Below, piece after piece: positions 1 through 64,000 of a DNA stretch of 64,000 bases (the first letter of the stretch is position 1; the number at the start of each line of letters is the position of its first letter). The DNA is from an uncultured delta proteobacterium. Lineage in GTDB: Bacteria > Desulfobacterota > Binatia > Binatales > Binataceae. The notes under the pieces are model-generated. The model made no database searches. It was not told the origin of the DNA and saw only the letters and a list, made by a program, of their open reading frames with translations. Position numbers and translations under genes: made by a program. The DNA lies in the NCBI GenBank assembly GCA_963830715.1, contig CAWHNS010000011.1, positions 65,243 to 129,242 on the forward strand, written 5' to 3'.

Positions 1-1163
1 CCGCGCAGGATCACGAGGCCGCCGGTGGCCTTGAGCGGATTCGAGAGCGGGCGGACGACTTCCTGGCCCTTGCTTTCGACCGCGGCGCGCGCCTCCTCGC
101 CGATCGTTTTTCCGGTGACGGTGAGTTCGTCGGCGTGAAGCAGATTGGCCTCGAGCAGGCGGCGCGCGATCAGCGCCATCCCGCCGGCCTTGTAAACATC
201 GGTCGCCACGAACCGGCCGCCGGGCTTCAGGTCGGCCAGCAGCGGAGTGCGCGAACTGATTCGATCGAAGTCGTCGATTCCGAGCTCGACGCCGGCCTCG
301 TGAGCGACGGCCAGCAGGTGAAGCACCGCGTTGGTCGAGCCGCCGCTGGTCGCAACCGACGCGATCGCGTTCTCCAGCGAGCAGCGCGTGATTATGCGGC
401 GCGCGCGGATGTCCCTTCGCAGCAGGTCCATCACCAGGCGTCCGGCATCGAACGCAACCTCGTTCTTGCGCGGATCGGTCGCGGGCACGCTGTTGCCGGC
501 CATCGGCGATATTCCCAGTATCGCGAACGCAGTCGCCATCGTATTGGCGGTGAACTGGCCGCCGCACGCGCCCGGTCCGGGACAGGCGCGATCCTCGAGC
601 CGTTTGAGCGCCTCGAGCGACATCCGGCCGGCGGCCTCGGCGCCCACGGCCTCGAACACGTCCTGGATCGTCACGTCGTGGCCCTCGAATCTGCCGGGCT
701 GGATAGAGCCGCCGTAGAGCATCAGGGAGGGCAGGTCGAGCCGCGCCAGCGCCATCACGGTGCCCGGGATGGTCTTGTCGCATCCGGAAAGCGCGATCAC
801 GCCGTCGAACAGGTGGCCGCGTGTGACCAGCTCGATCGAATCGGCGACCACTTCGCGGCTGATGAGCGAGGCGCGCATCCCGTCGGTGCCCATCGCGATT
901 CCGTCGGAGACGGCGACGGTGTTGAATTCAATCGGGGTTCCGCCGGCGGCGCGCACGCCACGCTTCACCTGTTCGGCCAGCGCCCGCAGGTGGATGTTGC
1001 ACGGCATCACCTCGATCCAGGTATTCGCGACTCCGATCAAGGGTTTGCGAAGATCATCGTCGGTCAAGCCGATCGCCTTGAGCATCGCGCGCGCCGGCGC
1101 CCGCGAGGGTCCGTCGAGAAGCACGCTGCTATGCCGCCTCATTCCGTTGCCTTGTTCCGCCAT
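1..1163 (-). CDS. ilvD: Dihydroxy-acid dehydratase, N-terminal about 387 aa (C-terminus runs off the left edge)
   Basis: The minus frame is open to the window edge, so it is absent from the ORF track. My translation reads MAEQGNGMRRHSSVLLDGPSRAPARAMLKAIGL...VIALSGCDKTIPG...ACPGPGACGGQFTANT, which carries the IlvD/Edd signatures. An AAGGA SD lies about 9 nt upstream of ATG 1163; ATG 1142 is an alternative start. Confidence 0.9.
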   Translation of the reverse strand, partial: MAEQGNGMRRHSSVLLDGPSRAPARAMLKAIGLTDDDLRKPLIGVANTWIEVMPCNIHLRALAEQVKRGVRAAGGTPIEFNTVAVSDGIAMGTDGMRASLISREVVADSIELVTRGHLFDGVIALSGCDKTIPGTVMALARLDLPSLMLYGGSIQPGRFEGHDVTIQDVFEAVGAEAAGRMSLEALKRLEDRACPGPGACGGQFTANTMATAFAILGISPMAGNSVPATDPRKNEVAFDAGRLVMDLLRRDIRARRIITRCSLENAIASVATSGGSTNAVLHLLAVAHEAGVELGIDDFDRISSRTPLLADLKPGGRFVATDVYKAGGMALIARRLLEANLLHADELTVTGKTIGEEARAAVESKGQEVVRPLSNPLKATGGLVILR

Positions 1164-1262
1164 TTTGCTGGTCCTTGTGAAATCGCCGCCTGAAGCCGCG
1201 GCGCCCTCATCCTCCTTTTCTGACACACTTCGCGCTGCGATCGAAACCCCGCGAATTCGAGG

Positions 1263-1670
1263 CTACGATACCCGCGCACGGCCGGGCCGCCGCGGCGGGG
1301 CGAGAACGAAGGTGAGCGCGACCGCGGCGCCGAATGCAAGATAGCACGCAGTGAAGATCCAGGATGGGGCGCTGTAGAAAATCAATTCGTGGGCCCAGTA
1401 CCCTATGAAGTCGCCAGCATAGCCGGATTCGCCGCCTCTTCTGCGGAGCGCGTCTTCGAGCGCGGTCAGCGGACAGATCGTGCCGGCCAGCGCCTCGATG
1501 CAAACCAGGGCGATCGCCGCAAGGTGGGCCGAGCGAAAGATGAAGTTGCGCACCCAGTCGCGGCGCATCGCGATTCCGGCCACGATCGCGCCGAAGCCGA
1601 CCACGACGAAGCCGACATAAGCCGCGTGAAACATGACGACGAGATCGGCGAGCAGGCGATACTGAGCCAT
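1263..1670 (-). CDS. Small polytopic membrane protein (DUF2784-like, CPLT motif)
   Basis: Track ORF of 135 aa with about 4 hydrophobic helices and a GTICPLTALEDALRRR motif that I recall from the DUF2784 family. The opposite-strand ORFs here look like GC-shadow frames. Confidence 0.6.
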   Translation of the reverse strand: MAQYRLLADLVVMFHAAYVGFVVVGFGAIVAGIAMRRDWVRNFIFRSAHLAAIALVCIEALAGTICPLTALEDALRRRGGESGYAGDFIGYWAHELIFYSAPSWIFTACYLAFGAAVALTFVLAPPRRPGRARVS

Positions 1671-1708
1671 CGATCAAGCGTCGCGCGCCAGCGCAGACGC
1701 CGTCAATC

Positions 1709-3355
1709 CTAATCGCCCAGGATATCGGGTCCGAACTCGGCGATTGTCAGCCTACGCCATTCCTCTCGCAGGCTAACATCGACGTAGTCAATGTCGCTGC
1801 GATCATCCGTACCGGGTCTCACGCGCGTCCCCGCCTGGGCACCCTCGTTGACAGCCACCTCTTCGAGGTCTTGAGTCCCGAACACCGTCGAGGCGTTCTG
1901 ACCAGAGTCGCGAAGTCCCTCTCCCGCCACCACGACCGCATTGACGAGTAGCGGTTCCCCGGCGGAAAGGAACCGCCGTTCCTGTCCATAGTCCTGTCGT
2001 CCGACGAACACCGCCACGTCCGGGAACGCGGCGTGAAGGGCTGCCACCGTACCCCGCAGGGCGGGCGACGTGGCGCTGGCGTTAGTGATCGTGTTGATCA
2101 CTAATCGTCCATTCTCGCGCAGATGAGATCTCATCTCCTTGAAGGCTTCGACCGTGAGGAGGTACCAAGGCAGGTTCTCCCCCGCGAAGACATCGAGGAA
2201 TATGAGGTCGTATTTTGCCTTGTCCGCCCGGAGGAACGATCTGGCATCCGCGATTCGAACATCGACCTCCGGCGGCAAGTCGAAGAACTTCCTGGCCGCG
2301 TACGCCACACGCTTGTCGATATCAACGGCTGTCACGCGCACGCCCCGCGCATGCAGCGCTCTCGCGAGCAAACCGGCGCCCAGGCCAAGAATCAGACTAT
2401 CTCTTGCATCGGGCTTGTAGAATTGTCCCGCGCGATCCATCTGGCGTATGTAGTCCGTGTAAGGCTCGTGTGTGTCGAGCGAGATACCGCCCTGCAGGGA
2501 GCCGTTGATCAGGAGCGCGCGGCGGACGGGATGGTAAGCCGGAGCGTCAATCACGCGTATCAGCCCGACCTCGCTCTGTCGGCTGTAGAGCAGCCTGACC
2601 GGCGCGCCGGTGGGACTTCGCACGATATCGGACGACGGGGGAACTCCCATCGCGAGTCCGGCCAGCAAGGCCCCGATACACAACGCCGCCGGGGCTGGGC
2701 TGCGCCGCCAGATTGACCACACGACGCCGAGCAAAGCCAGAACCACCCCCGTGCCGACGATGCATAACCGTACCGAAAGGTAGGGAATCACTACGAAGAC
2801 GGCGATCCATCCGCCCGCCAGTCCTCCGATCGTGCTGATGAAGAAAAGCGATCCCGCCGCAGAACCGGCGCCCGGTCTCGACTGGTCGATGTAACTTACG
2901 AGGAGCGGGCTCGCCGCCCCGACGCAAAGGAGCGGAAGGCCGAACAGAACGACGGCGCTCAGGAAGCTGCCCGAACTTACCCCCATGATCGTCGATGCTA
3001 TCCCGAGCACCGGCGATCGCAGTGCCGGGTAAAGCGCCAGCCACAATGCAGCGGTGAACATCAGGATGGGCAGATGCCACGCGCGTAGACCGCGGCTGAT
3101 TCGGCCCCCGAGTTCGTAGCCCAACGCAAGGAACAAAAGCGTGGCCGTGATCTGTGCGGTCCAGACCATCAGCGAACTTCCGAAGAAAGGCGCAAGCGCG
3201 CGAGCGCCCACGACTTCCACCAACAGTCCCGCTATCCCGGTGAGGAAGGCGGTCGCGAAAGAACCGGCAAGCCGGAAGTCTTTGCGCGTCACCGGCGCGG
3301 GAGCAATTGCGAGGCGATTCGACTTCTTGGCCATGCTTTGAGCCTGTAGCCTCAA
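1709..3355 (-). CDS. Fused MFS-like membrane domain / spermidine synthase-like (class I SAM-fold aminopropyltransferase family) protein
   Basis: 548 aa. The N-terminal half has about 8 TM helices. The C-terminal half reads LILGLGAGLLARAL...VTAVDIDKRV...YDLIFLDVF, the spermidine-synthase/MTase fold motifs. Confidence 0.8.
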   Translation of the reverse strand: MRLQAQSMAKKSNRLAIAPAPVTRKDFRLAGSFATAFLTGIAGLLVEVVGARALAPFFGSSLMVWTAQITATLLFLALGYELGGRISRGLRAWHLPILMFTAALWLALYPALRSPVLGIASTIMGVSSGSFLSAVVLFGLPLLCVGAASPLLVSYIDQSRPGAGSAAGSLFFISTIGGLAGGWIAVFVVIPYLSVRLCIVGTGVVLALLGVVWSIWRRSPAPAALCIGALLAGLAMGVPPSSDIVRSPTGAPVRLLYSRQSEVGLIRVIDAPAYHPVRRALLINGSLQGGISLDTHEPYTDYIRQMDRAGQFYKPDARDSLILGLGAGLLARALHARGVRVTAVDIDKRVAYAARKFFDLPPEVDVRIADARSFLRADKAKYDLIFLDVFAGENLPWYLLTVEAFKEMRSHLRENGRLVINTITNASATSPALRGTVAALHAAFPDVAVFVGRQDYGQERRFLSAGEPLLVNAVVVAGEGLRDSGQNASTVFGTQDLEEVAVNEGAQAGTRVRPGTDDRSDIDYVDVSLREEWRRLTIAEFGPDILGD

Positions 3356-3593
3356 GCCACTGCACGATGGTTTTGCAGCAAATCCCGGATTACTTCAAGG
3401 CAATCGCTCCGCGAGGTTCTATTGGGCAACCATCATCCCGTCGAAGCGCGGCCCGCCGATGGCGGCTCATCGCATTCGCAGGTCCATTGCTTTATTGCAT
3501 TGTTCGATCTTCAGGCGCATCCTGTTCGGGTTGCCACGCCGCCGTTCGCCTACCATTCGGGCGGGGCGATGAACCTGCGCTGGAACTTAAAAA

Positions 3594-4382
3594 ATGACAA
3601 AAGCAGCGGTTCTCCTGTTCGCGGTGATTTTGCTGACGGCCGGGGCGCGCCTCGCGAACGCCGACCCCGACCCGTCGCAGGATCAGGACTGGACGGTCGA
3701 TGGCTTTAGATATTTCGGCAAGGGGCTGGTTACGCCGATGCTCCTGGAAACCTACGTCGCCAAGGGCCATCAGGCGCTCGATGACGGCACCGTAGCGAGC
3801 GACAAACTGCTGCGCACCTCGTTGCGCATGTTCTACGGCCTGACGGACAACGCCAACCTCTTTCTGCAGCTCAACACGGCTCATCCGAACGGACAGTCCT
3901 ATGAAGTGGAAGGCTTCGAAGGCGGTTTCCATTTGAAATTCTACGAGGGACATGGCCTCCACCTCGGGCTGGCATTGGAGAACGAATGGCAGCGCGCGCC
4001 GAAGTATGTGGATGTCGCCTACGACATGGACTTTCATCCACTCATCCAGCAGGACGTTGGGCCGCTCAGCTTCCTGTTGAATCCGATTTTCGAGAAGGAC
4101 TTCATCGGCGCGGGATGTTGGGAGGGCAGCTATAGCTTCCAGTCACTCTACAACTGGTCGAAGGATTACTCGGCGGGATTGGAGTTCTATGGTGATCTCG
4201 GAGAGTTCAAAGACATGGGACAGTTGCATGAACAAGGTCACTACGTCATGCCGGTGGTGAACCTGAAGTACCTCTCGATAGGCCCGGGCATGGGGCTTAC
4301 GGCGGGCTCGGATCGGGTCGTGTTGAAGGTGAATGTGAGTTATCCTTTCGACCTGAATCAAATGTTGCTGCCGTATTTGTGA
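3594..4382 (+). CDS. Secreted hypothetical protein, possibly an outer-membrane beta-barrel
   Basis: 262 aa with a signal peptide (MTKAAVLLFAVILLTAGARLANA|D). Alternating hydrophobic/polar stretches and an aromatic C-terminus (LLPYL). Followed by a hairpin terminator. Confidence 0.55.
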   Translation: MTKAAVLLFAVILLTAGARLANADPDPSQDQDWTVDGFRYFGKGLVTPMLLETYVAKGHQALDDGTVASDKLLRTSLRMFYGLTDNANLFLQLNTAHPNGQSYEVEGFEGGFHLKFYEGHGLHLGLALENEWQRAPKYVDVAYDMDFHPLIQQDVGPLSFLLNPIFEKDFIGAGCWEGSYSFQSLYNWSKDYSAGLEFYGDLGEFKDMGQLHEQGHYVMPVVNLKYLSIGPGMGLTAGSDRVVLKVNVSYPFDLNQMLLPYL

Positions 4383-4436
4383 GACGGTGTGCCGCTGAAC
4401 GTTGAAATTCGAGCGGGTAGCCGCCTTTGAAAAATG

Positions 4437-4468
4437 AAGGGGCGAGCCATCCGGGCGCGCCCCTTTTC
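4437..4468 (+). terminator. Rho-independent terminator-like hairpin after the 3594..4382 CDS
   Basis: aaggggcg (4437-4444) pairs with cgcccctt (4458-4465) and is followed by a T run (cccctttt). Confidence 0.5.
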
Positions 4469-4764
4469 AAGGCCATCTGACTGCTCTGTGCGTTGGAAGC
4501 GCGCCTCGATCTGTTCAGACCATGCGCGCCGCCGATCTACCGGAACGGTTAGCCTCTATCCCAAAGCCGTTATTGGTCCCCCATTGATCTCAAAGGTAAT
4601 ATCCTCTAATTCAATAGAACGAAGCTTTTCGAGTCGATCCCGGCTGGCCTGGAGTTTGCGTTCGCATCCCGATCGAGTGTGCCTCGTTGCGGTTTGGTTG
4701 CGCGCACGAATACTTGGACTGTCAACTGACGCTTTCGATCGAGCTATCCTGGAGGTGAGTCACG

Positions 4765-5028
4765 ATGAAGAAACTATTGCTAGCCACAGTCGCCGCCAGC
4801 CTGTTGGTTCCCGCTTCGCTCGTGGTTGCATACGATTTCGCGAAACATCCGCATCTCAGAGCGGCGGACACGAGCATCAACCAGGCTATCGAGGAGCTAA
4901 AGCGGGCGGACGATGGAGCGAAGAAGTATGGTGGCCATCGCGATAAGGCCGAGCAGATGCTCCACGAGGCATTGAGGCAGATCAATGAGGCGGCCGGCTA
5001 TGCCGATGCGCATCCTGGGCCTAAGTAA
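4765..5028 (+). CDS. Small secreted hypothetical protein (87 aa)
   Basis: A GGAGGTGAG SD precedes the ATG. Signal peptide MKKLLLATVAASLLVPASLVVA, then a helical charged C-terminal part. Confidence 0.5.
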   Translation: MKKLLLATVAASLLVPASLVVAYDFAKHPHLRAADTSINQAIEELKRADDGAKKYGGHRDKAEQMLHEALRQINEAAGYADAHPGPK

Positions 5029-5089
5029 TTAAGTCGAGCTGACCTGACGCGAATCAACATTGGGATCGGCAGGCTCGAAGACCGGTCCT

Positions 5090-6488
5090 TCACCGATCCG
5101 ACTTCGATTCGGACCCAAATGCCGTCGGGCGCGGGCCCGCGCTCACGACCGGCGTCAGCGGCGGGCATTTGTGGGTGTTCAAAATCAGCGGCGGCAAGGG
5201 ATGCTGATTGAAGTCGAAACTGTCCATCAAGTCGTTGGCGGCCGAGTCGCGATCGGTCAGAGGCTTGAGCCCGAAGCGCAGCTCGATGAACTTGAGGACT
5301 GAGGACAACTCGTAGGTTGTGTGGCTTATGAAGCCCGCCTTGGCGAACGGGGAAATAATTATCAGCGGAACGCGCGGCCCAAATCCGAATTGATCGCTGT
5401 GAGGCGGCGCGACGTGATCGTAGAAGCCGCCGAAGTCGTCCCAAGTGAGAAAAATCACCGTCGAGCCCCAGGCAGGACTGCGCATGATCGCGTTGATCTG
5501 ATTCACGGTCCAGTTCTCACCTTCACAAACGCTGTTGGGAGGGTGGTCGCTGTCGGCGTACGGCGGCACCAGCCACGAAACCGCAGGAAGGCAACCGCCG
5601 GAAACGTCGATTGCGAATAGCCTCTGCGCGTGAACTTTCGACCATAGAGAGCCCCTCGCGGATATGCTTGATCGCATCAAGCGCCGACCAGATATGACCC
5701 GGGTCCCATTTGGGCGGAGCGTAATAGGCCCAACTGACGCCGGCCGACTCCAACTCGTCGGCAGTCGTCTGAAAATCGAAACATGGGAACTGCTCCGTGA
5801 TGTTGCCCAGGCTGTCGATCACCTGGACCCTGTCGTCGGCATCCTCGTCGCACCCCCATTCCAAATAAGAACCGGGGCCAGTTGGATTGTTGATGGCGCC
5901 TCCGGATTGAGCGCCAACCGTATAAAGATGGTTGGGGAAGCTTGGCCCATGCAGCGACGAGAACATGCGGTCGGCAAGCGTGAAGTTGCTGGCGTAAGCC
6001 CAGTAGTTGGGAATCTGCGTTTCCGAGAACCGCGTATAGCCCAGTAGCCGCCCATTCAGGTCTCCGTCCTCGACCAGGTTGAACCCGTCCATCTTGCCGT
6101 CATCGATGGCGGTCAGGGCGTCGTTCCAACTGTGGCCGAGATCGTAGGGCATGCTGTCGGAGGCCTCGGTGAGCGGGACTACCGAACCCGTCGAAATTTT
6201 GCCACTGGTGGCACCGTCCGCGCCGGGGAACCCGGCGAAGTAATTGTCGAAACTCCGATTCTCCTTGATGAAGAATACGATGTGCTGAATGTTGTTCAGT
6301 TGCGGCAGATTCGCAGGCGCCGCGGGTGTCGAAGTGGCCCCGGTACAGGCGCCTTGATCGTCACCGCCGCCGCATCCGAGGAGCAGCACTGCGGCAACGG
6401 CAACCCAGCCGAAACGCGCGAGAATAGAGCTACGCGGCTTCGCTGATTCCTTCTGCCGGCAAAAGCCGAAAATCCTGCAAAACTCCAT
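5090..6488 (-). CDS. Phosphoesterase-family lipoprotein (phospholipase C / acid phosphatase family), split by a 1-nt frameshift
   Basis: Track ORFs 5523..6647 and 5090..5680 are two halves of one protein ([19 protein letters not shown]... and ...[18 protein letters not shown]...). The frames join at [16 protein letters not shown] across a C4 run at 5652-5655. I chose ATG 6488 as the start (MEFCRIF...AAVLLLGC lipobox); the upstream gene ends at 6517. Confidence 0.8.
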
Positions 6489-6516
6489 TCCCACTCCATT
6501 GGTAAGGCCCGAAACA

Positions 6517-7743
6517 CTAAGCGGAGGCTCCGCTTTGGAGGACGCGCTCGTAGATGCCAAGAACCATGCACGCGGCGCGATCCCACGAAAACTGTGCCGC
6601 GCGCTGGAGGCCACGCGACACCATGCCCGCGCGCCTGTCGGCGTCATCGAACAGGCTCGCGATCGACGCGGCGAGAGCCTTGAAGTCTCCGGGCGCGACC
6701 ATCAAGGCGGCGTTGCCGACGACTTCGGGAATCGATCCCGCGTTCGAGGCCACCACCGGCGTCCCGCAGGCCATCGCCTCCAGCGGAGGCCAGCCGAAAC
6801 CTTCATGCCATGACGGAAACGCCAGCACGTCCGCCGCTTGATAGAAGGCCCTCAGCGCTTCGTCACTGCGCGGGCTGCCAGCCTGGATAACGCGTCCGGT
6901 CAGGTTGAGTTCCGCCATCAGGCTGGCTTCATCGTCGAAGAAGCCCTCGCCGACGTGAACGAGCCAGACCGGCCCGGCGGGTTGGTCGTTGAGGATACGC
7001 AAGGCGCGCAGAATCGCCGGGACATTCTTGTAGCGTTTTTTTCGTCCGCAGACGCTGAGGACGACTCTCGCCGCTTCGGGAATTTCAAGACTGCGCCTGA
7101 GGCCCGCGATCGCATCCGGATCGTTGCCGGGGCGAAACGCGGGCGACAGGCCCGGATGAACCACGACGGTGCGCTCGGCAACTCGCGGCAGAAACGTACA
7201 CAGGTCGCGCCTGGTCAACTCGGAGTCGGCGATCACGCAAGCGGCGCGCGCCATCACACGCATCCTGAGCATAAAGGTCAGCGAGACCCGCTTTTTGGAA
7301 GTTCGCGGAATAAGTCCGCGCATGCTCAGCAGCGGGATTACGTCGTGGCAAGTGACGATAGTTTTGCGCGCGCCCAGCGCCATCACGAGCTGCGAGTATC
7401 CATGGGTCAGGATGTGGAACAGATCCGCGTCGAGCCGTGCGGCGCGCATCGGATAGTGGAGATAGCGGGTGATGCCGCTGTCGATCCATGTACCTGCGCC
7501 GCCGATCAATCGCCCAACGATCTTGAGCGGCTCGATCTGATAGTCCGCGAATCGCCAGCGATCGCCCGCGTTCGCGCGCAAGGCGCTCTCCAATTCGTTC
7601 GCGTACCTGCGCATGCTGAAGCCGCCATCGCCCTCCTGCCCGCGCAGCAGCATCACCTTGGCTGGTCCCGCCCGTTCGCAGACGCGCCGGTCGGTCTGCG
7701 GTCCGGCGGAATTCAAATGTTCGCCAGCCCTGTTCGCGATCAT
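6517..7743 (-). CDS. GT4-family glycosyltransferase
   Basis: This is the C-terminal 408 aa of the 944-aa track ORF. Motif [34 protein letters not shown] (E-x7-E). ATG 7743 overlaps the upstream stop (ATGA at 7740-7743). Confidence 0.85.
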
Positions 7744-9351
7744 TGCCCGCGTAATCTGTGACGGGCCGCAAATCGTCCGACCAGGCCGGGAGCCGTTTTT
7801 TCGATCAAGCCAAGGACTTCGTAGTCCTCGGCGTCGAGTCCCATGGCAAGCAGCGATCCGCCGAAGGCAACGATGGAGACCGCCGACTTCGCGGCCAGCC
7901 GCGCCAATGGTGCAGTAGGGCCGAACAGATGGACGGCGCAGAGGGCTGCGATGCAAATCAGAGTGGCGATCGCTCCCTTCAAGAACCTGGGATCGTAGGG
8001 CCACAGTCGAAGCGTCCATCCCACCTGAAACAGGTAGGCGATGCTCAGGGCGCAGGCCGCGCACGCGGCCGAGAGCGCCGCACCGGTAATGCCCAGCCGC
8101 GGGATCGCGATCCAGTTGAGCGCGATATCCGCGACCAACACTATCGCGCCGATCTGCGCCGACCGCCTCTGTTGGCCGGTCATCAGCAGGATCGAGATTC
8201 CGGCGCCGGTTCCCACGTTGACAAGTTGCCCGAACGCAAGAATGACCGCCGGCATCGCGCCCGCCGCGTAGATTCGGCCGTACATCACTGTCATCAGGTC
8301 CCGGCTCGCGAAGCATATGGTCAGAAACATCGGCAGGCTCAGATACAGCGCCCACTTGGTGCTTACGCGATACAACTCCGCCAGTACCTGATTTTCCTTT
8401 CGGGCATACGCCGCCCCGATCATCGGAAACAGGATCGAGCTGAAACAGGTCAGGATAATCGTGAATAAAACCGAGCACTGGGAAGCGGCCTGATAGATCC
8501 CGACTTCCGTCGCCGATCGGAAGTGCGCGACGAGCAATCGATCCACCAGAAAGATCAACAGCGTGAAGGTGCCTATCGAGACTGCCGATACGGAAAAGCC
8601 GACCAGCGATCGGATCGGAAACGCCACCCGTGGACCGCGTTCGAAGAGACTCCGGAAAAAGCCGGTGTACATAGCGGATCGCGAGGGCGAGGGCGACTGC
8701 GAGCGAGATAGCAAGCGCAGCCAGAGCGCCGGTCAAGCCCCATCCGGCAAGGTAGAACAAAAGGAAGAGCACGACTGCGATCGCCGGCTGGACGATCGCC
8801 TCGGCGTACACGCTGTACTGCATTTTCTGGGAAATCGTGGTCGCCGTAGCCGCGACTCTGAGGCCGGCAGCGAGAAACAGCGCCGGCGCGATCATCCTGA
8901 TGACCGGTCCCAGCGCGGGCTTTGCGAAAAGCCGGGCGCCGATCCATCCGGCGCTCAGATAGAGAATCGCCGCCGCCACGGCGCCCGAAAGCATCGCGAG
9001 CGCGAAAGACAACCGCATTACGGCCCGGAACCTCTCGCGGTCATCTGCCCAATAACGCGACCCGTAGAAGAGAACTCCGGCGTCGAGCCCGAGCGGCGCG
9101 ATCAGACCTACTATCCGCAGCACCGTCCAGCCGACCGCATAGAGTCCGAAGGCTACCGGACCGAGCAGGCGCGCCAGCGCGATCTGCCCCGCTATCTGAA
9201 TGCCGCGTCCGGAAAGCCGCCCGGCCAGAGTGACCGCGGCTCCCGAGGCGAGGCCGCTCATGTCCTGTGCGCCGGCTCCGGCATCGTGACGCGCGACGCC
9301 AGCCGTCCCGACGGGCGCATCTATCGCAGCAGCCGTGCTCAGTTCAGCCAT
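7740..9351 (-). CDS. wzx: Wzx-type polysaccharide flippase (MOP superfamily), split by a 1-nt frameshift
   Basis: The N-terminal about 230 aa of track ORF 6517..9351 plus ORF 7740..8714 form one multi-TM protein. The join is ...AIRYVHRLF|RSLFERGPRVAFPIRSLVGFS at an A5 run (8656-8660). The total length is not a multiple of 3. Confidence 0.8.
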
Positions 9352-9404
9352 CCTCGATCCGCATAAATTGCCGGCGGGATCGTCGCGATGCGCCGCGGTT
9401 TCAT

Positions 9405-10889
9405 TCAGCCGCCGAGCGTGAACATCACATAGCCTCCGAGCGGCATCGGCAGTTGGCGAACCTGGATTGCCCCCGGGTTCGGTCTCGAAACCGCGCCCGC
9501 AATCGAACCGCGCGGCACGGCGTTAACGCTGATGTTGGTCATGGCGTTCGAAGGCGGCGGCATCGACAGTCCCTCGATATCGATTCTGGTGGGGCCGACG
9601 CCTTGAGGCCAGTTGGTGAGGTTGGGGATCGGCTGTTGTCGCCAGCTCAGTCTCCAGGCGATCACGTTGATCGCTCCGGACGGCTGCTGCGCCGCGAAGC
9701 ATTGCACCACCTGTTGCGGTGAGGTGCATATTAGCCTTTGGCCGTTGAACTCCGCCATTGCTTTCATCGCGATAAAGTAATGTGTGGGTGAGCCGTCTCG
9801 CCGGAACAAGGTCGGCCACCAGTACGGACCATCGTAAAATTCGGAGAGCGAAAGGAAGATCGCGTCGTCGATGCCGACTTCGTCCAGGTCGTGGGCAAAT
9901 TCGAACATCCAGGCCCCCGCCACAGGCTCAAAGTTGATATCGAGATTCGCCGCTGCGGTCATGCCGTACTCCGAGACCGATACATGCGGCGTGAGCCCGA
10001 CAGCAGCCATCTCTGACTGAAGACTCCTGAGCGATTCCTTCATCTTGTTCGCGGATGCGTCGTTGCCGTACGCATGCGTGCTTACGAAATCGAGTGGCAG
10101 ATGATCGGCAGCCGCGACCCTGACCAGTTGCGTGGCCCAATCGGCCTGTCCGCGCCATCCGAGGAACGGCCGCGCGAGCGCCGGTCCGCCCAACTTGATC
10201 GTGAACTCCGGATGCTGCTCCCGATAAGCCGCCACGACTTTGCCGATATGCCGGTACAGAATCACATATGCGTCGAATCCTTCCTGAGCAGCCGGGCCTT
10301 TCCGCGGCTTTACCGCCGCCACCCAGTTGTTGGCCGGGATGTCCATTTCATTGCCCACTTCGAGCTCAACCTTGCTGAACTTCCACTCCTGCGTCAGGTG
10401 CTTGAGAAAGGCTTGCGTGTAACGGTCATAAGTGGGCCACGACGACGGCCCGTACCTCGTTCCGTCGGGCCTGGTTGCCATCAGCGGCGCCGGAACTTTC
10501 AGGCCGATTACCACGCGCGGTATCCATCCGTTGGACTGGCAGAGCCGCAACCCATTTTCCAATATCGGCGACCACTTGAGCTGGAGCGAATCATCGGCGC
10601 CAACCGCCGCGAGGTTGTTATCGCCATTGATTATTCTCATGCGGTAAGTGTTGAGTTCGTGCAGCGCCTGAAATTCGGCCTCCGTCGGATGAGCCTCCGG
10701 GTTGGTTCCGCCCGCCACCAGGCGATGAATCAGCGCGAATTGGTCTGCCGCCCCGGCCACGCTGCCGCCGGCCCCGACTGCGGTGGCCAGTGCGACGCCG
10801 GACAGCAGGGAACGGACCGTGCGACCCCCTCGATTGCGGCCCGCACGTGATTTGGCTTCATGATTGCCGGCGCTGCCATGCACGATCAT
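9405..10889 (-). CDS. Secreted glycoside hydrolase, clan GH-A (TIM-barrel)-like
   Basis: Internal ATG at 10889 with a GAGGAG SD 10 nt upstream. Signal-like N-terminus RSLLSGVALATAVGAGGSVAGAA. Candidate acid/base motif VGNEMD and nucleophile motif VSEYG. It lies in frame with the upstream methyltransferase with no stop between them. Confidence 0.6.
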   Translation of the reverse strand: MIVHGSAGNHEAKSRAGRNRGGRTVRSLLSGVALATAVGAGGSVAGAADQFALIHRLVAGGTNPEAHPTEAEFQALHELNTYRMRIINGDNNLAAVGADDSLQLKWSPILENGLRLCQSNGWIPRVVIGLKVPAPLMATRPDGTRYGPSSWPTYDRYTQAFLKHLTQEWKFSKVELEVGNEMDIPANNWVAAVKPRKGPAAQEGFDAYVILYRHIGKVVAAYREQHPEFTIKLGGPALARPFLGWRGQADWATQLVRVAAADHLPLDFVSTHAYGNDASANKMKESLRSLQSEMAAVGLTPHVSVSEYGMTAAANLDINFEPVAGAWMFEFAHDLDEVGIDDAIFLSLSEFYDGPYWWPTLFRRDGSPTHYFIAMKAMAEFNGQRLICTSPQQVVQCFAAQQPSGAINVIAWRLSWRQQPIPNLTNWPQGVGPTRIDIEGLSMPPPSNAMTNISVNAVPRGSIAGAVSRPNPGAIQVRQLPMPLGGYVMFTLGG

Positions 10890-11828
10890 TTGGTCACCGC
10901 TCCTCAGGATTTTGCCGAAGCTGTCTCTGGTCCGATCTCCGGCTGCGCGACTCTCGATTCTCAGGCCGCCGATAAAATCGGGCCGGCCCGCTTGCGGTCC
11001 GCGAAGTTGAGCTGCGACGCTTTGGAACCGGAAGCGCGGCACGCTCCATTCGATCGCGAGTCTGTCCAGCAACTCGTGCTCCAGATCGGCGTCGGACAGG
11101 ATGAGCGCGCGGCTTGCCAGCCGCGGCCTCACAGTGCGGTATTCGAACTCCATATGCTCCGGGCTATGATCGGAATCATGGATGAAGATGTCGATCGGGG
11201 CCTCGGTCCCGGCCACCTGCGGAAGAAGGTCGCGCGCATCACCGAGGCATAGCCGCCACCTCGATTTGAGGAACTCGGGCACCAGCCAGCCGGGCCCGGC
11301 GATCCCGGGTGGAAGGTCGGTGCTCGGCAGGTCGATACTGACCAGGCGTCCAGCAGCGTTGCGTTCCATCGCGCGCAGGATGATCGCCGAGGAGAGGCCG
11401 TCGTGGACGCCGGTCTCGACAACCTTGGCGGGTTTCAAGGTCCGCACGATCGCGTACCAGACCTTGAATCGTCCCAGTTCGAGGCCGGGCGCTTCCGGGC
11501 CGCGAGTGATGCGGTAGTGTTCGCGCAGCGACGCGACGAAATGACTTTCGCTTTCCAACTCGGCGAATAGATCTTCGACCTGGTCCGGCGGTGAGTCCAA
11601 TATGGCCGCGCAGAAGTTGCGCTCCTGATCGCGGGAAAACGACGGCAAGTACGAGTTGGATCTGGCCCGCGAATCGCCGCTGGCGAACAGACGCAGATGC
11701 CTGGCGAGGCGTGCGGGATCCAGCATCTCGCGCAAGGTTCGCCTGAGCGGCTGCGCGCGAATCCTCCGATAATAGAGCGCGGCCATCTCGATCCGGTTCG
11801 AGGCGGCCTTCTTTGTTCCGCTGCTCAA
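10890..11828 (-). CDS. Class I SAM-dependent methyltransferase (Methyltransf_24/TylF-like); reads through into the hydrolase
   Basis: Motifs VETGVHDGLSSAIILRAM...LVSIDL...IDIFIHDSDHS. The domain appears complete near ...DFIGGLRI, but there is no in-frame stop before ATG 10889. A TGA is available in an alternative frame at 10961-10963. Confidence 0.65.
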
Positions 11829-11861
11829 GCTCTCAATGTTCAGGCGCTCTCGCCCTGATGC

Positions 11862-13345
11862 TTAAAAGTCCGCCGTCACGTAATCCTGCGGCGCGTTCGT
11901 CATGCCATACTTAAGGGCCAGCATCAGGCCGACCGACACGTAGAGATAGCGGTCATACACCGCATTTCCGACCAGGCTGGTAAGCAGCATCACACACACC
12001 GACGCCAGCAGGCCGGTCGCCATCACGTGCGCGAAGCTTCTTGGCGGCGACAGCTTGAACCGCAGCTTCAACGCGAGCGCCAGCACGCATCCCATGACCG
12101 CAAGATAGGAGGTCAGGGCCAGGATGCCGCCGCCCTGGAGCAGCCCCATGTATGCGGCATCAGCGTCGTGAACCCGGCTCATTCCCTGGCCGCTGATCGG
12201 ATCCTCGAGAAATCCGATAAGTGCATAGTGCAATTGAAGCATATGACCGCTGGTGTCCGGTGCTGCGCCCGAAACCGTGCCGGTCAGCCGCTCGACTGCG
12301 GAAAACGCCGCAAACGGGTCAAGTCGATAGTAATTCACAATCGCGAGCACCGCGGCGACGCCGCCGCTAGATAGGTGAGAAGCCATGTCCACACGCGCAG
12401 TTCGAGCGCCACCGCGATCGCGAGCCCTGCAACCGCAGCGACCAGCGCGCCTCGCGAACCGGACAACATGATGCCGATTGCGATGCCTGCCAGGACCACC
12501 AGATAAAGCAGCCGTCTGCGCCAGGTCTTTGCCGTGCATCCGAGCAACACCGCGACCGGCAAGGCAACCGCGCACGACACTCCAAGATGGACCGGCTGCG
12601 AGGTCAGTCCGTTGAACCGGTCGATCCAGGCCTTCGAATTGGTTAGAACTTCCTCCACGTTGGTGAAGCCGAGAAGCTCCAGCACCGATATATAGCCATT
12701 GGCTGCGGCCGAGACGATCCAGAGGTCCGCGATCAGCCGCAGCCGCGCCGGGCTGTTCGCAGTCGCGCCCAAAATCACCGGGACGATCAGCAGCGCGACG
12801 GCGAAATCGGCGTCGACCGCCAGATTGCCCTGCGTAGTGGTTACGTCGTGGGCCTTCGAGACCTGGAGCAGGTCGGTGGGACTGGTGGTCGCCGTGAAGG
12901 TGGCCAGCACGGCCGCCGCCAGAAAAACAAATACGCAGCCGAGCAGCGCGGGCGGGACGCTGCGCCAGAACTCGTCCTTGTTGAGGATTGGCACCGCCAG
13001 GAAGACCAGCGCCATTGCCATCATGACGTCGCTCAAGGTGCCCGGCCCGATGCGAATGCCGTTGAAGGTCACCGTTACGGTGCCAAGCAACACGAACAGC
13101 GTGCCCACGTATTCGATGGCGCTGAGATCGCCGAAGGTGGCGGAGTCCCGCAGCAGGATCAGCGCCGCCGCCACTGCGAGCGGTCCGGCGACCAGCAGAA
13201 GCTCCACGCCGGGCGAGACTCGATGCGAGAGCCTGGAAAGCTCGGGACCGACCGCGAGCGCGATCAGAATCGCCGCTGCGGGCGCAAGCGCGGTGACCGC
13301 GGAAAGTATCGGCAGGCGTCCGCGATCGAGAGTGGGACTAGCCAT
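11862..13345 (-). CDS. O-antigen ligase/Wzy-like polysaccharide polymerase, split by a frameshift
   Basis: Track ORFs 12335..13345 and 11862..12575 are colinear halves of one protein with 10 or more TM helices. Motif IMLSGSRGALVAAVAG (Wzy_C-type loop). The frame switch lies within about 12340-12400. Confidence 0.7.
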
Positions 13346-13417
13346 TCGCGATCCGCGATCGGCAGCTCGCGCGGCGAGGCGTCACGCGCCCAGATGGACG
13401 GTCTTCCGACATTTTGT

Positions 13418-14284
13418 TCATACCGATTGGGCGCCCGCGTGACGCACTCCGACCTTCCACGATGAAAGATCCCGGTCCACCAATTCCTCGAGCATCTCGA
13501 CCTCCGGCAGCAGCATCGTGCGCAGTTTCGCTTCGGTCGGGGCGGGAAGTTTCGGAAAATCGCCGCCGCCGCCGAAGACCAGCTTGCGAAGCCCGGCGCG
13601 ATCGGCCAGCCGGACGATTCGGCCCAGCCCGTTGAAGTTCAGCGCGCCAGCGAGGGCGTGGGCCAACCGGGTGATCGAATCCGCGCGCGGAATGGAGAAT
13701 TTTTCCGATGACGCTACTCGCGGCATTTGATCGATCCCGAACGCCGGAATGTTCAGGAACGCGCACACGCGATCGAGATAGGCTTGCGGATGCGCTTCGA
13801 GGTCATCGTAAAAGATCGCCAGTACCGCATCGTCGCCGAAAGCGTTGCGCCATTCACGCAGATAGAACGCATAGCGCCTGGATTCGGACAGTTCCGGATC
13901 GCGAACCACCGCTTCTTCGAACGTAAGGCTCGTATCCGCGTACGCGCGCTTGAGCCGGTAGAGCGAGTACAGCCTGTCGAGCGGATCCCGAAATGAACAG
14001 ATAATCCGCGCGCGCGGGACGAGTTCCCGGATGCGGCTGCGCGCGAGCTCCGAGCAGAAATAGGTCGGCGCGATCTCGCCCATCCGGAGAGCCGGCTCGA
14101 TCGGTCCGAACTGGGCAAGGTACCAGTCAAGTCCGCGGGAGAATCGTCGATCGAAGAAGCGAGTCTCCTTGAATGTCCTCGGCAGAGAGACGTGTCCCCT
14201 TAGCACGGTATCGAGCCAGGTCGTGCCGGTGCGCGGAGGGCCGACCGCGAAGAAATCGGGCAGTCTCCGATCGCGCGCACTCAT
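13418..14284 (-). CDS. PAPS-dependent sulfotransferase
   Basis: 288 aa. 5'-PSB motif FAVGPPRTGTTWL and 3'-PB motif SFRDPLDRLYSLY, both read directly from the track translation. Confidence 0.85.
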   Translation of the reverse strand: MSARDRRLPDFFAVGPPRTGTTWLDTVLRGHVSLPRTFKETRFFDRRFSRGLDWYLAQFGPIEPALRMGEIAPTYFCSELARSRIRELVPRARIICSFRDPLDRLYSLYRLKRAYADTSLTFEEAVVRDPELSESRRYAFYLREWRNAFGDDAVLAIFYDDLEAHPQAYLDRVCAFLNIPAFGIDQMPRVASSEKFSIPRADSITRLAHALAGALNFNGLGRIVRLADRAGLRKLVFGGGGDFPKLPAPTEAKLRTMLLPEVEMLEELVDRDLSSWKVGVRHAGAQSV

Positions 14285-14368
14285 CTGACTGATACGGCTG
14301 TCAGGACACGCTGGAAGATCGCAGTATTATCGCGGAAGGTGGGTGGATTCGGGTCCGATATCGCGGGC

Positions 14369-15637
14369 TTATGGCGGCGAGAACGAAATCATGCTGCGCT
14401 GCGGATCGCGCCTGGCGGTCAAAGCGGCTATCTCAGCTTCGGTTTCGCGCAGAATGCGATCGCGGTCCCAATGCACGCGGGCGTAAGCACGGCCCCGCTC
14501 GCCCATCGATGCCCGGCGGGCGGGATCCTCGCGAAGCCGCATGACCGCGTCGAGCAGCGCGGCGGGGTCCTCGGGCGCGACGACGACGCCGCCTCCGGAC
14601 TCAGTCATCACGCGCGCGATCTCGCTGCCGGGGCTGAGCGAGGCTACCACCGGCCGTCCGGCCGCGAGCAAGGTCAGGGTCTTCGAGGGAAATACTATGT
14701 CGCCGACCGTGCGTTGCTGGGCAATGAGGCAAAGGTCGGAGGCCGCGAGCATTTCCAGAAACGTCTCGCGCGGCTGCAGCGGAAGAAACATCACGTTCGA
14801 GAGGCGCAGCTGCGCCGCTTGCGCCTCCAGGTCGGCCCGCGCCGCCCCGCCTCCCACCAGAAGGAAGATCACGCCGGGTTCCCGGCATCGTTCAGCAGCG
14901 CGCAGGATGACGTCGAGGCCCTGCTTCGCGCCCATGTTCCCGGCATGGACGACCAGGAATTTGCCTTCGAGACCGAATCGCGTCCTGAACAACTGCCCCT
15001 CGCTGCCCGGCGGAACCATGAACAACTCCGGGTCCGCCCAATCAGGAAGGAGCCTGACTTTCGAGGGATCGAAGCCCTTGGCGACTATCTTCCGGCACAT
15101 CGCCTCCGTCAGCGTCGATACGAATGCGGCTTGCCGGTACGCCATTCGTTCCAGCGCGTAAAGCGCCCTGCTGATACCGGCGCGAGGCAACATGCCCAAG
15201 TCGACCGCGGTGTCCGGCGCAAGATCGGTGACGTGGAACACGTACGGAATCTTCCAACGGCGCTTGAGCAGCATCGCGGTCGCCGCGTTTCCGAGCGGCG
15301 GCGACGCCACGAAGAGCACGTCGGGGCGCCGCCTGCTGATCGCGCTCGCCAGCGAAGATGCCACGAACGAGGCCTCGTGCAGAATTCTCCGGATCGCGGT
15401 CGGCCGGCGCGGTACATACAAAAGTGTGCGGACTATGTCGACGCCGTTGTGCGCTTGCTTCGCAAATATACGGTGTGAGTATTCGCTGGAAATGCGCCAT
15501 TCCGGATAGTACGGGAAGGCCGTGCATACGGTCACTCGATGCCCCGCGGAAGCCAGGTATTCGCACTTGCCGGTGGTAAACACGGCGCTGCCGGTCATCT
15601 CCGGCCAGTAGTTCATGGCAAGCGCCAGAATGTCCAT
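14369..15637 (-). CDS. GT4-family glycosyltransferase (WcaI/WbuB-like)
   Basis: 422 aa. N-terminus MDILALAMNYWPEMTGSAVFTTGKCEYLASAGHRVTV is typical of WcaI-type GT4 enzymes. C-terminal Rossmann half reads FPSKTLTLLAAGRPVVA. Confidence 0.85.
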   Translation of the reverse strand: MDILALAMNYWPEMTGSAVFTTGKCEYLASAGHRVTVCTAFPYYPEWRISSEYSHRIFAKQAHNGVDIVRTLLYVPRRPTAIRRILHEASFVASSLASAISRRRPDVLFVASPPLGNAATAMLLKRRWKIPYVFHVTDLAPDTAVDLGMLPRAGISRALYALERMAYRQAAFVSTLTEAMCRKIVAKGFDPSKVRLLPDWADPELFMVPPGSEGQLFRTRFGLEGKFLVVHAGNMGAKQGLDVILRAAERCREPGVIFLLVGGGAARADLEAQAAQLRLSNVMFLPLQPRETFLEMLAASDLCLIAQQRTVGDIVFPSKTLTLLAAGRPVVASLSPGSEIARVMTESGGGVVVAPEDPAALLDAVMRLREDPARRASMGERGRAYARVHWDRDRILRETEAEIAALTARRDPQRSMISFSPP

Positions 15638-15642
15638 CTATC

Positions 15643-15675
15643 TATACGGAGTGTCGGACTATACGGAGTGTCGGA
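15643..15675. repeat. Tandem direct repeat, two copies of tatacggagtgtcgga at a 17-bp period
   Basis: Copies at 15643-15658 and 15660-15675 are identical, separated by one base. They lie in the 85-bp gap between the sugar-transferase stop (15723) and the GT4 start (15637). Confidence 0.9.
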
Positions 15676-15722
15676 GCAAGTGGCGATTCCGCGCCGCGGC
15701 TGCCGTGCCGGCGGGGGACCGT

Positions 15723-17185
15723 CTAGTGCGCGCCCTTTCGTTTGAGGACTGCGGGAATCGTTCGGACGAGAATATCCACGTCAGTGCGAATCGACTGATC
15801 GCGCACATATTCGAGGTCCAACTCCGCGCGCCTGGCCGTGTCGACTATTTCGCTGCGTCCGTTGACTTGCCACAGACCCGTCAGGCCGGGTTTCACCGAC
15901 AGGAACAGATGCGCCAGGTCGTCGTAACGCCGAATCTCGGGCGGAACGACGGGACGGGGGCCGACCAGGCTCATGTCGCCCGTAAGAACATTGAAGAGCT
16001 GGGGCAGCTCGTCGAGGCTGGTCGTTCGCAGGAACTTGCCGAACGGCGTGACGCGAGGGTCCGCTCCTTTGGGCAGCTTGTAGTTGTTGGATACATACCT
16101 GTCATACAGATCCGGATCGGCCTTCAGGGCCTGCTCGGCGTCGGCGTGCATCGTGCGGAATTTGTAGAGCCGCACGCGTTTCCATTTCTGCCCGAGCCGC
16201 TCTTGAACGAAGAGCACCGGGCCGGGGCTGGTCAATTTGATTAGCGCCGCGATGGCCAGCATCAGCGGCGACAGGCATACCAGCAGGACCGCCGAGCCGA
16301 CTACATCGATCGCCCGTTTGACGAACACCTGGAAGCGGCTCATCCCGCGCCCGCCGATCGAAACGATAGGTATCCCGGCAAACTGGTAGAGGCTCTGGCG
16401 AAACAGACTCGCATCGAACATGCCGGTGACGATATTCACCCGCTTGCCCATCCTGATGAAACGCAGCGCCATCAATTCCACGTCCATCAGGCCGACAGCG
16501 CGGGAACGAGGAAAATCTCGTCGGCGTTCTCTGCCAGGGCGGAGGATATCGCGTGCGCCGCATTCGATCCGTTCCCCGCGCCGTTCGCGCCATTTGCGCA
16601 GTTGAGCGGCGCACCCTCGTCGGGGACGATGCCGACCAGTTCGTAGCCGGCAGGCTGCTTCTCCAGGAACAGGCGGGCGAAGCGCTCGGCGCATTGCCGC
16701 TCGCCAACTATCAGCGCCCTGGTAACCGCGCCGTGGCGAGCCAGATAGCCCAGCAGGGCCGCGGTGCCCGCTTCCCGGGTCATCAGCAGGAGCGTCGCGA
16801 TCGAGAAATAGGACCACGCAAGCGGCCGCCCGACTACCCGCAGTTTGAGCGTAAAGACCACGAAGCCCACGGCGATGATCCAGAGCGCCAGGGTCTGCAG
16901 ATGGTTGCCGACCGAGGTGAGGAATCTCTCGCCCGTACGCCTTTCGTAGATACCCCGGTAGCGCGCGATTACCAGCCAAATCGCGACCGTGACCGCCACG
17001 AACAAGAGCTGTTGGGTGGAACCCTGAGGCAGCTTTTCGGGGCCGCGAATCAAAATCAGCAGCCGATTGCCTGTCACACTCGTGACCAGATAGCCGGCGA
17101 GGACGAAGGCTAGCGCGATACAGAGAGCATCGAGGACCCCCGAGATTTGCTCGATCCGGTTTGTTTCACGTTGCATTAGTTTCAT
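15723..17185 (-). CDS. Polyprenyl-phosphate hexose-1-phosphate transferase (WcaJ/WbaP-like initiating enzyme), split by a frameshift
   Basis: C-terminal Bac_transf domain ([21 protein letters not shown]...LYKFRTM...[21 protein letters not shown]). N-terminal TM helices plus a Rossmann-like linker. The halves join at [19 protein letters not shown] near 16490-16497. ATG 17185 lies 1 nt after the upstream TGA. Confidence 0.85.
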
Positions 17186-17186
17186 C

Positions 17187-18434
17187 TCACTCGACAACCT
17201 GGGCGACCGGGCTGCGCCTCCGCCCTTCCGTGGTACCGATCGGATCACCCCCCATGCCCGAGACCTCCTGGTACATCGCCAACATCCGCATGCCGACTGC
17301 CTCCCACCCGAACTGTTCACGTACTAGCCGGCGCCCACGGCTTCGCATCAGGTCGGCGAGCGACGGCTCGTCGAGCACTCGCGAGATCGAGCGCGCCGTC
17401 GCGCCGGCGTCGCAGTCGACGATGAGACCCGCACCCGCTTCCTCGATTTCCCGCCAGATATTCACCTTGTTCGACATCACGACCGGCACCCCGAGGCAGA
17501 GGCTCTCAAGGATGACCAGTCCAAAGTTCTCGGTGTATGAAGGCAATACGAAGACATCGGCGGCGGCGTAGGCCGACGACCGTTCGGCTCCGAGGAGCAT
17601 GCCCGTGAAGGTCGCCTTGTCCGCAACTCCATTCTCCACGAGCCAACTGCGTACGACGCGCGAATAGCCCTCCTCATCGGGACCCGCGATCACCAGATGG
17701 ACATTATCGCGAGTCCGGCAGACGATCGCGAACGCCTTGACCAGAATATCGAGCCCCTTTTTGAAGTTAAGGCGGCTCAAGAAAAGAATCCGCTTCTTTC
17801 CAGCGGTCTCCGGATGGCGGCGCACGAAATCCCCGGCGCTGCCGATCGGTTCGAGCTGCGCAGGATCGAAGCCCTCGGGCACCGTGACTGCATTGAAAAC
17901 CGGCTTGCCGCGCCCGCCGTGGAACAGCCCCGTAGAGGCGGCCAGATGCATCTCCTCTTCGGCGGTAAAATGCACCGCGCTCGCGCGGCGGAGCGCCGGA
18001 GCGACGAACATCCGCTCGGGAATCCGCTTCAGCGATCGGCGCACGCGGAACATGAAAGGATCGAGACTGCCGTGCGGCTTTATGACGTATGGAACACCGT
18101 AGCGCCGGCACAGGTACGCGGCCGCGACGAAATGGAACCGGTACAGTCCGTGTATGTTCACTACGTCAGCGGTGGGTATGGCCTTTCGAAGTCCCTTCAA
18201 CAGCCCGGACGAGAATCCGTAGGCGGTCTTTGACGCCGGAAACTGATGCACCTCGACGCCATCGACGGTCCCTTCCTCAGCGTCGAGCAGCGGCGAGTGT
18301 CCGCTTTCGTATGTGGTGAAAATGGATACCCGCTGACCCATCCGGACAAGTTGGCGGCTGAGTTCGAGACAGGCCACCGCCGATCCGCCATAGGCCGGAT
18401 CGATCCGGTGAATCACCTGAATTATTCGCAGCAT
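17187..18434 (-). CDS. GT4-family glycosyltransferase
   Basis: 415 aa with motif LPSYTENFGLVILESLCLGVPVVMS (E-x7-E). Confidence 0.85.
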   Translation of the reverse strand: MLRIIQVIHRIDPAYGGSAVACLELSRQLVRMGQRVSIFTTYESGHSPLLDAEEGTVDGVEVHQFPASKTAYGFSSGLLKGLRKAIPTADVVNIHGLYRFHFVAAAYLCRRYGVPYVIKPHGSLDPFMFRVRRSLKRIPERMFVAPALRRASAVHFTAEEEMHLAASTGLFHGGRGKPVFNAVTVPEGFDPAQLEPIGSAGDFVRRHPETAGKKRILFLSRLNFKKGLDILVKAFAIVCRTRDNVHLVIAGPDEEGYSRVVRSWLVENGVADKATFTGMLLGAERSSAYAAADVFVLPSYTENFGLVILESLCLGVPVVMSNKVNIWREIEEAGAGLIVDCDAGATARSISRVLDEPSLADLMRSRGRRLVREQFGWEAVGMRMLAMYQEVSGMGGDPIGTTEGRRRSPVAQVVE

Positions 18435-18455
18435 CGCGCGCGTCGCAAGGTGCCG

Positions 18456-19542
18456 TCAGGATACGTGGCCCCGGTTCCGCAACCAGGCGACAGTATCCGC
18501 AACGCCCGTCTCGAGGCTGTAGGGCAGATCGCCGCAGATCTCCTCGAGCGGCGAGGAATCGTAAACCATGTCGGTGATCAGATTGTTCAGCCGGAAGGAT
18601 GTAAGAGGCGGTTCCTGCCATCCACACTTCTTGAGCAGGTCACCGGCTGCGGCCCCGATCTTGAGAACCGGATATGGGAGCGTCCTGATTGGTGCGCTAC
18701 CGAGCGCCTTCGCAATCATGTTCGCCCATTCGCTCAGCCGCAACGGCGGATAGTCGCAGACATAGATCGTCCGCCGATTGATTTGCTCGCGAGGCGCGTG
18801 CAGCAACCGATCGATCTGATAGATGGTATTGCCGACGTAGCCGAATGATTTTCGAGGATCGTGATCGCCGGGGCGAAAATATCGGCCCCGGGCAATCGAG
18901 AGGAAAAACGTGCGATAGGGAATCTCGAACCAGGGACCCCAGATCGAGCACGGCCTGAAGATGACCCACTCGCAGTCCAGGCCGGCGCCGCGCACCAGGA
19001 CTTCGCCTCGCGCCTTGCTCTCGCCGTACAGGTTCGGCGGACAGTAGTCCTCGTCGCTCGCGGGCTGGTAGGCTATCCGGCATACCATCCGCGTTGACGC
19101 AAACGCCACTCTTCGCGTCGCGGCGCATTCGCGCAGCGCCGCGACTACGTTCTCGACTCCCTTGACATTCGCTGCGTAACCGTCGAGACCGGAGGTCTCC
19201 GCATATGTCGGTTCGTGCGGCCAGATGCAGCAGATAGCCGGGCGCGAACTCGCGCAAGCTGCGCTTGATCAGATCCGCGTCGAGAATGTCGCAAGGCTGC
19301 CAGTATGGATGATGGTCCGGATTGAGGGGCGGCTTTTTGTCGAGGTTGAGTACCTCAAATCCGCGCCTGACGAAGTACTCAACCGAATTGGTGCCGATAA
19401 AGCCGGAACCGCCTGTGATGACAATCCGTTCGCGGGCACAATCGGCAGACGGCCGCGCGGCTCCGAGTTCCAAAGCGGAGGGCCCGCCGCCGATCCGCCC
19501 CGGCTCTTCAGCCCGCCCGTTCACGCGAACTTCACCCGGCAA
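18456..19542 (-). CDS. NAD-dependent epimerase/dehydratase (extended SDR), split by a frameshift
   Basis: Rossmann motif ITGGSGFIGTN and catalytic motif YGESK (YxxxK). Track ORFs 18697..19542 and 18456..19109 join via HLAARTD|YAETSGLDGYAANVKGVENV (my translation) near 19200-19215. The start codon is uncertain. Confidence 0.75.
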
Positions 19543-19590
19543 ATCCTCCCGAGCGCGATGGCGTGTTGACGGCGCCGCGCAGTCCGGTAT

Positions 19591-20640
19591 TCAGAATTGG
19601 CGTCGCGTTCTATCTTCGTAGGCGGAAGCTTGATCGGTCTGCGGCTTAGCCTCGGGCAAAGCCGCGATCGTCTCTGCCAGGCGGGCATCGCGATATGGCT
19701 TGATAACTCGCTCGTTGAACAGCACCCCGAGAAAAAAGAAAGCTGGCGAAAGGATGGCGACGACCAGACAGTCGACCAGGACCCACGGCTGGTCCCGCAC
19801 ACTAGGCACGTAGGCGGGCTGAATCATTACGAAGGCGAAATCGGACTGGACCTCCGCCGTAGCCTCCTGCTGCATTTCGGCTGCGATCAACTGGTCAAGC
19901 TGGGCAAGCAGCAGACTGTCCGAGGTATGAGCCGCCTGATCCTCCATAGAGTCGATCGCGGCCCGGGCGACTCCAGCCGCTCGCTTCCGGAGCAATTCCC
20001 TCAAAGTGTGGAGATAGAACTCCAGGACCCTGGTGGCCATCTTCGGGTCCGGATCGAGAAAGCTCACTTCCAGGTTACCCAGCTTGTCATCGTACTGGGC
20101 GTCGAATAGATCGCTCATTCTCTTATAGAGCCGCCAGCGCGTATAGGGATTAAAGCCGAGAGCGGCCTCGACACGACGAACCAGGATCTTGAGTCTATCG
20201 AGCGGCGAAGACCATGGCTGCGCATGCCTTGAAACGATCCGGTCGGCAATATTCAGCTTGTCGACCACGTTCAGGGTGAAGTCGTAGCTGGTCAGGATCG
20301 CCATTTCTTCGTCCGCGTCCCAAGCCGCGGAGCCGACGCCCAGCGTGGAGCTGAGCGAAGAGGCGATGCTCCCCAATCCCGTTACGCCAAGGATTCCGCC
20401 GCCATAGGTCGGACCCTCCTGTGAAGCCGGACGGATCATTGCGACGGCCCGATACCAGCGAGTCATCGCAAACTCGGTCACCAGGAAGGTCGCGAGAACT
20501 GCGCCCAGGGTGAGCGCCAGAATCCGGCGCCACCACGGCAGGACGAGAAAGAGCGACCGACGTGCCGGCGACCCGGCATGATCCGCCGCGGGCCATGACC
20601 GCCCGCGCATCCGGCGCCGCCCTGTGTCGGAGTTCCTCAC
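19591..20640 (-). CDS. PCP/Wzz-like chain-length-determinant-type membrane protein, paralog 1 (no kinase domain)
   Basis: 349 aa with one N-terminal and one C-terminal TM helix flanking a helical/coiled region. Pro-containing segment QPAYVPSVRDQPW lies before TM2. About two-thirds identical by eye to the 22865..23920 product. Confidence 0.6.
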   Translation of the reverse strand: MRNSDTGRRRMRGRSWPAADHAGSPARRSLFLVLPWWRRILALTLGAVLATFLVTEFAMTRWYRAVAMIRPASQEGPTYGGGILGVTGLGSIASSLSSTLGVGSAAWDADEEMAILTSYDFTLNVVDKLNIADRIVSRHAQPWSSPLDRLKILVRRVEAALGFNPYTRWRLYKRMSDLFDAQYDDKLGNLEVSFLDPDPKMATRVLEFYLHTLRELLRKRAAGVARAAIDSMEDQAAHTSDSLLLAQLDQLIAAEMQQEATAEVQSDFAFVMIQPAYVPSVRDQPWVLVDCLVVAILSPAFFFLGVLFNERVIKPYRDARLAETIAALPEAKPQTDQASAYEDRTRRQF

Positions 20641-21127
20641 GATAGCGCCTGCCTCGCCCGATTCTCAAAGCGATCCCGGCAGGAACGGAACGCGGTCATG
20701 GCCTGCCGCGGACAGAGTGGCCGCTGATCAGATTTCAGCGTGATGGACGCCCGGTCTCGATCAATTCATTACTCGCCGCGAAGCCGCCACACCGCATCAT
20801 AGTCATTCCGATGCCCGATCCTGCGAAACACCCGCACAATTGGATATCCAGTATGGTTCATAGTAAGCAAGTGGCTATCGTGCGATTCGCGACAGCCTAT
20901 TCGGGAAATTGGGCAAGCGATCGAGCACAAGGAAATCGGCTACTCGCGCGTCCGCCCTCCCTCGAACCGGGCCTTGACCAACGTCGCGGCCTCAGCGCGC
21001 TTGACCCCACCGAGGATTCCCGCGCTCTGCCTCTAAACCCAAAAACCTTGCCAGAAGCCGACGACCCTTGTCAAGGTCGAGACTAATCGAGGGTGATCGC
21101 GACTCGCCCGGCGGGCCGCGCGGCTCC

Positions 21128-21982
21128 TCAGATCGACGTCAATGGACCGATTCCTGGTGCGCGACCGGAGGGTCTGCCGACCATATACAGACGTAGCGGC
21201 TCGAAATGATTCTCGGCGGTGAATGGCGCACGAAAGCGGTTTCCGCAGAGGTCCTGGCGCACAAAGAATGCGTTGACACCCGCGAAACAGCATCCCACCA
21301 GATTATAGCCCTTGCGCGTCCCCAGCTTTTCCAACGCTTTGAGGCTGGCTCCGTAGTACCCGTCCCCCCGCCATGCATGTGCGCTGTTGTAACTCATCGT
21401 GACTGACAGCGGCGGACGCCAGAGTGCGTTGTACTCTATCACCACCACTCGCGGCCGGCGTGCCGACAATGCTTCCCATATCCAGTAGTCATTGCCGTCT
21501 ATGTCGATGCTCAAAAGGTCCGGCTCGCTGAACGGGACCGATTGCTCCAGTAGATCATTCACGTTGGCGGCTGTCACCGCAGCCTGTTTTACCAGAAGCC
21601 GTTTCTCGGTTTCGATGAACAGCCGCAGGTTTTCGCGGATCTGATCCACGGATCCGGGGTCTTTCTCCATCCAGAGGCCGTTCCATCCCGCAACCAGCAA
21701 GTTGAGCGCGTTTGATTCGAGTCCATTGCCGACCCCGAACTCGACAAAGCTTCGATTACTGGCACCGATCCGCTCGAAAATCTGCTCGATTATTCCATCC
21801 TCGTCGTTCTGCGAGTAAGCGCGGTAACCGAACTTGAGCAATCGCAAATCGTCACTGTAGCGCTCAATCCGCATCGCGCGTTCCCAGTACTCCGCGCAGT
21901 TGAGATCGCGGATACGGGACAGGTCGCGGGTGGCCTCGTCCAGACGCCGCACGAATCGTCGCAGATGATTGATTCCGAACAT
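21128..21982 (-). CDS. Putative methyltransferase (FkbM-like)
   Basis: 284 aa with YSQNDEDGIIEQIF...FVEFGVGNG...LLSIDIDGNDYW, a pattern I associate with FkbM-type MTases in glycan loci. The family assignment is tentative. Confidence 0.5.
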   Translation of the reverse strand: MFGINHLRRFVRRLDEATRDLSRIRDLNCAEYWERAMRIERYSDDLRLLKFGYRAYSQNDEDGIIEQIFERIGASNRSFVEFGVGNGLESNALNLLVAGWNGLWMEKDPGSVDQIRENLRLFIETEKRLLVKQAAVTAANVNDLLEQSVPFSEPDLLSIDIDGNDYWIWEALSARRPRVVVIEYNALWRPPLSVTMSYNSAHAWRGDGYYGASLKALEKLGTRKGYNLVGCCFAGVNAFFVRQDLCGNRFRAPFTAENHFEPLRLYMVGRPSGRAPGIGPLTSI

Positions 21983-22023
21983 CAGTTTCGCAAATTCGCT
22001 TCCGCGTCAGACGAAACACGATC

Positions 22024-22833
22024 ATGGACCAAGGCCCTGAAGCTTGCCATACTTCGGGCGCGATGGCGGCCAAAGAAGCGGAGCGGTCCGGGTCGATGGC
22101 GCCGGCGGATTATCGCGAACGGATCTACCGGAGCTTCGTGAGCGTGGGACGCCTGGAGTCTCCGGTATCGGTGCTGGATTTCGAGCCGCTGCGCCCATAT
22201 CTCACGCGGCTTATCCGCCGTCACTTCCCGGCAGACAGGCAGGCCTCGATCCTCGAACTTGGATGCGGCCATGGAGCCTTGATTTACTTTGCAACCCAGG
22301 CCGGATACCAAAACATGGAAGGCATTGATACGTCGCCGGAGCAGGTTGCTTGCGCCGCAAGGCTCGGGATTGCGGGCGTTCGCCTGGGTGACGCGATGCA
22401 AACGCTTGCCGCTGCGCCCGACGGTTCCAGGGACGTAATCGTCTGCTACGACCTGATAGAGCATCTGGTCAAACCCGAGTTGATCGATTTTGCCGACAGC
22501 GCCCACCGGGTGCTCAGGCGAGGCGGAACATTGATACTGCACACCGTGAACGCAGAGTCACCCTTCGGCTCGCGAATCCGGTACGGGGACTTCACCCACG
22601 AATTGGCGTTCACGCGCCAATCGATCGGCCAGCTTCTGCTCTCAGCGGGCTTCCGCGACGTGCGCTGCTTCGAGCACGATCCGGTGGTCCACGGAATCAA
22701 GAGTGCCGTGCGCTGGACTCTATGGAAGGCGATACGTTGCGGGCTGCTGCTCTGGCTGGCGGCCGAAACCGGAGAATTGACGCGAAGCCCCATCCTGACC
22801 CAGGCGTTCCTGGCCGTCGCGACGCGGGGCTAG
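22024..22833 (+). CDS. Class I SAM-dependent methyltransferase
   Basis: Motif I ILELGCGHGALIYF and post-motif VIVCYDLIEHL. It is the only plus-strand gene inside the EPS string. The start may be a later ATG. Confidence 0.8.
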   Translation: MDQGPEACHTSGAMAAKEAERSGSMAPADYRERIYRSFVSVGRLESPVSVLDFEPLRPYLTRLIRRHFPADRQASILELGCGHGALIYFATQAGYQNMEGIDTSPEQVACAARLGIAGVRLGDAMQTLAAAPDGSRDVIVCYDLIEHLVKPELIDFADSAHRVLRRGGTLILHTVNAESPFGSRIRYGDFTHELAFTRQSIGQLLLSAGFRDVRCFEHDPVVHGIKSAVRWTLWKAIRCGLLLWLAAETGELTRSPILTQAFLAVATRG

Positions 22834-22864
22834 CAAGCGGAACTGTTTCCCGCTGGAAGTTCTG

Positions 22865-23920
22865 TCACGCGAAGGTCAATAGCTGCGACTCGCGATAGGG
22901 CTTGATCACCCTGTCGTTCAAGAGCAGCCCGAGTATGAAGAATCCCGGAGTAAGCAAGGCGACGATCGCGCAATCGATCAGCGTCCACGGCTGATCACGC
23001 ACTGCCGGGACGTAGGCCGGCTGAACGACTACGAAGGCGAAATCGGACTGCACCTGGGCGGTGGCTTCGGCCTGCATCTGCATCGCGATTAACTGATCGA
23101 GCTGCGCGAGCAGCAGGCTGTCCGAGGTGCTCATGGCCTGGTCTTCCATTGATTTGATTGCTGCGCTAGCGACGCTTACCGCGCGCAATCGAAGCAATTC
23201 CCTGAGGCTGTCGATGTAGAACTGCAGAACCTTGGTCGCCATTCGCGGATCGGGATCAAGGAAACTCACGTCCATGTTGCCGAGTTTGTCGTCATACGAG
23301 ACGTTGAACAGGTCGCCCATCCTGTCATACAGCTTCCATCGAGCGTACGGGTCGAAGCCCATCGCGACCTCGATGGAGCGAAAGAGGATTTTGAAACGCT
23401 CGACCACCGATGACGACGGCCGGGCCTTCCGCGGCAGGATCCGATCGGCCAGGTGCAGCCGGTCGATGACGCTCATGGTGAAGCCGTAGCTGGTGAGGAT
23501 GGCCATCTCTTCCTCGGCATCCCAGGCCGAGGAGCCTATGCCGAGCGACGATCCGATCGAGCTGGCGACACTGCTCAGTCCCGTGACACCGAGAATGCCG
23601 CCGTTGTAGGTGGGACCCTCCTGCGAAGCGGGCCGCAAAGTCGCATCGGCGCGATACCATCGGGTCATCATGAACTGGGTGAACAGGAAGCTGGCGGTCA
23701 CGGTGGCCGCCGTTGCAGCCAGCATCCATCGCCACCACGGCCGGACCAGCAACAGAAGATCGAACAAGTCGATCCCTTCGCGACGAGCTGATTCGCTCTG
23801 ATCGGAGGGCGCCCACGACCGGGTGCGCCCCCGCCGCTGACCGGTGCCGGGTTTGTCCACTTTAGGGTTTGCTCGCTCCCAGGGTGAGAGCGCGGCCGAT
23901 TCCCTCAATGCTGGGTTCAA
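22865..23920 (-). CDS. PCP/Wzz-like membrane protein, paralog 2
   Basis: 351 aa, colinear with paralog 1 (TRWYRA..RPASQEGPTY.GGILGVTGL...LLLAQLDQLIA...QSDFAFV..QPAYVP.VRDQPW). The track start overlaps the upstream gene. GTG 23860, 1 nt after the upstream TAA, is a likely true start. Confidence 0.6.
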   Translation of the reverse strand: MNPALRESAALSPWERANPKVDKPGTGQRRGRTRSWAPSDQSESARREGIDLFDLLLLVRPWWRWMLAATAATVTASFLFTQFMMTRWYRADATLRPASQEGPTYNGGILGVTGLSSVASSIGSSLGIGSSAWDAEEEMAILTSYGFTMSVIDRLHLADRILPRKARPSSSVVERFKILFRSIEVAMGFDPYARWKLYDRMGDLFNVSYDDKLGNMDVSFLDPDPRMATKVLQFYIDSLRELLRLRAVSVASAAIKSMEDQAMSTSDSLLLAQLDQLIAMQMQAEATAQVQSDFAFVVVQPAYVPAVRDQPWTLIDCAIVALLTPGFFILGLLLNDRVIKPYRESQLLTFA

Positions 23921-25634
23921 AGTCAGCCGAGATCAAGAGCATCGCGCGCACCGTGTCCGCACCCCGCACGAAGTTCATTTTGTTGACGTACTCGACCGCA
24001 CCCCGCACGTGAATTCCGAACAGGCCTCCATCCAGGCGCGCCAGAGGTTCCGGCAGCCGGAGCAGGTCCAGATAGAACCCCACGCTTCTTTCCTTATCGA
24101 TATTGATGGGATGCGGCCCGAACGACCGCGGCGAGCGCTCGGTGGCAAACAGATCGAAAGTGAGCTTGTCCTGGAACTTGAACCAGCGGCCGACGTTCAA
24201 GTCTATCTCCGAACCGTTGTTTCCTATCGGATCGCCCATGAGGCGATCCTTGTAAGTCCAGTATAGCGAGTCCGAGTGAATTGAGTAATCGGGACTAAGT
24301 ATTCGATACTCGAAGCCGGCGGTAGTCAGCCCGTCAGATGTAAGCCGGGGCACGTTGACTCCCCCCTGCCACGAAATCGCTTTGAACGGCAGTCCTCCGC
24401 CAATCAGCGGTACTTCCTTGCTCAGGTTGTCCTCGCCGAGCAGTTCCTGGTAGAAAAAAGTGTTTCTGAGCCGCGGGATGCTGAACCTGAAGAACAGTCC
24501 CCCGCGCGAGTTGGTATTGCCCGTCGCGGCAGTCTGCGTATCGAATCCGGTGGCGCGCCCGAGAAATCCCGCCACGCTATACTGATCGTTGCCTCGGCCC
24601 CCGAACATGATTGCGTGGTCGAGGCCCAATTCGACGTTGGGCAGTATCTTCCAGCCGAACACCTGCCCCGAGATCCACGGACGCGAATACTGGCGTCCGT
24701 GGTCGAGCTGTCCGAAGAAGGCTTGACCCTCGAACGGCCCAAGATATTCCAGCCAACCCGGCAGGTAGGTGGGATGGATGTTTTGCAGGCGCAACGCCGG
24801 AAACGGCTGCGCGTTGTTGCTCTGCGAAAGGTACGCCGCATGGCCGACGCCCGAGGCCATCTCCGCCTCGCCGAAAGAAAGCGCGGCGTTGCCGAGACTG
24901 GCCACCACTTCCCCTCGCAACAACCGAAAGCGACCGGTATCGGCCGGCCCGCGCGTGATCGGTCCGGCCATTGCGCCCTCGCCGTACGCCGTCAGGAACG
25001 AGTGGAAGCCGCCCCAGGCCGACCAGCGCGCGATCTCGTTGCTGCCCGGCGCGGTCGGCAAATCGTCGTTGTTGGGCAGCAGCGGTGTGGCCTCCTGCGC
25101 CTGGATCTCCTCGCCCGCGTCATGATTGATCGACGCGCGGCCCGGACCGCGGGAGTAAACGTACTGAGCTTCCAGCCGTTCGATCGGATGGAGCATCGTC
25201 GGAAGGTTGTCCTCCTGGTTATGCTCCAGCCATCCGACTTCTTCCCTAAGCTGGAGGCGCAACGATTTTATCAACTGGCGCGCCATCGGACCGAAGGTGT
25301 CGAGCGAGCTGGCCTCGCTTTCGCTGCGGTCCAGCAACCGTTCGGCTTCGAGCGTGAGCCGCGCCGCCTCGATCCGGCTGATGGGCTTGATCTCGCTCAC
25401 GTGCTTCTCGATTATGCCGAACTCCTCGAGCGTATCGAGTTCGGTATAGATGGGGCTGTCGAGAGGGATATAAACGACGTAGGTGGATGCGCTGACGGGA
25501 ATCGCAAGCCACAGACAGAAGCCCATCAAGCCGGCGGCGAGGCCAGCCGATCGAATCCCCCCTGCTGTGGCCAGCCCGACGTGATTGCGCGCGCCCGCGC
25601 CATCGCGCGGGCCGATATCAGGCCGCGACACCAT
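23862..25634 (-). CDS. wzi: Wzi-like capsule-assembly outer-membrane protein, paralog 1
   Basis: 590 aa with a signal peptide ending AIPVSA|S. N-terminal YVVYIPLDSPIYTELDTLEEFGII...IKPISRIEAARL motif of the Caps_assemb_Wzi family, followed by a beta-rich remainder. Confidence 0.7.
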   Translation of the reverse strand: MVSRPDIGPRDGAGARNHVGLATAGGIRSAGLAAGLMGFCLWLAIPVSASTYVVYIPLDSPIYTELDTLEEFGIIEKHVSEIKPISRIEAARLTLEAERLLDRSESEASSLDTFGPMARQLIKSLRLQLREEVGWLEHNQEDNLPTMLHPIERLEAQYVYSRGPGRASINHDAGEEIQAQEATPLLPNNDDLPTAPGSNEIARWSAWGGFHSFLTAYGEGAMAGPITRGPADTGRFRLLRGEVVASLGNAALSFGEAEMASGVGHAAYLSQSNNAQPFPALRLQNIHPTYLPGWLEYLGPFEGQAFFGQLDHGRQYSRPWISGQVFGWKILPNVELGLDHAIMFGGRGNDQYSVAGFLGRATGFDTQTAATGNTNSRGGLFFRFSIPRLRNTFFYQELLGEDNLSKEVPLIGGGLPFKAISWQGGVNVPRLTSDGLTTAGFEYRILSPDYSIHSDSLYWTYKDRLMGDPIGNNGSEIDLNVGRWFKFQDKLTFDLFATERSPRSFGPHPINIDKERSVGFYLDLLRLPEPLARLDGGLFGIHVRGAVEYVNKMNFVRGADTVRAMLLISADFEPSIEGIGRALTLGASKP

Positions 25635-25646
25635 CCATGCGCTCGG

Positions 25647-28600
25647 CTAGAGCTTGGTCCCGAGCAACGCGATAACGGCCAGCGCCTGTGCGCTGTTCGC
25701 GAATATCGAACTCACATCGACTGCGTACTGCAGGTTGATGTACGACTGGATGTCCTGCGGCACGTAGACCGTGTCGCCCGGTTCGAGCGCCGCATCCATC
25801 AGACCGCCGGTAACTACCGACATGAAGGGGAAAGTATGAGACTCGCTCAATCCCTGGCTGGTCACCACGGCGCCATCGGCCTTGATAATCATAACGTGCT
25901 TCTTGTCGGAGAACGGCGTGTAGCCGCCGGCCCGGTCCAGGTAATCCTGAACAGTCAGGGCGTTTTGCGCGATGATCGAAGTCGGCTGGTAAACCTCGCC
26001 AAGCACGTTGACCGACGAGGGCATCTTGGGAACCGCGATGTAATCCTGATCCTGCACCAGCAGGTCGTCTGAGGACCCGGTGAGCACATCGAGCGCCTTC
26101 TTGGGCGACGACGACATGTGAACCACTACCCGGCCGACCGCCTGCTGGTTTTGGAACTGGCCCAGCATGGTCTCCAGCCCGGCGAGCGCGGCCGAACTAT
26201 CCGAAGCTCCGCCGGAAGTGGAGGTGGAGCCCTTCGCCACCAACGGACTGATCAGTGCGAACTGGGCGATACTCTGCGAGAGTTGCGCCGTGGCGGTGTT
26301 GAGCTGCTGCTGCTCCAACAGCTTGGTGGTGGCGCGCGTGAACACGATTCCGCGCGGGAATGCATCTGCGCGGAACCCTCCGCATTCGTGCAGGAGCGCG
26401 CTCAGGCGCTCGCCCTCGCTGATTACGTAAAGGCCGGGGCGCATCACCTCGCCCCCGACGCTGACGACCCACGGCAGATGCCAGTTGCTCGCGACTGCCA
26501 CGAATACCTGGTCGTTCCTCTGCAGAATCGGGTCATCCTCGCGGCTTCCGCTCAATGCTTTCTGGAGGTTGACATCGATGTAGTAGTAGCGGGCGTGCGC
26601 GCCGTTCGACGACTTCTGTGCGTATCAGCCGAATCTTCTCCCGGTACGCGTCGTCCTTGAGACCGCCCGCCATGTAGATCAGGTCGCTGACCCGGGTGTC
26701 CAGATTGAGCGGATACTGCCCTGGCTGGCGAATCTCGCCCTGGATCTGGACCGTCGCCAGGTCGCGCAGGTTGTCTTCGTTGAAGATGTCGAGTTCGTCC
26801 TTGTCGTACAGCAGAGCGTCATCCGGTCCGCCCGGATGGTTCAGTGCGGCCTCGAGATCCACCGAGATGTTGCGCTGGCGCAGCGAAGGCTCTTGCAGTC
26901 TCTTGATCAGCGCGTACCCGAAGAAGGTATGGTAGTTGACGCCCTCGCCGAGCTGGACCAGATCCGAGACCCGTAGCCCGTGGCGCCACTGGAATTCGCC
27001 CGGACGACGCACGTTGCCCGTCAACTCGACCACGGCGCGGTGCTCGGGCAGGACGTGATAAACGCGCAACAGGTCCCCGTCGTGAATCAGGACGTGTTTC
27101 GAGTCGAGCTGCGACATGGCTACGTCAACCGCCACCATGCGGCGATGGTTATCGACTCTCAGAATTTGCGCGCGCTCGGTGTTGCTGAACGGGCCGACCC
27201 CGCCGGCAAGTTTCAGCGCTTGCCGAACAGTGCCCGTGGTTCCCGGCAGCTCGTAGATGGCGGGGCGGTTCACGTCGCCCACGACGCCCACCACTGATCC
27301 GACCACCGGGACGAAAATCACGTCGTTGTTCTCGACCCGAACGTCTCCGGCGTCATCACCCCGCATCAGCATGTCGTAAAAGTCGATTACCTGGATGATC
27401 TGGTTGTTGCGGCGCAGTTGCACCCTGCGCAAGCTTCCGATCTTCTGCGGCCCGCCTGCCGCGACCAGCGCCGCCGACACTCTGGACAAGCCGCTTACGG
27501 TGTACGTTCCGGGCTGGTTTACCGCGCCGATCACGTAGAGCTGCACTGTCCTCAGCTGCCCCATCGTGACCTGAATCATCGTGCCTTTGATCAGGCTGAC
27601 GCGCTCATCGATGAGCTTCTTGGCCGTGGCGAAGGTCAAGCCGCCGATCTGCAGAGGTTCGACGTTGGGAATCTCTATCTGGCCATTGCGATCGACCTGG
27701 AGAGTCAAGGTCTGATTGATGCGCCCCCAGAAGTAGAGAATTAACTGGTCGCCGGGTCCGATGACGTAGTCATCTCCCACCGGCACGTTGCCGACCGGCG
27801 CGAAGGTCGAGACCGCGGTCAGGAACACCGAATCAGCCGAACTGGCCCAGCGGCTGATTAATCGGACTCGGCGTGGTCGGCGTCATCCCGAGATCGACCT
27901 GGTTGAATCCTTGCTCGATCGGGCTTGGCTGCTGGCTGGCCATGTATCCCGGAGACATCTGTCCCGGCTGCGATTGAGCGCCCGGCTGCGAGACGCCCGG
28001 CTGCGGCGGCAGGCTCGTTTGCATCGAGGGTTGCATCCCCTGGGGGATCTGCGGCGTTATTCCCTGCGCGCACGAGAAGGCCTGTGCAAGAAGCTGCGGG
28101 TTACTTACCCCGGCCGCTTGCGCCATGGCTTGAATCTGTCCCTGGCTGATCCCGCTGGCGGCCAGACGCGCACACAGTTTCTGGACCTGATCCTGAGACA
28201 CGACGCCGGTCGAAATCTGGCCGAGCAAATTCTGCGCGTCTTCGGGCGAGACTCCAAGCTGCCCAAGGAAGGTGCTGATCAGCTGCGGGCTGAGCTGACT
28301 CAGCGCACCCGCTATGCCTCCGAGCGGCAACCCGCCCGGCGCAAGGGCAGTGGCCGCGCTCTGCGATCCGTTCTGCGATCCCATCGGACCAAGCGGCATC
28401 GCCGTTCCCGGCGCGAGCGGGACCATCGGCGTAGCGCCCATCATTCCGGGCGCCATCGGCGCAGCGCCCATCATTCCGGGCGACTGGTACTGATACGGAC
28501 TGGTCATCGATCCGGGAGCACTTGGGTAGCTTGGATAACCAGGATTGGCCGGGTAGGGCGAGTAGCCGGAGGGAGGCTGCGAGGTTGGGTATCCGGGCGC

Positions 28601-28984
28601 GCCGGGCGCCATCGATGGCGGCGCGGAATAAGCGGGATTCGGTGGCATCGATCCGGGTGCGCCTTGCGTTTGGTACATCCCGGGCTGCGAGGGCGGGGCT
28701 CCGTAGGCGCCCTGCGGCGGCGCCCCGTTAGGCGAAGCGCCATAGCTGGATGGCGGAGTACCGTAGTTATATTGCTGGTTCGGAGGGAACTGAGACTGGA
28801 CGGGAGATCCGTACGGCTGAGTGGGATAGCCGAATTGCCCACCGTTGAGCGTCGTGCTGCTGCCGTTGACGAGCTGCGCGCGCGCGGTTTCGCATACGCA
28901 AAGCAGCGCGCAGATCGCGATCGCACACGGCAGAGCGCCGGACACTGATATCGAACCCGGGAAAACCAACTTTGAGAACTTCAT
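25647..28984 (-). CDS. wza: Giant Wza-like polysaccharide export protein (signal peptide, uncharged low-complexity region, Q-rich region, Poly_export plus multiple SLBB-like units), split by two frameshifts
   Basis: Three colinear track ORFs: 27833..29287, 26533..27828 and 25647..26555. Start ATG 28984 (GGAG SD; MKFSKLVF...CETARA). Junction 1 is PLGQFG|DSVFLTAVSTF at 27833-27836. Motif DYVIGPGDQLILYFWG. Junction 2 lies near 26600-26628 (...REKIRLI / KSSNGAHARYYYIDVNLQ). Confidence 0.8.
28424..28483 (-). repeat. Tandem 30-bp coding repeat (2 copies, 2 mismatches) inside the exporter low-complexity region
   Basis: 28424-28453 and 28454-28483 (catcggcg[t/c]agcgcccatcattccgggcg[c/a]) encode PGMMGAAPMA / PGMMGATPMV. 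Confidence 0.9.
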
Positions 28985-29353
28985 GCCTGTCTCCGCCCCT
29001 ATTTGTCTCAGCCCCTGTGGGGATCTTGAATCGCTCGAGCCGAATCGATCTCTACGACGGGAATCTTCGTTCCGGGCCTTTTCGATGCGACCGGCAGGAT
29101 GAGCAAAGCATCGCCCGCGTCCGCCGTTCTGTGAACAGGCCTCCGGGTCGCAGATTCCTGCCTCCGCCGCTGGATCGTTACGGCTGCATGACAGCTTCGC
29201 CGCGAAATCAAAAGCGTTTCGCGGCAGCCTGAAAACATCGCAGGAATGTCCATTGAAATCAAGGTCGAAGATTTCTGCCTCCGTCACCGATCATTGCCGC
29301 TGCCTGAGCGACTTCCCGGCGCGGTGGGGACTTGCGCTCGCGCGCCCGCTCGA

Positions 29354-29362
29354 TGGTATAGT
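29354..29362 (+). promoter_or_regulatory. Extended -10-like element (TGgTATAGT) upstream of wzi paralog 2
   Basis: tggtatagt at 29354-29362 sits 12 nt before ATG 29375, implying a very short or absent leader. The only -35-like element I see (ttgcgc) is about 19 nt upstream. Confidence 0.3.
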
Positions 29363-29374
29363 CGCCTGCAAATA

Positions 29375-31050
29375 ATGGGGTTCGCGCGCAAAGTCCTGCT
29401 GCTGGCGGCGCTCGGAGCATGGTGGTGCATCGCTTCGGCGGCGCCGGCGGGCGCCTCGACCTACGTCGTATACATCCCGCTCGATAGCCCGATATACGAC
29501 GAACTCGATACGCTGAATGGCCTGGGTTTGCTCGACAGCTATCTGTCCGAGATCAAGCCGATTAGCCGAATCGAGGCGGCTCGGCTGACTATCGAGGCCG
29601 CCGGAAACTTGCCCTCATCGGAAAAGAACAACGCGCTCGCCCGATCGGTACTCGACGCGCTGCGTTCCGAATTGAGAGAAGAGATCGGGTGGCTCGACAA
29701 CAACGCTGAAGATGGACAACCGACCATGGTTCATCCGCTGCAGCGCGTCGAAGCCCAGTACATCTTTTCGCGCGGCGAGCAGCGCTTCTGGGACACCGGC
29801 GGTACCGGAGGCCTTCACGCGCAAGAAGGCACACCGCTACTGCCGAACAACGACGGGATCCCGACCGGGGCGGGAAGCAACGAGGTGCTGCGAGCGAGCG
29901 GGTGGGGCGGCTTGGCGGGATTCCTGACCACATATGGAGAGGCCGCGGTCACCGGCCCGGTCACGCATTCGCTTTCCAATGCGGAGAGGCTCCGGCTCCT
30001 GGGCGGCGAAGCGGTCGTCAGCGCGGGCAACTTCGCGCTCTCCTTCGGGCAGGAGGAAATGGCCTGGGGGACCGGTCATTTCGCCAGCCTGTCGCAGGGA
30101 AATAACGCAGCCCCGTTTCCTGCGCTGAGGGCCCAGAACATCCATCCGACCCTGCTGCCCGGCATCCTTCGCTACCTGGGTCAATTCCGTTACCAGATTT
30201 TCTTTGGGCAACTCGACAGCGATCGGTATTTCGCTCATCCGTGGATCGACGGCCAGATCTTCAGTTTCAAACCGCTGCCGACTTTCGAATTCGGCCTTAC
30301 TCACACAATTGATTTCGGCGGCCGCCACAATGATTTCTATTCTCCGCTTGGCTTTCTGGGACGCGCCACCGCCTTTTCGACCGGATCGGTTTCCGCAGGC
30401 AATACGCACCAGCGTGGCGGCGTATATCTGAGATTCTTCATCCCCAGCCTTAGAAATGTTCAGGTGTACCAGGAGATCGTCGGGAACGACAATCTGACTG
30501 CCGAAGTTAGCCCGGTCGGCCGATTCCTCCCGTTCCTTTCTGTTTCCTACCAGGGCGGCTTCTATCTTCCGCGACTGACCGCAGATGGCCGCACCGATCT
30601 GCGCTTCGAATATGCCTTGCTCGAACCGAACGACCAGCAGCATAGCGACTCGTTGTATTGGACGTACAACGGCTGGCTGATGGGCGACGGGCTCGGCCCA
30701 ATTCCACAGAGGTCAACGTGCAGATCGGCCGATGGTTTCGCGGCCTCACCAAGGCCAGTGTCGATGTCTTTTACACCGAACGCGCGCCCAAGTTTGATAC
30801 CAACACCCAATATCCAGCCGCAACCTACGGCGGCGCGCTCACCAAGGAGCGCAGCGGAGGGGTGGCTTTCGACCTTCTGCGCCTCCCGCAGAGTACTCAA
30901 TGGATTAGCAATATATTACTCGATGGCCGCGCTCGAATTGCATTTGAGTACGTCGATCACCTGAACTACGGCGGGCCCGGCGAATTTCGGGCCCTGGTGA
31001 TGCTCTCGACCAGCCTGACCCCGACCTGGTCGAGTCTCGCGTGGCGCTAG
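29375..31050 (+). CDS. wzi: Wzi-like capsule-assembly outer-membrane protein, paralog 2, split by a 1-nt frameshift
   Basis: Start ATG 29375 (MGFARKVLLLAALGAWWCIASAAPAGA|S). YVVYIPLDSPIYDELDTLNGLGLL motif. Track ORFs 29246..30964 and 30658..31050 join at LMGDGLGP|NSTEVNVQIGRWF at a C3 run (30697-30699), matching paralog 1 (LMGDPIGNNGSEIDLNVGRWF). Confidence 0.7.
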
Positions 31051-31063
31051 GGCATCGAAGCGG

Positions 31064-31519
31064 TCACTTCTTTCGCACTTCGCGGCGAATCAGCTTGCCG
31101 GAATCGTCGTAATACTCGACGATGTCGATGTACCCGCGTTCCTGCGGATCGCGCTCGACGATCGCGAGCTTGCCGTGCCTGAATTCCCTGATGCTCTCGG
31201 GTTTGCCGTCAAAATCGTCATCGCGGATCTCGCGGCTCAGGACCCCGTGCGAGTATTCCTGAACGAGATCGACCTGTCCGTTGAAGTTCCTGTCACTCTC
31301 GATCTTGACGATCTGGTTGTCCCTGTACGTCTTGACGACGTCCGGTCTTCCGTCGCCATTGGTGTCGATAGCCAGCTTGTACTCATCCTTGTTGATGCGG
31401 TATACCCACTGATCGGGGCGCCCGTCGCGACCACGGTGCGTGACTGTGCCGTCGGGCTCCCGGCTGCACGAGATGAAGCCTAAGGCCAGCGCTGCGAGGA
31501 AGATTGCGGCATTCCGCAT
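31064..31519 (-). CDS. Lipoprotein with about five DxDxDG-type (calcium-loop-like) repeats
   Basis: 151 aa with lipobox LALGFISC. Repeated units of about 23 aa (DTNGDGRPDVVKTY..., DRNFNGQVDLVQEY..., DDDFDGKPESIREF...). Confidence 0.6.
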   Translation of the reverse strand: MRNAAIFLAALALGFISCSREPDGTVTHRGRDGRPDQWVYRINKDEYKLAIDTNGDGRPDVVKTYRDNQIVKIESDRNFNGQVDLVQEYSHGVLSREIRDDDFDGKPESIREFRHGKLAIVERDPQERGYIDIVEYYDDSGKLIRREVRKK

Positions 31520-31925
31520 ATCTTCTTATACCCGGCGTTCAATCTGCTCTCAACTTTGCAGTTTCACGCTGACGCTTGCCTTGCTCGGGCTTCCGTTGGC
31601 CGGCCTCGGCACAGAACGCGCGCCAATCCTGACTCCACTCGTCACGGAGCTCGTGCCTCTGGGCGCAAGTCTGCAGTCGCCGCCTACGAGTCTATTTCAA
31701 CTTCCCTCAATTGCGGCGCCCGTTCGATTGGTTCTGGGGCCTTCGCCGGCGGCAACCTTAGCGCCGAGTCCCGACAGCAATGGCCGGGTCCGCAGACCTG
31801 CGCGGCCCTGACTTGCCCGATTCGGGCGCGTTAGACAGTCCGAACGGTCGTTCCCCTCCTTCCGCCTAGCTGCCTCCAACAAACCGATCGCGACATCTCA
31901 ACTCCGCCGGACTCGGCGGTGAGAT

Positions 31926-33272
31926 GTGGTTCGCTTGTGCCTCCGAGCGGCGGAGCAATTGAGTTTTCTGTTCTTGTCGCCGCGAAGGAGCCGAGGAGGG
32001 AAGTGTGCCTTGTACCGGGCGATAACATTGACGTTGCTTACGATTTGGCTGACTTCGAGAGGGGCTGCGTGGGCGGCGGACGAACCGGTGTTGACGGTAG
32101 AGCAGTTGGTGGAGGCCGCCATTGAGGTGAATCCTCAAGTCCGAGCCGCGAAGGAGCAGTGGGACGCCGCCCAACATCAGATCTTGCAGAACTACGCACC
32201 GGCGGACCCGACATTCACCTACTCGAATCTGGACAGCAGCAAAGACTTCGACGCGGCCGTGCACGCCCATTCATTCAGCGAAAGTTTCCAGTTTCCCGGA
32301 AAAGCGCTGCTCCAGGCGGAGGAAGCGAAGCGGACCGCCGGGATTGCGGCTCTAACCTATGACGCGGCGATGCGCGATCTGCGCGCCGCCGTCGAGGCCG
32401 CCTATTACCAGCTACTGCTCGACGAGGCCTTGATCGGAATCAACGCCGAGAATATCGCCAACCTGAAGCAGGTCCTTCACGTAACCCAAATCCGCTATAC
32501 GGCGAACCAGGCTACTCAAGCCGATCTCATCGGCGCCGAGTTCGCTCTCGCTCAGGCTCAGTTGCAGCAGCGTCAGTACCAGACCAACCGGGCGAACGAC
32601 CGGGTGGCGCTGAATCAACTGCTCTATCGGAGACCTGCCTCTCCGTTGAACCTTGACCGGAAGATCCAGCTCAGAGGGTTGGAGTTCCCGCTGGATAAAG
32701 CGGTAGACACCGCGACGCGCGCGCGCCAGGAGATCCTCGAGGCGGCGCTGGCGGAGAAGAATTCAACCACCGCGCTGAAACTCGCGGAGATGGAATATCT
32801 GCCGGACTATACGATCGGATATGAGTTCGACTACATCCTGCAACCCGGCGCGCAGCCGCTTGCAGGGGTGACCCAGGGGCATAGCTTCTCTATTGGGTTC
32901 AACCTCCCGATATTTTTCTGGATACATCAGCGCGAGGACGTGCACTCGGCGCAACATTCGCTGCTGGCCGCCCGTTTCAACATGAATTCCGTCCGAAGCC
33001 AGACCGAAGCAACCGTCACGCAGTTGTACCAGTCCGCCCAATTCGCCTACCAGTCGGCGCAGGAATATAGCGGATTGCTGATCCCATTGGCCGACAAAGA
33101 CTTCAAAGTGTCGTTGGTCGCCTACGAAGCGGGCAAAGTCGACTTCCTTACATTGTCGTCGGCGCTGCAGAGCGCCTATGCGGCGCGGATCACTTACCTT
33201 CAGAACGCCAATCAATTCTTCGCCGGAGAAGTGGCGTTGGAGCAGGCGATGGGAGTTTCGTCACCAAAATGA
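31926..33272 (+). CDS. TolC/CzcC-family outer-membrane efflux protein
   Basis: 448-aa track ORF with the two-repeat OEP architecture (LTVEQLVEAAIEVNPQVRAAKEQWDAA...). The likely true start is TTG 32010, after a GAGGAGG SD, which gives signal peptide YRAITLTLLTIWLTSRGAAWA|A. Confidence 0.8.
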   Translation: MVRLCLRAAEQLSFLFLSPRRSRGGKCALYRAITLTLLTIWLTSRGAAWAADEPVLTVEQLVEAAIEVNPQVRAAKEQWDAAQHQILQNYAPADPTFTYSNLDSSKDFDAAVHAHSFSESFQFPGKALLQAEEAKRTAGIAALTYDAAMRDLRAAVEAAYYQLLLDEALIGINAENIANLKQVLHVTQIRYTANQATQADLIGAEFALAQAQLQQRQYQTNRANDRVALNQLLYRRPASPLNLDRKIQLRGLEFPLDKAVDTATRARQEILEAALAEKNSTTALKLAEMEYLPDYTIGYEFDYILQPGAQPLAGVTQGHSFSIGFNLPIFFWIHQREDVHSAQHSLLAARFNMNSVRSQTEATVTQLYQSAQFAYQSAQEYSGLLIPLADKDFKVSLVAYEAGKVDFLTLSSALQSAYAARITYLQNANQFFAGEVALEQAMGVSSPK

Positions 33273-34441
33273 AGCACATTACCGCGGCTGCGATGGCTGC
33301 AACGGCCTTATCGGCTCTGGTCACGACGTGGCTGGCGATGGGCGCGCTCAGCGGATGTGACAGCTCGGCAAGTCCGGCCGCTACCGGGTCCCCGCCATCT
33401 CAACTGCCGATGTTGGTTCATCAGGCCGACGGCCGCGAATTGATGGTGATCGACATTTCTCAGACCCGGGTAGGGTCGATCGGCACCGTAAAAGACGTAC
33501 CGCTTCCCGGCGTTCTGGAAGCGGTCGGGCAGGTGACGTTCGACGATCGCCTGGTATCGACCATCATCTCGCGGGTCACCGGGCGGATTGAGCAACTGCG
33601 AACCTCGCAATGGGATACGGTTCGGCGCGGCGATCAGGTGATGTCGCTGTACAGCCCCGACTTCATGACCGCAGAGGCGGAGTACCTGGAGGCGACTTCC
33701 AGCACCAGCCAGCGCGGCGGCGCCGGCCCGCAGACCAACGCCTTTGGCATGCCGGCGGGCAGCTTCAGCATGACGGCGAACCTCAAGACCGCCGCCGTCC
33801 GCAAGCTTGAGCTACTGGGCTTTTCACCAGCGGACATCGCGGCGATCCGGGAGCCGAGCGCTTCGGTCTGGATGCGTGCGCCGATCAGCGGGATCGTCGT
33901 GAGCAAGAACGCGGTGCGCGGCCAGCAGGTCAATCCCGGCGACCAGCTTTTGTCTCTCGCGACGCTGGAACGGGTATGGATCACCGCGGACATTTACGAA
34001 GACGACCTCGCCCGAGTCAGGGTCGGACAGAATCTTGAGGCGGTGACCGCCGCCTATCCGAAGGAAATCTTCAAGGGCATGATTCAGCGAATCAGTCCCA
34101 GCCTCGATCCGAACACGCACACCCTGCAGTTGCGCTGTCAGGTCAGCAACCCCGGATCTCGGCTTAAGCCACAGATGTTGGCACGTGTTCGCATCGAGAC
34201 CAGCCCGGGTCTGGCGCTGGTGGTTCCGCAGTCAGCGCTGGTTTTCGACGACAACGCCTACTACGCGTTCATCGTAGCCGGCGCGAACAGCGTTGAGCGC
34301 CGCCGAGTCGAGATCACCGATTGGAACGAACACGGATACGCCCGAGTCGTGAGCGGCCTCGAGCCAGGCGACAGATTCCTCATCACGGACTCGCTACGAT
34401 TCAACGCTCTCTGGCATGTGGCGCACGGCGAGACTTCCTGA
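33269..34441 (+). CDS. Efflux RND periplasmic adaptor (CzcB/HlyD family) lipoprotein
   Basis: 390 aa with lipobox GALSGC. Barrel-sandwich/hairpin pattern (APISGIVVSKNAVRGQQVNPGDQLLSLA). Its start overlaps the upstream stop. Confidence 0.85.
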   Translation: MKHITAAAMAATALSALVTTWLAMGALSGCDSSASPAATGSPPSQLPMLVHQADGRELMVIDISQTRVGSIGTVKDVPLPGVLEAVGQVTFDDRLVSTIISRVTGRIEQLRTSQWDTVRRGDQVMSLYSPDFMTAEAEYLEATSSTSQRGGAGPQTNAFGMPAGSFSMTANLKTAAVRKLELLGFSPADIAAIREPSASVWMRAPISGIVVSKNAVRGQQVNPGDQLLSLATLERVWITADIYEDDLARVRVGQNLEAVTAAYPKEIFKGMIQRISPSLDPNTHTLQLRCQVSNPGSRLKPQMLARVRIETSPGLALVVPQSALVFDDNAYYAFIVAGANSVERRRVEITDWNEHGYARVVSGLEPGDRFLITDSLRFNALWHVAHGETS

Positions 34442-34451
34442 GAGAAGTGCG

Positions 34452-37400
34452 ATGATCAAACTCCTGATGAACCTCGCGCTCGGTGAGCGCATAGTGGTTG
34501 TTGGCGCGGCCGTTTTGCTCGCAATCGCGGGATTTTATTCCTTTCGCGAACTGGACATCGAGGCCTACCCCGACCCGGTGCAACCTCGGGTCGAGATCAT
34601 CACGCAACCACTCGGGCTGAGCGCGGAGGAAGTCGAGAAGATCGCCACCATACCGCTTGAAGTCGGCCTGGCCGGAATACGCAATCTGGAGGCGATGCGG
34701 ACGATATCGCTGTTCGGACTATCCGACGTGAAACTGTATTTCACCTGGGACAGCGACTACTACTGGGACCGCGTCGAGACCATCAATCGGCTGGGCCTGG
34801 TTACTCTGCCGCAGAACCTTGTGCCCTCGATATCACCTGACAATCCGATCGGTGAGATTTACCGTTATATCGTACAAAGCCCGGACCATAACCTGCTCGA
34901 GGAAAAGGAGGTCGAAGACTGGGTCCTCGAAAAACAACTCAAGACAGTGCCGGGAGTCGAAGACGTGTCGGGCTTCGGCGGCTTGACCAAGCAGTACCAC
35001 GTGGATGTAGATGCCGCGAAGCTCAATCACTACCAGTTGTCGCTGGCGGCGCTGACCGGTGCGATCGCGAACGGCAACATCAATGTCGGCGGCAACTACG
35101 TCGAGGTTGGCCAGCAGGCATTCGATGTCCGCGGGATCGGCTTTATCACGACCCTGGACGACATACGCAACATCGTGCTCGGCGCGAGCAAGGCCACCCT
35201 CAACAGCGGTATCGCCATACCGGCGCGCGTGCGCGATGTCGCCGATGTTAACGTCGGCTATGCGCCGCGGCTTGGGATCGTGGGAAGGAACGACCGCGAT
35301 GAGGTCGTCGAGGGCATCGTCCTGATGCGCAAATACGGCGATACGCTGAAGACGCTCAAAAGGGTGGAAGCGAAAGTGCAACAGCTGAACGCATCCGGCA
35401 TGATGCCGCCGGGCTATAAGGCAGTGCCTTACTACGACCGCACCTCGTTGGTCGATACCACGCTACGCACGGTCTTGGAGAACCTCGGGCTCGGCATGCT
35501 CCTGGTCTTTCTCGTCCTGATCTTTTTCCTCGGCAGCCTGCGAACCGCTGTTATCGCCGCCCTGAATATCCCACTGGCCATGTGCGGAGCATTTGTCCTG
35601 CTGTATCTGACTGGAATACCCGCGAATCTGCTTTCATTGGGTGCGGTCGACTTCGGGATCATCATCGATTCCACCGTCATTGTCATCGAAAACATTTATC
35701 GCCATCTCACCACCGACGAACGGGCCGGCGAGACTGAAGTTCAATGCATTCAACGAGCGTCCCTGGAAGTGGGCGGGCCGATGTTCTATTCGACCCTGAT
35801 TTTTCTGATCGCCTTCCTGCCGCTGTTCACGATGCGCGGGGTCGAAGGCGTCATTTTCTCTCCCATGTCGCACACCTACGCATTCGCGCTGACTACCGCG
35901 ATTCTGCTGGCGGTCACCCTAACGCCGGTTCTGAGTTCTTTTCTGCTTCGCAGGGGGATGAAGGAGACCCACAATATAGTCTGGGAGGGGTTTCATCGCT
36001 TCTATCACAACCTCTTCATCAGAATTTTACGATGGCCTTATCTGACTCTGGCGGTAATCATCCTCGTCATGGCGGGTGGACTCTCGCAGTTTCCGCGGCT
36101 GGGCGGGGAGTTCCTGCCGAAGTTGGAGGAGGGAAACATCTGGGCGAGAGCGACGCTGCCGCTCAGCACTTCACTCTCTCACGCAAACGAAGTGGCGCGG
36201 GGCGCCCGTGAGGTCTTCAGGTCGTTCCCCGAAGTTACCGACGTCGTCTCACAGACCGGTCGTCCCGACGATGGGACCGACGCGACCGGGTTCTTCAATA
36301 TCGAATTTTCCGTCGATCTCAAGCCGCAATCTCAGTGGCGGCCAGGCCTCACCAAGCAGAAGCTGACCGACGAGATCGATGACCGGCTCAGGCGTAAATT
36401 TCCCGAGGCCAGCTTCGGCTATTCGCAATATATCGAGGACAACATCGAGGAGGCGCTGTCGGGCGTTAAAGGTGTCAACGCGATCAAGGTCTATGGCCCT
36501 GACCTCGCTCTTGACGAGCGCGTTGCCAACGAGACGAGAGAAGTCATCGACGGAGTGCGCGGGATTGCTGACGTTGCGGTCTATCGCGCGATGGGGCAGC
36601 CAAACCTGCTCATCAAGCCGGACCGGCAAGTCTGCTCACGTTATGGACTCAACGTGGGCGACGTGGCCGCTTCCGTGCAAGCCGCGATCGGTGGTCAGGC
36701 GGTCACACAGGTGCTGGAGGGAGACCGGCGGTTCGACCTCGTGGTTCGTTGGCAGCCCAAATACAGGCAGAGCTCCGAGGCCATACGTCAGATTCAAATC
36801 GCCGTGCCCGGCGGCGGCTACGTCCCGCTCGGCCAGGTCGCGGACATTACTACCGCCGAGGGCGCCTCGTTCATTTATCGGGAGGGTCTGCGCCGCTACG
36901 TCCCGATAAGATTCAGCGTCCGGGGCCGCGACATGCAGAGCGCCATCGACGAGGCAAAGAGCGCAGTCGCCCGGCAGATCAGGCTTCCCGACGGCGTCTC
37001 GCTCGACTGGGTGGGCGAGTACAGCGAGCTCCAGCAAGCCAACCGGCGCCTGGAGATCGTTATTCCATTCGCGCTGCTGGTAATCATGGGTGTTCTTTAC
37101 GCCGCGACCTTGTCGTTCATCAATACGCTCATATTGATGGCGCAGGTGCCGCTGGCTTGCCTGGGTGGCGTGCTCGCGCTGGTTGTCACCGGCACGCCCT
37201 TCAGCGTCTCCGCCGCGGTCGGCTTCATCTCGATTTTCGCAATTGCAATCATGGACGGCATTCTATTGAACTTTTACATCTATCAACTGTGGAAGGAGGG
37301 ACACTCCGTCGTCGATTCAATCGTCATGGGCGCCGACCGGCGCTTCCGCGCTCTGATGATGACGGCGTTGGTCGACGGACTGGGACTCCTGCCCGCCGCA

Positions 37401-37580
37401 CTTTCCACCCGTATCGGAGCGCAGACTCAGCGGCCACTGGCGATCGTGGTTATCGGCGGAGCCATTTCAATCGCGTTGTTGACCCGTGTGTTCCAGCCCA
37501 CGCTGGTCTATCTGCTGCGACGGCCTCTCGGTCTCATCGATGACCGCGAAGCGGCTCAACTAAACACCCACCCGCGATGA
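34452..37580 (+). CDS. Heavy-metal-efflux (HME) RND permease, CzcA/CusA family
   Basis: 1042 aa from ATG 34452. 12-TM RND topology. The TM4 motif AVDFGIIIDSTVIVIENI is typical of HME-RND pumps. The gene is intact. Confidence 0.9.
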   Translation: MIKLLMNLALGERIVVVGAAVLLAIAGFYSFRELDIEAYPDPVQPRVEIITQPLGLSAEEVEKIATIPLEVGLAGIRNLEAMRTISLFGLSDVKLYFTWDSDYYWDRVETINRLGLVTLPQNLVPSISPDNPIGEIYRYIVQSPDHNLLEEKEVEDWVLEKQLKTVPGVEDVSGFGGLTKQYHVDVDAAKLNHYQLSLAALTGAIANGNINVGGNYVEVGQQAFDVRGIGFITTLDDIRNIVLGASKATLNSGIAIPARVRDVADVNVGYAPRLGIVGRNDRDEVVEGIVLMRKYGDTLKTLKRVEAKVQQLNASGMMPPGYKAVPYYDRTSLVDTTLRTVLENLGLGMLLVFLVLIFFLGSLRTAVIAALNIPLAMCGAFVLLYLTGIPANLLSLGAVDFGIIIDSTVIVIENIYRHLTTDERAGETEVQCIQRASLEVGGPMFYSTLIFLIAFLPLFTMRGVEGVIFSPMSHTYAFALTTAILLAVTLTPVLSSFLLRRGMKETHNIVWEGFHRFYHNLFIRILRWPYLTLAVIILVMAGGLSQFPRLGGEFLPKLEEGNIWARATLPLSTSLSHANEVARGAREVFRSFPEVTDVVSQTGRPDDGTDATGFFNIEFSVDLKPQSQWRPGLTKQKLTDEIDDRLRRKFPEASFGYSQYIEDNIEEALSGVKGVNAIKVYGPDLALDERVANETREVIDGVRGIADVAVYRAMGQPNLLIKPDRQVCSRYGLNVGDVAASVQAAIGGQAVTQVLEGDRRFDLVVRWQPKYRQSSEAIRQIQIAVPGGGYVPLGQVADITTAEGASFIYREGLRRYVPIRFSVRGRDMQSAIDEAKSAVARQIRLPDGVSLDWVGEYSELQQANRRLEIVIPFALLVIMGVLYAATLSFINTLILMAQVPLACLGGVLALVVTGTPFSVSAAVGFISIFAIAIMDGILLNFYIYQLWKEGHSVVDSIVMGADRRFRALMMTALVDGLGLLPAALSTRIGAQTQRPLAIVVIGGAISIALLTRVFQPTLVYLLRRPLGLIDDREAAQLNTHPR

Positions 37581-37581
37581 G

Positions 37582-38530
37582 TCATCGCAGTCCGGCCAGA
37601 CGCATCAGTTCCGCCAGACCCTCCTCAGTAGTCACCTCAGGTTGCCAGCCGAGCGTGCGCCTGGCTTGACTGAAGTCGGCCAGGGTATGGCGGGCGTCGC
37701 CGGGGCGGGGCGCGAGATTCACCGTGGGTCCGCCGATAAGCCGCGCGATCTGGTTTATGCTGCAAGCGCGGCCCTGGCCGATATTGAGGGCGCGGCCATC
37801 GGCCGGGCCGCAATTCATGGCGAGCAGGTTGGCGCGCACCACGTCGCGCACGTGAGTGAAGTCCCGGGTCTGCTCGCCGTCGCCGTGAATAGTCAGTGGC
37901 CGGCCTTCCCGGCGCAGTCTCAGGAACGCGCTGATGACCGTGACATAGGCGCCTTCAGCCGCCATCCGCGGACCGAAGACGTTGAAGTATCGCAACGTGA
38001 GCGTCTCCATTCCGAAGAGCTGGTGAAAGAGACGCGTATATTGCTCACCCACCAGCTTCTGGAGAGCGTATGGGTTAAGCGGCTTCGGCGGCATCTCCTC
38101 TCGCAGCGGCAACCGGTCCTGGTTGCCGTACACCGATGAGGAACCCGAATTGACGACCCTCCGGACGCCCGCATCGCGCGCGGCCACGAGCACGTTGAGG
38201 GCGCCGAGCGCGTTTACCATGTGCGTCTCGATCGGCTTCTCTATCGAGAGCGGCACCCGGGGCAGCGCGGCGGCGTGAAATACGCAAGCGACTCCGTCAA
38301 GCGCACCGGCGGATGGAATCGAGGACGCGGATGTCACCTTCGATCAACTCGGCAGCCGGATTGAGGTTCTCGCGCCGTCCGGTTGAGAAGTCGTCGAGCA
38401 CTCTGACCCGAACGCCTCGGTCGATCAGCGCGTCAACCAGGTGTGAGCCGATAAAGCCGGCCCCGCCGGTGACCAGCACAAGCGATGAGTCCGCTCGCGA
38501 TTGGGATTGACTAGCCATTGCGGTGGTCAC
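37582..38530 (-). CDS. NAD-dependent sugar-nucleotide epimerase (GalE/WbpP-like extended SDR), split by a 1-nt frameshift
   Basis: VTGGAGFIGSHL Rossmann motif and YALQK catalytic motif. Track ORFs 38297..38530 and 37582..38337 join as GDIRVLDSIRR|ALDGVACVFHAAA if one base near 38305 is removed. Confidence 0.8.
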
Positions 38531-38691
38531 GTCGATTTCGCTATGGGAAACTTTGCGTAACCCGAAATGCCGGAACGCTTCGCGTAGATTCTTCGCCTTC
38601 GGCTGTCGCCTCAGCTCAGAATGACAGCGGTAAGCGAGGGCTCAGGACGGCTGCGCTGCAACAGTTGGCCAGTCACGCATTTTCTCGCGCC

Positions 38692-39855
38692 CTAGACCGT
38701 GCAGTTGTACACGCGCATCACGTTCTCGCCCATCACCTTGATGCGAGCCTCGGGCGGAAGTTTCAGGGCCAGCTCGTCCACTTCCTCGATATAATTCCCG
38801 GTATGGTCGGGATGGGGAAAGTCGGACGCCCAGAAGAATTTGTCGGCGCCGCACAACTCCACCATCGCGGGCAGCGAGTGCTCGTCGGGATCGCCCGAGA
38901 TCCAGCAATTGCGCGCGAAGTAGAAGCTCGGCTTCTCCTTGAGGGTCAACAACCGGCCCATCGCGGTTGCGTACACGGCGTCCATCCGGTCGAGCCAGTA
39001 GGAAATCCATCCTGCGCCGGCTTCCAGCACGACCAGCTTCAGGCGCGGGAATTTGTCGAATGTGCCGTACTGGAAAAAGGTCGTAAACGCGTGACGCACG
39101 GCGTCAGCGGCGGTGATGTTGTTGAAAAAGTACAGGCCGCGTTGATATTCCCAATCGTAACGTCCCGACATCGCCCAGGTCGGCTCGAGCGTGGGATGAA
39201 TTCCGAGCGGCACGTCGAGTTCCTGCGCCTTGGCGAACAGCACGTCGTGGTCCGGATGAGCGTGCGGCTTGCGGCTCATCGTGAACATCGCCACCCATCC
39301 GCCTTTGCATCCCGCCTTCACCGCCCGTTCCAGCTCGCGCGCGGCCGCCTGGGGATCACCCAGCGAAAGATGCGCGATCGGAATCAATCTGCCCCCGCTG
39401 TCCGAGCAAAAATCCACAATGTAGCGATTATATGCCCGCGTGTAGGCTTGGGCCAGTTCCGGGTCGGTGCATTCGACCTCGTAGAGCAGGCTGAGCGTGG
39501 GGTAAAGAAACGCCGCCCTGAGTCCTTCGGCCGCGATTCGATCGAGCCGCTCCTTCGGGTCCATCGCACCGAATGGGGCGTAGCTCCCATAACCGAGTTT
39601 CCGGGGGAACCTTGGGTTGTCGCGAGTCGAGCCCATGGTTGACAATCCGCTGAGCATCCCGGCACGGAGAAACTTCGACGGCCGGCCGTTGATTTCCATG
39701 TATTCGGACCCGCCGTCGCCTTTTCTGATCCTGATCGCGCGGGGCTTGTACTTTTCTTCGAGGTAACGCTCCCAGAGGTCGGCCGCCTCCAGAATGTGGC
39801 CGTCGGCATCGACGGCGCCGTGAAACTTGAGCCTTGGTATTTCTTCCTGCGGCAT
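38692..39855 (-). CDS. Amidohydrolase-2 family (metal-dependent hydrolase/decarboxylase) protein
   Basis: 387 aa with the N-terminal VDADGHILE metal-binding motif and a TIM-barrel pattern, ending ...WASDFPHPD. Confidence 0.8.
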   Translation of the reverse strand: MPQEEIPRLKFHGAVDADGHILEAADLWERYLEEKYKPRAIRIRKGDGGSEYMEINGRPSKFLRAGMLSGLSTMGSTRDNPRFPRKLGYGSYAPFGAMDPKERLDRIAAEGLRAAFLYPTLSLLYEVECTDPELAQAYTRAYNRYIVDFCSDSGGRLIPIAHLSLGDPQAAARELERAVKAGCKGGWVAMFTMSRKPHAHPDHDVLFAKAQELDVPLGIHPTLEPTWAMSGRYDWEYQRGLYFFNNITAADAVRHAFTTFFQYGTFDKFPRLKLVVLEAGAGWISYWLDRMDAVYATAMGRLLTLKEKPSFYFARNCWISGDPDEHSLPAMVELCGADKFFWASDFPHPDHTGNYIEEVDELALKLPPEARIKVMGENVMRVYNCTV

Positions 39856-39957
39856 TTCCGACGACTCCGATCGTTGGTATCGGGTGATATCGCTTTTATA
39901 GTTGACAGGATCGATCCGGGAAAGACAGCCCGCGAACGCCGCCCACAGAATCGCGGC

Positions 39958-40692
39958 TTATATGCTCATGCGTTTGAAGAGCCGCTCCGGGATGAATCGG
40001 ACCGCCGCCATGATCGGGCGCCAGAATCCCGGCACATAAACCACCTCGGCCCCGCGCTTCCACGCGGCGTAGATCTTTTCGGCGGCCTCTCCGGGCGACG
40101 CCACGAGCAACAGCCCATCGCGCCCCCAGGTCATCCGCGTATCGACGAAGCCGAGTTTCACCGTCATTATATGCACGCCCGAGCGGGCAAGCCGCCCGCG
40201 CATCCCCTGCGCGAACAGGGCGAGCGCGCCTTTGGCCGATCCATAGACATAATTTCGCGATCGTCCGCGATCGCCGGCCACCGAGGCCAGTACGATGATG
40301 AAGCCGTGGCCTTGCTTCTGCAGATGCTCGCCGAGCAGCGTCATGAGCGATACTGCGCCAGTGAAGTTCTGGCTGATGGTCTTCAGCGCTTCAGCGGGAT
40401 CAGCCTGCGCGGCGGCTTCGTCGCCGAGCGTGCCGAATGCGATCACGATTCCGTCGAATCCGCCGAGAGCTTCGATCGCACGGCGGACGAAGTCCGGGTG
40501 GGAGGCGAGGTCGGCGGCATCGAAAGCGGCGGAGTGCGTGGCGTGTCCGCCGCGAACCCTCAAATCGCCCGCGATACGATCGCTCTCGGTCAAGTCTCGC
40601 GCGGCGAGCAGAAGGTCGGCGCCGTCGCGCGCGAACCTGAGTCCGATCGCGCGTGCGATCGGGGAAGTCGCGCCAAGAATCAGCACCTTCAT
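39958..40692 (-). CDS. Short-chain dehydrogenase/reductase, DprE2-like
   Basis: Start ATG 40692 (MKVLILGATSPIARAIG). Catalytic motif YGSAK. It sits directly downstream of a DprE1-like FAD oxidase. Confidence 0.7.
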   Translation of the reverse strand: MKVLILGATSPIARAIGLRFARDGADLLLAARDLTESDRIAGDLRVRGGHATHSAAFDAADLASHPDFVRRAIEALGGFDGIVIAFGTLGDEAAAQADPAEALKTISQNFTGAVSLMTLLGEHLQKQGHGFIIVLASVAGDRGRSRNYVYGSAKGALALFAQGMRGRLARSGVHIMTVKLGFVDTRMTWGRDGLLLVASPGEAAEKIYAAWKRGAEVVYVPGFWRPIMAAVRFIPERLFKRMSI

Positions 40693-40785
40693 CGGAAAGA
40701 AACCACGGATGAACACCGATGAACGCAAAGATCGAAAGAGCGGCCAATCTTATTTGTGTTCATCAGTGGTTAACTCTGTCGGGGT

Positions 40786-42207
40786 TCAGGCCCGCTCCAT
40801 GCAGAGGCGGCGGGAGAGCGAAGAGGAGAAACGATAGTTCGGATCGATTCCGGCTTTGATTGCCTGCCATCGCGGGAGATCGGGATACATCGCGCGGAAC
40901 ACCTCCGGCCGCATCCGCGCGTCCTTGGCGAGGTAAACGCGCCCGCCGCGCTTGAGCACCATCTCGTCCAGCCGGTCGAGGAACGGGAAAAGTTCCGGCT
41001 CGACCCAAAAGTCGATCGCCAGGGTATAACCGGGTATCGGAAAGGAAAGGATCCCTCCTTGCGAGCCGAATTTCTTGAGCGTGGTCAGAAACGATCCGCG
41101 CCCGCTCTGCGCGATCGCCTCCAGGGTCTCAATCAGCCCCGCGCGGCTCTCCTCCGACGGCCATACGCATTGGTATTGCACGAAGCCGCGTCGGCCGTAG
41201 ATCCGCGTCCAGTCGCGGATCGAGTCGAGCGGGTAGAAGAAGTGGTCATAGTCAACCAGCGTATGCTTTTCGCGACCCGGATGAATCGCATAGTAGACCG
41301 TGTTGAAGGCGCGGACGGTGAGGGAGTTCAGCGCGAATTCGGGCAGATCGAATGGGACGGCGGCACGTATCCGGGGCCGGATCCTGAACGGCGCGGCGCG
41401 CCGCTTCGGATCGAGGGCGTTCGGTGTCGCGAAGTTTCCCAGGTTGATAATCGAACGTCCGAGCGAGCGGCCGCCGGTCGCGCAATCGATCCACGCCACT
41501 GAGTACTGGTATTCGCGGTCTGCGCGCTCGAAGGTCTCGATCGCATCGTCGATATCGTTCACGCGCATCACTTCGCCGTCGATCCAGGCGCTCTCGACCC
41601 GCCTCAGGCGAAGTTCGACTTCCAGGATCACGCCGGTCAGACCCATCCCGCCAATCGTCGCCCAGAACAAGTCGGGCTCCTGTTCGCGCGAGCATCGCCG
41701 CACCTCGCCCGAAGCGAGCATTATGTCGAGACTCAACACGTGGTTGGCAAGCGAGGAGTCGCGATGATGGTTCTTGCCGTGGACGTCGGCGGCGATCGAG
41801 CCGCCGAGCGTGACGAAGCGGGTGCCGGGCGTGACGGGCGGGAAGAAGCCGCGCGGCAGGAAGACCTCGATTACCTCGGCCAGTGTGACACCCGCCTCGC
41901 ATCGCAGAATGCCGCTGTGATCGTCGAAGGCGAGCATCCGGTTCAGCCGCTGGAGATCGACGACCCGATTGCGATCGTTGATTGCCGCGTCACCATATGC
42001 GCGTCCGGCGCCTCGCGCGATCAGGCTCTGGGAGTTGCCTGCGACCACCGCTGCCAGCTCGGCAATCTTTTCGGGGCGGTAGACTTCAGTGTCGGCGATC
42101 GGATAGCGGCCCCATCCGGTGAGTTTCATCTGGCGGGCGCCGGGCGCGGCAGCCAGGGCGGAGGAAGGCTCAGTTCGCGGGCTTTCCGATGTGAACGACG
42201 CGCTCAT
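40786..42207 (-). CDS. FAD-binding oxidoreductase, DprE1-like (polyprenyl-phospho-sugar 2'-oxidase family)
   Basis: Motifs LTGWGRYP, ARGAGRAYGDAA and GGSIAADVHGKNHH resemble my recollection of mycobacterial DprE1. ATG 42129 (MKLTGWGRYP) is an alternative start. Confidence 0.7.
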   Translation of the reverse strand: MSASFTSESPRTEPSSALAAAPGARQMKLTGWGRYPIADTEVYRPEKIAELAAVVAGNSQSLIARGAGRAYGDAAINDRNRVVDLQRLNRMLAFDDHSGILRCEAGVTLAEVIEVFLPRGFFPPVTPGTRFVTLGGSIAADVHGKNHHRDSSLANHVLSLDIMLASGEVRRCSREQEPDLFWATIGGMGLTGVILEVELRLRRVESAWIDGEVMRVNDIDDAIETFERADREYQYSVAWIDCATGGRSLGRSIINLGNFATPNALDPKRRAAPFRIRPRIRAAVPFDLPEFALNSLTVRAFNTVYYAIHPGREKHTLVDYDHFFYPLDSIRDWTRIYGRRGFVQYQCVWPSEESRAGLIETLEAIAQSGRGSFLTTLKKFGSQGGILSFPIPGYTLAIDFWVEPELFPFLDRLDEMVLKRGGRVYLAKDARMRPEVFRAMYPDLPRWQAIKAGIDPNYRFSSSLSRRLCMERA

Positions 42208-42266
42208 GCAAATAATTTTCCAATCGTAACAGGTGGCGCGCGCTCATCGAAGCGGGCCTCGGCCTG

Positions 42267-43631
42267 CTAATCGGCTGCGCCGGCGGGTGTGGCCGCTCGA
42301 ACTGCGCTTGCTTCGACCGGGCGAGCCGCCGCGAACCGGCCTCGCGACAGAATCATCGCGATTACGTAGAGGACCATCCCGACCAGCGACACCTCGATCC
42401 AGGCGGACCATCCGTGACGCACGGCGACGTAAAGAGTGAGCGGCGCCGATACGGCGATCCACACGCGCGCCACTAAGCCGAAGAAGGCCCATCCGGTAGC
42501 CTGCAGCGCCGGCGACACGTCCTCTAGCGTCTCTGAGAACTGCGCGGCCCACGGCACGTAACCGATCGCGAGGAAGCATCCCATCAGAGTGGCGATCGTG
42601 GCGACGGTGCGCGGCGGCAGGTGATGGCCGAAAGTCGGAATCCAGAGCGCCATCAGCGCCGCGCTTAGCACGCCGCCGATTATCGCGATCGGCTTGCGCG
42701 ATTCGAGGCGATCCGAAATCCATCCTACGATGATCAGGACGGCCAGATTGGTGAACCAGAAGTTCGCATTCATGCCCGCGGCCACCGCCGGGCTGTAGCC
42801 ATACGCCTCGGTGAACATCAATGGACCGAAGGCTTGGATCGCGAAGTACAGCGTCAGGTTGGCGGTGATGCCGATCACGAGGAGCCAGACTTCGGGATGC
42901 TTCAGCAGCCAGGCGAATGCTTCCCGCGAGCTGGCGGGAAGTTCCGCCGCGGTCGGCATCCGGCGCCCCTCGGCCTGCATCAAGGCGATCTCGCTGCGGA
43001 AGATCTGGAGCCGCAACGCCGGGCTCAGATCCTTCAACCAGATCAGGATCGGGACGTACATCAGGACGCCCAGCGCTCCCATGATCCAGATTTGCGATTG
43101 CCAGGTGTGGTAGATGGGCAGCGTGGCGCTGGCGATCGCGTTGGCGAGCAGATTCGCGCCGACCGGACCGATCGTGAAAAACCCGAAGGCGAGCGCGCGG
43201 CTGAGCCGCGGCGACATGTCGCGAACCAGCGCCGCGCCTGCACCCGCCATCATGCCGCCCACGATTCCCATCGCAGTCCGGATCACGACGAACGAAACGA
43301 CTCCCGTGATGAGCACGTTCGAGAACGTCAGGATCGTTACCAAGCCGAGGCAGATGTCGATCAGGATGACGCGGCCGTAACGGTCGGCAAGCGGTCCGCC
43401 AATGAACGCCGAGACCCCGGAGACTATTACGACGAACGAAATGAAGGTGCCGTAACCGACATGGCTCATGTGCAGATACGGCAGCAGCAGCGGCAACAGC
43501 GGCGCGAGCTGGAATTCGTATGACGCGAGGACGGTGGCGAGCACCGTCAGGCCGAGCATCGCCCATCGATGGGCGCCGGTGGGGTAGACTTCGAGTCTTC
43601 GCGATGCGATGAAAGTTCCCATCTGCCGCAA
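42267..43631 (-). CDS. MFS transporter
   Basis: 454 aa with about 12 TM helices and the loop 2-3 motif GGPLADRYGR. Confidence 0.8.
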   Translation of the reverse strand: MRQMGTFIASRRLEVYPTGAHRWAMLGLTVLATVLASYEFQLAPLLPLLLPYLHMSHVGYGTFISFVVIVSGVSAFIGGPLADRYGRVILIDICLGLVTILTFSNVLITGVVSFVVIRTAMGIVGGMMAGAGAALVRDMSPRLSRALAFGFFTIGPVGANLLANAIASATLPIYHTWQSQIWIMGALGVLMYVPILIWLKDLSPALRLQIFRSEIALMQAEGRRMPTAAELPASSREAFAWLLKHPEVWLLVIGITANLTLYFAIQAFGPLMFTEAYGYSPAVAAGMNANFWFTNLAVLIIVGWISDRLESRKPIAIIGGVLSAALMALWIPTFGHHLPPRTVATIATLMGCFLAIGYVPWAAQFSETLEDVSPALQATGWAFFGLVARVWIAVSAPLTLYVAVRHGWSAWIEVSLVGMVLYVIAMILSRGRFAAARPVEASAVRAATPAGAAD

Positions 43632-43712
43632 CCGAGTCGATGCGAACGCACCCTCTTTTATCTCCCCTGGTCAGGGGGAGAAGATCAGGGAAAGCAGCCA
43701 GTTTTCACGCAC

Positions 43713-43747
43713 GATGTTGAGAGCCATCGATCAGCTTTCTCAACATC
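43713..43747. promoter_or_regulatory. Perfect 10-bp inverted repeat (gatgttgaga N15 tctcaacatc), a candidate operator in a divergent promoter region
   Basis: Arms at 43713-43722 and 43738-43747, with a spacer that contains an atcgat palindrome. It lies between the MFS start (43631, minus strand) and the sulfatase start (43872, plus strand). Confidence 0.35.
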
Positions 43748-43871
43748 CTGCCAAGAGGCTATCTACGCTCAAAGCCTCGCTTTGCACAAGTGCGAATCGT
43801 GGCGGCGTTGGGCCGAAGTGATAGGATGAGCCGCCGCTGCCGCAGCATTTGAGGCGCCAGCTCGGAGCGCG

Positions 43872-45264
43872 ATGACTGAACGGCCAAATATCGTCCTCAT
43901 ACTCGCCGACGACATGGGCTACGGCGATTTCGGATGCTTCAACTATGGCGCGTCGCGCACGCCGGTGCTCGATCAGCTCGTTAACGAGGGACTTTGTCTG
44001 ACTCAGCACTATTCGGCCTCGCCGGTGTGCGCGCCCGCCCGCGCGTCGCTGCTCACCGGCCGCTATCCGCATCGCACCGGCGCGATCGATACGCTCGAGA
44101 TGCGGGGACTCGACCGAATCGCTCTGAGCGAACGCACGATCGCCGATTTCCTCAAACCCGCCGGATACGTGACCGGGCTGGTCGGGAAGTGGCACAACGG
44201 CGCGATCGATCCGCGCTATCATCCGAACCGCCGCGGATTCGACGAATTCGCCGGCTTCCGCGGCGGCTGGCAGCCCTATTGGCAATGGCGGCTCGATCGC
44301 AACGGCAGTCTCGCGGGCGCGGACGGGCGCTACCTGACCGAGGTGTTCACCGAGGAGGCTGCGCAATTCATCCGGCGCCATCGCGCGGAAAAGTTCTTTC
44401 TCTATCTCGCCTACAACGCGCCGCATTTTCCGTTCGAGGCTCTGCGAAGAAGACCTCGCGCCATTTCGCGACGCGGGAGATTTCACGCTCGCGGTGAGCG
44501 CGATCTACGCGATGATCCAGTGCATGGATCGCGGAATCGCGCGGGTGCTCGAAGAACTCGATCGGGCGGGAATCGCGGACAACACGATGGTGCTGTTCTC
44601 CAGCGACAACGGGCCGCAGTTCGGCGGTCAGGGTCAGATGTGTACCGATCGCTTCAACTGCGGATTCGCCGGGGCCAAGACGCTGGTGTACGAAGGCGGC
44701 ATCCGGCTCCCGATGATCATCCGATGGCCCGCGGGTCTCGGCGGACGGCGGCAAGTCCACGAGATGATCCACTTCACGGACTGGCTGCCGACGTTCCTCG
44801 CGCTGGCCGGCGTCGAGGCTCCTCGCGGCGTGAAGCTGGATGGGACAGACGTTATGCCGCTGCTGCGCGGCGAGCCTGGTGGGGTGCCCTCGCAGCGATT
44901 TTGGCAATGGAATCGCTACACGCCGGACGTCGAGTGCAACGCAGCGATGCGCGACGGCAAGTGGAAGCTCGTGCGGCCGGCGATTGGCGAGCTGATGTTC
45001 CCGACGCGCGACGATCTCGCGAAAGACGTGGACGCGAAATACAACCCCGACAAGTATCAGGACATCGATCGGGGACCGCTGCCGGAGAGACCGAGGCCGC
45101 CCGCTCCTGCGCCGCAACTGTTCGACCTCAAGGCCGATCCCTTCGAGCGCAATGATCTGGCCGCGGCGCATCCCGAACGGGTCGCCCGGATGACGATCGA
45201 GCTTGCGCGATGGTTCGAGGAAGTGGAGCTGGATCGGCGCCGCGCAGCGTCCTCTATTTCCTAG
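43872..45264 (+). CDS. Cys-type (formylglycine) sulfatase, split by a frameshift
   Basis: LILADDMGYGD and the active-site SPVCAPARASLLTGR (CxPxR) motif. Track ORFs 43872..45155 and 44494..45264 join as NAPHFPFEA..EEDLAPFRDAGDFTLAVSAIYAMIQCMD near 44435-44445. Confidence 0.85.
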
Positions 45265-45366
45265 CGGCGTCGCCGGAGATCGGAACCTCTCTACATCTCT
45301 CTCCCTTCAGGGAGAGGGTGCCGGAGCGGAGCGACGGCCGGTGAGGTTCCCTGGTGTCGAGTCCCG

Positions 45367-45401
45367 AAAAAAAAGCCCTCTCCCGCCGGGCGGGAGAGGG
45401 C
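45367..45401 (-). terminator. Rho-independent terminator of the 45425..45910 gene
   Basis: An 11-12-bp GC stem (gccctctcccg / cgggagagggc, 45375-45401). On the minus strand it is followed by a T8 tract (A8 at 45367-45374 on the plus strand). Confidence 0.6.
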
Positions 45402-45424
45402 CGCGGGGAGGAGAACCAGACTGG

Positions 45425-45910
45425 TTATTGCGGGGGCATGCTGCCGCCGCTCGAGCCGAAAACCCCCTGCAATAGTGTTTTCCGCTCGGCCTGCATTTGC
45501 TGCAGCCCCGTCAGAACTTTTGTGGCATTCGCCGAATTGAAGCCCTGGCTCGTGAAGAGTCCCTGCCACACGCTCAGCACCTCGGTGGCCATAGCGTTAC
45601 GTGCAGTCAGATAAGTGGAAGCCTGAGTGCTGCAATTGGCTCCCGAGACCAGGCACGTGACCAGGGCAGTTTGCGCGGTCTTCAGATTGGTCCGGTCGGT
45701 CTTCAGGTTAGCGTCGGCCTGGAATGCGGCGTGGATTTGGCTCCCGGTCAAGCCTCCGGCGCGGGCCAGTAAAGCGAGGTACCGGTTGCCTCCCCTGCCT
45801 CCTCCGCCGCCCCCGCCAAACGCCAACGCCACGGTAACGCCGCCCGCCAGCACTACTATGGCAAGTCCGGCAACTATTGAAGCGATTCGCTTTCTGGACC
45901 TCATTCTCAC
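45425..45910 (-). CDS. Hypothetical secreted/membrane-anchored protein (possible LTxxQ Spy/CpxP-like)
   Basis: 161 aa with an N-terminal TM/signal (IASIVAGLAIVVLAGGVTVALA), a Gly run and a helical remainder with GLTGSQ. The family assignment is weak. Confidence 0.45.
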   Translation of the reverse strand: MRMRSRKRIASIVAGLAIVVLAGGVTVALAFGGGGGGGRGGNRYLALLARAGGLTGSQIHAAFQADANLKTDRTNLKTAQTALVTCLVSGANCSTQASTYLTARNAMATEVLSVWQGLFTSQGFNSANATKVLTGLQQMQAERKTLLQGVFGSSGGSMPPQ

Positions 45911-46067
45911 TTACCTCTCGATCCGTCGCATGGATGCGTTGTTTTCGCCCCGCACGATCTCAGGGACTTTTGCTTCCGAATACGACGCAAGCCCGCGCCG
46001 GTTTCGCTTGATGCTTGCGAATTTCGAGGGGCGAGCGTAGCGAACGAAAGGTGGTTTCGGGAACGAT

Positions 46068-46144
46068 TGGCGCGCCCTGAGGGATTTGAACCCCCGACCC
46101 ACAGATCCGTAGTCTGTTGCTCTAATCCGCTGAGCTAAGGGCGC
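46068..46144 (-). tRNA. tRNA-Arg (anticodon ACG)
   Basis: Hand-folded 77-nt cloverleaf. Acceptor GCGCCCT/AGGGCGC, D stem GCTC/GAGC, anticodon stem ACAGA/TCTGT with loop CTACGGA, T arm GGGGG-TTCAAAT-CCCTC, discriminator G, and an encoded CCA. Confidence 0.9.
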
Positions 46145-46197
46145 GCCGCGCGGAATGATGATCTTTCATTATCGCGCGCCCGCTCGCAAGGCGGCGG

Positions 46198-46670
46198 TTA
46201 TTCCGGCAAAGCGAGCGTGTAGCCGCGATGGGTCCATCGCCAGCCCAATCGCTCGTAAAAACGATGCGCCTGCTTGCGCGTGCGATTCGACGTCAGCGAG
46301 AGTTTGTAGCAATCGCGTCGGCGCGCGATTTGGACCGCGGCGGCCATCAGGCGCTCTCCGACTCCCGCCCGCGGCTACGCGCATCGACAACGACGTTCTC
46401 CACGATTGCCACCGGCCTCAGCGCGCGCCCCAGATGACGGAAGATCAGCACATGGCAGCTCGCGACGATCTGGCCATTCGCGATCGCGACCAGCAGGGTC
46501 TGATCGCGATCGCGCGTCAGCGCACCGATCGCGCGCCGCATCTTCGCACGCCCCGGACTCACGTACTCCCCCGCGTGAAGCTGCCGGTACAGGTCCTCGA
46601 TCGCGCACTCATCGCCGGGCCGCGCCCGCCGAATCCGTACGGAGGTCGGGTTCATTTTAGGGGCAGGCAC
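46198..46670 (-). CDS. GNAT-family N-acetyltransferase, split by a 1-nt frameshift
   Basis: Track ORF 46347..46670 ends in ...VENVVVDARSRGR. Shifting one base at the C3 run 46364-46366 restores RGVGERLMAAAVQIARRRDCYKLSLTSNRTRKQAHRFYERLGW (GNAT motif A, my translation) up to TAA 46198. Confidence 0.75.
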
Positions 46671-46686
46671 TCCGCGCCGACGATGC

Positions 46687-46986
46687 TCAAGCTGCTCGTC
46701 GGGCCTTTATTCTCGCCGCGGCTGCGGGCTTGAGATTCTTGCGCGCGATCTTGAGGTCATAGTGGGTCTGCAGGTTCATCCAGAACTCGGGGCTGTTGCC
46801 GAAGTAGAGTCCCAAACGAACTGCCGTGTCCGCGGTAATCCGACGCCGATTATTGACGATTTCGGCGATCCGGTTCGGGGAAATTCCCACAGCCCTTGCG
46901 AGCTGGTTCTGCGACAGGCCGTACTCGGCCAGGAATTCCTCCTTCAGCATCTCGCCCGGCGTGACTGGGGCAAATTCCTTTCTCAT
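46687..46986 (-). CDS. higA: HigA-family antitoxin (XRE-type HTH)
   Basis: Start ATG 46986 after an AGGAGG SD. MRKEFAPVTPGEMLKEEFLAEYGLSQNQLARAVGISPNRIAEIVNNRRRITADTAVRL matches the canonical HigA pattern. Confidence 0.85.
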   Translation of the reverse strand: MRKEFAPVTPGEMLKEEFLAEYGLSQNQLARAVGISPNRIAEIVNNRRRITADTAVRLGLYFGNSPEFWMNLQTHYDLKIARKNLKPAAAARIKARRAA

Positions 46987-46996
46987 AGCAAGCCTC

Positions 46997-47275
46997 CTAG
47001 TGATAGTCAGCAATCCGCACCTCATGAGCGTCGCCGTCCTGCCATTTGAAGACGATGCGCCACTGGTTGTTGACTCGGATCGAATAGAAATCCTCCAGCG
47101 CGCCCCTCAGCTTTTCGAGCCGATTCGAGGGCGGCACCATCAGGTCATCCAGCCGGCTTGCCGCGTTGAGCGCTTCCAGTTTGCGTTTGGCACCGCGCGC
47201 AAAACCCTGGAACTCATGCACGAACTGATCGGTGAACAACGCTCGGGTGCTCCTGTCGCCGAAAGAACGGATCAC
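46997..47275 (-). CDS. higB: HigB-family toxin (RelE/ParE superfamily, plasmid maintenance killer type)
   Basis: 92 aa: MIRSFGDRSTRALF...LEALNAASRLDDLMVPPSNRLEKLRG...YSIRVNNQWRIVFKW, the canonical HigB pattern. It sits immediately upstream of higA. Confidence 0.85.
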   Translation of the reverse strand: MIRSFGDRSTRALFTDQFVHEFQGFARGAKRKLEALNAASRLDDLMVPPSNRLEKLRGALEDFYSIRVNNQWRIVFKWQDGDAHEVRIADYH

Positions 47276-47279
47276 CCTG

Positions 47280-47312
47280 ACATTGTACCGAATACCGGGA
47301 TGCGGTCAATGT
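47280..47312 (-). promoter_or_regulatory. Near-consensus sigma70-type promoter (TTGACC-N16-TACAAT) for higBA, overlapped by a 6-bp inverted repeat
   Basis: The minus strand reads aTTGACCgcatcccggtattcggTACAATgtcaggGTG. The -35 is at 47304-47309 and the -10 at 47282-47287, with the GTG start 6 nt after the -10. The ACATTG/CAATGT arms are at 47307-47312 and 47280-47285. Confidence 0.45.
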
Positions 47313-47389
47313 GCAACGGCGCGACATCCAGCAGGGCGGAAAGCGGTTCCAAACGAGAACGGGGCGCCGCCGCATTCCAGCCCGCGCCT

Positions 47390-48802
47390 TCAGTTCCAAT
47401 GGCGAATCGGGACGCCGCGGTAGCGCATTCGTGGCCGGATCAATCGATTGTCGGCGTACTGCTCGAGGCTGTGCGCGATCCATCCCGCGGTTCGGCCGAC
47501 CGCGAAGATTGCGGCGGGCAGGCCCGGCGCGAAGCCGAGCATCCTGGTGCACACGGTCAGATAGAAGTCGAGATTGGGCCGCAGCCGATTGCGCTTCCAT
47601 ACCGCGTCTTCGATCCTGAGCGCGGTCTCGAAGATGCGCCGGCCCTTCTTGCGCGCGATCACTTCCGCGTTCTTTTTGAGCAGCATCGCGCGCGGGTCGC
47701 CTTTGGGATAGATCGCATGGCCGAAGCCCGGCGGCAGCCGCTGCTCGCGCGCGCAGTCGTCGAGGCATTCGTCGATACGCGCTCCTTCGCCGAGCGCCTC
47801 GAACATCCGCTCGATTCTGTCGCACGCACCGCCGTGGATCGGGCCGGAGAGCGAGCAGAGCGCCGCGAGCACCGAGGCATAGAGATCCGCGCCGGTGCTC
47901 GCCACCACTCGCGCCGCGAAGGTCGAGGCGTTCAGCTCATGTTCGGCGCACGCCACCAGCATGTGATCGAGCGCGGCGATTTCCCATTCGGCAGGCGCGA
48001 CGCCGCGGGCCGCATTCAGGAGCCGCGCCGCCGTCCCGCGGCCTTCGCCGCCTGCCGGGCGCGATCCGTCTCCGGCCAGCGCCAGGGGCAGCACGCTGAG
48101 TATCGACGTCGCCTGGCGGCTTCGCGGGCGGGCGGCCTGACGCTCCAGCGCGGCGAGGCTCGGCATCACCGCGGCGAGTTTCCATACCGGCGACACCTCG
48201 CGGCCCACGGCGAGCAGTGCGGAGGCAACCGCCTCGGGCATCCGCGCGCCGGAAACTTCGTGCGCGAGCGCCTTCACCTCCTCCGGATGAGGCCGCTCGC
48301 CGTTCCACAGCAGCAGGCAGATTTCCTCGAAGGAGGCGCGCTCGATCACCTCCTCGATCGGATAACCGCGATAGAGCAGGCGGCCCTCGACGATCGCGCT
48401 TACCGCCGACTCGGCGACGATCACGCCCGGCGCGCCGCTCTCGACGGCTCGCGGCTGCGCGACGGTCACCCACGAGGTTGCGGGCGGAAGGCTCCGTCCG
48501 CGCCGCCCGCGCTCGGGCACCACCACGCCGCGCAAGGCCTCGATATCGTCGCGGCGGTAGAGCGCCTGGCGCCCGATCTTGCGGCGGTAACTCTTGACCC
48601 ATCCGCGGCTCACATAGGCGTAGAGCGTGCCGAGCTTGACGCCCAGCACGCCCGCCGCCTCTCCCGCGGTGAGCATCGCAGCACCGTTGGACAACTCCCT
48701 GGCCACAGGCCGATCACGCCATCGCAACCACATCGCGTCAAGCACCTCCTCGCGCGCGGCCACCTGAGCACTGTGGATTAGCCCGCCGGCGCGCCCCGGC
48801 AT
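47390..48802 (-). CDS. Citrate-synthase-family protein with an N-terminal excisionase/MerR-type HTH domain
   Basis: HTH segment MLTAGEAAGVLGVKLGTLYAYVSRGWV. CS-fold motifs SGPIHGGA, PGFGHAIYPKGDPRA, RPNLDFYL and GRTAGWIAHSLEQ. ATG 48676 is an alternative start. Confidence 0.8.
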   Translation of the reverse strand: MPGRAGGLIHSAQVAAREEVLDAMWLRWRDRPVARELSNGAAMLTAGEAAGVLGVKLGTLYAYVSRGWVKSYRRKIGRQALYRRDDIEALRGVVVPERGRRGRSLPPATSWVTVAQPRAVESGAPGVIVAESAVSAIVEGRLLYRGYPIEEVIERASFEEICLLLWNGERPHPEEVKALAHEVSGARMPEAVASALLAVGREVSPVWKLAAVMPSLAALERQAARPRSRQATSILSVLPLALAGDGSRPAGGEGRGTAARLLNAARGVAPAEWEIAALDHMLVACAEHELNASTFAARVVASTGADLYASVLAALCSLSGPIHGGACDRIERMFEALGEGARIDECLDDCAREQRLPPGFGHAIYPKGDPRAMLLKKNAEVIARKKGRRIFETALRIEDAVWKRNRLRPNLDFYLTVCTRMLGFAPGLPAAIFAVGRTAGWIAHSLEQYADNRLIRPRMRYRGVPIRHWN

Positions 48803-48858
48803 GCGGCTTGAATCAAGTCATATCAAGATGTATACAGTGCGTCGAGGAGGACCAAAAC

Positions 48859-50244
48859 ATGGAACATCCGGACCGCGGGGCGCATCGCCATGAGCTCCAG
48901 GACGTGGCCGAGCCCAACCTGATGCGCGAGATATTTCCCTACGACTCGGTGCCGAAAATCGTCTTCGACGGCGCAACCGATCCGATCGATCCGGCGCCCG
49001 AGTTCTACGTAACCGACACGACCTTTCGCGACGGGCAGCAGGCGCGTCCGCCGTACACCGTGCGGCAGATCGCCGACTTGTACCAGATGCTCCATCGGCT
49101 CGGCGGGCCCAATGGCGTAATCCGGCAGTGCGAGTTCTTCCTCTACACGAAGGTCGATCGCGACGCGGTCAGCCAATGTCTGGAGACGGGCTACGCGTTT
49201 CCGGAGGTGACAGGATGGATTCGCGCCGTCAAGTCCGATCTACGGCTGGTCAAGGAGATGGGCCTCGTCGAGACGGGAATCCTGACCTCGTGCTCCGACT
49301 ACCACATTTGCCGGAAGCTGAAGAAGACCCGGCGCGAAGCGATGGACGACTACCTGGCGCTGGTGCAGGCCGCGCTCGATCTCGGCATCCGCATCCGATG
49401 CCATCTGGAGGACGCGACCCGCGCCGACTTCTACGGCTTTGTGGCGCCGTTCGTTTCGCGGCTGATGGAACTGCGCGAGCAAAGCGGCATCCCGATCAAG
49501 ATCCGGGTCTGCGACACACTCGGGTTCGGGGTGCCCTTTCCGGGTGTGGCGCTGCCGCGCAGCGTGCCGAAGCTGATAATGGGCTTGCGGCGCGCTTGCG
49601 GCGTGCCGCCCGAATGCCTGGAATGGCACGGGCACAACGATTTTCACAAGGTGCTCGCGAACGCCACCGCGGCCTGGCTCTACGGATGCATGTACGCCAA
49701 CGGCACGCTGCTGGGCTTCGGCGAGCGCACCGGTAATCCGCCGCTCGAAGGCCTGCTGATCGACTATATCTCGATGCGCGGCGATGCGAACGGGATCGAT
49801 CTGCCGGTGATCACGGAAATCGCCGAATACTTCGAGCGCGAGATCGGCTATCGGATTCCGCCGACCTATCCGTTCGTGGGGAGCGATTTCAACGTGACGC
49901 GGGCCGGCATCCACGCCGACGGGTTGCTGAAGGATGAGGAAATTTACAACATCTTCGACACGGCCAGGCTGCTCCGACGGCCGCCCCGGGTCGCAGTTGA
50001 CAAAACCTCGGGCAGCGCGGGAATCGCGTGGTGGATCAATGACTACTTCAGGCTGCCGCGCGATCGGCAGGTAGCCAAACAGTCGGAGGCCGTTCAGAAG
50101 ATCGCGCAATGGATCGACGCGCAGTATCGCGACGGCAGGACCACGTCGATCTCGGACGCCGAGATGGTCTCGCAGGTAAGCATCCACCTGCCGCTCGTCT
50201 GCGAACAACGCGCAGCAGGGGCGGCGCTTGTGCCGCGAGCATAG
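48859..50244 (+). CDS. HMGL-like (DRE-TIM) acyl-CoA:2-oxoacid condensing enzyme, homocitrate/isopropylmalate/Re-citrate synthase family
   Basis: Start ATG 48859 after a GAGGAGG SD. Motifs TDTTFRDGQQ, CHLEDATRAD and EWHGHNDFH...GFGERTGN are the metal and substrate motifs of this family. Its length (about 461 aa) and lack of a LeuA regulatory domain fit a Re-citrate-synthase-like subgroup, which is an inference. Confidence 0.75.
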   Translation: MEHPDRGAHRHELQDVAEPNLMREIFPYDSVPKIVFDGATDPIDPAPEFYVTDTTFRDGQQARPPYTVRQIADLYQMLHRLGGPNGVIRQCEFFLYTKVDRDAVSQCLETGYAFPEVTGWIRAVKSDLRLVKEMGLVETGILTSCSDYHICRKLKKTRREAMDDYLALVQAALDLGIRIRCHLEDATRADFYGFVAPFVSRLMELREQSGIPIKIRVCDTLGFGVPFPGVALPRSVPKLIMGLRRACGVPPECLEWHGHNDFHKVLANATAAWLYGCMYANGTLLGFGERTGNPPLEGLLIDYISMRGDANGIDLPVITEIAEYFEREIGYRIPPTYPFVGSDFNVTRAGIHADGLLKDEEIYNIFDTARLLRRPPRVAVDKTSGSAGIAWWINDYFRLPRDRQVAKQSEAVQKIAQWIDAQYRDGRTTSISDAEMVSQVSIHLPLVCEQRAAGAALVPRA

Positions 50245-50343
50245 GCGGACGCAGGCGAAGCCGTCGTTTTCGATTGCGCGGGAAAGAGCTAGGATGCCGG
50301 ACGCGTATTCGATCGGCTCGCAATCGGAGGTGGAAGTTCGCGA

Positions 50344-50883
50344 ATGATCCTCAAAGTCGCCCGCCTGGGTCATCCCGTGGTGCGGACAGGGGCGAAAGCC
50401 GTAGCGCCCGAGCAAATCCGGACCGCCGAGTTCCAGCGGCTGATCGACGACATGATCGAGACGATGCACGAGTACAACGGCGTCGGGCTCGCCGCGCCGC
50501 AGGTGCATCTCTCGATTCAGGCCGCGGTGCTGGAGTGCGAGCATAACCCGCGCTATCCGGACGCTGCCCCGATCCGGCTCACCGTGATCGTCAATCCGGT
50601 CGTGACCGTGATTGATGCCACGATGGTAGAAGACTGGGAGGGATGCCTCAGTATTCCGGACCTTCGCGGCGCCGTCCCGCGGTTCAAGGGCGTGCGCGTG
50701 CAGGCGATGGGCCGAAACGGGGAAGCGCTGGATTTCACCGCCGCAGACTTTCACGCGCGGGTCATCCAGCATGAGACCGACCATCTGAAGGGCGAGGTCT
50801 ATCTGGATCGGATGCCCAACTTGCGATCGCTCAGCCATCTGGCGGAGTTCCAGCGCTTCATGCTGGCGCAGGGCAGGGAATAG
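50344..50883 (+). CDS. def: Peptide deformylase
   Basis: Motifs GVGLAAPQ, EGCLSIP and HETDHL are all present. Confidence 0.9.
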   Translation: MILKVARLGHPVVRTGAKAVAPEQIRTAEFQRLIDDMIETMHEYNGVGLAAPQVHLSIQAAVLECEHNPRYPDAAPIRLTVIVNPVVTVIDATMVEDWEGCLSIPDLRGAVPRFKGVRVQAMGRNGEALDFTAADFHARVIQHETDHLKGEVYLDRMPNLRSLSHLAEFQRFMLAQGRE

Positions 50884-50886
50884 CGA

Positions 50887-51183
50887 TCACTTGGGCGGGT
50901 AAGGCGGGGGCAGGTTCGGTACCTTGCCGGTGAGCTTCGCCTCTTGCAGGGCTTTCTCCAGCGCGTCGTTGGCGCGCGTCAATCGCGCTTCTTCGTCCTG
51001 CACCTTGTCCAGCGCGTTCTTGAGAGTCTCATTCTCGCTGGTCAGCTTGCCCACCTGCGCGCTCAGATCGGCGATCTGCTGGGTCTGACGCTCCTGGATC
51101 GCATGCTGCTGCGCGGACCATCGCCATCCGATCGCGATAGCGAGCAGCGCCACGACAAGCGCACCTATTAACGCACGGCCCAT
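50887..51183 (-). CDS. Small membrane-anchored coiled-coil protein (98 aa)
   Basis: This is the C-terminal part of track ORF 50887..51567, starting at ATG 51183. N-terminal TM ALIGALVVALLAIAIGW, then a heptad-like Q/E/L/K-rich helix and a PPPYPPK tail. Confidence 0.5.
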   Translation of the reverse strand: MGRALIGALVVALLAIAIGWRWSAQQHAIQERQTQQIADLSAQVGKLTSENETLKNALDKVQDEEARLTRANDALEKALQEAKLTGKVPNLPPPYPPK

Positions 51184-51267
51184 CTTCCGGAATCCTGGAG
51201 CGCCCAGTCTATCTGAGCGATCGCGCGCGCGAAATGAGGCGGCGAGCGCGTCAGGCGAGAACGTGAA

Positions 51268-51297
51268 TTGACACTGACTATCGCCGGTTCTTAGAAT
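51268..51297 (+). promoter_or_regulatory. Sigma70-like promoter candidate (TTGACA-N18-TAGAAT) upstream of the ABC operon
   Basis: ttgaca at 51268-51273 and tagaat at 51292-51297, about 110 nt upstream of ATG 51407. Confidence 0.4.
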
Positions 51298-51406
51298 ACG
51301 CGGCGGGGATCTCTCACAGACTACTGGAAATGCGATTGGGCGGTGCGCCACACTGGTATGGCGCCCCGGCAATCCCAACCGGCACGACAAGGACTGAGTC
51401 GGACTA

Positions 51407-52366
51407 ATGATCGAGGTCAGGGACCTCACCAAGTATTTCGGACCGACGCTGGCGGTCGATCGGGTCTCGTTCAAGATTGAACGGGGCGAGATAATCGGCC
51501 TGCTCGGCCCCAACGGATCGGGCAAGACCACGATCATGCGGATTCTGACCGGCTTTTTTCCCGCCACTTCGGGGCAGGCGTTTATCGCCGGGCTCGACGT
51601 CGCCGATCATTCGATCGAAAGCCGCCGGCGTATCGGTTACCTGCCCGAAAACATGGTGCTCTATCCGGACTTGAGCGTGACGGCGCTGCTCGAGTTCGGC
51701 GCGCGGGTGAAGGGGCTTCGGCGCGCCGCGGCGCGCGAGCGGATCGAGTTCGCGATCGCGCATTGCGGGCTCGCCGAGGTTCGCAAGAAGCTCATCGGCA
51801 GGCTTTCCAAGGGCTATCGGCAGCGGGTCGGAATCGCGCAGGCGATCCTGAGCGACCCCGAAGTGCTAATCCTTGACGAGCCTACCGTCGGACTGGATCC
51901 GCGGCAGGTAGTCGAAATCCGCGAGCTGATACGCTCGCTGGCGGGCCGATCCACGGTGCTGCTTTCCACCCATATCCTGCCCGAGGTGAACATGACCTGC
52001 CGGCGGGTCGTCATTATAGATCGGGGCAGGATCGTGGCCCAGGACACGCCCGAGGTTCTCACCGCCAAGCTGCAAGGCAGCGACCAGGCGCTGGTCACCG
52101 TGGCCGGACCGCGCGATCAGGTGCGCCGCGCGCTTGCCGAGTTGCCGCAAGTCGAGAAGCTCGAGGAACGGCCGGTCAATCTCGATGCCGGCGCGAACGG
52201 GGTGTGCAGTTTCGCCGCTCTGACCAGGGGCCAGGGCGAGGCGGCGCGTTCCGCGATCGCCCAGTGCGTCGTGCAGCACGGATGGAACCTGCTGGAGATA
52301 AAGCCGGTGGCGCTCAGCCTCGAAGACCTCTTCATGCGCCTGGTGACCAGGGAAGACCAGCTCTGA
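51407..52366 (+). CDS. ABC transporter ATP-binding protein (ABC-2/GldA-like)
   Basis: Walker A GPNGSGKTT, signature LSKGYRQR and Walker B VLILDEP. Confidence 0.9.
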   Translation: MIEVRDLTKYFGPTLAVDRVSFKIERGEIIGLLGPNGSGKTTIMRILTGFFPATSGQAFIAGLDVADHSIESRRRIGYLPENMVLYPDLSVTALLEFGARVKGLRRAAARERIEFAIAHCGLAEVRKKLIGRLSKGYRQRVGIAQAILSDPEVLILDEPTVGLDPRQVVEIRELIRSLAGRSTVLLSTHILPEVNMTCRRVVIIDRGRIVAQDTPEVLTAKLQGSDQALVTVAGPRDQVRRALAELPQVEKLEERPVNLDAGANGVCSFAALTRGQGEAARSAIAQCVVQHGWNLLEIKPVALSLEDLFMRLVTREDQL

Positions 52367-52435
52367 TGGCGCCGGTGCTGCGGACTGGCCTGCGTTACGG
52401 GCCTCCGGCTCCGGCGCGGACCTGTCGGGTGAGCG

Positions 52436-53272
52436 ATGGCTGAGCGCGCGGCGACACTCGAGATCGCCGCGGTGCGCGGCCCGGCGGCCGCGCGCGCGCG
52501 CGGCGCCTCGCGCGCCGGATTCTCGCCCGCCCGCGCGCTGGCGGTGGCGCGCAAGGAGCTGCGCTCCTACTTTGCATTTCCATTGGTCTACATATTGTCG
52601 GCGATTTTCCTGCTGCTGGCGGGATACTACTTCTACATGGACCTGGTGTTCTTCGTCACGATGTCATTCTCGCATGACATCATCCAGAACTACTGGCAAC
52701 TGCTGTTCGGCGACATCCGGCTGTGCCTGATGCTCACGCTGCCGTTCATCACGATGCGGCTGTTCGCGGAGGAGCGCAAGCTCGGCACTATCGAGCTGCT
52801 CTACACCTATCCGCTGCGCGACACCGAGATTTTCTGGGGCAAGTTCGCGGCCTCGATCGTGATCTTCCTGATGATGCTCGCGCTGACGCTGCTCTATCCG
52901 GCCTACCTGTACAATATCCATCGCTTCCCGCTGCTGCCGCTGCTGGCCGGCTACCTGGGCCTGGTGTTGATCGGATGCAGCTTTATCGCGGTCGGGATCT
53001 TCGTCTCGTCGCTGTGCGAGAGCCAGGTGGTGGCGGGCGTAGCCACCATGTCGCTCCTGCTTTTCTTCTGGATCCTCAACTGGAACGAGGCAGCCTTCGA
53101 GAGCGGACTCGGCGACGTGGTCCGGGCGGTCTCGCTGTTCGACCAGTTCGAGCCGTTCGCCAAGGGCGTAATCGATACCTGGCACGTCGCGTTCTTCGTG
53201 TTTTTCATCACGTTCTTCGGCTTCCTGACGCTGCGATCGATGGAGACGCGCAAGTGGACCGGCCGCCGGTAG
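52436..53272 (+). CDS. ABC-2 type transporter permease (GldF-like)
   Basis: About 6 TM helices and a KELRSYFAFPLVYI N-terminal motif. The start may be later than the track start. Confidence 0.8.
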   Translation: MAERAATLEIAAVRGPAAARARGASRAGFSPARALAVARKELRSYFAFPLVYILSAIFLLLAGYYFYMDLVFFVTMSFSHDIIQNYWQLLFGDIRLCLMLTLPFITMRLFAEERKLGTIELLYTYPLRDTEIFWGKFAASIVIFLMMLALTLLYPAYLYNIHRFPLLPLLAGYLGLVLIGCSFIAVGIFVSSLCESQVVAGVATMSLLLFFWILNWNEAAFESGLGDVVRAVSLFDQFEPFAKGVIDTWHVAFFVFFITFFGFLTLRSMETRKWTGRR

Positions 53273-54684
53273 ACAGGACGCCCGGCCGCTGGTCGCCGTG
53301 GGCGAACTACGCGCTGCTGGTCTACACCGCGGTCGCGCTGGCCGCGCTGCTGACGGTCGTCAACCTGGTCATCTTCGATCACAACGTTCGCTTCGATCTG
53401 ACTCCCACCAAGCGCTTCACGCTCTCCGATTTCGACAAGCGCGTGCTCGACGGGATCACGCACGACGTCAAGGTGATGTGCTTCGTGCGCACTGAGGATC
53501 CGTCCTACAAGGAGCTCGAGGAGCTTCTGTTCAGGGTGGCGTCGTTCACGCCCCGGGTCAGCTACCAGATAATCGACGTGAACAAAGCGCCGGGCCTCGC
53601 GCGGCAATACGGCGTGTCGAGCTACGGCGAGGTGGTGGTCGAGTCCGAAGGGCGGCGGCGCGACTTCGACAACGCGCGCCCCGACATCCTGATTCCCGCC
53701 CTGCTGCAGGTCACGCACGCGGCCAACAAGAAACTGTACTTCACCGCGGGGCACGGCGAGCGCGACGTGTTCGATACCAATCGCGAGCTCGGCTACTCGT
53801 CCTTCAGCGGGCTCCTTCAGCAGAACGACTACGAGATCGATAACCTGTCGCTGTTCGCGAGCGGCGTTCCCGATGACGCGAGCGTGGTGATAATCCTGGG
53901 TCCGCGCAAGGATTTTCTGCCCGAGGAACTGGCGGCCCTCGCGAGCTACCTGGCCCGCGGCGGTCATCTGCTGGTGATGCTGGACCCCTATGGCGCGCCG
54001 AGCCTGGTCAGGTTCCTGAAGCTCTACCATGTCGATTTCATCGACCAGGTGATCGTCGATCCCGCCTATCGGCTTTCCGCGGGCGAGATCCTGACCACCC
54101 AGATTCCGCTGCGCAACGAAGACAACACGATCACGCGCTCGATGGTCGGGCCGGCGGTGTTCTCGATGGCGCGCGGGGTCGAGGTGGACGGCGCCGTGGG
54201 CGAATCGGCGCCGGACGGATTGCAGGTGCAGCGCACCAGCGTGCTGCTGCGTTCCTCGCACGAGAGCTGGGCCTCCGGCGACGACAAGGCGGTGACCACC
54301 GGGATCACCGAGTACCGGGCCGGCCGCGACCTCAAGGGACCGGTGCCGGTCGGCGTCGAGGTTGACCTGGCGCCGCCCGCCGACGCGCACGTACCTCTGA
54401 TGAAAATGAGCCGAATCGTCGCCTTCGGCGATTCGGATTTCGCCTCCAATCAATTCTTCGAGATGCTCGGCAACCGCGATCTCGCGGTGAACGCGGTAAA
54501 CGAACTGGCGGGCGACGAAGTCCTGATCGCGAGCCGCGAGCGCGTCAACGCGGCCGAGACCGCGGCGTTTTACGTCAGCGACCAGCAGGCGCGGCGCGCC
54601 TTCATGCTCGGAGCGGTGATCGAGCCGGCCCTGATGCTCGCGATCGGGCTGGTGGTGTTCGCGCGGCGGAGACTGCTCGCGTGA
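53254..54684 (+). CDS. GldG-family ABC-transporter auxiliary protein
   Basis: This is the C-terminal about 476 aa of track ORF 52723..54684. I assign the start to in-frame GTG 53254. N-terminal TM, then FDLTPTKRFTLSDFDKRVL...KLYFTAGHGE, and a C-terminal TM. Confidence 0.75.
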   Translation: MDRPPVDRTPGRWSPWANYALLVYTAVALAALLTVVNLVIFDHNVRFDLTPTKRFTLSDFDKRVLDGITHDVKVMCFVRTEDPSYKELEELLFRVASFTPRVSYQIIDVNKAPGLARQYGVSSYGEVVVESEGRRRDFDNARPDILIPALLQVTHAANKKLYFTAGHGERDVFDTNRELGYSSFSGLLQQNDYEIDNLSLFASGVPDDASVVIILGPRKDFLPEELAALASYLARGGHLLVMLDPYGAPSLVRFLKLYHVDFIDQVIVDPAYRLSAGEILTTQIPLRNEDNTITRSMVGPAVFSMARGVEVDGAVGESAPDGLQVQRTSVLLRSSHESWASGDDKAVTTGITEYRAGRDLKGPVPVGVEVDLAPPADAHVPLMKMSRIVAFGDSDFASNQFFEMLGNRDLAVNAVNELAGDEVLIASRERVNAAETAAFYVSDQQARRAFMLGAVIEPALMLAIGLVVFARRRLLA

Positions 54685-55223
54685 GCGCTCGCCCGGCGAT
54701 ACTGTTCACGTTCCTGCTGGCGATCCTGCTGCCCTACTATGTGCTCGCGGATCGCCCCCAGGTCCGCCGGGCCGAGATCAGGCACGAGCATGCGAGCCTG
54801 CTCGACCTGAGCGCGGTCAACGCCGTCACGATCACGCGCGGAATCGAGAAGCTCAGGTTCGAGAAGACCGCCGACGGCAAGCTCTACAAAATCGTCGCGC
54901 CGCCCAATGCATTCGCTCCGCAGGACCTGATGAACGCGCTGGCGGGACTGTTTATCGAGGCCGGCCAGGTCGAGATCGTCGCCGACGATTCCAGCGATCT
55001 CGCGGAGTTCGGCCTCGATCATCCGCAGTCGGAAATTCTGATCGACGCGCCCGGCAAGCCGCAGCCGATCCGGGTGTTGCTCGGCAGCGAGAATCCGACC
55101 CGCACCGCGGTGTACGCCCGGATCGAGAACTCGCCCAAGGTCTTCCTGCTCGGCCGCAACCTCGAGTACTACCAGGACCTGATGTTCCAGTGGGTCGAGG
55201 GCAAGCAGGGCAAGAACGCATAG
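54681..55223 (+). CDS. DUF4340-like protein (commonly follows gldG)
   Basis: 180 aa, GTG start overlapping the gldG stop, and an N-terminal TM. The family call rests on context and recollection. Confidence 0.55.
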   Translation: MSARPAILFTFLLAILLPYYVLADRPQVRRAEIRHEHASLLDLSAVNAVTITRGIEKLRFEKTADGKLYKIVAPPNAFAPQDLMNALAGLFIEAGQVEIVADDSSDLAEFGLDHPQSEILIDAPGKPQPIRVLLGSENPTRTAVYARIENSPKVFLLGRNLEYYQDLMFQWVEGKQGKNA

Positions 55224-55251
55224 CCCGCGCGGGGAAACATCCGGGCGGGAC

Positions 55252-55722
55252 ATGAAGGGCGAAGCGACCGGCGACTGGCCGCTGGATCTCAGGATCTTCG
55301 CGCTGGCATGCGTGGTGTGGGCGGCCGCTCTGGCGGTCCGGGTCTTCGCGCAGAGCGGGATCGGGCGGCTCTCCGACACGATACAAGCTGTAATCTTCGG
55401 CTACAAGTTATATGGCCTGGAGGCGCGCCTGGTTCTGCTGCTTCAGGCTTCGATATACGCCTCGATCGGGGTTGGAATGATCGGCCGCAAGCGATGGGCG
55501 CTGGTGGTCGCGCTGCTCTACTTCTCGCAGGTGGTGATCGGGCATCTGGTGTTCGTGCTGGCCTATCTTGGCGTTCCGGGACAGGAGCTCCACGTCAAGA
55601 TCGCGGGCTTCGAGGGCCCAGGGATGGTGCTGATTCTGCTGTACCTGTGGATCCGCGTGCCGGGATCTGATCTTCACCGCCGCGCCGCCCGCGCAATCCT
55701 GACGGAGCCGCAAATCGGGTAG
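55252..55722 (+). CDS. Hypothetical membrane protein with about 4 TM helices
   Basis: 156 aa. The hydrophobic helices are readable in the track translation. Confidence 0.5.
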   Translation: MKGEATGDWPLDLRIFALACVVWAAALAVRVFAQSGIGRLSDTIQAVIFGYKLYGLEARLVLLLQASIYASIGVGMIGRKRWALVVALLYFSQVVIGHLVFVLAYLGVPGQELHVKIAGFEGPGMVLILLYLWIRVPGSDLHRRAARAILTEPQIG

Positions 55723-56206
55723 TGTCCCTTTGAAAGATCAGGACACGAGCGGATGGATGAAGGCGCTTTGACTGTCATTCCCGCGCGCGTCTTTCCTTGC
55801 TGGCGCGCGCGAGGAATCCCGGGTTCGGGCGGGCGGGCATCCGGGGATTCTTCGCGCACCGGGCAAAAACGGGCGGCGCGAGCGCCGGCTCCATGGCGCC
55901 AACGCATGAGTAGCGGCCCGGGGCGGACCGGGCGTGAAGCCAGTCGAAGGGCAGCGCGATCCGACGCGCAGAGCCACGGGCGCGGGCAACGTGCTCTGAC
56001 CCCGCAAGGGGTGGGCTCTCACGACCCGCAGCAGGACCTAGCCGGCAGGACTGGCCGGGGCTGTGGACAAAGGGTTTCTCTAGCCGAAGGTTTGCCTGCT
56101 CGCGCTAGGTGCGTCCTTTTCCAGAGCGCGACTGCGGCAAGCGGCAGCCGCGCGGATCGGCGCCGAAGGGAAATGATGCGCGGAGCGAAGCGGAGCGCGA
56201 CCCTCG

Positions 56207-56782
56207 TCAAAGGCAGCCGCGCGCCGGCTTACGCCTACGTGAGGGCGCCCGCGTCAGCTTGTTGTAGTAGTGACAAAGCCAGTCCTCGATTTCATATGGC
56301 CTCAGGCGGCGGAATTGCGGGTGGAGGGCTTTCATCTCTTTCATCTCGATGGCCTCCGGTAGACCCAGAGCCTCAGCGCCGTGACGCGTTCCGGCATGCA
56401 GGTAGACCTTCTTGGGCTCCAGGCCCAGCTTCGCTCCTATTCGAAGAGTGATGTCGTACCGCGTAAGCTCGCCGACACCTTTGATACCGTCAAGTTGATC
56501 TTTGACCACCTTCATCAACGCGTCGAAATCCTTGCAGCCCCTGAGCTTTTTCAGCGCGCTCTCCAGTCCCAGTCGATCGGCGGCTTGCTCCAGGACCGCG
56601 CGCTTGAGCCGCCGTTGGTGGTCTTCCCGCTTTTCCCTTCCCCAATCGCGTGGTCTCTTTGAAAGCGCAGCTTTTCTCACCGCCTCTCGAAGCGTCGTTT
56701 GGCCCTGGTAGAAGTCAAGCGCCCCCCTCAAGCGGCTCCGGTCTTCACGAATGTAGGAAGCAATGCTACCAGCTAAGTCCAT
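56207..56782 (-). CDS. Hypothetical protein with a helix-hairpin-helix-like GVG motif
   Basis: Start ATG 56782 after a strong AAGGAG SD. The sequence is protein-like (…LDGIKGVGELTRYDITLRIGAKLGL…). I do not recognise the family. Confidence 0.5.
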   Translation of the reverse strand: MDLAGSIASYIREDRSRLRGALDFYQGQTTLREAVRKAALSKRPRDWGREKREDHQRRLKRAVLEQAADRLGLESALKKLRGCKDFDALMKVVKDQLDGIKGVGELTRYDITLRIGAKLGLEPKKVYLHAGTRHGAEALGLPEAIEMKEMKALHPQFRRLRPYEIEDWLCHYYNKLTRAPSRRRKPARGCL

Positions 56783-57363
56783 TGACTCACTCCTTTGGCA
56801 GATAGCGCCCGCGTTCGTCGCGGCGGGCGTTCCGGGCGCGCGCGCGACCGGCACGCACCTTAAACGCATTGCGGTGCAGCGAGCGCGCGCATCTCGCGCA
56901 CAATCGCGGACCGCTCGTTAGCGCTCGCGATTGTGGTGGGGTCTCCTCAGTGGTGGACACCGAAGGTTCACTTTTGGGTGAGCTTCAGCGTAAGCGATTG
57001 AAACAGCGCCATGCGACCGCTGATTCTACGCTCGCACGCACGCAAAGACGAGAACGCCCCGGCGGCAAGCTCTTGACAAACCGACCACCGGGGCGAAAGC
57101 TCGGTCGCATTGGGTTTGCGATGAGTGATTTAGAGCACGGCCGGTCCCCGAAGTCCACTTCCACAACTCCAGAGCAACTGCTAGCCGAAGCCTGCAAGCG
57201 TGGTGGTGGCGGGTTGGACGCCAGCGATGTACAGCCGCTACGCGATCGGCGCCGAGAGCGATCTCGAGTTTGCGCTGCCTGATTTGGATCGCTTTCTGCG
57301 CAAGGCCGGTTGGCAGTCTGGTGGCAGTGCCGAGAAAAGTTCAATCAGATCGCGGGCTTTGGT

Positions 57364-57440
57364 TGGTGGCGGCGGTAGGAGTCGAACCTACGACTCCACG
57401 GATATGAGCCGTGTGCTCTGACCAACTGAGCTACGCCGCC
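57364..57440 (-). tRNA. tRNA-Met (anticodon CAT), elongator-type; tRNA-Ile2(CAU) cannot be excluded
   Basis: Hand-folded 77-nt cloverleaf. Acceptor GGCGGCG/CGCCGCC, D stem GCTC/GAGC, anticodon stem CACGG/CCGTG with loop CTCATAT, T arm GTAGG-TTCGACT-CCTAC, discriminator A, and an encoded CCA. Confidence 0.9.
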
Positions 57441-57864
57441 ACCGATCGGATTAGACTAGCGGGCAGGCATCGGCGGCGAAAGAGCGCAGGGCGAAGAGCG
57501 CGGGCCAAAAGCCTGTGCCACTTGGGAAATCGGAGGGCCTGGCTCCTTCCTTCGTAGGGGCGGCTCGCGAGCCGCCCGCGGATTCCGGACGACGGGCGGG
57601 TCGATCCCACTCCGCGTCTGAGCCATCAACATTTGCGTTAAAGCACGCACTCTCGAAAACAATTTTGATCGCGCAGGTCGGTTGACTCCAGCCGACTGAT
57701 GAAATACTTCATGGAAGACTGAGTTTTCTCGAAGGAATCCCGATGCGAATCTTCCAGGAGAATAATCGCACCCGCAAGGGTTGAAGCGGACTTCGATACT
57801 TGGCGTGAAAAAGCCCCGAGCTTCGATGGCCCGGGGCTTTTTCTTTTTGCGATCCGGGACGGCG

Positions 57865-59120
57865 ATGACGACAGAAAATAATCACAGCGATTCGATTCGC
57901 TCGATCGTGCGGCGCTACTACACGGTCTGGTGGTTCCAGGCCTTCGGGCCGTCGTTCATCTTCGCGATCTATCCGCTGTTCATGCGCTGGCGCGGATTGA
58001 ATCAGCTCCAGATCAACAGCGTCGCGGCGACCTTCTTCCTGGTCACCTTCATCACCGACATTCCGACCGGCGCGTTCGCCGACGCGATCGGGCGGCGCAC
58101 CGCCTTCATTATCGGGAGCGCGCTATCCACCGTCGGGTTCATGGTCTATTTCTTCGCCCATCGGTTTCCGATGTTCCTGGTGGGCGAGCTGTTCGACGGC
58201 GTCGGCTTTACCTTTCGCAACGGCGCGGTCGATGCCTGGGCGGTCGATGCGCTCGACGCGGCGGGATATGCGGGCACCAAGGATCGGCTGTTCTCGCGCG
58301 TCTCGCAATTAACGCGAATCGGCAATATGGCGGGCGCGCTGATCGGGGCGTACGCCGGAGCCCGCAATCTGGCGATGCCGTGGCTGCTGGGCTCCTGCGG
58401 TCTCGCGCTGAGCGGAACGGTCGGAGGGCTGCTGATGGATCGCGAGCCGCGCCGCAGCGGGCAAGTTCGATCCGGGCGCGATCGCGAGGCGGGTGCAAGA
58501 GCGGATGGGGCAGGGGATGCGGATCGGGTTCGGCACGCGGGTGGTCCTGCTGCTCGCGCTGGCCGGCGGGATTCAGCTCGCAGCGTGGGGCCCGTCGTGG
58601 TTCGAGTGGCCCGCGTACTTCAACGATCGCCTCAACTCCGGCATACAAGTTGTAGGATGGTTGTTCTGCCTGTTCAATCTCGCCGGGATGGCTGGGCTCC
58701 GAGATCGCGGCGCGGATGTACCTGGATCGCTCGCGGCGCGCGGTGTTCCTGGCCGGCATGACCGCGCTGGGCAGCGCGCTGATGTGGGTCGCCGGCGCCG
58801 GCGCAGGCCACGTGCAGGTCGCGCTCGCGATGTTCGTGCTGACCAACTTCTGCGGCGGGCTGGTCTGGCCGGTGCAGCAGAGCTGGTTCAACGAGCAGAT
58901 CGACGGCGAGTATCGCGCCACGCTGCTCTCGTTCCAGAGCACGTTCGCGACCTTCGGCGCCGCCGCGGGGCTGCCCGCCGGCGGCAGGGTCGCGGACCGC
59001 TTCGGTATCGGCGTCGCATGGCAGATGGTGGGAATTCTCTCGATACTGTCAACGCCGTGCTACTGGGCGCTGCGCCCCCGCCCGGCGCTTGCGAAACTCG
59101 CGGCAGAGCCCGCGGACTGA
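57865..59120 (+). CDS. MFS transporter, split by two frameshifts
   Basis: Three colinear track ORFs: 57781..58761, 58493..59158 and 58716..59120. Motif DAIGRR. Junction 1 is near 58445-58462 (LLMDREPRR../GKFDPGAIARRVQERM). Junction 2 is at G3 run 58694-58696 (FNLAGMAG|SEIAARMYLDRS). Confidence 0.75.
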
Positions 59121-59190
59121 GCCGTCGCGCCGATGATCGCCGGGATGATATTTTCTGATCCAGCCTCCGATCGTACCTCATGATTCTGCG

Positions 59191-61719
<2,529 letters not shown>

Positions 61720-61735
61720 GAAGGCGAGACTATAC

Positions 61736-63385
61736 GTGGAAAATTCGGCGCCAATCCTGATTTTGCTGGCGATCGCCGGCGCGATCCTCTATCTGCACTT
61801 CACCGGCGGTCCCGGGCTGACGCGCATCTACCTGGCCGCGGCTCTGGTGGTCGTCGCGGTCCTGCTGCTTGTCCCGAGCTTCGGCTTCGACTTCCCAGAC
61901 GCATGGAAGGAATGGCTGCCCGGGACCAAGATCCAGTTGGGCCTCGATCTCCAGGGCGGAACGCATCTGCTGATGGAGGTCAAGCTTGACGACGCGGTGA
62001 ACACCTCGCTCTCGCGGCGCGGCGACGACTTGAAGCGCGAGCTTAGGGACGACAAGCTTGAGTTCCAGGAGGTCTCGGCCGCAGCCGATGACGCATTCAC
62101 GGTCAAACTCAAGTCGCCGGACGAACGGACGCCGTTCCTCGATCTGGCGCAGAAGGCGTTTCCCGATTTGGTCGTCTCGAGCGTCGATGTCGGCGGCGGC
62201 GCGCCTGCGTATTCACTGAAATTCAAGGAACGCGACGAGGCGCAGGTCCGCAGCAACGCGATGGACCAGGCGCTTGAGACGATCCGCAACCGTATCGACC
62301 AGCTCGGCGTGCGCGAAACGACGGTGGCGCGCGAGGGCGATCGCGACATCCTGGTGCAATTGCCCGGCATCCAGGACCCGGAGCGGGCCAAGGAATTGAT
62401 CGGCAAGACCGCGGTGCTGGAATTCAAGCTGGTGGATGATTCGCACAGTATCGCCGATGCCGAAAAGAATCCGCCGCCCGGCGACGAGGTCCTCTACGGC
62501 CCGGCGGAAGCCGGCGGCCGCACTCCGTACCTGGTCGAGAAGCCGGTGCTGATGACCGGTGATGTCGTCACCGACGCGCGCGTGCGTCCGGGCGGGCGGC
62601 TCGAGGGTCCTTACGTGGCGGTGGATCTGGATGCGCGCGGCGCACAAATCTTCGACGCAGCAACCGCGGAGAATGTCGGGCGGCGCCTCGCGATTGTCCT
62701 CGACGGCACGGTTTACTCCGCGCCCGTGATCAAGGAGCGAATCCCGGGCGGGCACGTCCAGATCACCGGGCGCTTCTCGATCGACGAGGCGCACGACCTG
62801 GCGATCGTGCTCCGCTCGGGCGCCCTCCCGGCTCCGGTTGAGATAGTGGAGGAGCGCACGGTTGGACCCTCGCTCGGTCGCGATTCGATCCGGCAGGGTG
62901 CATTCTCATTCATCGTCGGCGCCGCGGCGGTGCTGATCTTCATGGTGGTCTATTACAGCGGCGCGGGAGTGCTCGCCGACGTCGGGCTCTCGCTGAACAT
63001 CCTGCTGCTCATCTGTGTGATGGCGGCCTTGCAGGCAACGCTGACTCTGCCCGGAATCGCGGGAATCGTTCTGACGCTGGGAATGTCAGTTGACGCGAAC
63101 GTTCTGGTCAACGAGCGGATGCGGGAGGAATTGCGCAACGGCAAGACCACCCGCGATGCCGTAAAACTGGGCTATCAGCGGGCATGGTCTGCTATTCGCG
63201 ATTCTAATATATCGACATTCGTTGCGGGGCTGATTCTGTTCCAGTTCGGAACTGGACCTGTGAAGGGCTTTGCAGTTACGCTATGCGTTGGCGTGCTTAC
63301 GGGCCTTTTCTCATGTATCGTCGTCACACGCGCCTGGTATGACCATCTTATAAGCGCTCGACGGCTTCAGACTATCAGCGTCTAG
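61736..63385 (+). CDS. secD: Protein translocase subunit SecD
   Basis: 549 aa, GTG start, a large periplasmic domain and a C-terminal 5-TM block (…GIAGIVLTLGMSVDANVLVNERMREE…). Confidence 0.9.
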   Translation: MENSAPILILLAIAGAILYLHFTGGPGLTRIYLAAALVVVAVLLLVPSFGFDFPDAWKEWLPGTKIQLGLDLQGGTHLLMEVKLDDAVNTSLSRRGDDLKRELRDDKLEFQEVSAAADDAFTVKLKSPDERTPFLDLAQKAFPDLVVSSVDVGGGAPAYSLKFKERDEAQVRSNAMDQALETIRNRIDQLGVRETTVAREGDRDILVQLPGIQDPERAKELIGKTAVLEFKLVDDSHSIADAEKNPPPGDEVLYGPAEAGGRTPYLVEKPVLMTGDVVTDARVRPGGRLEGPYVAVDLDARGAQIFDAATAENVGRRLAIVLDGTVYSAPVIKERIPGGHVQITGRFSIDEAHDLAIVLRSGALPAPVEIVEERTVGPSLGRDSIRQGAFSFIVGAAAVLIFMVVYYSGAGVLADVGLSLNILLLICVMAALQATLTLPGIAGIVLTLGMSVDANVLVNERMREELRNGKTTRDAVKLGYQRAWSAIRDSNISTFVAGLILFQFGTGPVKGFAVTLCVGVLTGLFSCIVVTRAWYDHLISARRLQTISV

Positions 63386-63520
63386 CGCCGGGATTCTCCG
63401 GAGAGAAAGATTTTTGATCTCAGAGGCGGAAAACTGGCTTGACTTCACGGGCAGTGGCATATTAAAAAATCGCGTTCCCGAGTTGAATATCCGAAAGGCG
63501 CCTTTTTCTAGTGGACTTCG

Positions 63521-63715
63521 ATGCTCGATAAGGAAGACATCCTTCTCAATTCCAGGGAAGTTGCTTTTCTTCTCGACATGAGTCCCGATACGGTTAATGA
63601 GTTCGCGCGTCGAAATTTGCTGCCGGCATTCAAGAAGGGCCGGCAATGGCGTTTTCGCAAGCGCGACATAACCTCCTTCAAGCGACAGTCGAGAGGCGTG
63701 AACGCCGCCGCTTAG
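63521..63715 (+). CDS. Small excisionase/MerR-type HTH DNA-binding protein (64 aa)
   Basis: LLNSREVAFLLDMSPDTVNEFARRNLLPAFKKGRQWRFRKRDI matches the HTH_17-type pattern. It lies in a low-GC islet. Confidence 0.6.
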   Translation: MLDKEDILLNSREVAFLLDMSPDTVNEFARRNLLPAFKKGRQWRFRKRDITSFKRQSRGVNAAA

Positions 63716-63782
63716 GGATGGTCGGCCCGGCGTGGTGGGGTAGGGGGCCGTCTTCCATAGGCCTGTGAGGTACGAGGTTGCC

Positions 63783-64000
63783 ATGGCCGAGCCACATGAA
63801 AGCCGCATCTATTCGGACTTTGCCCGCTTTTACGATCTGGTCTTCGGGCGCGCGTTCGTCGATCGCGAGCACGAGGTAATCGACTCGCTCAACCTGCGCC
63901 CCGGCCATCGGGTGTTGGAGGTCGGCGTCGGCACCGGCATCTCGCTCGGCGCCTATCCGCCTTATGTTCACGTGGTAGGGATCGATCCGTCGTCGGACAT
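63783..64000 (+). CDS. Class I SAM-dependent methyltransferase, N-terminal fragment (runs off the right edge)
   Basis: My translation from ATG 63783 reads MAEPHESRIYSDFARFYDLVFGRAF...HRVLEVGVGTGISLG (motif I). It is absent from the ORF track because it is truncated. Confidence 0.6.
   Translation, partial: MAEPHESRIYSDFARFYDLVFGRAFVDREHEVIDSLNLRPGHRVLEVGVGTGISLGAYPPYVHVVGIDPSSD

Follow-up and report, generated by a model that had tools for sequence, protein, structure and literature searches.

Single-base frame breaks in an EPS locus and elsewhere in a Candidatus Binataceae genome are very probably residual long-read consensus errors and not gene decay

Eleven recognizable genes in one stretch of DNA from an uncultured Candidatus Binataceae bacterium are each split between two or three reading frames, which raises the question of whether these genes are decaying or whether the assembled sequence is at fault. 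All functional readings of this genome depend on the answer. The stretch, referred to here as the window, covers 64,000 nucleotides (assembly GCA_963830715.1, contig CAWHNS010000011.1, positions 65,243 to 129,242) and contains an EPS locus. The initial annotation listed 13 disruptions in these 11 genes. Using Pfam profile coordinates, paralog alignments, and single-frame homologs in relatives, we located all 13 at or adjoining the positions it had proposed. The genes and their breaks are as follows.

5090..6647, minus strand: phosphoesterase (PF04185), two frames; break within 5623-5717, likeliest at GAGCCCC 5649-5655; one extra base.
7740..9351, minus strand: Wzx-type flippase (Polysacc_synt), two frames; break within about 8633-8672, A5 run at 8656-8660; one extra base.
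11862..13345, minus strand: Wzy-like membrane protein, two frames; break at about 12345-12380, without a run of 3 or more bases; one missing base.
15723..17320, minus strand: initiating sugar transferase, two frames; break at about 16490-16510; one missing base.
18456..19542, minus strand: first NAD-dependent epimerase/dehydratase, two frames; break at about 19200-19225, without a run of 3 or more bases; one extra base.
25647..28984, minus strand: giant Wza/OPX-type exporter, three frames; breaks within 27836-27882 and at 26606-26608; one extra base each.
29246..31050, plus strand: Wzi paralog 2, two frames; break at about 30685-30712, adjoining GGGCTCGGCCC (30689-30699); one missing base.
37582..38500, minus strand: second epimerase/dehydratase, two frames; break within 38300-38343, without a run of 3 or more bases; one extra base.
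43872..45264, plus strand: sulfatase (PF00884), two frames; break at about 44430-44460, where GAGGCTC (44436-44442) is GAGCTC with a G added; one extra base.
46198..46655, minus strand (read from 46655 to 46198): GNAT acetyltransferase, two frames; break within 46350-46374, CCC runs at 46364 and 46368; one missing base.
57781..59120, plus strand: MFS transporter, three frames; breaks at about 58436-58475 and 58680-58705 (GGGCTCC 58694-58700); one extra base each.

In six of these genes the two halves are colinear on a single Pfam profile: the phosphoesterase on PF04185 (1-185 and 227-356), wzx on PF01943 (2-192 and 194-271), the first and second epimerases on PF01370 (1-75 and 82-235; 1-58 and 62-240), the sulfatase on PF00884 (1-186 and 202-301), and GNAT on PF00583 (6-74 and 74-116). 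The halves of the initiating sugar transferase carry CoA_binding_3 and then Bac_transf. Paralog alignment confirmed the break in Wzi paralog 2 and both breaks in the MFS transporter, and it fixed the first wza site to the base at 26606-26608. The parts of wza comprise a signal peptide, a P/Q/G-rich linker, a Poly_export domain, and SLBB repeats. Its second break is real, as had been proposed, and is supported by a relative (G008, C2) in which a single 1294-aa frame spans the junction, but it had been assigned to 27833-27836, of which 27833-27835 are only the stop that ends the upstream frame; the true interval is 27836-27882. Wzy is encoded in another relative (G010, C70) by a single 467-aa frame that aligns to residues 57-489 over the junction at 328.

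All 13 sites show solely one-base frame changes, nine with one extra base and four with one missing base, in agreement with the earlier description of both +1 and -1 events unaccompanied by premature stops or large deletions. The long genes described as intact are so: the RND pump aligns over 1-1054, and queA, tgt, and secD span their full profiles. No breaks beyond the 13 were found in the window. Three further candidates were rejected. A possible 14th break at 55215/55252, suggested by a partial DUF4340 match, was dropped since the ORF downstream of it encodes a distinct membrane protein that has a Met of its own; a break-like switch at 53232 is a normal overlapping gene boundary with a GTG start; and three minus-strand pieces at 46.35-47.3 kb do not form one broken gene, the 46690-47305 part being a HigB/HigA-like pair.

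If the EPS island and neighbouring accessory genes were decaying through real frameshifts, the breaks should be concentrated there. Within the window all 13 hits are in accessory-type genes and none in the approximately 27 kb of housekeeping genes, and this split, from a post-hoc classification, leaves room for a few real lesions. The EPS locus is also a variable island. In a DNA search its identity to four genomes of the same genus (G001-G004) is just 65-74%, and synteny with them begins only at about window position 31068. The locus carries no clear excess of breaks, however (largest-gap P=0.74), as the initial annotation had noted.

The density of breaks elsewhere in the assembly had been set beforehand as a test of such decay, and we measured it with two censuses, one based on the genome's own paralogs and the other an ab initio Viterbi frame-switch scan. 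The paralog census found 276 junctions in 1.59 Mb genome-wide (0.174 per kb of paralog-covered DNA) and 6 junctions in 28.6 kb of the window (0.209 per kb). The two densities are the same (P=0.38, 78th percentile). The ab initio census found at least 609 frame switches, at 0.145 per kb in the genome versus 0.094 per kb in the window, with every large contig affected. These events are scattered with a variance/mean of 1.4-1.6 and cluster mildly at short range, gaps under 600 nt making up 13.7% versus 8.3% expected. The assembly consists of 24 contigs totalling 4.19 Mb with 85% completeness. Its essential rpoC gene contains three frame switches (0 to 2 to 1 to 0, at about C2:400650, 400980, and 401850); its rpoB gene is intact. 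Because the same one-base breaks occur genome-wide, even in essential rpoC, they are almost certainly uncorrected long-read errors.

The spectrum of lesions points the same way. Genome-wide there are at most about 8 credible in-frame stops versus the 276 frameshift junctions; no more than 23 in-frame stops have good flanks, and most of these are accounted for by one decayed paralog, a repeat array, or a Sec-type TGA. Insertions outnumber deletions genome-wide (420:255), and an excess of insertions is seen again at 164:112. Genomes undergoing reductive evolution resemble this one in having many broken genes, but in those genomes essential genes are spared, and frameshifts come together with nonsense mutations, deletions, and IS elements. 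In the present genome even rpoC is broken, and the lesions are indels only; the mix of nonsense mutations, deletions, and mobile-element insertions that marks true decay was not found. At least one truly decayed paralog with several in-frame stops does exist elsewhere, at C20:486 kb. Even with this paralog, the accessory-type genes hit in the window, and the divergence of the EPS locus taken into account, genuine pseudogenization is very unlikely, given that the lesions occur at equal density over the whole genome and are not restricted to dispensable genes or to one locus, that nonsense mutations, large deletions, and IS insertions are nearly absent, and that a hotspot of the breaks, described below, is a motif of the restriction-modification type.

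The close relatives G001 and G008 (Ca. Binataceae) are long-read MAGs of Microflora Danica (MFD), and the platform and coverage behind the window are inferred from them. The MFD long-read project sequenced only with Nanopore and polished once with Medaka, and its authors point to errors in MAGs of low coverage (PMC12313526). R10.4 bins at less than 40-fold coverage require polishing (PMC9262707; Sereika et al., 2022). The same-genus genomes have few contigs, yet are only 75-90% complete and have genes fragmented at other positions; rpoB of G002 is in at least six pieces. The genome studied here is like Nanopore-only assemblies and MAGs with frameshifts (IDEEL-type truncation; PMC9262707, PMC12313526) in its one-base indels, their genome-wide scatter, its fragmented gene calls, and its lowered completeness despite high contiguity, and for such MAGs the need for polishing is stated for coverage below about 40-fold.

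The classical account of Nanopore errors stresses homopolymers. By contrast, the bias here is weak (59% of junctions and 45% of controls have a run of at least three bases), there are no long runs, and insertions exceed deletions. The link to homopolymers drawn in the initial annotation thus holds as a mild bias but is weaker than implied, since 5 of the 13 likely intervals in the window lack a run of 3 or more bases.

A stronger signal was found with the degenerate palindrome GRGCYC, which is 3.8-fold enriched at frame breaks (p=8e-21). All three forms of the motif share in the enrichment, in contrast to 11 variants that differ by one base, and no such signal is present at true gene boundaries. 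Four window sites sit on GRGCYC. Among insertions, GAGGCTC and GGGGCTC are enriched 7.6- and 8.3-fold, and only these two stand out; all duplicated-base 7-mers pooled show no significant insertion-specific enrichment (Fisher p=0.67). There are about 2400 GGGCTC/GAGCCC sites in the genome, of which a few per cent are affected.

Recurrence of a sequence at some junctions could be taken as a sign of programmed recoding, with genuine frame changes that ribosomes would overcome by frameshifting at a signal such as GAGGCTC. We give this idea almost no chance. The motif is enriched both sense (4.5-fold) and antisense (3.3-fold) to the mRNA, and a test of orientation was not significant; an mRNA-sense-specific motif, which would mean recoding, appeared as 19:5 in a small set and was not supported in a larger set. 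Both +1 and -1 events are found at the motif, which in specificity matches a degenerate, palindromic restriction-modification site and is missing from about 90% of events. In relatives wza and wzy each occupy one frame, and the paralogs are single-frame too.

A technical variant of sequencing error is that the indels come from merged micro-diverse strain haplotypes and not from raw-read error. The MFD source material is soil, a metagenome of high strain complexity (PMC12313526), and the mild short-range clustering would fit such a collapse. Strain variation consists mostly of substitutions, however, and would give neither an indel-only spectrum nor a GRGCYC hotspot, and the conserved rpoC is hit as well. 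We therefore see only a very slight chance for this origin.

Together, the equal density, the broken rpoC, the near-absence of nonsense mutations, and the Nanopore-only relatives bear out the earlier preference for sequencing error over pseudogenization. The breaks are very likely one-base errors left in the consensus of a long-read MAG, some of them probably induced by base modification. The assembly would most likely be Nanopore-only (Flye and one Medaka round), of modest coverage and without short-read polishing. Some 600-1000 such indels would be spread near-randomly over it, about one per 4-7 kb, and the window would carry its share. The majority would be stochastic miscalls that slightly favour short G/C runs, and about a tenth would fall at GRGCYC, where basecaller and polisher may have tended to add or drop a G/C.

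The specificity of the motif suggests that GRGCYC is probably cytosine-methylated in native DNA. GRGCYC is a documented 5mC motif (BanII-type), as in Propionibacterium freudenreichii (PMC11649196), and at least four C5-methyltransferase loci are encoded in this genome. The hotspot resembles modification-mediated Nanopore errors at methylation motifs in that it follows the exact degenerate specificity GRGCYC, is symmetric between the strands relative to genes, and lies in a genome with C5-methyltransferases. Such errors on record are mainly substitutions, whereas the breaks here are indels in which a G/C is typically added at the R-G step.

The affected genes are most likely intact in the organism, and the EPS locus, the sulfatase, the MFS transporter, and the other genes are to be treated as such. 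Likely 15-25% or so of genes are called as fragments, and completeness estimates are depressed by the indels. Anyone looking in this genome or in the sister long-read MAGs for split genes, recoding, or pseudogenes would be misled without frame correction. Targeted re-polishing could start from the GRGCYC hotspot, which also gives a hint of the organism's methylome. The chances are about even that the hotspot is the trace of a BanII-type cytosine methylome active in this uncultured member of Ca. Binataceae, and that it marks a class of modification-induced indels, typically with a G/C added within GRGCYC, that arises systematically in Nanopore-only MAGs polished with Medaka and can be corrected. 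If so, this class of indels could touch many genomes in large long-read catalogues.

A codon-usage model trained on the entire assembly (4.19 Mb, 24 contigs, 63% G+C) showed a coding-frame switch at 13/13 sites where the initial annotation had listed single-base frame breaks. Homology confirmed each of them, which bears out 13 breaks in 11 genes. In seven genes, a Pfam search gave colinear profile coordinates from one piece to the other.

Window genes in two colinear pieces (Pfam coordinates, first piece / second piece)
phosphoesterase, PF04185 1-185 / 227-356
wzx, PF01943 2-192 / 194-271
initiating transferase, CoA_binding_3, then Bac_transf
epimerase 1, PF01370 1-75 / 82-235
epimerase 2, PF01370 1-58 / 62-240
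sulfatase, PF00884 1-186 / 202-301
GNAT, PF00583 6-74 / 74-116

An X-joined read-through of GNAT matched PF00583 6-116 (E=1.8e-14); this break stands, with the gene now assigned to the minus strand. At the first wza site the genome's own paralogs align through the frame change, one stretch stopping at 26608 and the next starting at 26606, and at the wzi2 break and both MFS sites they align straight across it. For the two sites without Pfam support (wza site 2 and the Wzy-like gene), we searched X-joined read-throughs in the family genomes. The wza N-terminal region and Poly_export domain form one 1294-aa frame in G008, and the Wzy-like protein is a single 467-aa frame spanning the junction in G010. 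The second wza break is real, but it had been placed at 27833-27836 and must lie within 27836-27882, 27833-27835 being a stop codon. There is an extra base at nine of the 13 sites and a missing base at four. Genes described as intact were intact on checking. Two extra candidate breaks, at 53232 and 55215, were rejected as ordinary gene boundaries, and the total is therefore unchanged.

The EPS locus (window 5000-31060) is a variable island with only 65-74% DNA identity to four same-genus genomes; synteny with G001 C8 starts at about 31068, in the RND operon. It holds a sulfotransferase (13421-14326) and methyltransferases, which suggests a sulfated or methylated polysaccharide. The Wza/OPX exporter and its paralogs at C7:273932-277027 and C7:155187 are unusually long (~1030-1110 aa). 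They combine many SLBB repeats with a signal peptide and a low-complexity linker of ~300 aa that is rich in P/Q/G/S; frames in family members are 870-1350 aa.

Other features of the window
25647-28984 (-), the Wza/OPX exporter
46690-47305 (-), apparently intact pair of HigB-like toxin (PF05015) and HTH_3 antitoxin, immediately upstream of the broken GNAT
47393-48802 (-), 470 aa, N-terminal HTH_17/MerR-type DNA-binding domain fused to a citrate synthase domain
55720-57766, weak coding signal on both strands

Far fewer indels elsewhere would, as the initial annotation had argued, point to decay. We conducted two independent censuses over the genome. In the first, all well-scoring ORF segments were compared with the genome by tblastn, and a colinear non-self match was scored when it changed frame at a tight junction. 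Over the 1.59 Mb of DNA covered by paralogs there were 276 such junctions (0.174/kb; 0.09-0.25/kb on each large contig), and six over the 28.6 kb so covered in the window (0.209/kb; Poisson P = 0.38; 78th percentile of 64-kb windows), so indels are not fewer elsewhere. In the second, an ab initio frame-tracking Viterbi, 609 of 1541 same-strand frame changes cannot be gene boundaries, the upstream frame staying open >30 nt past the switch. The density of changes passing this filter was 0.145/kb genome-wide versus 0.094/kb in the window. Because these strict criteria recover only 5/13 verified window sites, 609 is a floor; by extrapolation the genome would hold about 600-1000 frame breaks. Events are distributed near Poisson (variance/mean 1.4-1.6) and the largest event-free gap in the window is unremarkable (P=0.74). 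The window is not special in frame-break density.

The essential rpoC carries three frame switches (0->2->1->0) within 1.2 kb. An organism with rpoC thus broken could not live, and these switches therefore count as evidence for error, not decay. Substitutions dominate spontaneous mutation in bacteria, so that real decay should leave many nonsense codons. Paralog alignments across the genome gave only 23 in-frame stops with good alignment on either side, including about 11 in a D/S-rich repeat array, one Sec-type TGA, three in a single paralog with visible decay and one short compensated double indel. The lesion spectrum is indel-only. Both signs are present, with insertions exceeding deletions (164:112 in the paralog set, 420:255 in the merged set).

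Loci with in-frame stops
C20:186000-190500, long D/S-rich tandem-repeat array ('SDSDAYA*SNSDAYTDIDA'), TAG recurring in each unit
C21:309800, TGA opposite a Cys of the paralog ('ARI*HSAS' vs 'ARVCHAPS'), a candidate selenocysteine codon of a formate-dehydrogenase-like oxidoreductase
C20:486200-486750, paralog copy that aligns poorly in this region and has three or more stops, a candidate for a genuine pseudogene in contrast to the frameshift-only genes

The proposed homopolymer bias exists but is mild, with runs of >=3 bases at 59% of junctions vs 45% of controls, and 5/13 window intervals lack any such run. As the main context it gives way to a stronger signal, GRGCYC. An unbiased k-mer scan of event contexts picked out GAGCCC/GGGCTC, and among 675 merged events tested against controls GGGCTC/GAGCCC was enriched 4.3-fold, GAGCTC 3.0-fold and GGGCCC 4.5-fold (pooled, 10.4% of events vs 2.75% of controls, p=8e-21). 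Eleven one-base variants tested on the same events gave only 0.6-1.7-fold. The enrichment is seen in both mRNA-relative orientations and is absent at true gene boundaries. The motif carries insertions and deletions alike; among insertions, two 7-mers that are each the motif plus one G are enriched, GAGGCTC 7.6-fold and GGGGCTC 8.3-fold. Four of the 13 window sites lie on it, against a chance rate of 5.35% per interval (binomial P ~0.004, our own arithmetic).

GRGCYC-type motifs at window breaks
5649-5655
30689-30694
44436-44442
58694-58700

GRGCYC has BanII-type specificity and is on record as a motif methylated to 5mC (PMC11649196). C5-methyltransferases are encoded at four or more loci of the genome.

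C5-cytosine methyltransferases
C20:28358-29356
C1:193114-193686, profile matched in the N-terminal part only
C20:369519-370418
C23:178773-179667, itself split over two frames

Such a strand-symmetric, restriction-modification-like hotspot would be consistent with miscalling caused by base modification. It is at odds with both ribosomal recoding and mutational decay.

Microflora Danica long-read MAGs are Nanopore-only, assembled with Flye --meta --nano-hq and one Medaka round without short-read polishing, and their authors acknowledge Nanopore-associated errors in lower-coverage MAGs (PMC12313526). Polishing is stated as needed for R10.4 bins below 40-fold coverage (PMC9262707). We infer that the studied assembly, like its relatives G001 and G008, belongs to this catalogue. 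Within the family, Ca. Binataceae, the same-genus G001-G004 have 9-30 contigs, yet completeness is only 75-90%. Their genes are fragmented too, but at other positions; rpoB of G002 is broken into six or more pieces and the RND pump is split in G001 and G003. A frame change at a common rpoC profile position (~380-390) occurs in three relatives and is absent from the studied genome, G002 and G003. Either a systematic error site common to the three or a genuine split or recoding may lie behind it.

rpoC with the common frame change
G001:C12:195160-199324
G004:C5:419142-423306
G008:C1:1257697-1261816

Together, the rpoC breaks, the indel-only spectrum, the two signs with their insertion excess and the technical sequence context point to sequencing error over pseudogenisation, as the initial annotation had proposed. 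Only one point of that proposal is refined: the context bias lies chiefly with GRGCYC, not homopolymers. Judged from sequence, the 13 breaks are very probably assembly artefacts, and the 11 broken genes are to be read as intact.

Follow-up and report, generated by a model that had tools for sequence, protein, structure and literature searches.

A Wzx/Wzy-type polysaccharide locus of an uncultured Binataceae bacterium, predicted to make a sulfated and methylated surface coat

Here we ask what kind of polymer is made by a 24.5-kb locus (positions 6517-31050) in a stretch of 64,000 nucleotides of DNA, called the window throughout, and whether the sulfotransferase and methyltransferases encoded in this locus would decorate that polymer. 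The host is an uncultured soil bacterium (Binatia), and the Tgt protein places the window in Candidatus Binataceae. Searches with Pfam HMMs identified the region as a Wzx/Wzy-type surface-polysaccharide locus of 18 genes, with support for its components far above chance and with a domain content that backs this identification both before and after frame correction. The genes, with the E values of their best matches ("corrected" denoting those obtained from frame-corrected proteins), are as follows:

6517-7743, minus: GT4 glycosyltransferase GT4c, 408 aa (Glycos_transf_1, 2.1e-29)
7740-9351, minus: Wzx flippase of the MOP family, about 537 aa, frameshift near 8672 (corrected: Polysacc_synt_3, 1.4e-20; Polysacc_synt, 5.6e-16)
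9405-10891, minus: predicted secreted GH39-like (clan GH-A) glycoside hydrolase (fold, catalytic Glu and signal peptide; Pfam match weak)
10892-11786, minus: Methyltransf_24 class I SAM methyltransferase (2.7e-17)
11862-13345, minus: Wzy-like repeat-unit polymerase, about 494 aa, frameshift near 12360 (Wzy_C, 9.8e-6)
13418-14284, minus: PAPS-type sulfotransferase, 288 aa (Sulfotransfer_3, 1e-19; Sulfotransfer_1, 5e-16; above the Pfam cut-offs)
14369-15637, minus: GT4 glycosyltransferase GT4b, 422 aa (Glyco_trans_4_4, 1.5e-22; Glycos_transf_1, 6.5e-17)
15723-17185, minus: priming polyprenyl-phosphate sugar-1-phosphate transferase (WbaP-like), about 487 aa, frameshift near 16496 (corrected: Bac_transf, 1.2e-62; CoA_binding_3, 6.4e-8)
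17187-18434, minus: GT4 glycosyltransferase GT4a, 415 aa (Glycos_transf_1, 1.2e-30)
18456-19542, minus: SDR NAD-dependent sugar epimerase/dehydratase, about 325 aa, frameshift near 19205 (corrected: Epimerase, 5.4e-24, covering 1-235/240)
19591-20640, minus: small Wzz-like co-polymerase, paralogue a (Wzz-a), 349 aa (Wzz, E = 0.0017)
21128-21982, minus: possible FkbM-type methyltransferase, 284 aa (weak; Methyltransf_21, E = 0.002)
22024-22833, plus: class I SAM methyltransferase (Methyltransf_23/11/25), 269 aa (Methyltransf_23, 1e-17; Methyltransf_11, 7.7e-14)
22865-23920, minus: small Wzz-like co-polymerase, paralogue b, 351 aa (Wzz, 6.2e-6; 26.9 bits against a cut-off of 25.5)
23862-25634, minus: Wzi-like outer-membrane protein 1 (Wzi1), 590 aa, with signal peptide (Caps_assemb_Wzi, 2.1e-44)
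25647-27828, minus: Wza-type outer-membrane polysaccharide exporter, about 727 aa, frameshift near 26607 (corrected: Poly_export, 2.6e-13; six SLBB, 4.8e-52)
27833-28984, minus: secreted low-complexity protein rich in P, G, Q and S, 383 aa (signal peptide and composition)
29246-31050, plus: Wzi-like outer-membrane protein 2 (Wzi2), divergently transcribed, frameshift near 30708 (corrected: Caps_assemb_Wzi, 2.2e-50)

The sequence-only reading had proposed an exopolysaccharide locus of this type, and every component on its list (an initiating transferase, three GT4 enzymes, Wzx, a Wzy-like protein, an SDR enzyme, Wza, two Wzi and two co-polymerase-like proteins) was recovered by HMM where it had placed them, the Wzy-like one under its gathering score. 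Of the parts that mark a Wzx/Wzy pathway, a priming transferase, Wzx, a two-transmembrane co-polymerase and a Wza (OPX) exporter are present, and the polymerase is represented by the Wzy-like protein with its sub-threshold match. Within the almost unbroken minus-strand string that it described from 28984 down to 6517, the genes from Wzz-a (20640) to GT4c (6517) share one strand throughout and either overlap or are separated by about 0-160 nt (the ATG of GT4c overlaps the stop of Wzx as ATGA). The methyltransferase at 22024-22833 lies on the plus strand, in agreement with codon-position GC. The minus-strand ORF 21982-22542 was rejected as a gene, being a shadow of this methyltransferase. The synteny comparison found no syntenic relatives of the locus, and conservation therefore cannot serve as evidence for it.

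At the export end of the locus, Wzi2 is 55% identical to Wzi1, and the Wza ORF as assembled shows no signal peptide. The neighbouring low-complexity protein (16% P, 13% G and 12% Q), for which no Pfam family was matched, is encoded by an ORF ending 4 nt ahead of the Wza GTG in a different frame, and may in reality form the N-terminal part of Wza. The claim that neither a BY-kinase nor Wzb is encoded was borne out: neither a Walker-A ORF nor a low-molecular-weight phosphatase motif turned up within the locus or in a plausible ORF elsewhere in the window, the sole genuine Walker A being that of an ABC transporter at 51506, every ORF of the locus being accounted for, and the C-x-G-N-x-C-R-S type motif occurring in no real ORF of the window. 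The group 1 capsules of Escherichia coli and Klebsiella (Wza-Wzb-Wzc-Wzi) have Wzx/Wzy assembly, the Wza exporter and Wzi in common with the locus. It differs from them in that the Wzc tyrosine autokinase and the Wzb phosphatase are absent (within the window), in its two small Wzz-sized co-polymerases, in the size of its Wza with six SLBB domains, in its two copies of Wzi and in the predicted addition of tailoring by a sulfotransferase and methyltransferases.

The two co-polymerase paralogues are 66% identical and carry hydrophobic segments at both termini, which in Wzz-a are two transmembrane segments (40-58 and 287-305) with no kinase domain. About 11-12 hydrophobic segments and a large loop at aa 336-408 can be recognised in the Wzy-like protein. 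Its Wzy_C match (25.9 bits) falls under the gathering score of 31.7 and is accompanied by weak NCBIfam polymerase/ligase matches. Because Wzy_C also covers O-antigen ligases, this sub-threshold match, together with kinase-free co-polymerases of Wzz (PCP-1) size, would suit a product that is an O-antigen, or a glycan moved to protein or lipid A-core, with the Wzy_C protein acting as a ligase rather than a polymerase. We regard such a product as very unlikely, since Wza and two Wzi are hallmarks of an exported capsule or exopolysaccharide and not of O-antigen, and since there is a single Wzy_C-type protein, so that with a ligase in its place a polymerase would be missing.

Codon and frame analysis located frameshifts near 8672, 12360, 16496, 19205, 26607 and 30708, hitting Wzx, Wzy, the priming transferase, the epimerase, Wza and Wzi2. 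With 6-7 of the 18 genes broken, the function of the locus hinges on these breaks being assembly errors. If they were real, the cluster would be a decaying and non-functional one, and this is what might be read from their somewhat higher density in the locus (6-7 in 24.5 kb versus about 4 in the remaining 39.5 kb), from the position of most of them away from long homopolymers (the one in Wzx adjoins an A5 run at 8656) and from the intactness of several long housekeeping genes of the window (AcrB, Tgt, QueA and SecD). However, the coding signal (GC3 and codon usage) persists undiminished across every break, in-frame stops have not accumulated within the corrected proteins, and these give full-length domain matches, Polysacc_synt_3 for example covering 2-288/293 in Wzx. 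Moreover, unrelated genes of the window (a phosphoesterase, a sulfatase and an epimerase outside the locus) are frameshifted too, a pattern that long-read consensus errors typically leave. We therefore take the breaks to be, most probably, errors of the assembly and consider decay improbable. The only independent short-read contig was identical at 996/996 positions and confirms the sequence of the gene at 21128-21982. A 944-aa ORF (6517-9351), which would be a Wzx-GT4 fusion, was rejected by frame plot and codon Viterbi analysis as a two-gene frame chimera, and resolves into Wzx, with its frameshift near 8672 and stop at 7740, and a separate GT4 gene starting at 7743.

Examination of the sulfotransferase upheld the claim of a 288-aa protein with both PAPS-binding motifs (PPRTGTTWL and RDPLDRLYSLY). 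Its matches to sulfotransferase families come from the HMM searches, which upheld the pathway assignment as well. The active site is complete (GPPRTG[TS][TS]W, KETRFFD with the catalytic Glu, and FR[DN]P..R..SLY), and its three motifs, by which the superfamily is recognised, are invariant in 22 relatives. The closest PDB matches are carbohydrate enzymes, heparan NDST1 (8.6e-16) and 3-OST (6.6e-11). Against NDST1, the 5'-phosphosulfate loop PPRTGTTW aligns with PKTGTT, KETRFF, holding the catalytic Glu as base, with EEIQFF, and the 3'-phosphate-binding motif FRDPLDRLYSLY with the stretch NPADRAYSWY. The protein is without a transmembrane segment, signal peptide or any hydrophobic segment.

The sulfotransferase is a member of a large family found in soil, with identities of about 50%, whose genes usually lie outside capsule loci. 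Most close relatives (45-52% identity) stand alone amid housekeeping genes, and the usual acceptor of the family hence need not be a capsule. It could thus be that an ordinary unsulfated capsule is made here and that the sulfotransferase, present by chance or recent insertion, acts elsewhere, on a lipid, lipopolysaccharide, glycoprotein or small molecule. In keeping with this, the majority of its 80 nearest genomic relatives are found outside glycan loci with no conserved neighbour, and the window protein is a singleton with 44-53% identity to all other members. On the other hand, its gene is co-directional with GT4b and Wzy and tightly packed between them (gaps of 84 and 72 nt), the nearest subfamily and two other contexts in the family are glycan-related, with members adjoining glycosyltransferases, a flippase and glycosidases, and the best solved relatives are polysaccharide sulfotransferases. 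An action elsewhere seems to us unlikely, and sulfation of the capsule or exopolysaccharide is the reading that we prefer.

Two of the three SAM-methyltransferase-like genes that had been claimed, at 10892-11786 and 22024-22833, are solid by their HMM matches. The third, at 21128-21982, falls under the Pfam cut-off (18.7 bits against 22.7); no PDB relative was found for its protein, whose single-sequence model (pLDDT 32) is unusable and which presents only a motif-I-like VEFGVGNG. The methyltransferases show no signal peptide and no hydrophobic segment.

The secreted glycanase of the sequence-only reading is supported by modelling. The Glyco_hydro_39 match (E = 0.002; 17.4 bits, cut-off 26) does not establish membership by sequence, but the AlphaFold model (pLDDT 92.6) has a GH39-like fold, with a (beta/alpha)8 barrel and C-terminal beta-sandwich, the N-E acid/base after strand 4 and the nucleophile Glu after strand 7, and its top Foldseek matches are all GH39 (xylosidases, E 1e-19, TM-score 0.69-0.72). 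The family is very small (117 representatives), and all 44 relatives compared retain N127/E128 and E254. A counterpart is PslG of Pseudomonas aeruginosa (psl operon; PDB 5BX9, 4ZN2), likewise a signal-peptide TIM-barrel and beta-sandwich hydrolase inside a polysaccharide synthesis cluster, which the model matches at E 3e-15 and TM-score 0.63-0.66 with a sequence identity of only about 13%. Unlike PslG, the hydrolase as assembled is read through from the methyltransferase at 10892-11786, both lying in the same frame with no intervening stop in an 807-aa ORF (793 aa in the public gene call, P0126). This ORF is probably two cistrons: an internal ATG (10889-10891) is preceded by GAGGAG and followed by a signal-peptide-like segment, the relatives of the hydrolase are stand-alone proteins of 450-520 aa, and the fusion was found in no other protein of the searched library.

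Taking these results together, we favour, with a probability of roughly 0.58, a Wzx/Wzy capsule or exopolysaccharide whose lipid-linked unit is sulfated and methylated in the cytoplasm and which is exported by Wza without a kinase. By homology, the WbaP-like transferase would prime undecaprenyl phosphate, the three GT4 enzymes would lengthen the repeat unit to four or more sugars, of which one is probably supplied by the SDR epimerase, Wzx would flip the unit, the Wzy-like protein would polymerise it in the presence of the two small Wzz-type co-polymerases, and the large multi-SLBB Wza would export the chain. O-sulfation and O-methylation of the lipid-linked repeat unit would precede flipping, because the tailoring enzymes lack both signal peptides and membrane segments and draw on donors, PAPS and SAM, that are cytoplasmic. 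As neither a Wzc kinase nor Wzb is encoded nearby, chain-length control and export would proceed without tyrosine-kinase cycling. The predicted hydrolase would act on the polymer as PslG acts on Psl, trimming or releasing it either in the periplasm or outside the cell, and the two Wzi suggest that the polymer is kept at the cell surface.

Equivalent architectures are already published in Synechocystis xss and Actinoplanes wps-1 (PMC8205485, PMC13390465), in which, as here, a single cluster carries sulfotransferase genes in the midst of those for glycosyltransferases, Wzx and Wzy. The xss cluster of Synechocystis sp. PCC 6803, whose product synechan has been chemically demonstrated to be sulfated, is likewise of Wzx/Wzy type, with a priming transferase, several glycosyltransferases and a co-polymerase (PMC8205485). 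According to the part of that account used here, it differs in its two sulfotransferases and eight glycosyltransferases, its co-polymerase of the kinase-bearing class PCP-2a, its own regulators XssQRS, an exporter absent from the cluster and a plasmid-borne, cyanobacterial setting, and a methyltransferase, a hydrolase and Wzi are not among the genes that this part describes (PMC8205485). The wps-1 cluster of Actinoplanes missouriensis has the same tailoring set, joining Wzx/Wzy/Wzz to a heparan-sulfate-type sulfotransferase, a SAM methyltransferase and a glycoside hydrolase (GH26 as against the GH39-like one here), and its sulfated product is, like ours, only predicted; it has a second sulfotransferase of Gal/GlcNAc type and a protein-kinase-like gene, and it is without Wza or Wzi because its actinomycete host is Gram-positive (PMC13390465). 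In Vibrio sp. KMM 8419 sulfotransferase genes also lie within a surface-polysaccharide cluster, whose capsule is chemically sulfated, but this capsule is exported by an ABC transporter and the cluster has its own cysDNC for PAPS synthesis (PMC11641403), whereas no PAPS synthesis genes were found within our window.

The locus is hence less unusual than the sequence-only reading implied, xss and wps-1 combining the same functions (PMC8205485, PMC13390465), and what stands of its claim is that clusters of this kind are rare. With a sulfotransferase and methyltransferases encoded in a capsule-type cluster, the surface sugar coat of this bacterium is, judging from its genes, probably sulfated and methylated, by a kind of cluster that is rare, yet has previously been described in a few other bacteria.

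Polysaccharide-assembly genes densely fill the interval 6517-31050, and the Wzx/Wzy-type locus proposed there by the sequence-only reading was borne out, with corrections, by the listing of open reading frames, scans with Pfam and NCBIfam, and the frame-corrected proteins. Because the G+C content of the window is about 62%, long spurious open reading frames are common, and reading frames were defined by a codon-position GC plot together with a codon-usage Viterbi analysis trained on the window's intact genes. A 944-aa Wzx-GT4 fusion (6517-9351) was rejected on these grounds as a chimera, in which the GC3 frame plot and the Viterbi path revealed a switch of frame and, at 7740, a stop. Wzx begins at 9351 and, after a change of frame near 8672, terminates at 7740, and a separate GT4 gene (GT4c), the ATG of which (7743) overlaps the Wzx stop as ATGA, ends at 6517. 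The remaining breaks were placed by the Viterbi analysis, and the corrected proteins gave the following Pfam matches:

Wzx, corrected as described: Polysacc_synt_3, 1.4e-20
Wzy candidate, break near 12360: Wzy_C, 9.8e-6, its 25.9 bits lying below the gathering score of 31.7
Priming transferase, break near 16496: Bac_transf, 1.2e-62, and CoA_binding_3
SDR, break near 19205: Epimerase, 5.4e-24
Wza, break near 26607: Poly_export and six SLBB domains
Wzi2, break near 30708: Caps_assemb_Wzi, 2.2e-50

Hydrophobic segments number about 11-12 in the Wzy candidate, which also has a loop spanning residues 336-408. Identity between paralogues amounts to 66% for the Wzz-like pair and 55% for the Wzi pair.

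We consider these frameshifts far more probably errors of the assembly than real. The coding signal runs on across each break, and the Pfam scan of frame-corrected proteins, a check put forward in the sequence-only reading, yielded full-length matches. Frame breaks are also present outside the locus, in the flanking phosphoesterase, in a sulfatase (sense lost after about residue 195) and in an SDR gene, and an independent 996-bp contig of the short-read run ERR12036785 is identical to window 21108-22103, which places the organism in that run. That the breaks are genuine, an improbable reading, would fit their somewhat higher density within the locus (24.5 kb with six or seven breaks, compared with about four in the other 39.5 kb) and the position of most of them away from homopolymers. 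Homopolymers were accordingly rejected as the cause, with only the Wzx break adjoining an A5 run.

Beyond the locus, the window also contains:

31926-37580: RND efflux operon
37582-38337, minus strand: second SDR epimerase/dehydratase (Epimerase 6e-45), adjoining the efflux operon, its first ~60 residues missing
43872-45155, plus strand: formylglycine-type sulfatase (Sulfatase 9e-43, CAPAR motif), 12.8 kb from the locus, frame lost after about residue 195
51407-54684, plus strand: ABC ATPase, ABC-2 permease and ABC_transp_aux protein (GldG-like), in which a 550-nt overlap of open reading frames suggests another frameshift

Of the three methyltransferase-like genes claimed for the locus, two were confirmed, in the Methyltransf_24 and Methyltransf_23 families, the second of them being encoded on the plus strand:

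22024-22833, plus strand: methyltransferase, Methyltransf_23 1e-17

According to codon-position GC and Pfam, the 186-aa minus-strand open reading frame at 21982-22542 is merely a shadow of this gene. For the neighbouring FkbM-like protein (21128-21982, minus strand), a weak methyltransferase candidate, exact look-up returned solely the 996-bp short-read contig, a search of PDB sequences gave nothing meaningful, and single-sequence structure prediction was unusable (pLDDT 32). The 487 bp at 20641-21127, without a consistent coding frame and slightly lower in G+C, divide the block of the two methyltransferases and the export genes from the gene string running from Wzz-a, one of the Wzz-like paralogues, to GT4c. 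Scanning 19000-31600 for promoters and terminators gave counts no higher than the shuffled expectation, with none significant within 20641-21127. The minus-strand open reading frame at 27833-28984 encodes a signal peptide and then a stretch of about 340 residues, enriched in P, G, Q and S, that belongs to no known family. Because Wza as assembled lacks a signal peptide and this open reading frame, which ends 4 nt upstream of the Wza start (27826-27835) in another frame, would supply one, the two may be a single long exporter split by an indel.

The 807-aa open reading frame combines a Methyltransf_24 domain (2.7e-17) in its N-terminal third with a hydrolase (9405-10730, minus strand). Most probably these are separate cistrons, a true fusion being less likely. 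The Viterbi analysis followed a single frame throughout; with an indel of one base near 10950, the methyltransferase would run into a stop in a different frame. After a linker there is an ATG (10889-10891) preceded by GAGGAG and followed by a signal-peptide-like segment. When the C-terminal 441 residues were compared exhaustively, by HMMER, with 1.84 billion proteins, 117 representatives were retrieved at E<=1e-3, none of them fused to a methyltransferase, the closest relative having 40% identity. Since nearly all are 450-520 aa long, with the match beginning at residue 30-70, they are stand-alone secreted proteins. Residues N127/E128 and E254 are invariant among 44 aligned relatives, and the AlphaFold model built from that alignment (pLDDT 92.6) matched GH39 enzymes best (E 1e-19, TM-score ~0.7), then PslG (3e-15), and then GH30 and GH79 enzymes. 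The proposed secreted glycanase is hence supported as a GH39-like enzyme by its predicted fold, invariant residues and signal-peptide-like segment, though the protein falls below the Pfam threshold for GH39.

The 288-aa product of 13418-14284 matches Sulfotransfer_3 (1e-19) and Sulfotransfer_1 (4.9e-16) above the Pfam cut-offs, in agreement with its earlier assignment as a sulfotransferase, and contains both of the PAPS-binding motifs quoted for it. The best matches among solved structures are carbohydrate sulfotransferases, namely heparan NDST1 in its sulfotransferase domain (8.6e-16) and the heparan 3-O-sulfotransferases (6.6e-11), which outscore cytosolic and tyrosylprotein sulfotransferases. 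In the NDST1 alignment, PPRTGTT of the window protein corresponds to PKTGTT, KETRFF to EEIQFF, bearer of the catalytic Glu, and FRDPLDRLYSLY to the 3'-phosphate motif; all three features are invariant in 22 relatives. Replacement of Lys by Arg in the phosphosulfate-loop motif is known elsewhere among sulfotransferases, as in the tyrosylprotein enzymes. As it has no hydrophobic segment, the protein is expected to work in the cytoplasm, the site of PAPS synthesis; genes for PAPS synthesis were absent from the 64-kb window, and exact-sequence look-up of the sulfotransferase returned no record.

A word-indexed search recovered more than 1,300 relatives of this protein (90% clusters), never above 53% identity to it, with source names from Acidobacteriota, mainly Terriglobales and Candidatus Sulfotelmatobacter. 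Clustering left the window protein as a singleton, with one small subfamily nearest to it by a narrow margin. We retrieved 80 loci with 10-kb flanks around relatives in species-representative genomes, mostly labelled Terriglobia/Acidobacteriota, with a few from Binataceae, Verrucomicrobiia, Eisenbacteria and Aquilonibacter. Stand-alone relatives had no neighbour family shared by more than 20 of the 80 loci, and the neighbours sampled were housekeeping genes (MFS, ClpB, MtnA-like, LemA, peptidases). Three glycan-related contexts emerged, namely a Binataceae-type module, tandem paralogue clusters and the window locus, the last being the sole one among those examined in a canonical Wzx/Wzy/Wza/Wzi locus. 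The retrieved loci with the first two are:

Binataceae-type module: L004 1-12121; L007 2176-19778; L084/L085 1-12151; L086 10001-20831; L090 1152-9156
Four tandem paralogous sulfotransferases, on large MAG contigs labelled 'delta proteobacterium': L033 5739-11829; L070 6109-10819

In the module, a TPR protein, a flippase of the Polysacc_synt family and a membrane-fusion/outer-membrane pair are encoded together with a giant PMT_2-like protein (1,186-1,246 aa) and GH42-like proteins. The module also encodes an enzyme resembling Gal-3-O-sulfotransferases alongside a member of the window's sulfotransferase family, and has the look of an uncharacterised system that makes a doubly sulfated glycoconjugate. 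In L033 the tandem genes are interleaved with one GT4 and one GT2 gene. Given these three contexts, the family is plausibly carbohydrate-directed, its commonest members giving no hint of the acceptor. About ten Terriglobia loci show, beside a sulfotransferase that otherwise stands alone, a divergent 360-aa neighbour weakly similar to the window's Methyltransf_24 domain:

Opposite strand, just upstream of the match: L012, L014, L017, L032, L035, L050, L059

No syntenic relative of the whole locus was found among the 80 sulfotransferase loci, in the homologue searches or in two metagenome scans, so that conservation is unusable as evidence for it; such variability is normal for capsule loci. Comparison of all locus proteins with the 80 loci by tblastn, the sensitivity of which is limited for distant families, gave almost nothing, the metagenome scans, one for Wzi1 and one for the two Wzz-like proteins, gave zero relatives, and word-indexed searching with the 807-aa protein returned itself and one weak match. 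Outside the locus, Tgt (60210-61355) has 72-84% identity to its listed matches, all the named ones belonging to Candidatus Binataceae but for one (Deltaproteobacteria), which assigns the window to an uncultured genome of Binatia (Binatota). Proteins of the window are on record from one 138-kb contig.

The claim that the locus contains neither a BY-kinase nor Wzb held within the window. The six-frame motif scans detected a single genuine Walker A, that of the ABC transporter at 51506, and no real open reading frame carried a low-molecular-weight phosphatase motif; every open reading frame of the locus is accounted for, and the co-polymerases, which match Wzz in size and have two membrane segments, lack a kinase domain. 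Assigning the pathway steps by homology, we would place sulfation and methylation in the cytoplasm, on a lipid-linked unit of at least four sugars (one priming enzyme and three GT4 enzymes); export would be independent of a kinase, Wzi would hold the polymer at the surface and the GH39-like enzyme may process it. The earlier interpretation of the locus is thus supported in silico.

Among bacteria, sulfated polysaccharides have been stated to be confined to cyanobacteria (PMC8205485, PMC13390465). The xss cluster of Synechocystis is a chemically proven Wzx/Wzy cluster with embedded sulfotransferases (PMC8205485). In the wps-1 cluster of Actinoplanes, Wzx/Wzy/Wzz are accompanied by the tailoring functions that also occur here, provided by a sulfotransferase of heparan type, a SAM methyltransferase and a glycoside hydrolase, sulfation of both products being a prediction (PMC13390465). 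In a Vibrio capsule cluster, sulfotransferases belong to an ABC-type pathway with its own cysDNC genes (PMC11641403). Given these precedents, the locus joins an already described class of clusters, its architecture being known from two other phyla; what distinguishes it is the Binatota phylum, the Wza/Wzi export set that has no kinase and carries Wzz and Wzi in duplicate, and a GH39-like enzyme of a very small family. Our literature search on sulfotransferases or sulfated polysaccharides of Binatia or Acidobacteria returned nothing relevant. The value of the finding is limited by the uncultured organism, the frameshifted assembly, the predicted chemistry and the known architecture. Sulfated polysaccharides are valued biomaterials, and the results offer candidate enzymes for polysaccharide sulfation, as well as one more case of Wza-dependent export that lacks a Wzc kinase, none being found in the window.

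The occurrence in soil Binatia of an apparently complete Wzx/Wzy cluster that encodes an intact sulfotransferase of carbohydrate type widens the predicted range of sulfated polymers, as do the many relatives of the enzyme in Terriglobia and Binatia. Taken jointly, the results allow the tentative reading, to which we give a probability of roughly 40%, that Binatota soil bacteria are coated in a sulfated, O-methylated capsule made by a kinase-free Wzx/Wzy route with Wzz-size co-polymerases in duplicate and a pair of Wzi proteins, and that its sulfotransferase, from a large uncharacterised heparan-type family (more than 1,300 clusters, mainly Terriglobia and Binatia), marks a production of sulfated glycoconjugates that is widespread in soils but has gone unrecognised. 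If true, this would contradict the published view of bacterial sulfated polysaccharides as essentially cyanobacterial.

Follow-up and report, generated by a model that had tools for sequence, protein, structure and literature searches.

The question raised by this locus is whether three ORFs lying end to end on the minus strand of the window (the whole stretch of DNA analyzed, 64,000 nucleotides) encode a single Wza-like exporter (OPX) protein and, if so, what should be made of the long segment without charged residues that precedes its export domain. The reading that we consider somewhat probable is that of a long, nonlipidated Wza-like OPX, encoded by a single gene whose frame breaks are assembly errors, and bearing a tail brush and a docking module at its N-terminus. 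The ORFs and the two points at which they would have to be joined are as follows.

27833-29287, minus strand: ORF piece 1, with an ATG at 28984 (ORF list)
26533-27828, minus strand: ORF piece 2 (ORF list)
25647-26555, minus strand: ORF piece 3 (ORF list)
25647..28984, minus strand: whole OPX gene, 1111 aa (ORF joining, Pfam, homolog alignment)
27833..27838, minus strand: junction 1 (J1), GGC TGA; the surplus base is C 27836 or T 27835
26600..26613, minus strand: junction 2 (J2), GTCGTCGAACGGCG; the surplus base is somewhere within TEVV(E/N/D)G

The first-pass annotation took the three colinear pieces to be one exporter of about 1100 aa, and this holds up: deletion of one base at each of the two junctions joins the minus-strand ORFs (25647-28984) into a product of 1111 aa. 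Both junctions need a +1 shift (i.e., there is one surplus base in the DNA). At J1 (TTCGGC[T]GATTCG, ~27835-27836), the surplus base disrupts a conserved QFG-x-x-x-F motif, which is restored as QFG/DSVF (the slash marks the junction). At J2 (GTCGTCGAA[C]GGCGCG, ~26602-26607), the restored reading is TEVVE/GAHARYYYIDV. All 15 aligned homologs, many of them from short-read assemblies, are gap-free across both junctions. In addition, relatives fuse the low-complexity region and the OPX core in a single ORF, the opposite of what separate genes, or a low-complexity ORF with no linkage to OPX genes, would look like. Judged from these alignments, the three pieces are one OPX gene.

The split into three is probably an assembly error consisting of two 1-bp insertions. 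This is the likeliest cause of the splits because the window has at least five more genes with broken frames (a phosphoesterase, a WbaP-like transferase, an MFS transporter, a Wzx flippase, and an epimerase), with insertion-type and deletion-type shifts both present within 64 kb. The assembly of the window is indel-prone, and split ORFs elsewhere in it should therefore not be read as biology. A programmed +1 frameshift of the prfB type was rejected, as the sequence offers no slippery or re-pairing context. J1 reads GGC UGA U, which would require re-pairing of a Gly tRNA on GCU, and nothing SD-like precedes it; at J2 the shift does not coincide with a stop, and the homologs are unshifted.

If, instead, both insertions were genuine, the gene would be a real pseudogene and the exporter dead in this strain, possibly leaving a 383-aa secreted fragment comprising the tail and module. 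We regard this as quite unlikely. It is true that the insertions are present in the deposited assembly, that they lie outside long homopolymers, and that each of the two upstream pieces was annotated as its own protein. Also, no independent copy contradicting the insertions was found in metagenome contig scans or by exact-product look-up: a scan of metagenome contigs for an exact DNA pattern spanning J1 gave 0 matches, a protein-based scan of metagenome contigs revealed no relative, and exact-product look-ups for four window proteins returned no record. The GTDB representative genomes contain no match at >50% identity. The closest homolog is 56% identical, and two ORF pieces from the window are present in a protein collection, both as singletons that come from a single NCBI/ENA contig of 138,276 bp, while the third piece is absent from it. 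However, the number of other frame-split genes so close by points to assembly error rather than targeted decay. Both downstream pieces have a strong coding signal (GC3 0.78-0.82), residues in the window agree with invariant core columns of a 16-sequence alignment, and no in-frame stops or further lesions were seen.

Read as one intact gene, the sequence encodes the following signal peptide, export core, and C-terminal helix.

28880..28984, minus strand: signal peptide, residues 1-35 (MKFSKLVF...CETARA/Q, the slash marking the cut), predicted from hydropathy, AlphaFold2 (AF2), and the homolog pattern
27565..27783, minus strand: Poly_export (PES) domain PF02563, residues 401-473 (Pfam, 49.3 bits, E 5.5e-13)
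25758..27549, minus strand: SLBB beta-grasp array, residues ~479-1075 (five Pfam matches, AF2)
25653..25751, minus strand: C-terminal helix of 33 residues, 1078-1110 (AF2 prediction, clade alignment)

The core is a Wza-like OPX, as established by Pfam, a profile search of the PDB, and AF2 modeling with Foldseek. The Poly_export match (gathering score 28) is followed by SLBB matches of 170 bits (PF10531) and 121 bits (PF22461), with a helical hairpin inserted in the array at residues 884-944 (AF2). The AF2 model of the core has pLDDT >90 and its Foldseek matches are Wza structures (2W8H, 2J58, and 9R64, E 3e-15 to 1e-14); a family profile searched against the PDB likewise found Wza 2J58 at 3.6e-18. 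Thus, both the order proposed earlier for the core (Poly_export, then several SLBB-like units, with five matches here) and the expectation of a Wza/OPX fold for the C-terminal core (E ~1e-14) are borne out.

The hydropathy maximum of the signal peptide is at residues 12-30, with an AF2 helix at 18-30, and a GGAG occurs ~8 nt upstream of the ATG at 28984. The predicted cleavage site is of the signal-peptidase-I type (AxA), A-R-A/Q, and the AxA/Q pattern is common to homologs. No canonical lipobox occurs in the signal peptide (it has four Cys, none with G, A, or S at -1). A lipoprotein anchor was rejected for lack of a canonical lipobox and because the AxA/Q sites of orthologs have no Cys. At the other end of the protein, the C-terminal helix has an AF2 pLDDT of 50-60 and is conserved across the clade. 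Neither Pfam (Wza_C included) nor a PDB sequence search for Wza D4 gave a match, and the model makes it a candidate Wza_C-like helix that would span the outer membrane.

Two genes follow the OPX gene directly.

23862..25634, minus strand: Wzi-like outer-membrane barrel gene, 12 nt downstream of the OPX stop, a position kept in relatives
22865..23920, minus strand: Wzz-like (polysaccharide co-polymerase) gene, next in the order OPX, Wzi-like, Wzz-like

This order is kept in ~45 loci. The window also encodes Wzz-like genes, a Wzx-type flippase, GT4 glycosyltransferases, and a WbaP-like transferase, and the locus is a Wzx/Wzy-type exopolysaccharide cluster, most probably of a soil bacterium related to the Binataceae. 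A sulfotransferase is encoded in the OPX cluster, so the exported polymer may be sulfated.

How unusual the protein is can be judged against class 1 OPX proteins, which have the architecture Poly_export-SLBB(1-14)-Wza_C, are lipoproteins in 78% of cases, and have a median length of 378 aa (Saidi et al. 2022; PMC9603273), in line with the ~380 aa given for classical Wza in the first-pass annotation. In the literature, Poly_export is described as the N-terminal domain of OPX proteins. The survey already catalogs multi-SLBB members with up to 14 SLBB domains; it makes no mention of disordered regions on OPX proteins (PMC9603273). The window protein shares with class 1 OPX and Escherichia coli Wza (2J58) the succession of Poly_export and SLBB domains, the Wza fold, a predicted C-terminal helix at the Wza_C position, and a Wzx/Wzy-type cluster with a co-polymerase gene nearby. 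It differs in being three times longer (1111 aa versus the 378-aa median), in being predicted to be nonlipidated (no lipobox), in having a C-terminal helix without a Pfam or PDB sequence match, and in having ~365 residues (tail, module, linker, and short helix) between the signal peptide and Poly_export. Wza sensu stricto, a lipoprotein of ~380 aa, was rejected as an assignment, given a score of 58 bits versus the cut-off of 333 for the NCBIfam model (PRK15078) and no lipobox Cys. Over the Poly_export-SLBB part, the best-scoring named NCBIfam models are those for EpsE and XrtA/PEP-CTERM export proteins (TIGR03028 and TIGR03027). These models span ~170-240 aa and have no N-terminal extension, and this assignment was also rejected (152.7 versus a cut-off of 262.65 for TIGR03028 and 105.6 versus 180 for TIGR03027). 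The core is of a known kind, and what is new is the N-terminal extension. We found no literature on disordered or low-complexity N-terminal regions of OPX proteins, in keeping with the earlier remark that there is no described equivalent, and nothing relevant on the exopolysaccharide of Binatia.

The extension consists of the following parts.

28292..28879, minus strand: disordered tail without K, R, D, or E, residues 36-231 (composition, AF2 pLDDT 28-35)
28423..28482, minus strand: 30-bp tandem duplication in the tail (PGMMGAAPMA / PGMMGATPMV), 2.0 copies, 96% matches
28061..28291, minus strand: five-helix module, residues ~232-308 of a module spanning ~224-308 (~80 aa, conserved, AF2)
27929..28060, minus strand: second disordered linker, Q/P-rich and charge-free, residues 309-352 (composition, AF2)
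27887..27928, minus strand: short conserved helix SPIEQGFNQVDL, residues 353-366 (alignment, AF2)

The tail was originally described as ~190 charge-free residues after the signal peptide, and the longest run free of D, E, K, and R proves to be 212 aa (residues 36-247, window 28244-28879). At the D/E/K/R frequency of the core (19.3%), the chance of such a run is ~1.7e-20. It contains P 43, G 33, S 26, A 24, Q 19, Y 15, and M 12, and the only other residues in it are L, T, N, V, F, and I, which leaves no H, C, or W either; the residue list given at the outset was exact, and the 30-bp duplication reported with it is real. The tail proper is 21% Pro, 16% Gly, 9% Gln, and 8% Tyr, with 24 Ser and 11 Thr. 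Its Tyr residues sit in GY, PGY, and YGAP contexts. The reading frame has a coding signal (GC3 0.73) and no stops, whereas the other two frames have 6 and 2. AF2 pLDDT is <50 at residues 31-231 and 310-350, which predicts disorder. With so much Pro, the tail is unlikely to be a prion or amyloid domain of the classical type.

A role as a linker or tether, as first suggested for the tail, is a poor fit because the tail follows a signal-peptidase-I-type site and so has a free N-terminus, with no folded or anchored part on that side. The phase-separating, adhesive, or peptidoglycan-spanning roles also proposed at the outset stand as hypotheses. Disordered low-complexity periplasmic segments are found in envelope proteins such as LpoA/LpoB, TonB, and TolA and in the linkers of outer-membrane lipoproteins. 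In those proteins, lipid or a transmembrane helix anchors one end of the segment, which is joined to a folded domain and is often rich in charge (e.g., the EP/KP repeats of TonB). The window tail resembles them as a disordered low-complexity periplasmic segment of an envelope protein, but would be free at its N-terminus after the predicted SPI cleavage and has no charged residue.

The tail might also be thought of as a glycosylation acceptor. Low-complexity Ala/Ser/Pro regions of Neisseria and Burkholderia proteins bear O-glycans, and the composition of the tail, with its Ser and Thr, may be likened to them; such a Ser/Thr/Ala/Pro-rich tail would be a substrate of general periplasmic O-glycosylation, or of Tyr cross-linking, and would work only once modified. 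No sequon was found in the tail, however, and we consider this explanation very improbable indeed.

What follows the tail was initially described as a Q-rich helical region of ~150 aa. The helical character stands for part of it, but it is not one unit: a helical module of ~80 aa is followed by the disordered Q/P linker and the short helix. The module is built from repeated "h-S-x-x-Q-h-x-x-h" helix starts. A Pfam scan of it gave only subthreshold noise, and Foldseek, run on its AF2 model, found nothing in the PDB with an E better than 5. All orthologs of the Binataceae clade (76 sequences) have the module, and distant OPX proteins lack it. An exhaustive search of 1.84 billion representatives gave 68 matches, and eight of the 10 checked carry Poly_export. 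Of the other two, one is ORF piece 1 of the window itself and one is an N-terminal fragment whose tail is of the same kind. A module profile searched against a word-indexed database of 5.8 billion proteins found only two short OPX fragments, the word filter probably being limiting. As far as domain content was checked, all of the module carriers examined are OPX proteins or OPX fragments. In the second linker there is a tandem repeat (15-17 bp x2.6, 27963-28005). In the short helix, S354 and E357 are invariant across the 16-sequence alignment.

The first-pass annotation asked whether the N-terminal region recurs on OPX proteins of related genomes, and it does, the module in 76 sequences and the tail in 62 orthologs, nearly all of which come from metagenome-assembled genomes of Binataceae. 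Across these 62, tail length varies from 3 to 306 aa. In every ortholog the tail is poor in K and R (median 1.6%). Long charge-free P/G/A/Y tails resembling that of the window occur in ~12 of the 62, and Tyr in GY, PGY, and YGAP contexts recurs in separate branches, with more regular PGY and GYG repeats in three relatives (L001, P0008, and P0166). One subclade has acidic N/D/S/G-rich tails; thus, it is only K/R depletion, and not strict freedom from charge, that is conserved. Several orthologs have hardly any tail (3-30 aa), which implies that it is dispensable for the channel itself. The window protein is therefore not a one-off and, going by this comparison, is a long example of a hypervariable tail carried by a whole ortholog clade. 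One pair of relatives illustrates how the parts diverge: P0008 and P0126 are 87% identical in the core (two gap columns) and 82% identical in the five-helix module (no gap columns), versus 46% identical in the tail, with 117 gap columns. The alignments thus indicate that the tail evolves by insertions and deletions.

Such variability raises the possibility that the tail is neutral junk, a functionless by-product of replication slippage at a free N-terminus where extra sequence costs nothing, its composition reflecting mutation bias and the purging of residues that hinder export. This would accord with the range of tail lengths and the predominance of indels, with the tandem duplications in both the tail and linker 2 of the window protein, and with G, A, and P being residues favored by GC-rich codons. 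Nevertheless, we think it unlikely. The exclusion of K and R extends over hundreds of residues in every ortholog, well past the zone that follows the signal peptide. Tyr, Met, Gln, and Asn, which make up about one-quarter of the tail, are not residues of GC-rich codons, and their enrichment is not expected from GC bias (the genome is 62% GC). Tyr in Gly/Pro contexts recurs not only in separate branches but also in distant module-less OPX proteins (P0076 and an internal insert of P0049). Finally, across 740 kb around Binataceae OPX genes, the OPX gene is the only one with D/E/K/R-free runs of at least 80 aa, save for a single gene that adjoins an OPX.

Alternatively, several copies of the tail could make up a gel-like or elastic collar where the channel opens into the periplasm. 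FG-nucleoporins, resilin (YGAP), high-molecular-weight (HMW) glutenin (GYYPTSPQQ), and spider-silk GPGGY sequences are uncharged, aromatic low-complexity domains. The tail is like them in its near-zero charge, its Tyr/Phe amid Gly/Pro/Gln/Ser, its predicted disorder, and its repetitive origin. The Tyr contexts and the Pro and Gly content would suit a cohesive or elastomeric mesh of this type, as would the more regular repeats of the three relatives noted above, and a ring-shaped OPX oligomer (the Wza octamer, PDB 2J58) would give a high local concentration of tails. However, there is no homology: the resemblance is compositional only, and the window tail is bacterial, periplasmic, and much less regular, while many orthologs have almost no tail or acidic tails. 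We find a mesh of this kind quite doubtful, and equally doubtful its variants, in which it would seal or gate the junction with an inner-membrane partner or bind the sugar polymer via Tyr stacking. In the fullest version, tails and module together would make a cohesive collar, a hitherto unrecognized periplasmic part of long OPX channels, where the outer-membrane exporter meets its inner-membrane partner; the collar would seal, gate, or elastically couple this junction, and tail length would be tuned to envelope geometry. This strikes us as a long shot.

We favor the brush and docking role at the periplasmic mouth, which we infer from the architecture and its pattern of conservation. Ahead of the Poly_export ring, the extension would present, in order, the disordered charge-free tail, the five-helix module, the Q/P-rich linker, and the short helix. 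OPX proteins assemble as rings (Wza as an octamer), so that several copies of the extension would surround the channel mouth on its periplasmic, inner-membrane-proximal side. The module is the part whose sequence is constrained and probably serves for docking to a partner, for which the neighboring Wzz-like or Wzi-like protein is the obvious candidate. The tail, on the other hand, may be selected for composition and not for sequence. Because it has no basic residues, it would not be expected to adhere to lipid, peptidoglycan, or a polymer that is anionic. Its high Pro and Gly content would keep it extended and might confer protease resistance, and Tyr in Gly/Pro contexts could provide weak cohesive or sugar-stacking contacts. 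Overall, the tail would behave as a flexible, uncharged brush whose length drifts via replication slippage.

The clade-wide N-terminal extension, a hypervariable K/R-free disordered tail of up to ~300 aa plus a helical module without known relatives, points to an unstudied component of the export machine that spans the envelope in a soil lineage that is widespread but uncultured. It may also offer a clean natural case of selection acting on composition, and not on sequence, in a disordered region of the bacterial periplasm.

The outer-membrane polysaccharide export (OPX) gene of the window is broken into three reading frames that are colinear on the minus strand and together span 25647-28984. 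The pieces (from an ORF scan) and their junctions are:

27833-29287, minus strand: OPX ORF piece 1, with its ATG at 28984
26533-27828, minus strand: OPX ORF piece 2
25647-26555, minus strand: OPX ORF piece 3
~27835, minus strand: junction J1, TTCGGC[T]GATTCG, reading QFG then DSVF
~26604, minus strand: junction J2, GTCGTCGAA[C]GGCGCG, reading TEVVE then GAHARYYYIDV

Translation in all frames across the junctions indicates that a +1 shift (i.e., one extra DNA base) is required at each, and deletion of one base per junction gives an OPX protein of 1111 aa with zero internal stops. The first-pass annotation had joined the pieces into a single gene, and this is borne out by the 15 closest aligned homologs (41-49% identity, including proteins of short-read JGI assemblies), all of which are ungapped across both junctions. 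In this alignment, the conserved motifs QFG-x-x-x-F...VSTFAP and RTEVxNG...Y coincide with the corrected reading. Pieces 2 and 3 still carry a strong coding signal (GC3 0.78-0.82). Judged from sequence, the locus is probably one gene with no real frameshift. It is improbable that this copy is a real pseudogene, a reading that keeps some small weight because the nearest homolog is 56% identical, pieces 1 and 2 are singletons in the protein collection (piece 3 is absent from it), and no close relative was found in two metagenome scans. A programmed frameshift was also considered and is unlikely: J1 reads GGC UGA U, without re-pairing, and there is no stop at the J2 shift site.

At least five further genes in the 64-kb window are broken between frames:

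5093-6701, minus strand: phosphoesterase, PF04185 positions 1-185 in ORF 5526-6701 and 227-356 in ORF 5093-5818 (Pfam)
16490-17323 and 15726-16979, minus strand: WbaP-like sugar transferase, CoA_binding_3 in the first ORF and Bac_transf in the second (Pfam)
57766-58758 and 58656-59117, plus strand: halves of an MFS transporter
6517-9351 and 7740-8732, minus strand: halves of a Wzx-type flippase
18456-19542, minus strand: NAD-dependent epimerase, N-terminal third missing

By frame arithmetic, the shifts in these genes are part insertion-type and part deletion-type. Given this mixture and a density of about one frame split per 8 kb, the assembly looks indel-prone, so split ORFs in the window should not be trusted.

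That the joined protein is a Wza-like exporter, as proposed initially, is supported by Pfam (Poly_export and five SLBB stretches), by a match of the family profile to Wza (PDB 2J58) at 3.6e-18, and by Foldseek, in which an AlphaFold2 model derived from 65 aligned sequences matched Wza at E ~1e-14 (Myxococcus WzaB and GfcC were matched too). The model has pLDDT >90 over most of residues 400-1075 and ends in a 33-residue helix (1078-1110). A modeled helical hairpin of ~60 residues (884-944; window 26151-26333, minus strand) interrupts the SLBB array and holds a second low-charge loop, rich in Ser/Thr/Gly, at residues ~915-930. The core is in the OPX family and is probably a class 1 member, its layout agreeing with that published for the class, Poly_export-SLBB(1-14)-Wza_C (PMC9603273); an outer-membrane role of the terminal helix is a prediction. 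Because its NCBIfam scores for EpsE, the PEP-CTERM exporter, and Wza fall under the respective cut-offs, it is a generic long OPX. Whereas 78% of class 1 OPX proteins are lipoproteins (PMC9603273), this one is not; its predicted signal peptide ends in A-R-A, followed by Q, with no canonical lipobox, and orthologs likewise have AxA before Q without the lipobox Cys.

Ahead of the SLBB array, the protein (minus strand) is organized as follows:

residues 1-35: predicted signal peptide (AlphaFold2)
residues 36 to ~231: disordered tail (AlphaFold2, pLDDT 28-35)
residues ~224-308: helical module (AlphaFold2, pLDDT 70-80)
residues 309-352: disordered Q/P-rich linker (AlphaFold2)
residues 355-366: short helix with the SPIEQGF motif (AlphaFold2)
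residues 401-473: Poly_export (Pfam)

The tail had been described as ~190 residues without D, E, K, R, H, C, or W. The longest D/E/K/R-free run is 212 aa (residues 36-247, window 28244-28879), and H, C, and W are also missing from it (P43, G33, S26, A24, Q19, Y15, L12, M12, T11, N8, V4, F3, I2). D/E/K/R make up 19.3% of the protein core, and at that rate the chance of such a run is ~1.7e-20. The tail reading frame is the coding frame; it has GC3 0.73 and zero stops (6 and 2 in the other two frames), and runs on unbroken from the signal peptide into the conserved module. The tandem duplication of 30 bp reported earlier is real and is located at 28423-28482 (2.0 copies, 96% matches), and a further short tandem repeat lies at 27963-28005.

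The first-pass annotation placed a Q-rich helical region of ~150 aa after the tail. This is helical at ~224-308 and 355-366, and residues 309-352 are instead a disordered linker. The SPIEQGF motif is kept clade-wide, with S354 and E357 invariant in the alignment. The module is built of recurring h-S-x-x-Q-h-x-x-h helix starts and, modeled alone, folds into five helices (pLDDT 76); it has no significant match in Pfam and no Foldseek neighbor in the PDB (best E 5). A scan of GTDB representative genomes yielded 80 OPX loci, of which the closest 59 lie almost entirely in metagenome-assembled genomes labeled Binataceae, Binatus, Binatia, or "uncultured delta proteobacterium", and the more distant ones in Planctomycetota and other phyla. 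The module HMM detects each of the 76 Binataceae-clade sequences and no distant OPX protein, and its profile has only 68 matches among 1.84 billion representative proteins. Poly_export lies downstream of the module in eight of 10 mid-length matches checked (the other two are the window's own ORF piece 1 and a fragment with a tail of similar type), and the module was seen only on this OPX clade.

Among 62 orthologs with a recognizable signal peptide, tails (cleavage site to module) range from 3 to 306 aa (median ~100), with a median K/R content of 1.6%. One type is charge-free and P/G/A/S/Y-built, with Tyr within GY, PGY, or YGAP (e.g., window, L001, L002, L023, L057, P0001, P0002, P0006, P0008, P0009, P0011; in the representative library, P0123, P0124, P0126, P0129, P0133, P0144, P0153, P0163, P0166); the other is acidic and N/D/S/G-rich and has a Cys pair that is conserved. 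The window's charge-free run is exceeded only by those of P0008/L055 (232) and L001 (221, although its start codon may be over-extended). In some ortholog tails (P0008/L055, L057, P0126, L009, L014, L030, P0006), small conserved Cys-pair islands hold the sole charged residues; examples are SWRAAACARDPRNC(T/S) in PGY-type tails, C-x-DP-x-DP-x-x-ADSGLPPC in acidic ones, and a repeated FTCPNN...W(V)CPNT unit in P0006. The window's tail has no such island. Charge-free runs of at least 60 aa before Poly_export also occur in module-less distant OPX proteins (P0021, P0042, P0045, P0062, P0064, P0076, P0115). In another distant OPX, P0049 (1164 aa), a P/G/Q/Y-rich (PGQY) insert (GQYGQPAPGQYGAP...) lies between SLBB domains (residues ~520-640) rather than N-terminally, so tail-like composition is also inserted elsewhere in long OPX proteins.

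The main rival explanation is that the tail is a neutral product of slippage, a view favored by its extreme length variation. The tail evolves by insertions/deletions: when orthologs P0008 and P0126 are compared, identity is 87% in the core (two gap columns) and 82% in the module (none), versus 46% in the tail (117 gap columns). In P0126 the second linker, which separates the module from Poly_export (residues ~440-500), is expanded into regular repeats (PPNGMMPNGMPPNGM...), which makes both disordered segments slippage-prone. However, slippage alone sits poorly with the exclusion of K/R across hundreds of residues, with the recurrent Tyr motifs, and with the confinement of charge-free tails to the OPX gene. 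Across 740 kb flanking Binataceae OPX genes, D/E/K/R-free runs of at least 80 aa occur in the OPX gene only, with one exception, a small secreted protein adjoining a short-tailed OPX. This 219-aa protein (L031, 4977-5636, minus strand), divergent from an OPX with a 38-aa tail, combines a Cys-rich domain with a charge-free, P/G/Y/Q-rich tail at its C-terminus (...PPGYYPPPGYYYSQPY); in this single case, a similar low-complexity segment is on a separate adjoining protein.

The order OPX, Wzi-like, Wzz-like is kept in ~45 loci. The cluster is of Wzx/Wzy type. Besides two genes each for Wzz-like proteins and Wzi-like barrels, it encodes a flippase, a WbaP-like transferase, GT4 glycosyltransferases, a sulfotransferase, and methyltransferases:

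22865-25634, minus strand: Wzi-like and Wzz-like genes after OPX, in the same order in related loci among L002-L059
13418-14284, minus strand: sulfotransferase (Sulfotransfer_1/3, Pfam), within the exopolysaccharide cluster
9405-11828, 21128-21982, and 22024-22833: several methyltransferases

The sulfotransferase and methyltransferase genes suggest a sulfated or methylated polymer. The second Wzi-like paralog, upstream of OPX and divergent (29246-30964, plus strand), shares 75% identity with the Wzi-like gene linked to OPX in L005, versus 53% for the window's downstream copy. Just past it is a complete RND efflux operon (31926-37580, plus strand; outer-membrane factor, HlyD-type adaptor, AcrB-type pump), and elsewhere a HigB-like toxin gene (47000-47305) is paired with an HTH (HigA-like) antitoxin gene (46690-47106) on the minus strand.

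The product is an OPX channel subunit with a disordered, K/R-free, fast-evolving N-terminal tail and a conserved helical module, and its gene is constantly accompanied by those for a Wzi-like barrel and a Wzz-like co-polymerase. OPX proteins assemble into rings, and the Wza ring most distant from the outer membrane is that of Poly_export, so the extensions would encircle the channel mouth on its periplasmic side. The module, constrained in sequence, is likely a docking element. The tail would be constrained in composition (no basic residues, Pro/Gly/Tyr-rich) and is probably an uncharged flexible brush that binds neither the anionic envelope nor the polymer, which, to judge by the cluster's sulfotransferase, may be sulfated. 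A cohesive or elastomeric collar is a less probable alternative; any likeness to FG-nucleoporins, resilin, or glutenin is compositional only. At 21% Pro, the tail is unlikely to be an amyloid-type prion domain. The nearest known periplasmic analogues are disordered lipoprotein linkers and Pro-rich stretches in TonB and TolA; these have one anchored end and often carry charge. Neither the OPX survey (PMC9603273, where the word "disordered" is absent) nor the paper on helical membrane segments of OPX proteins nor other literature found describes the N-terminal extension. In these uncultured hosts its function is putative, and the pattern itself is real, clade-wide, and undescribed.
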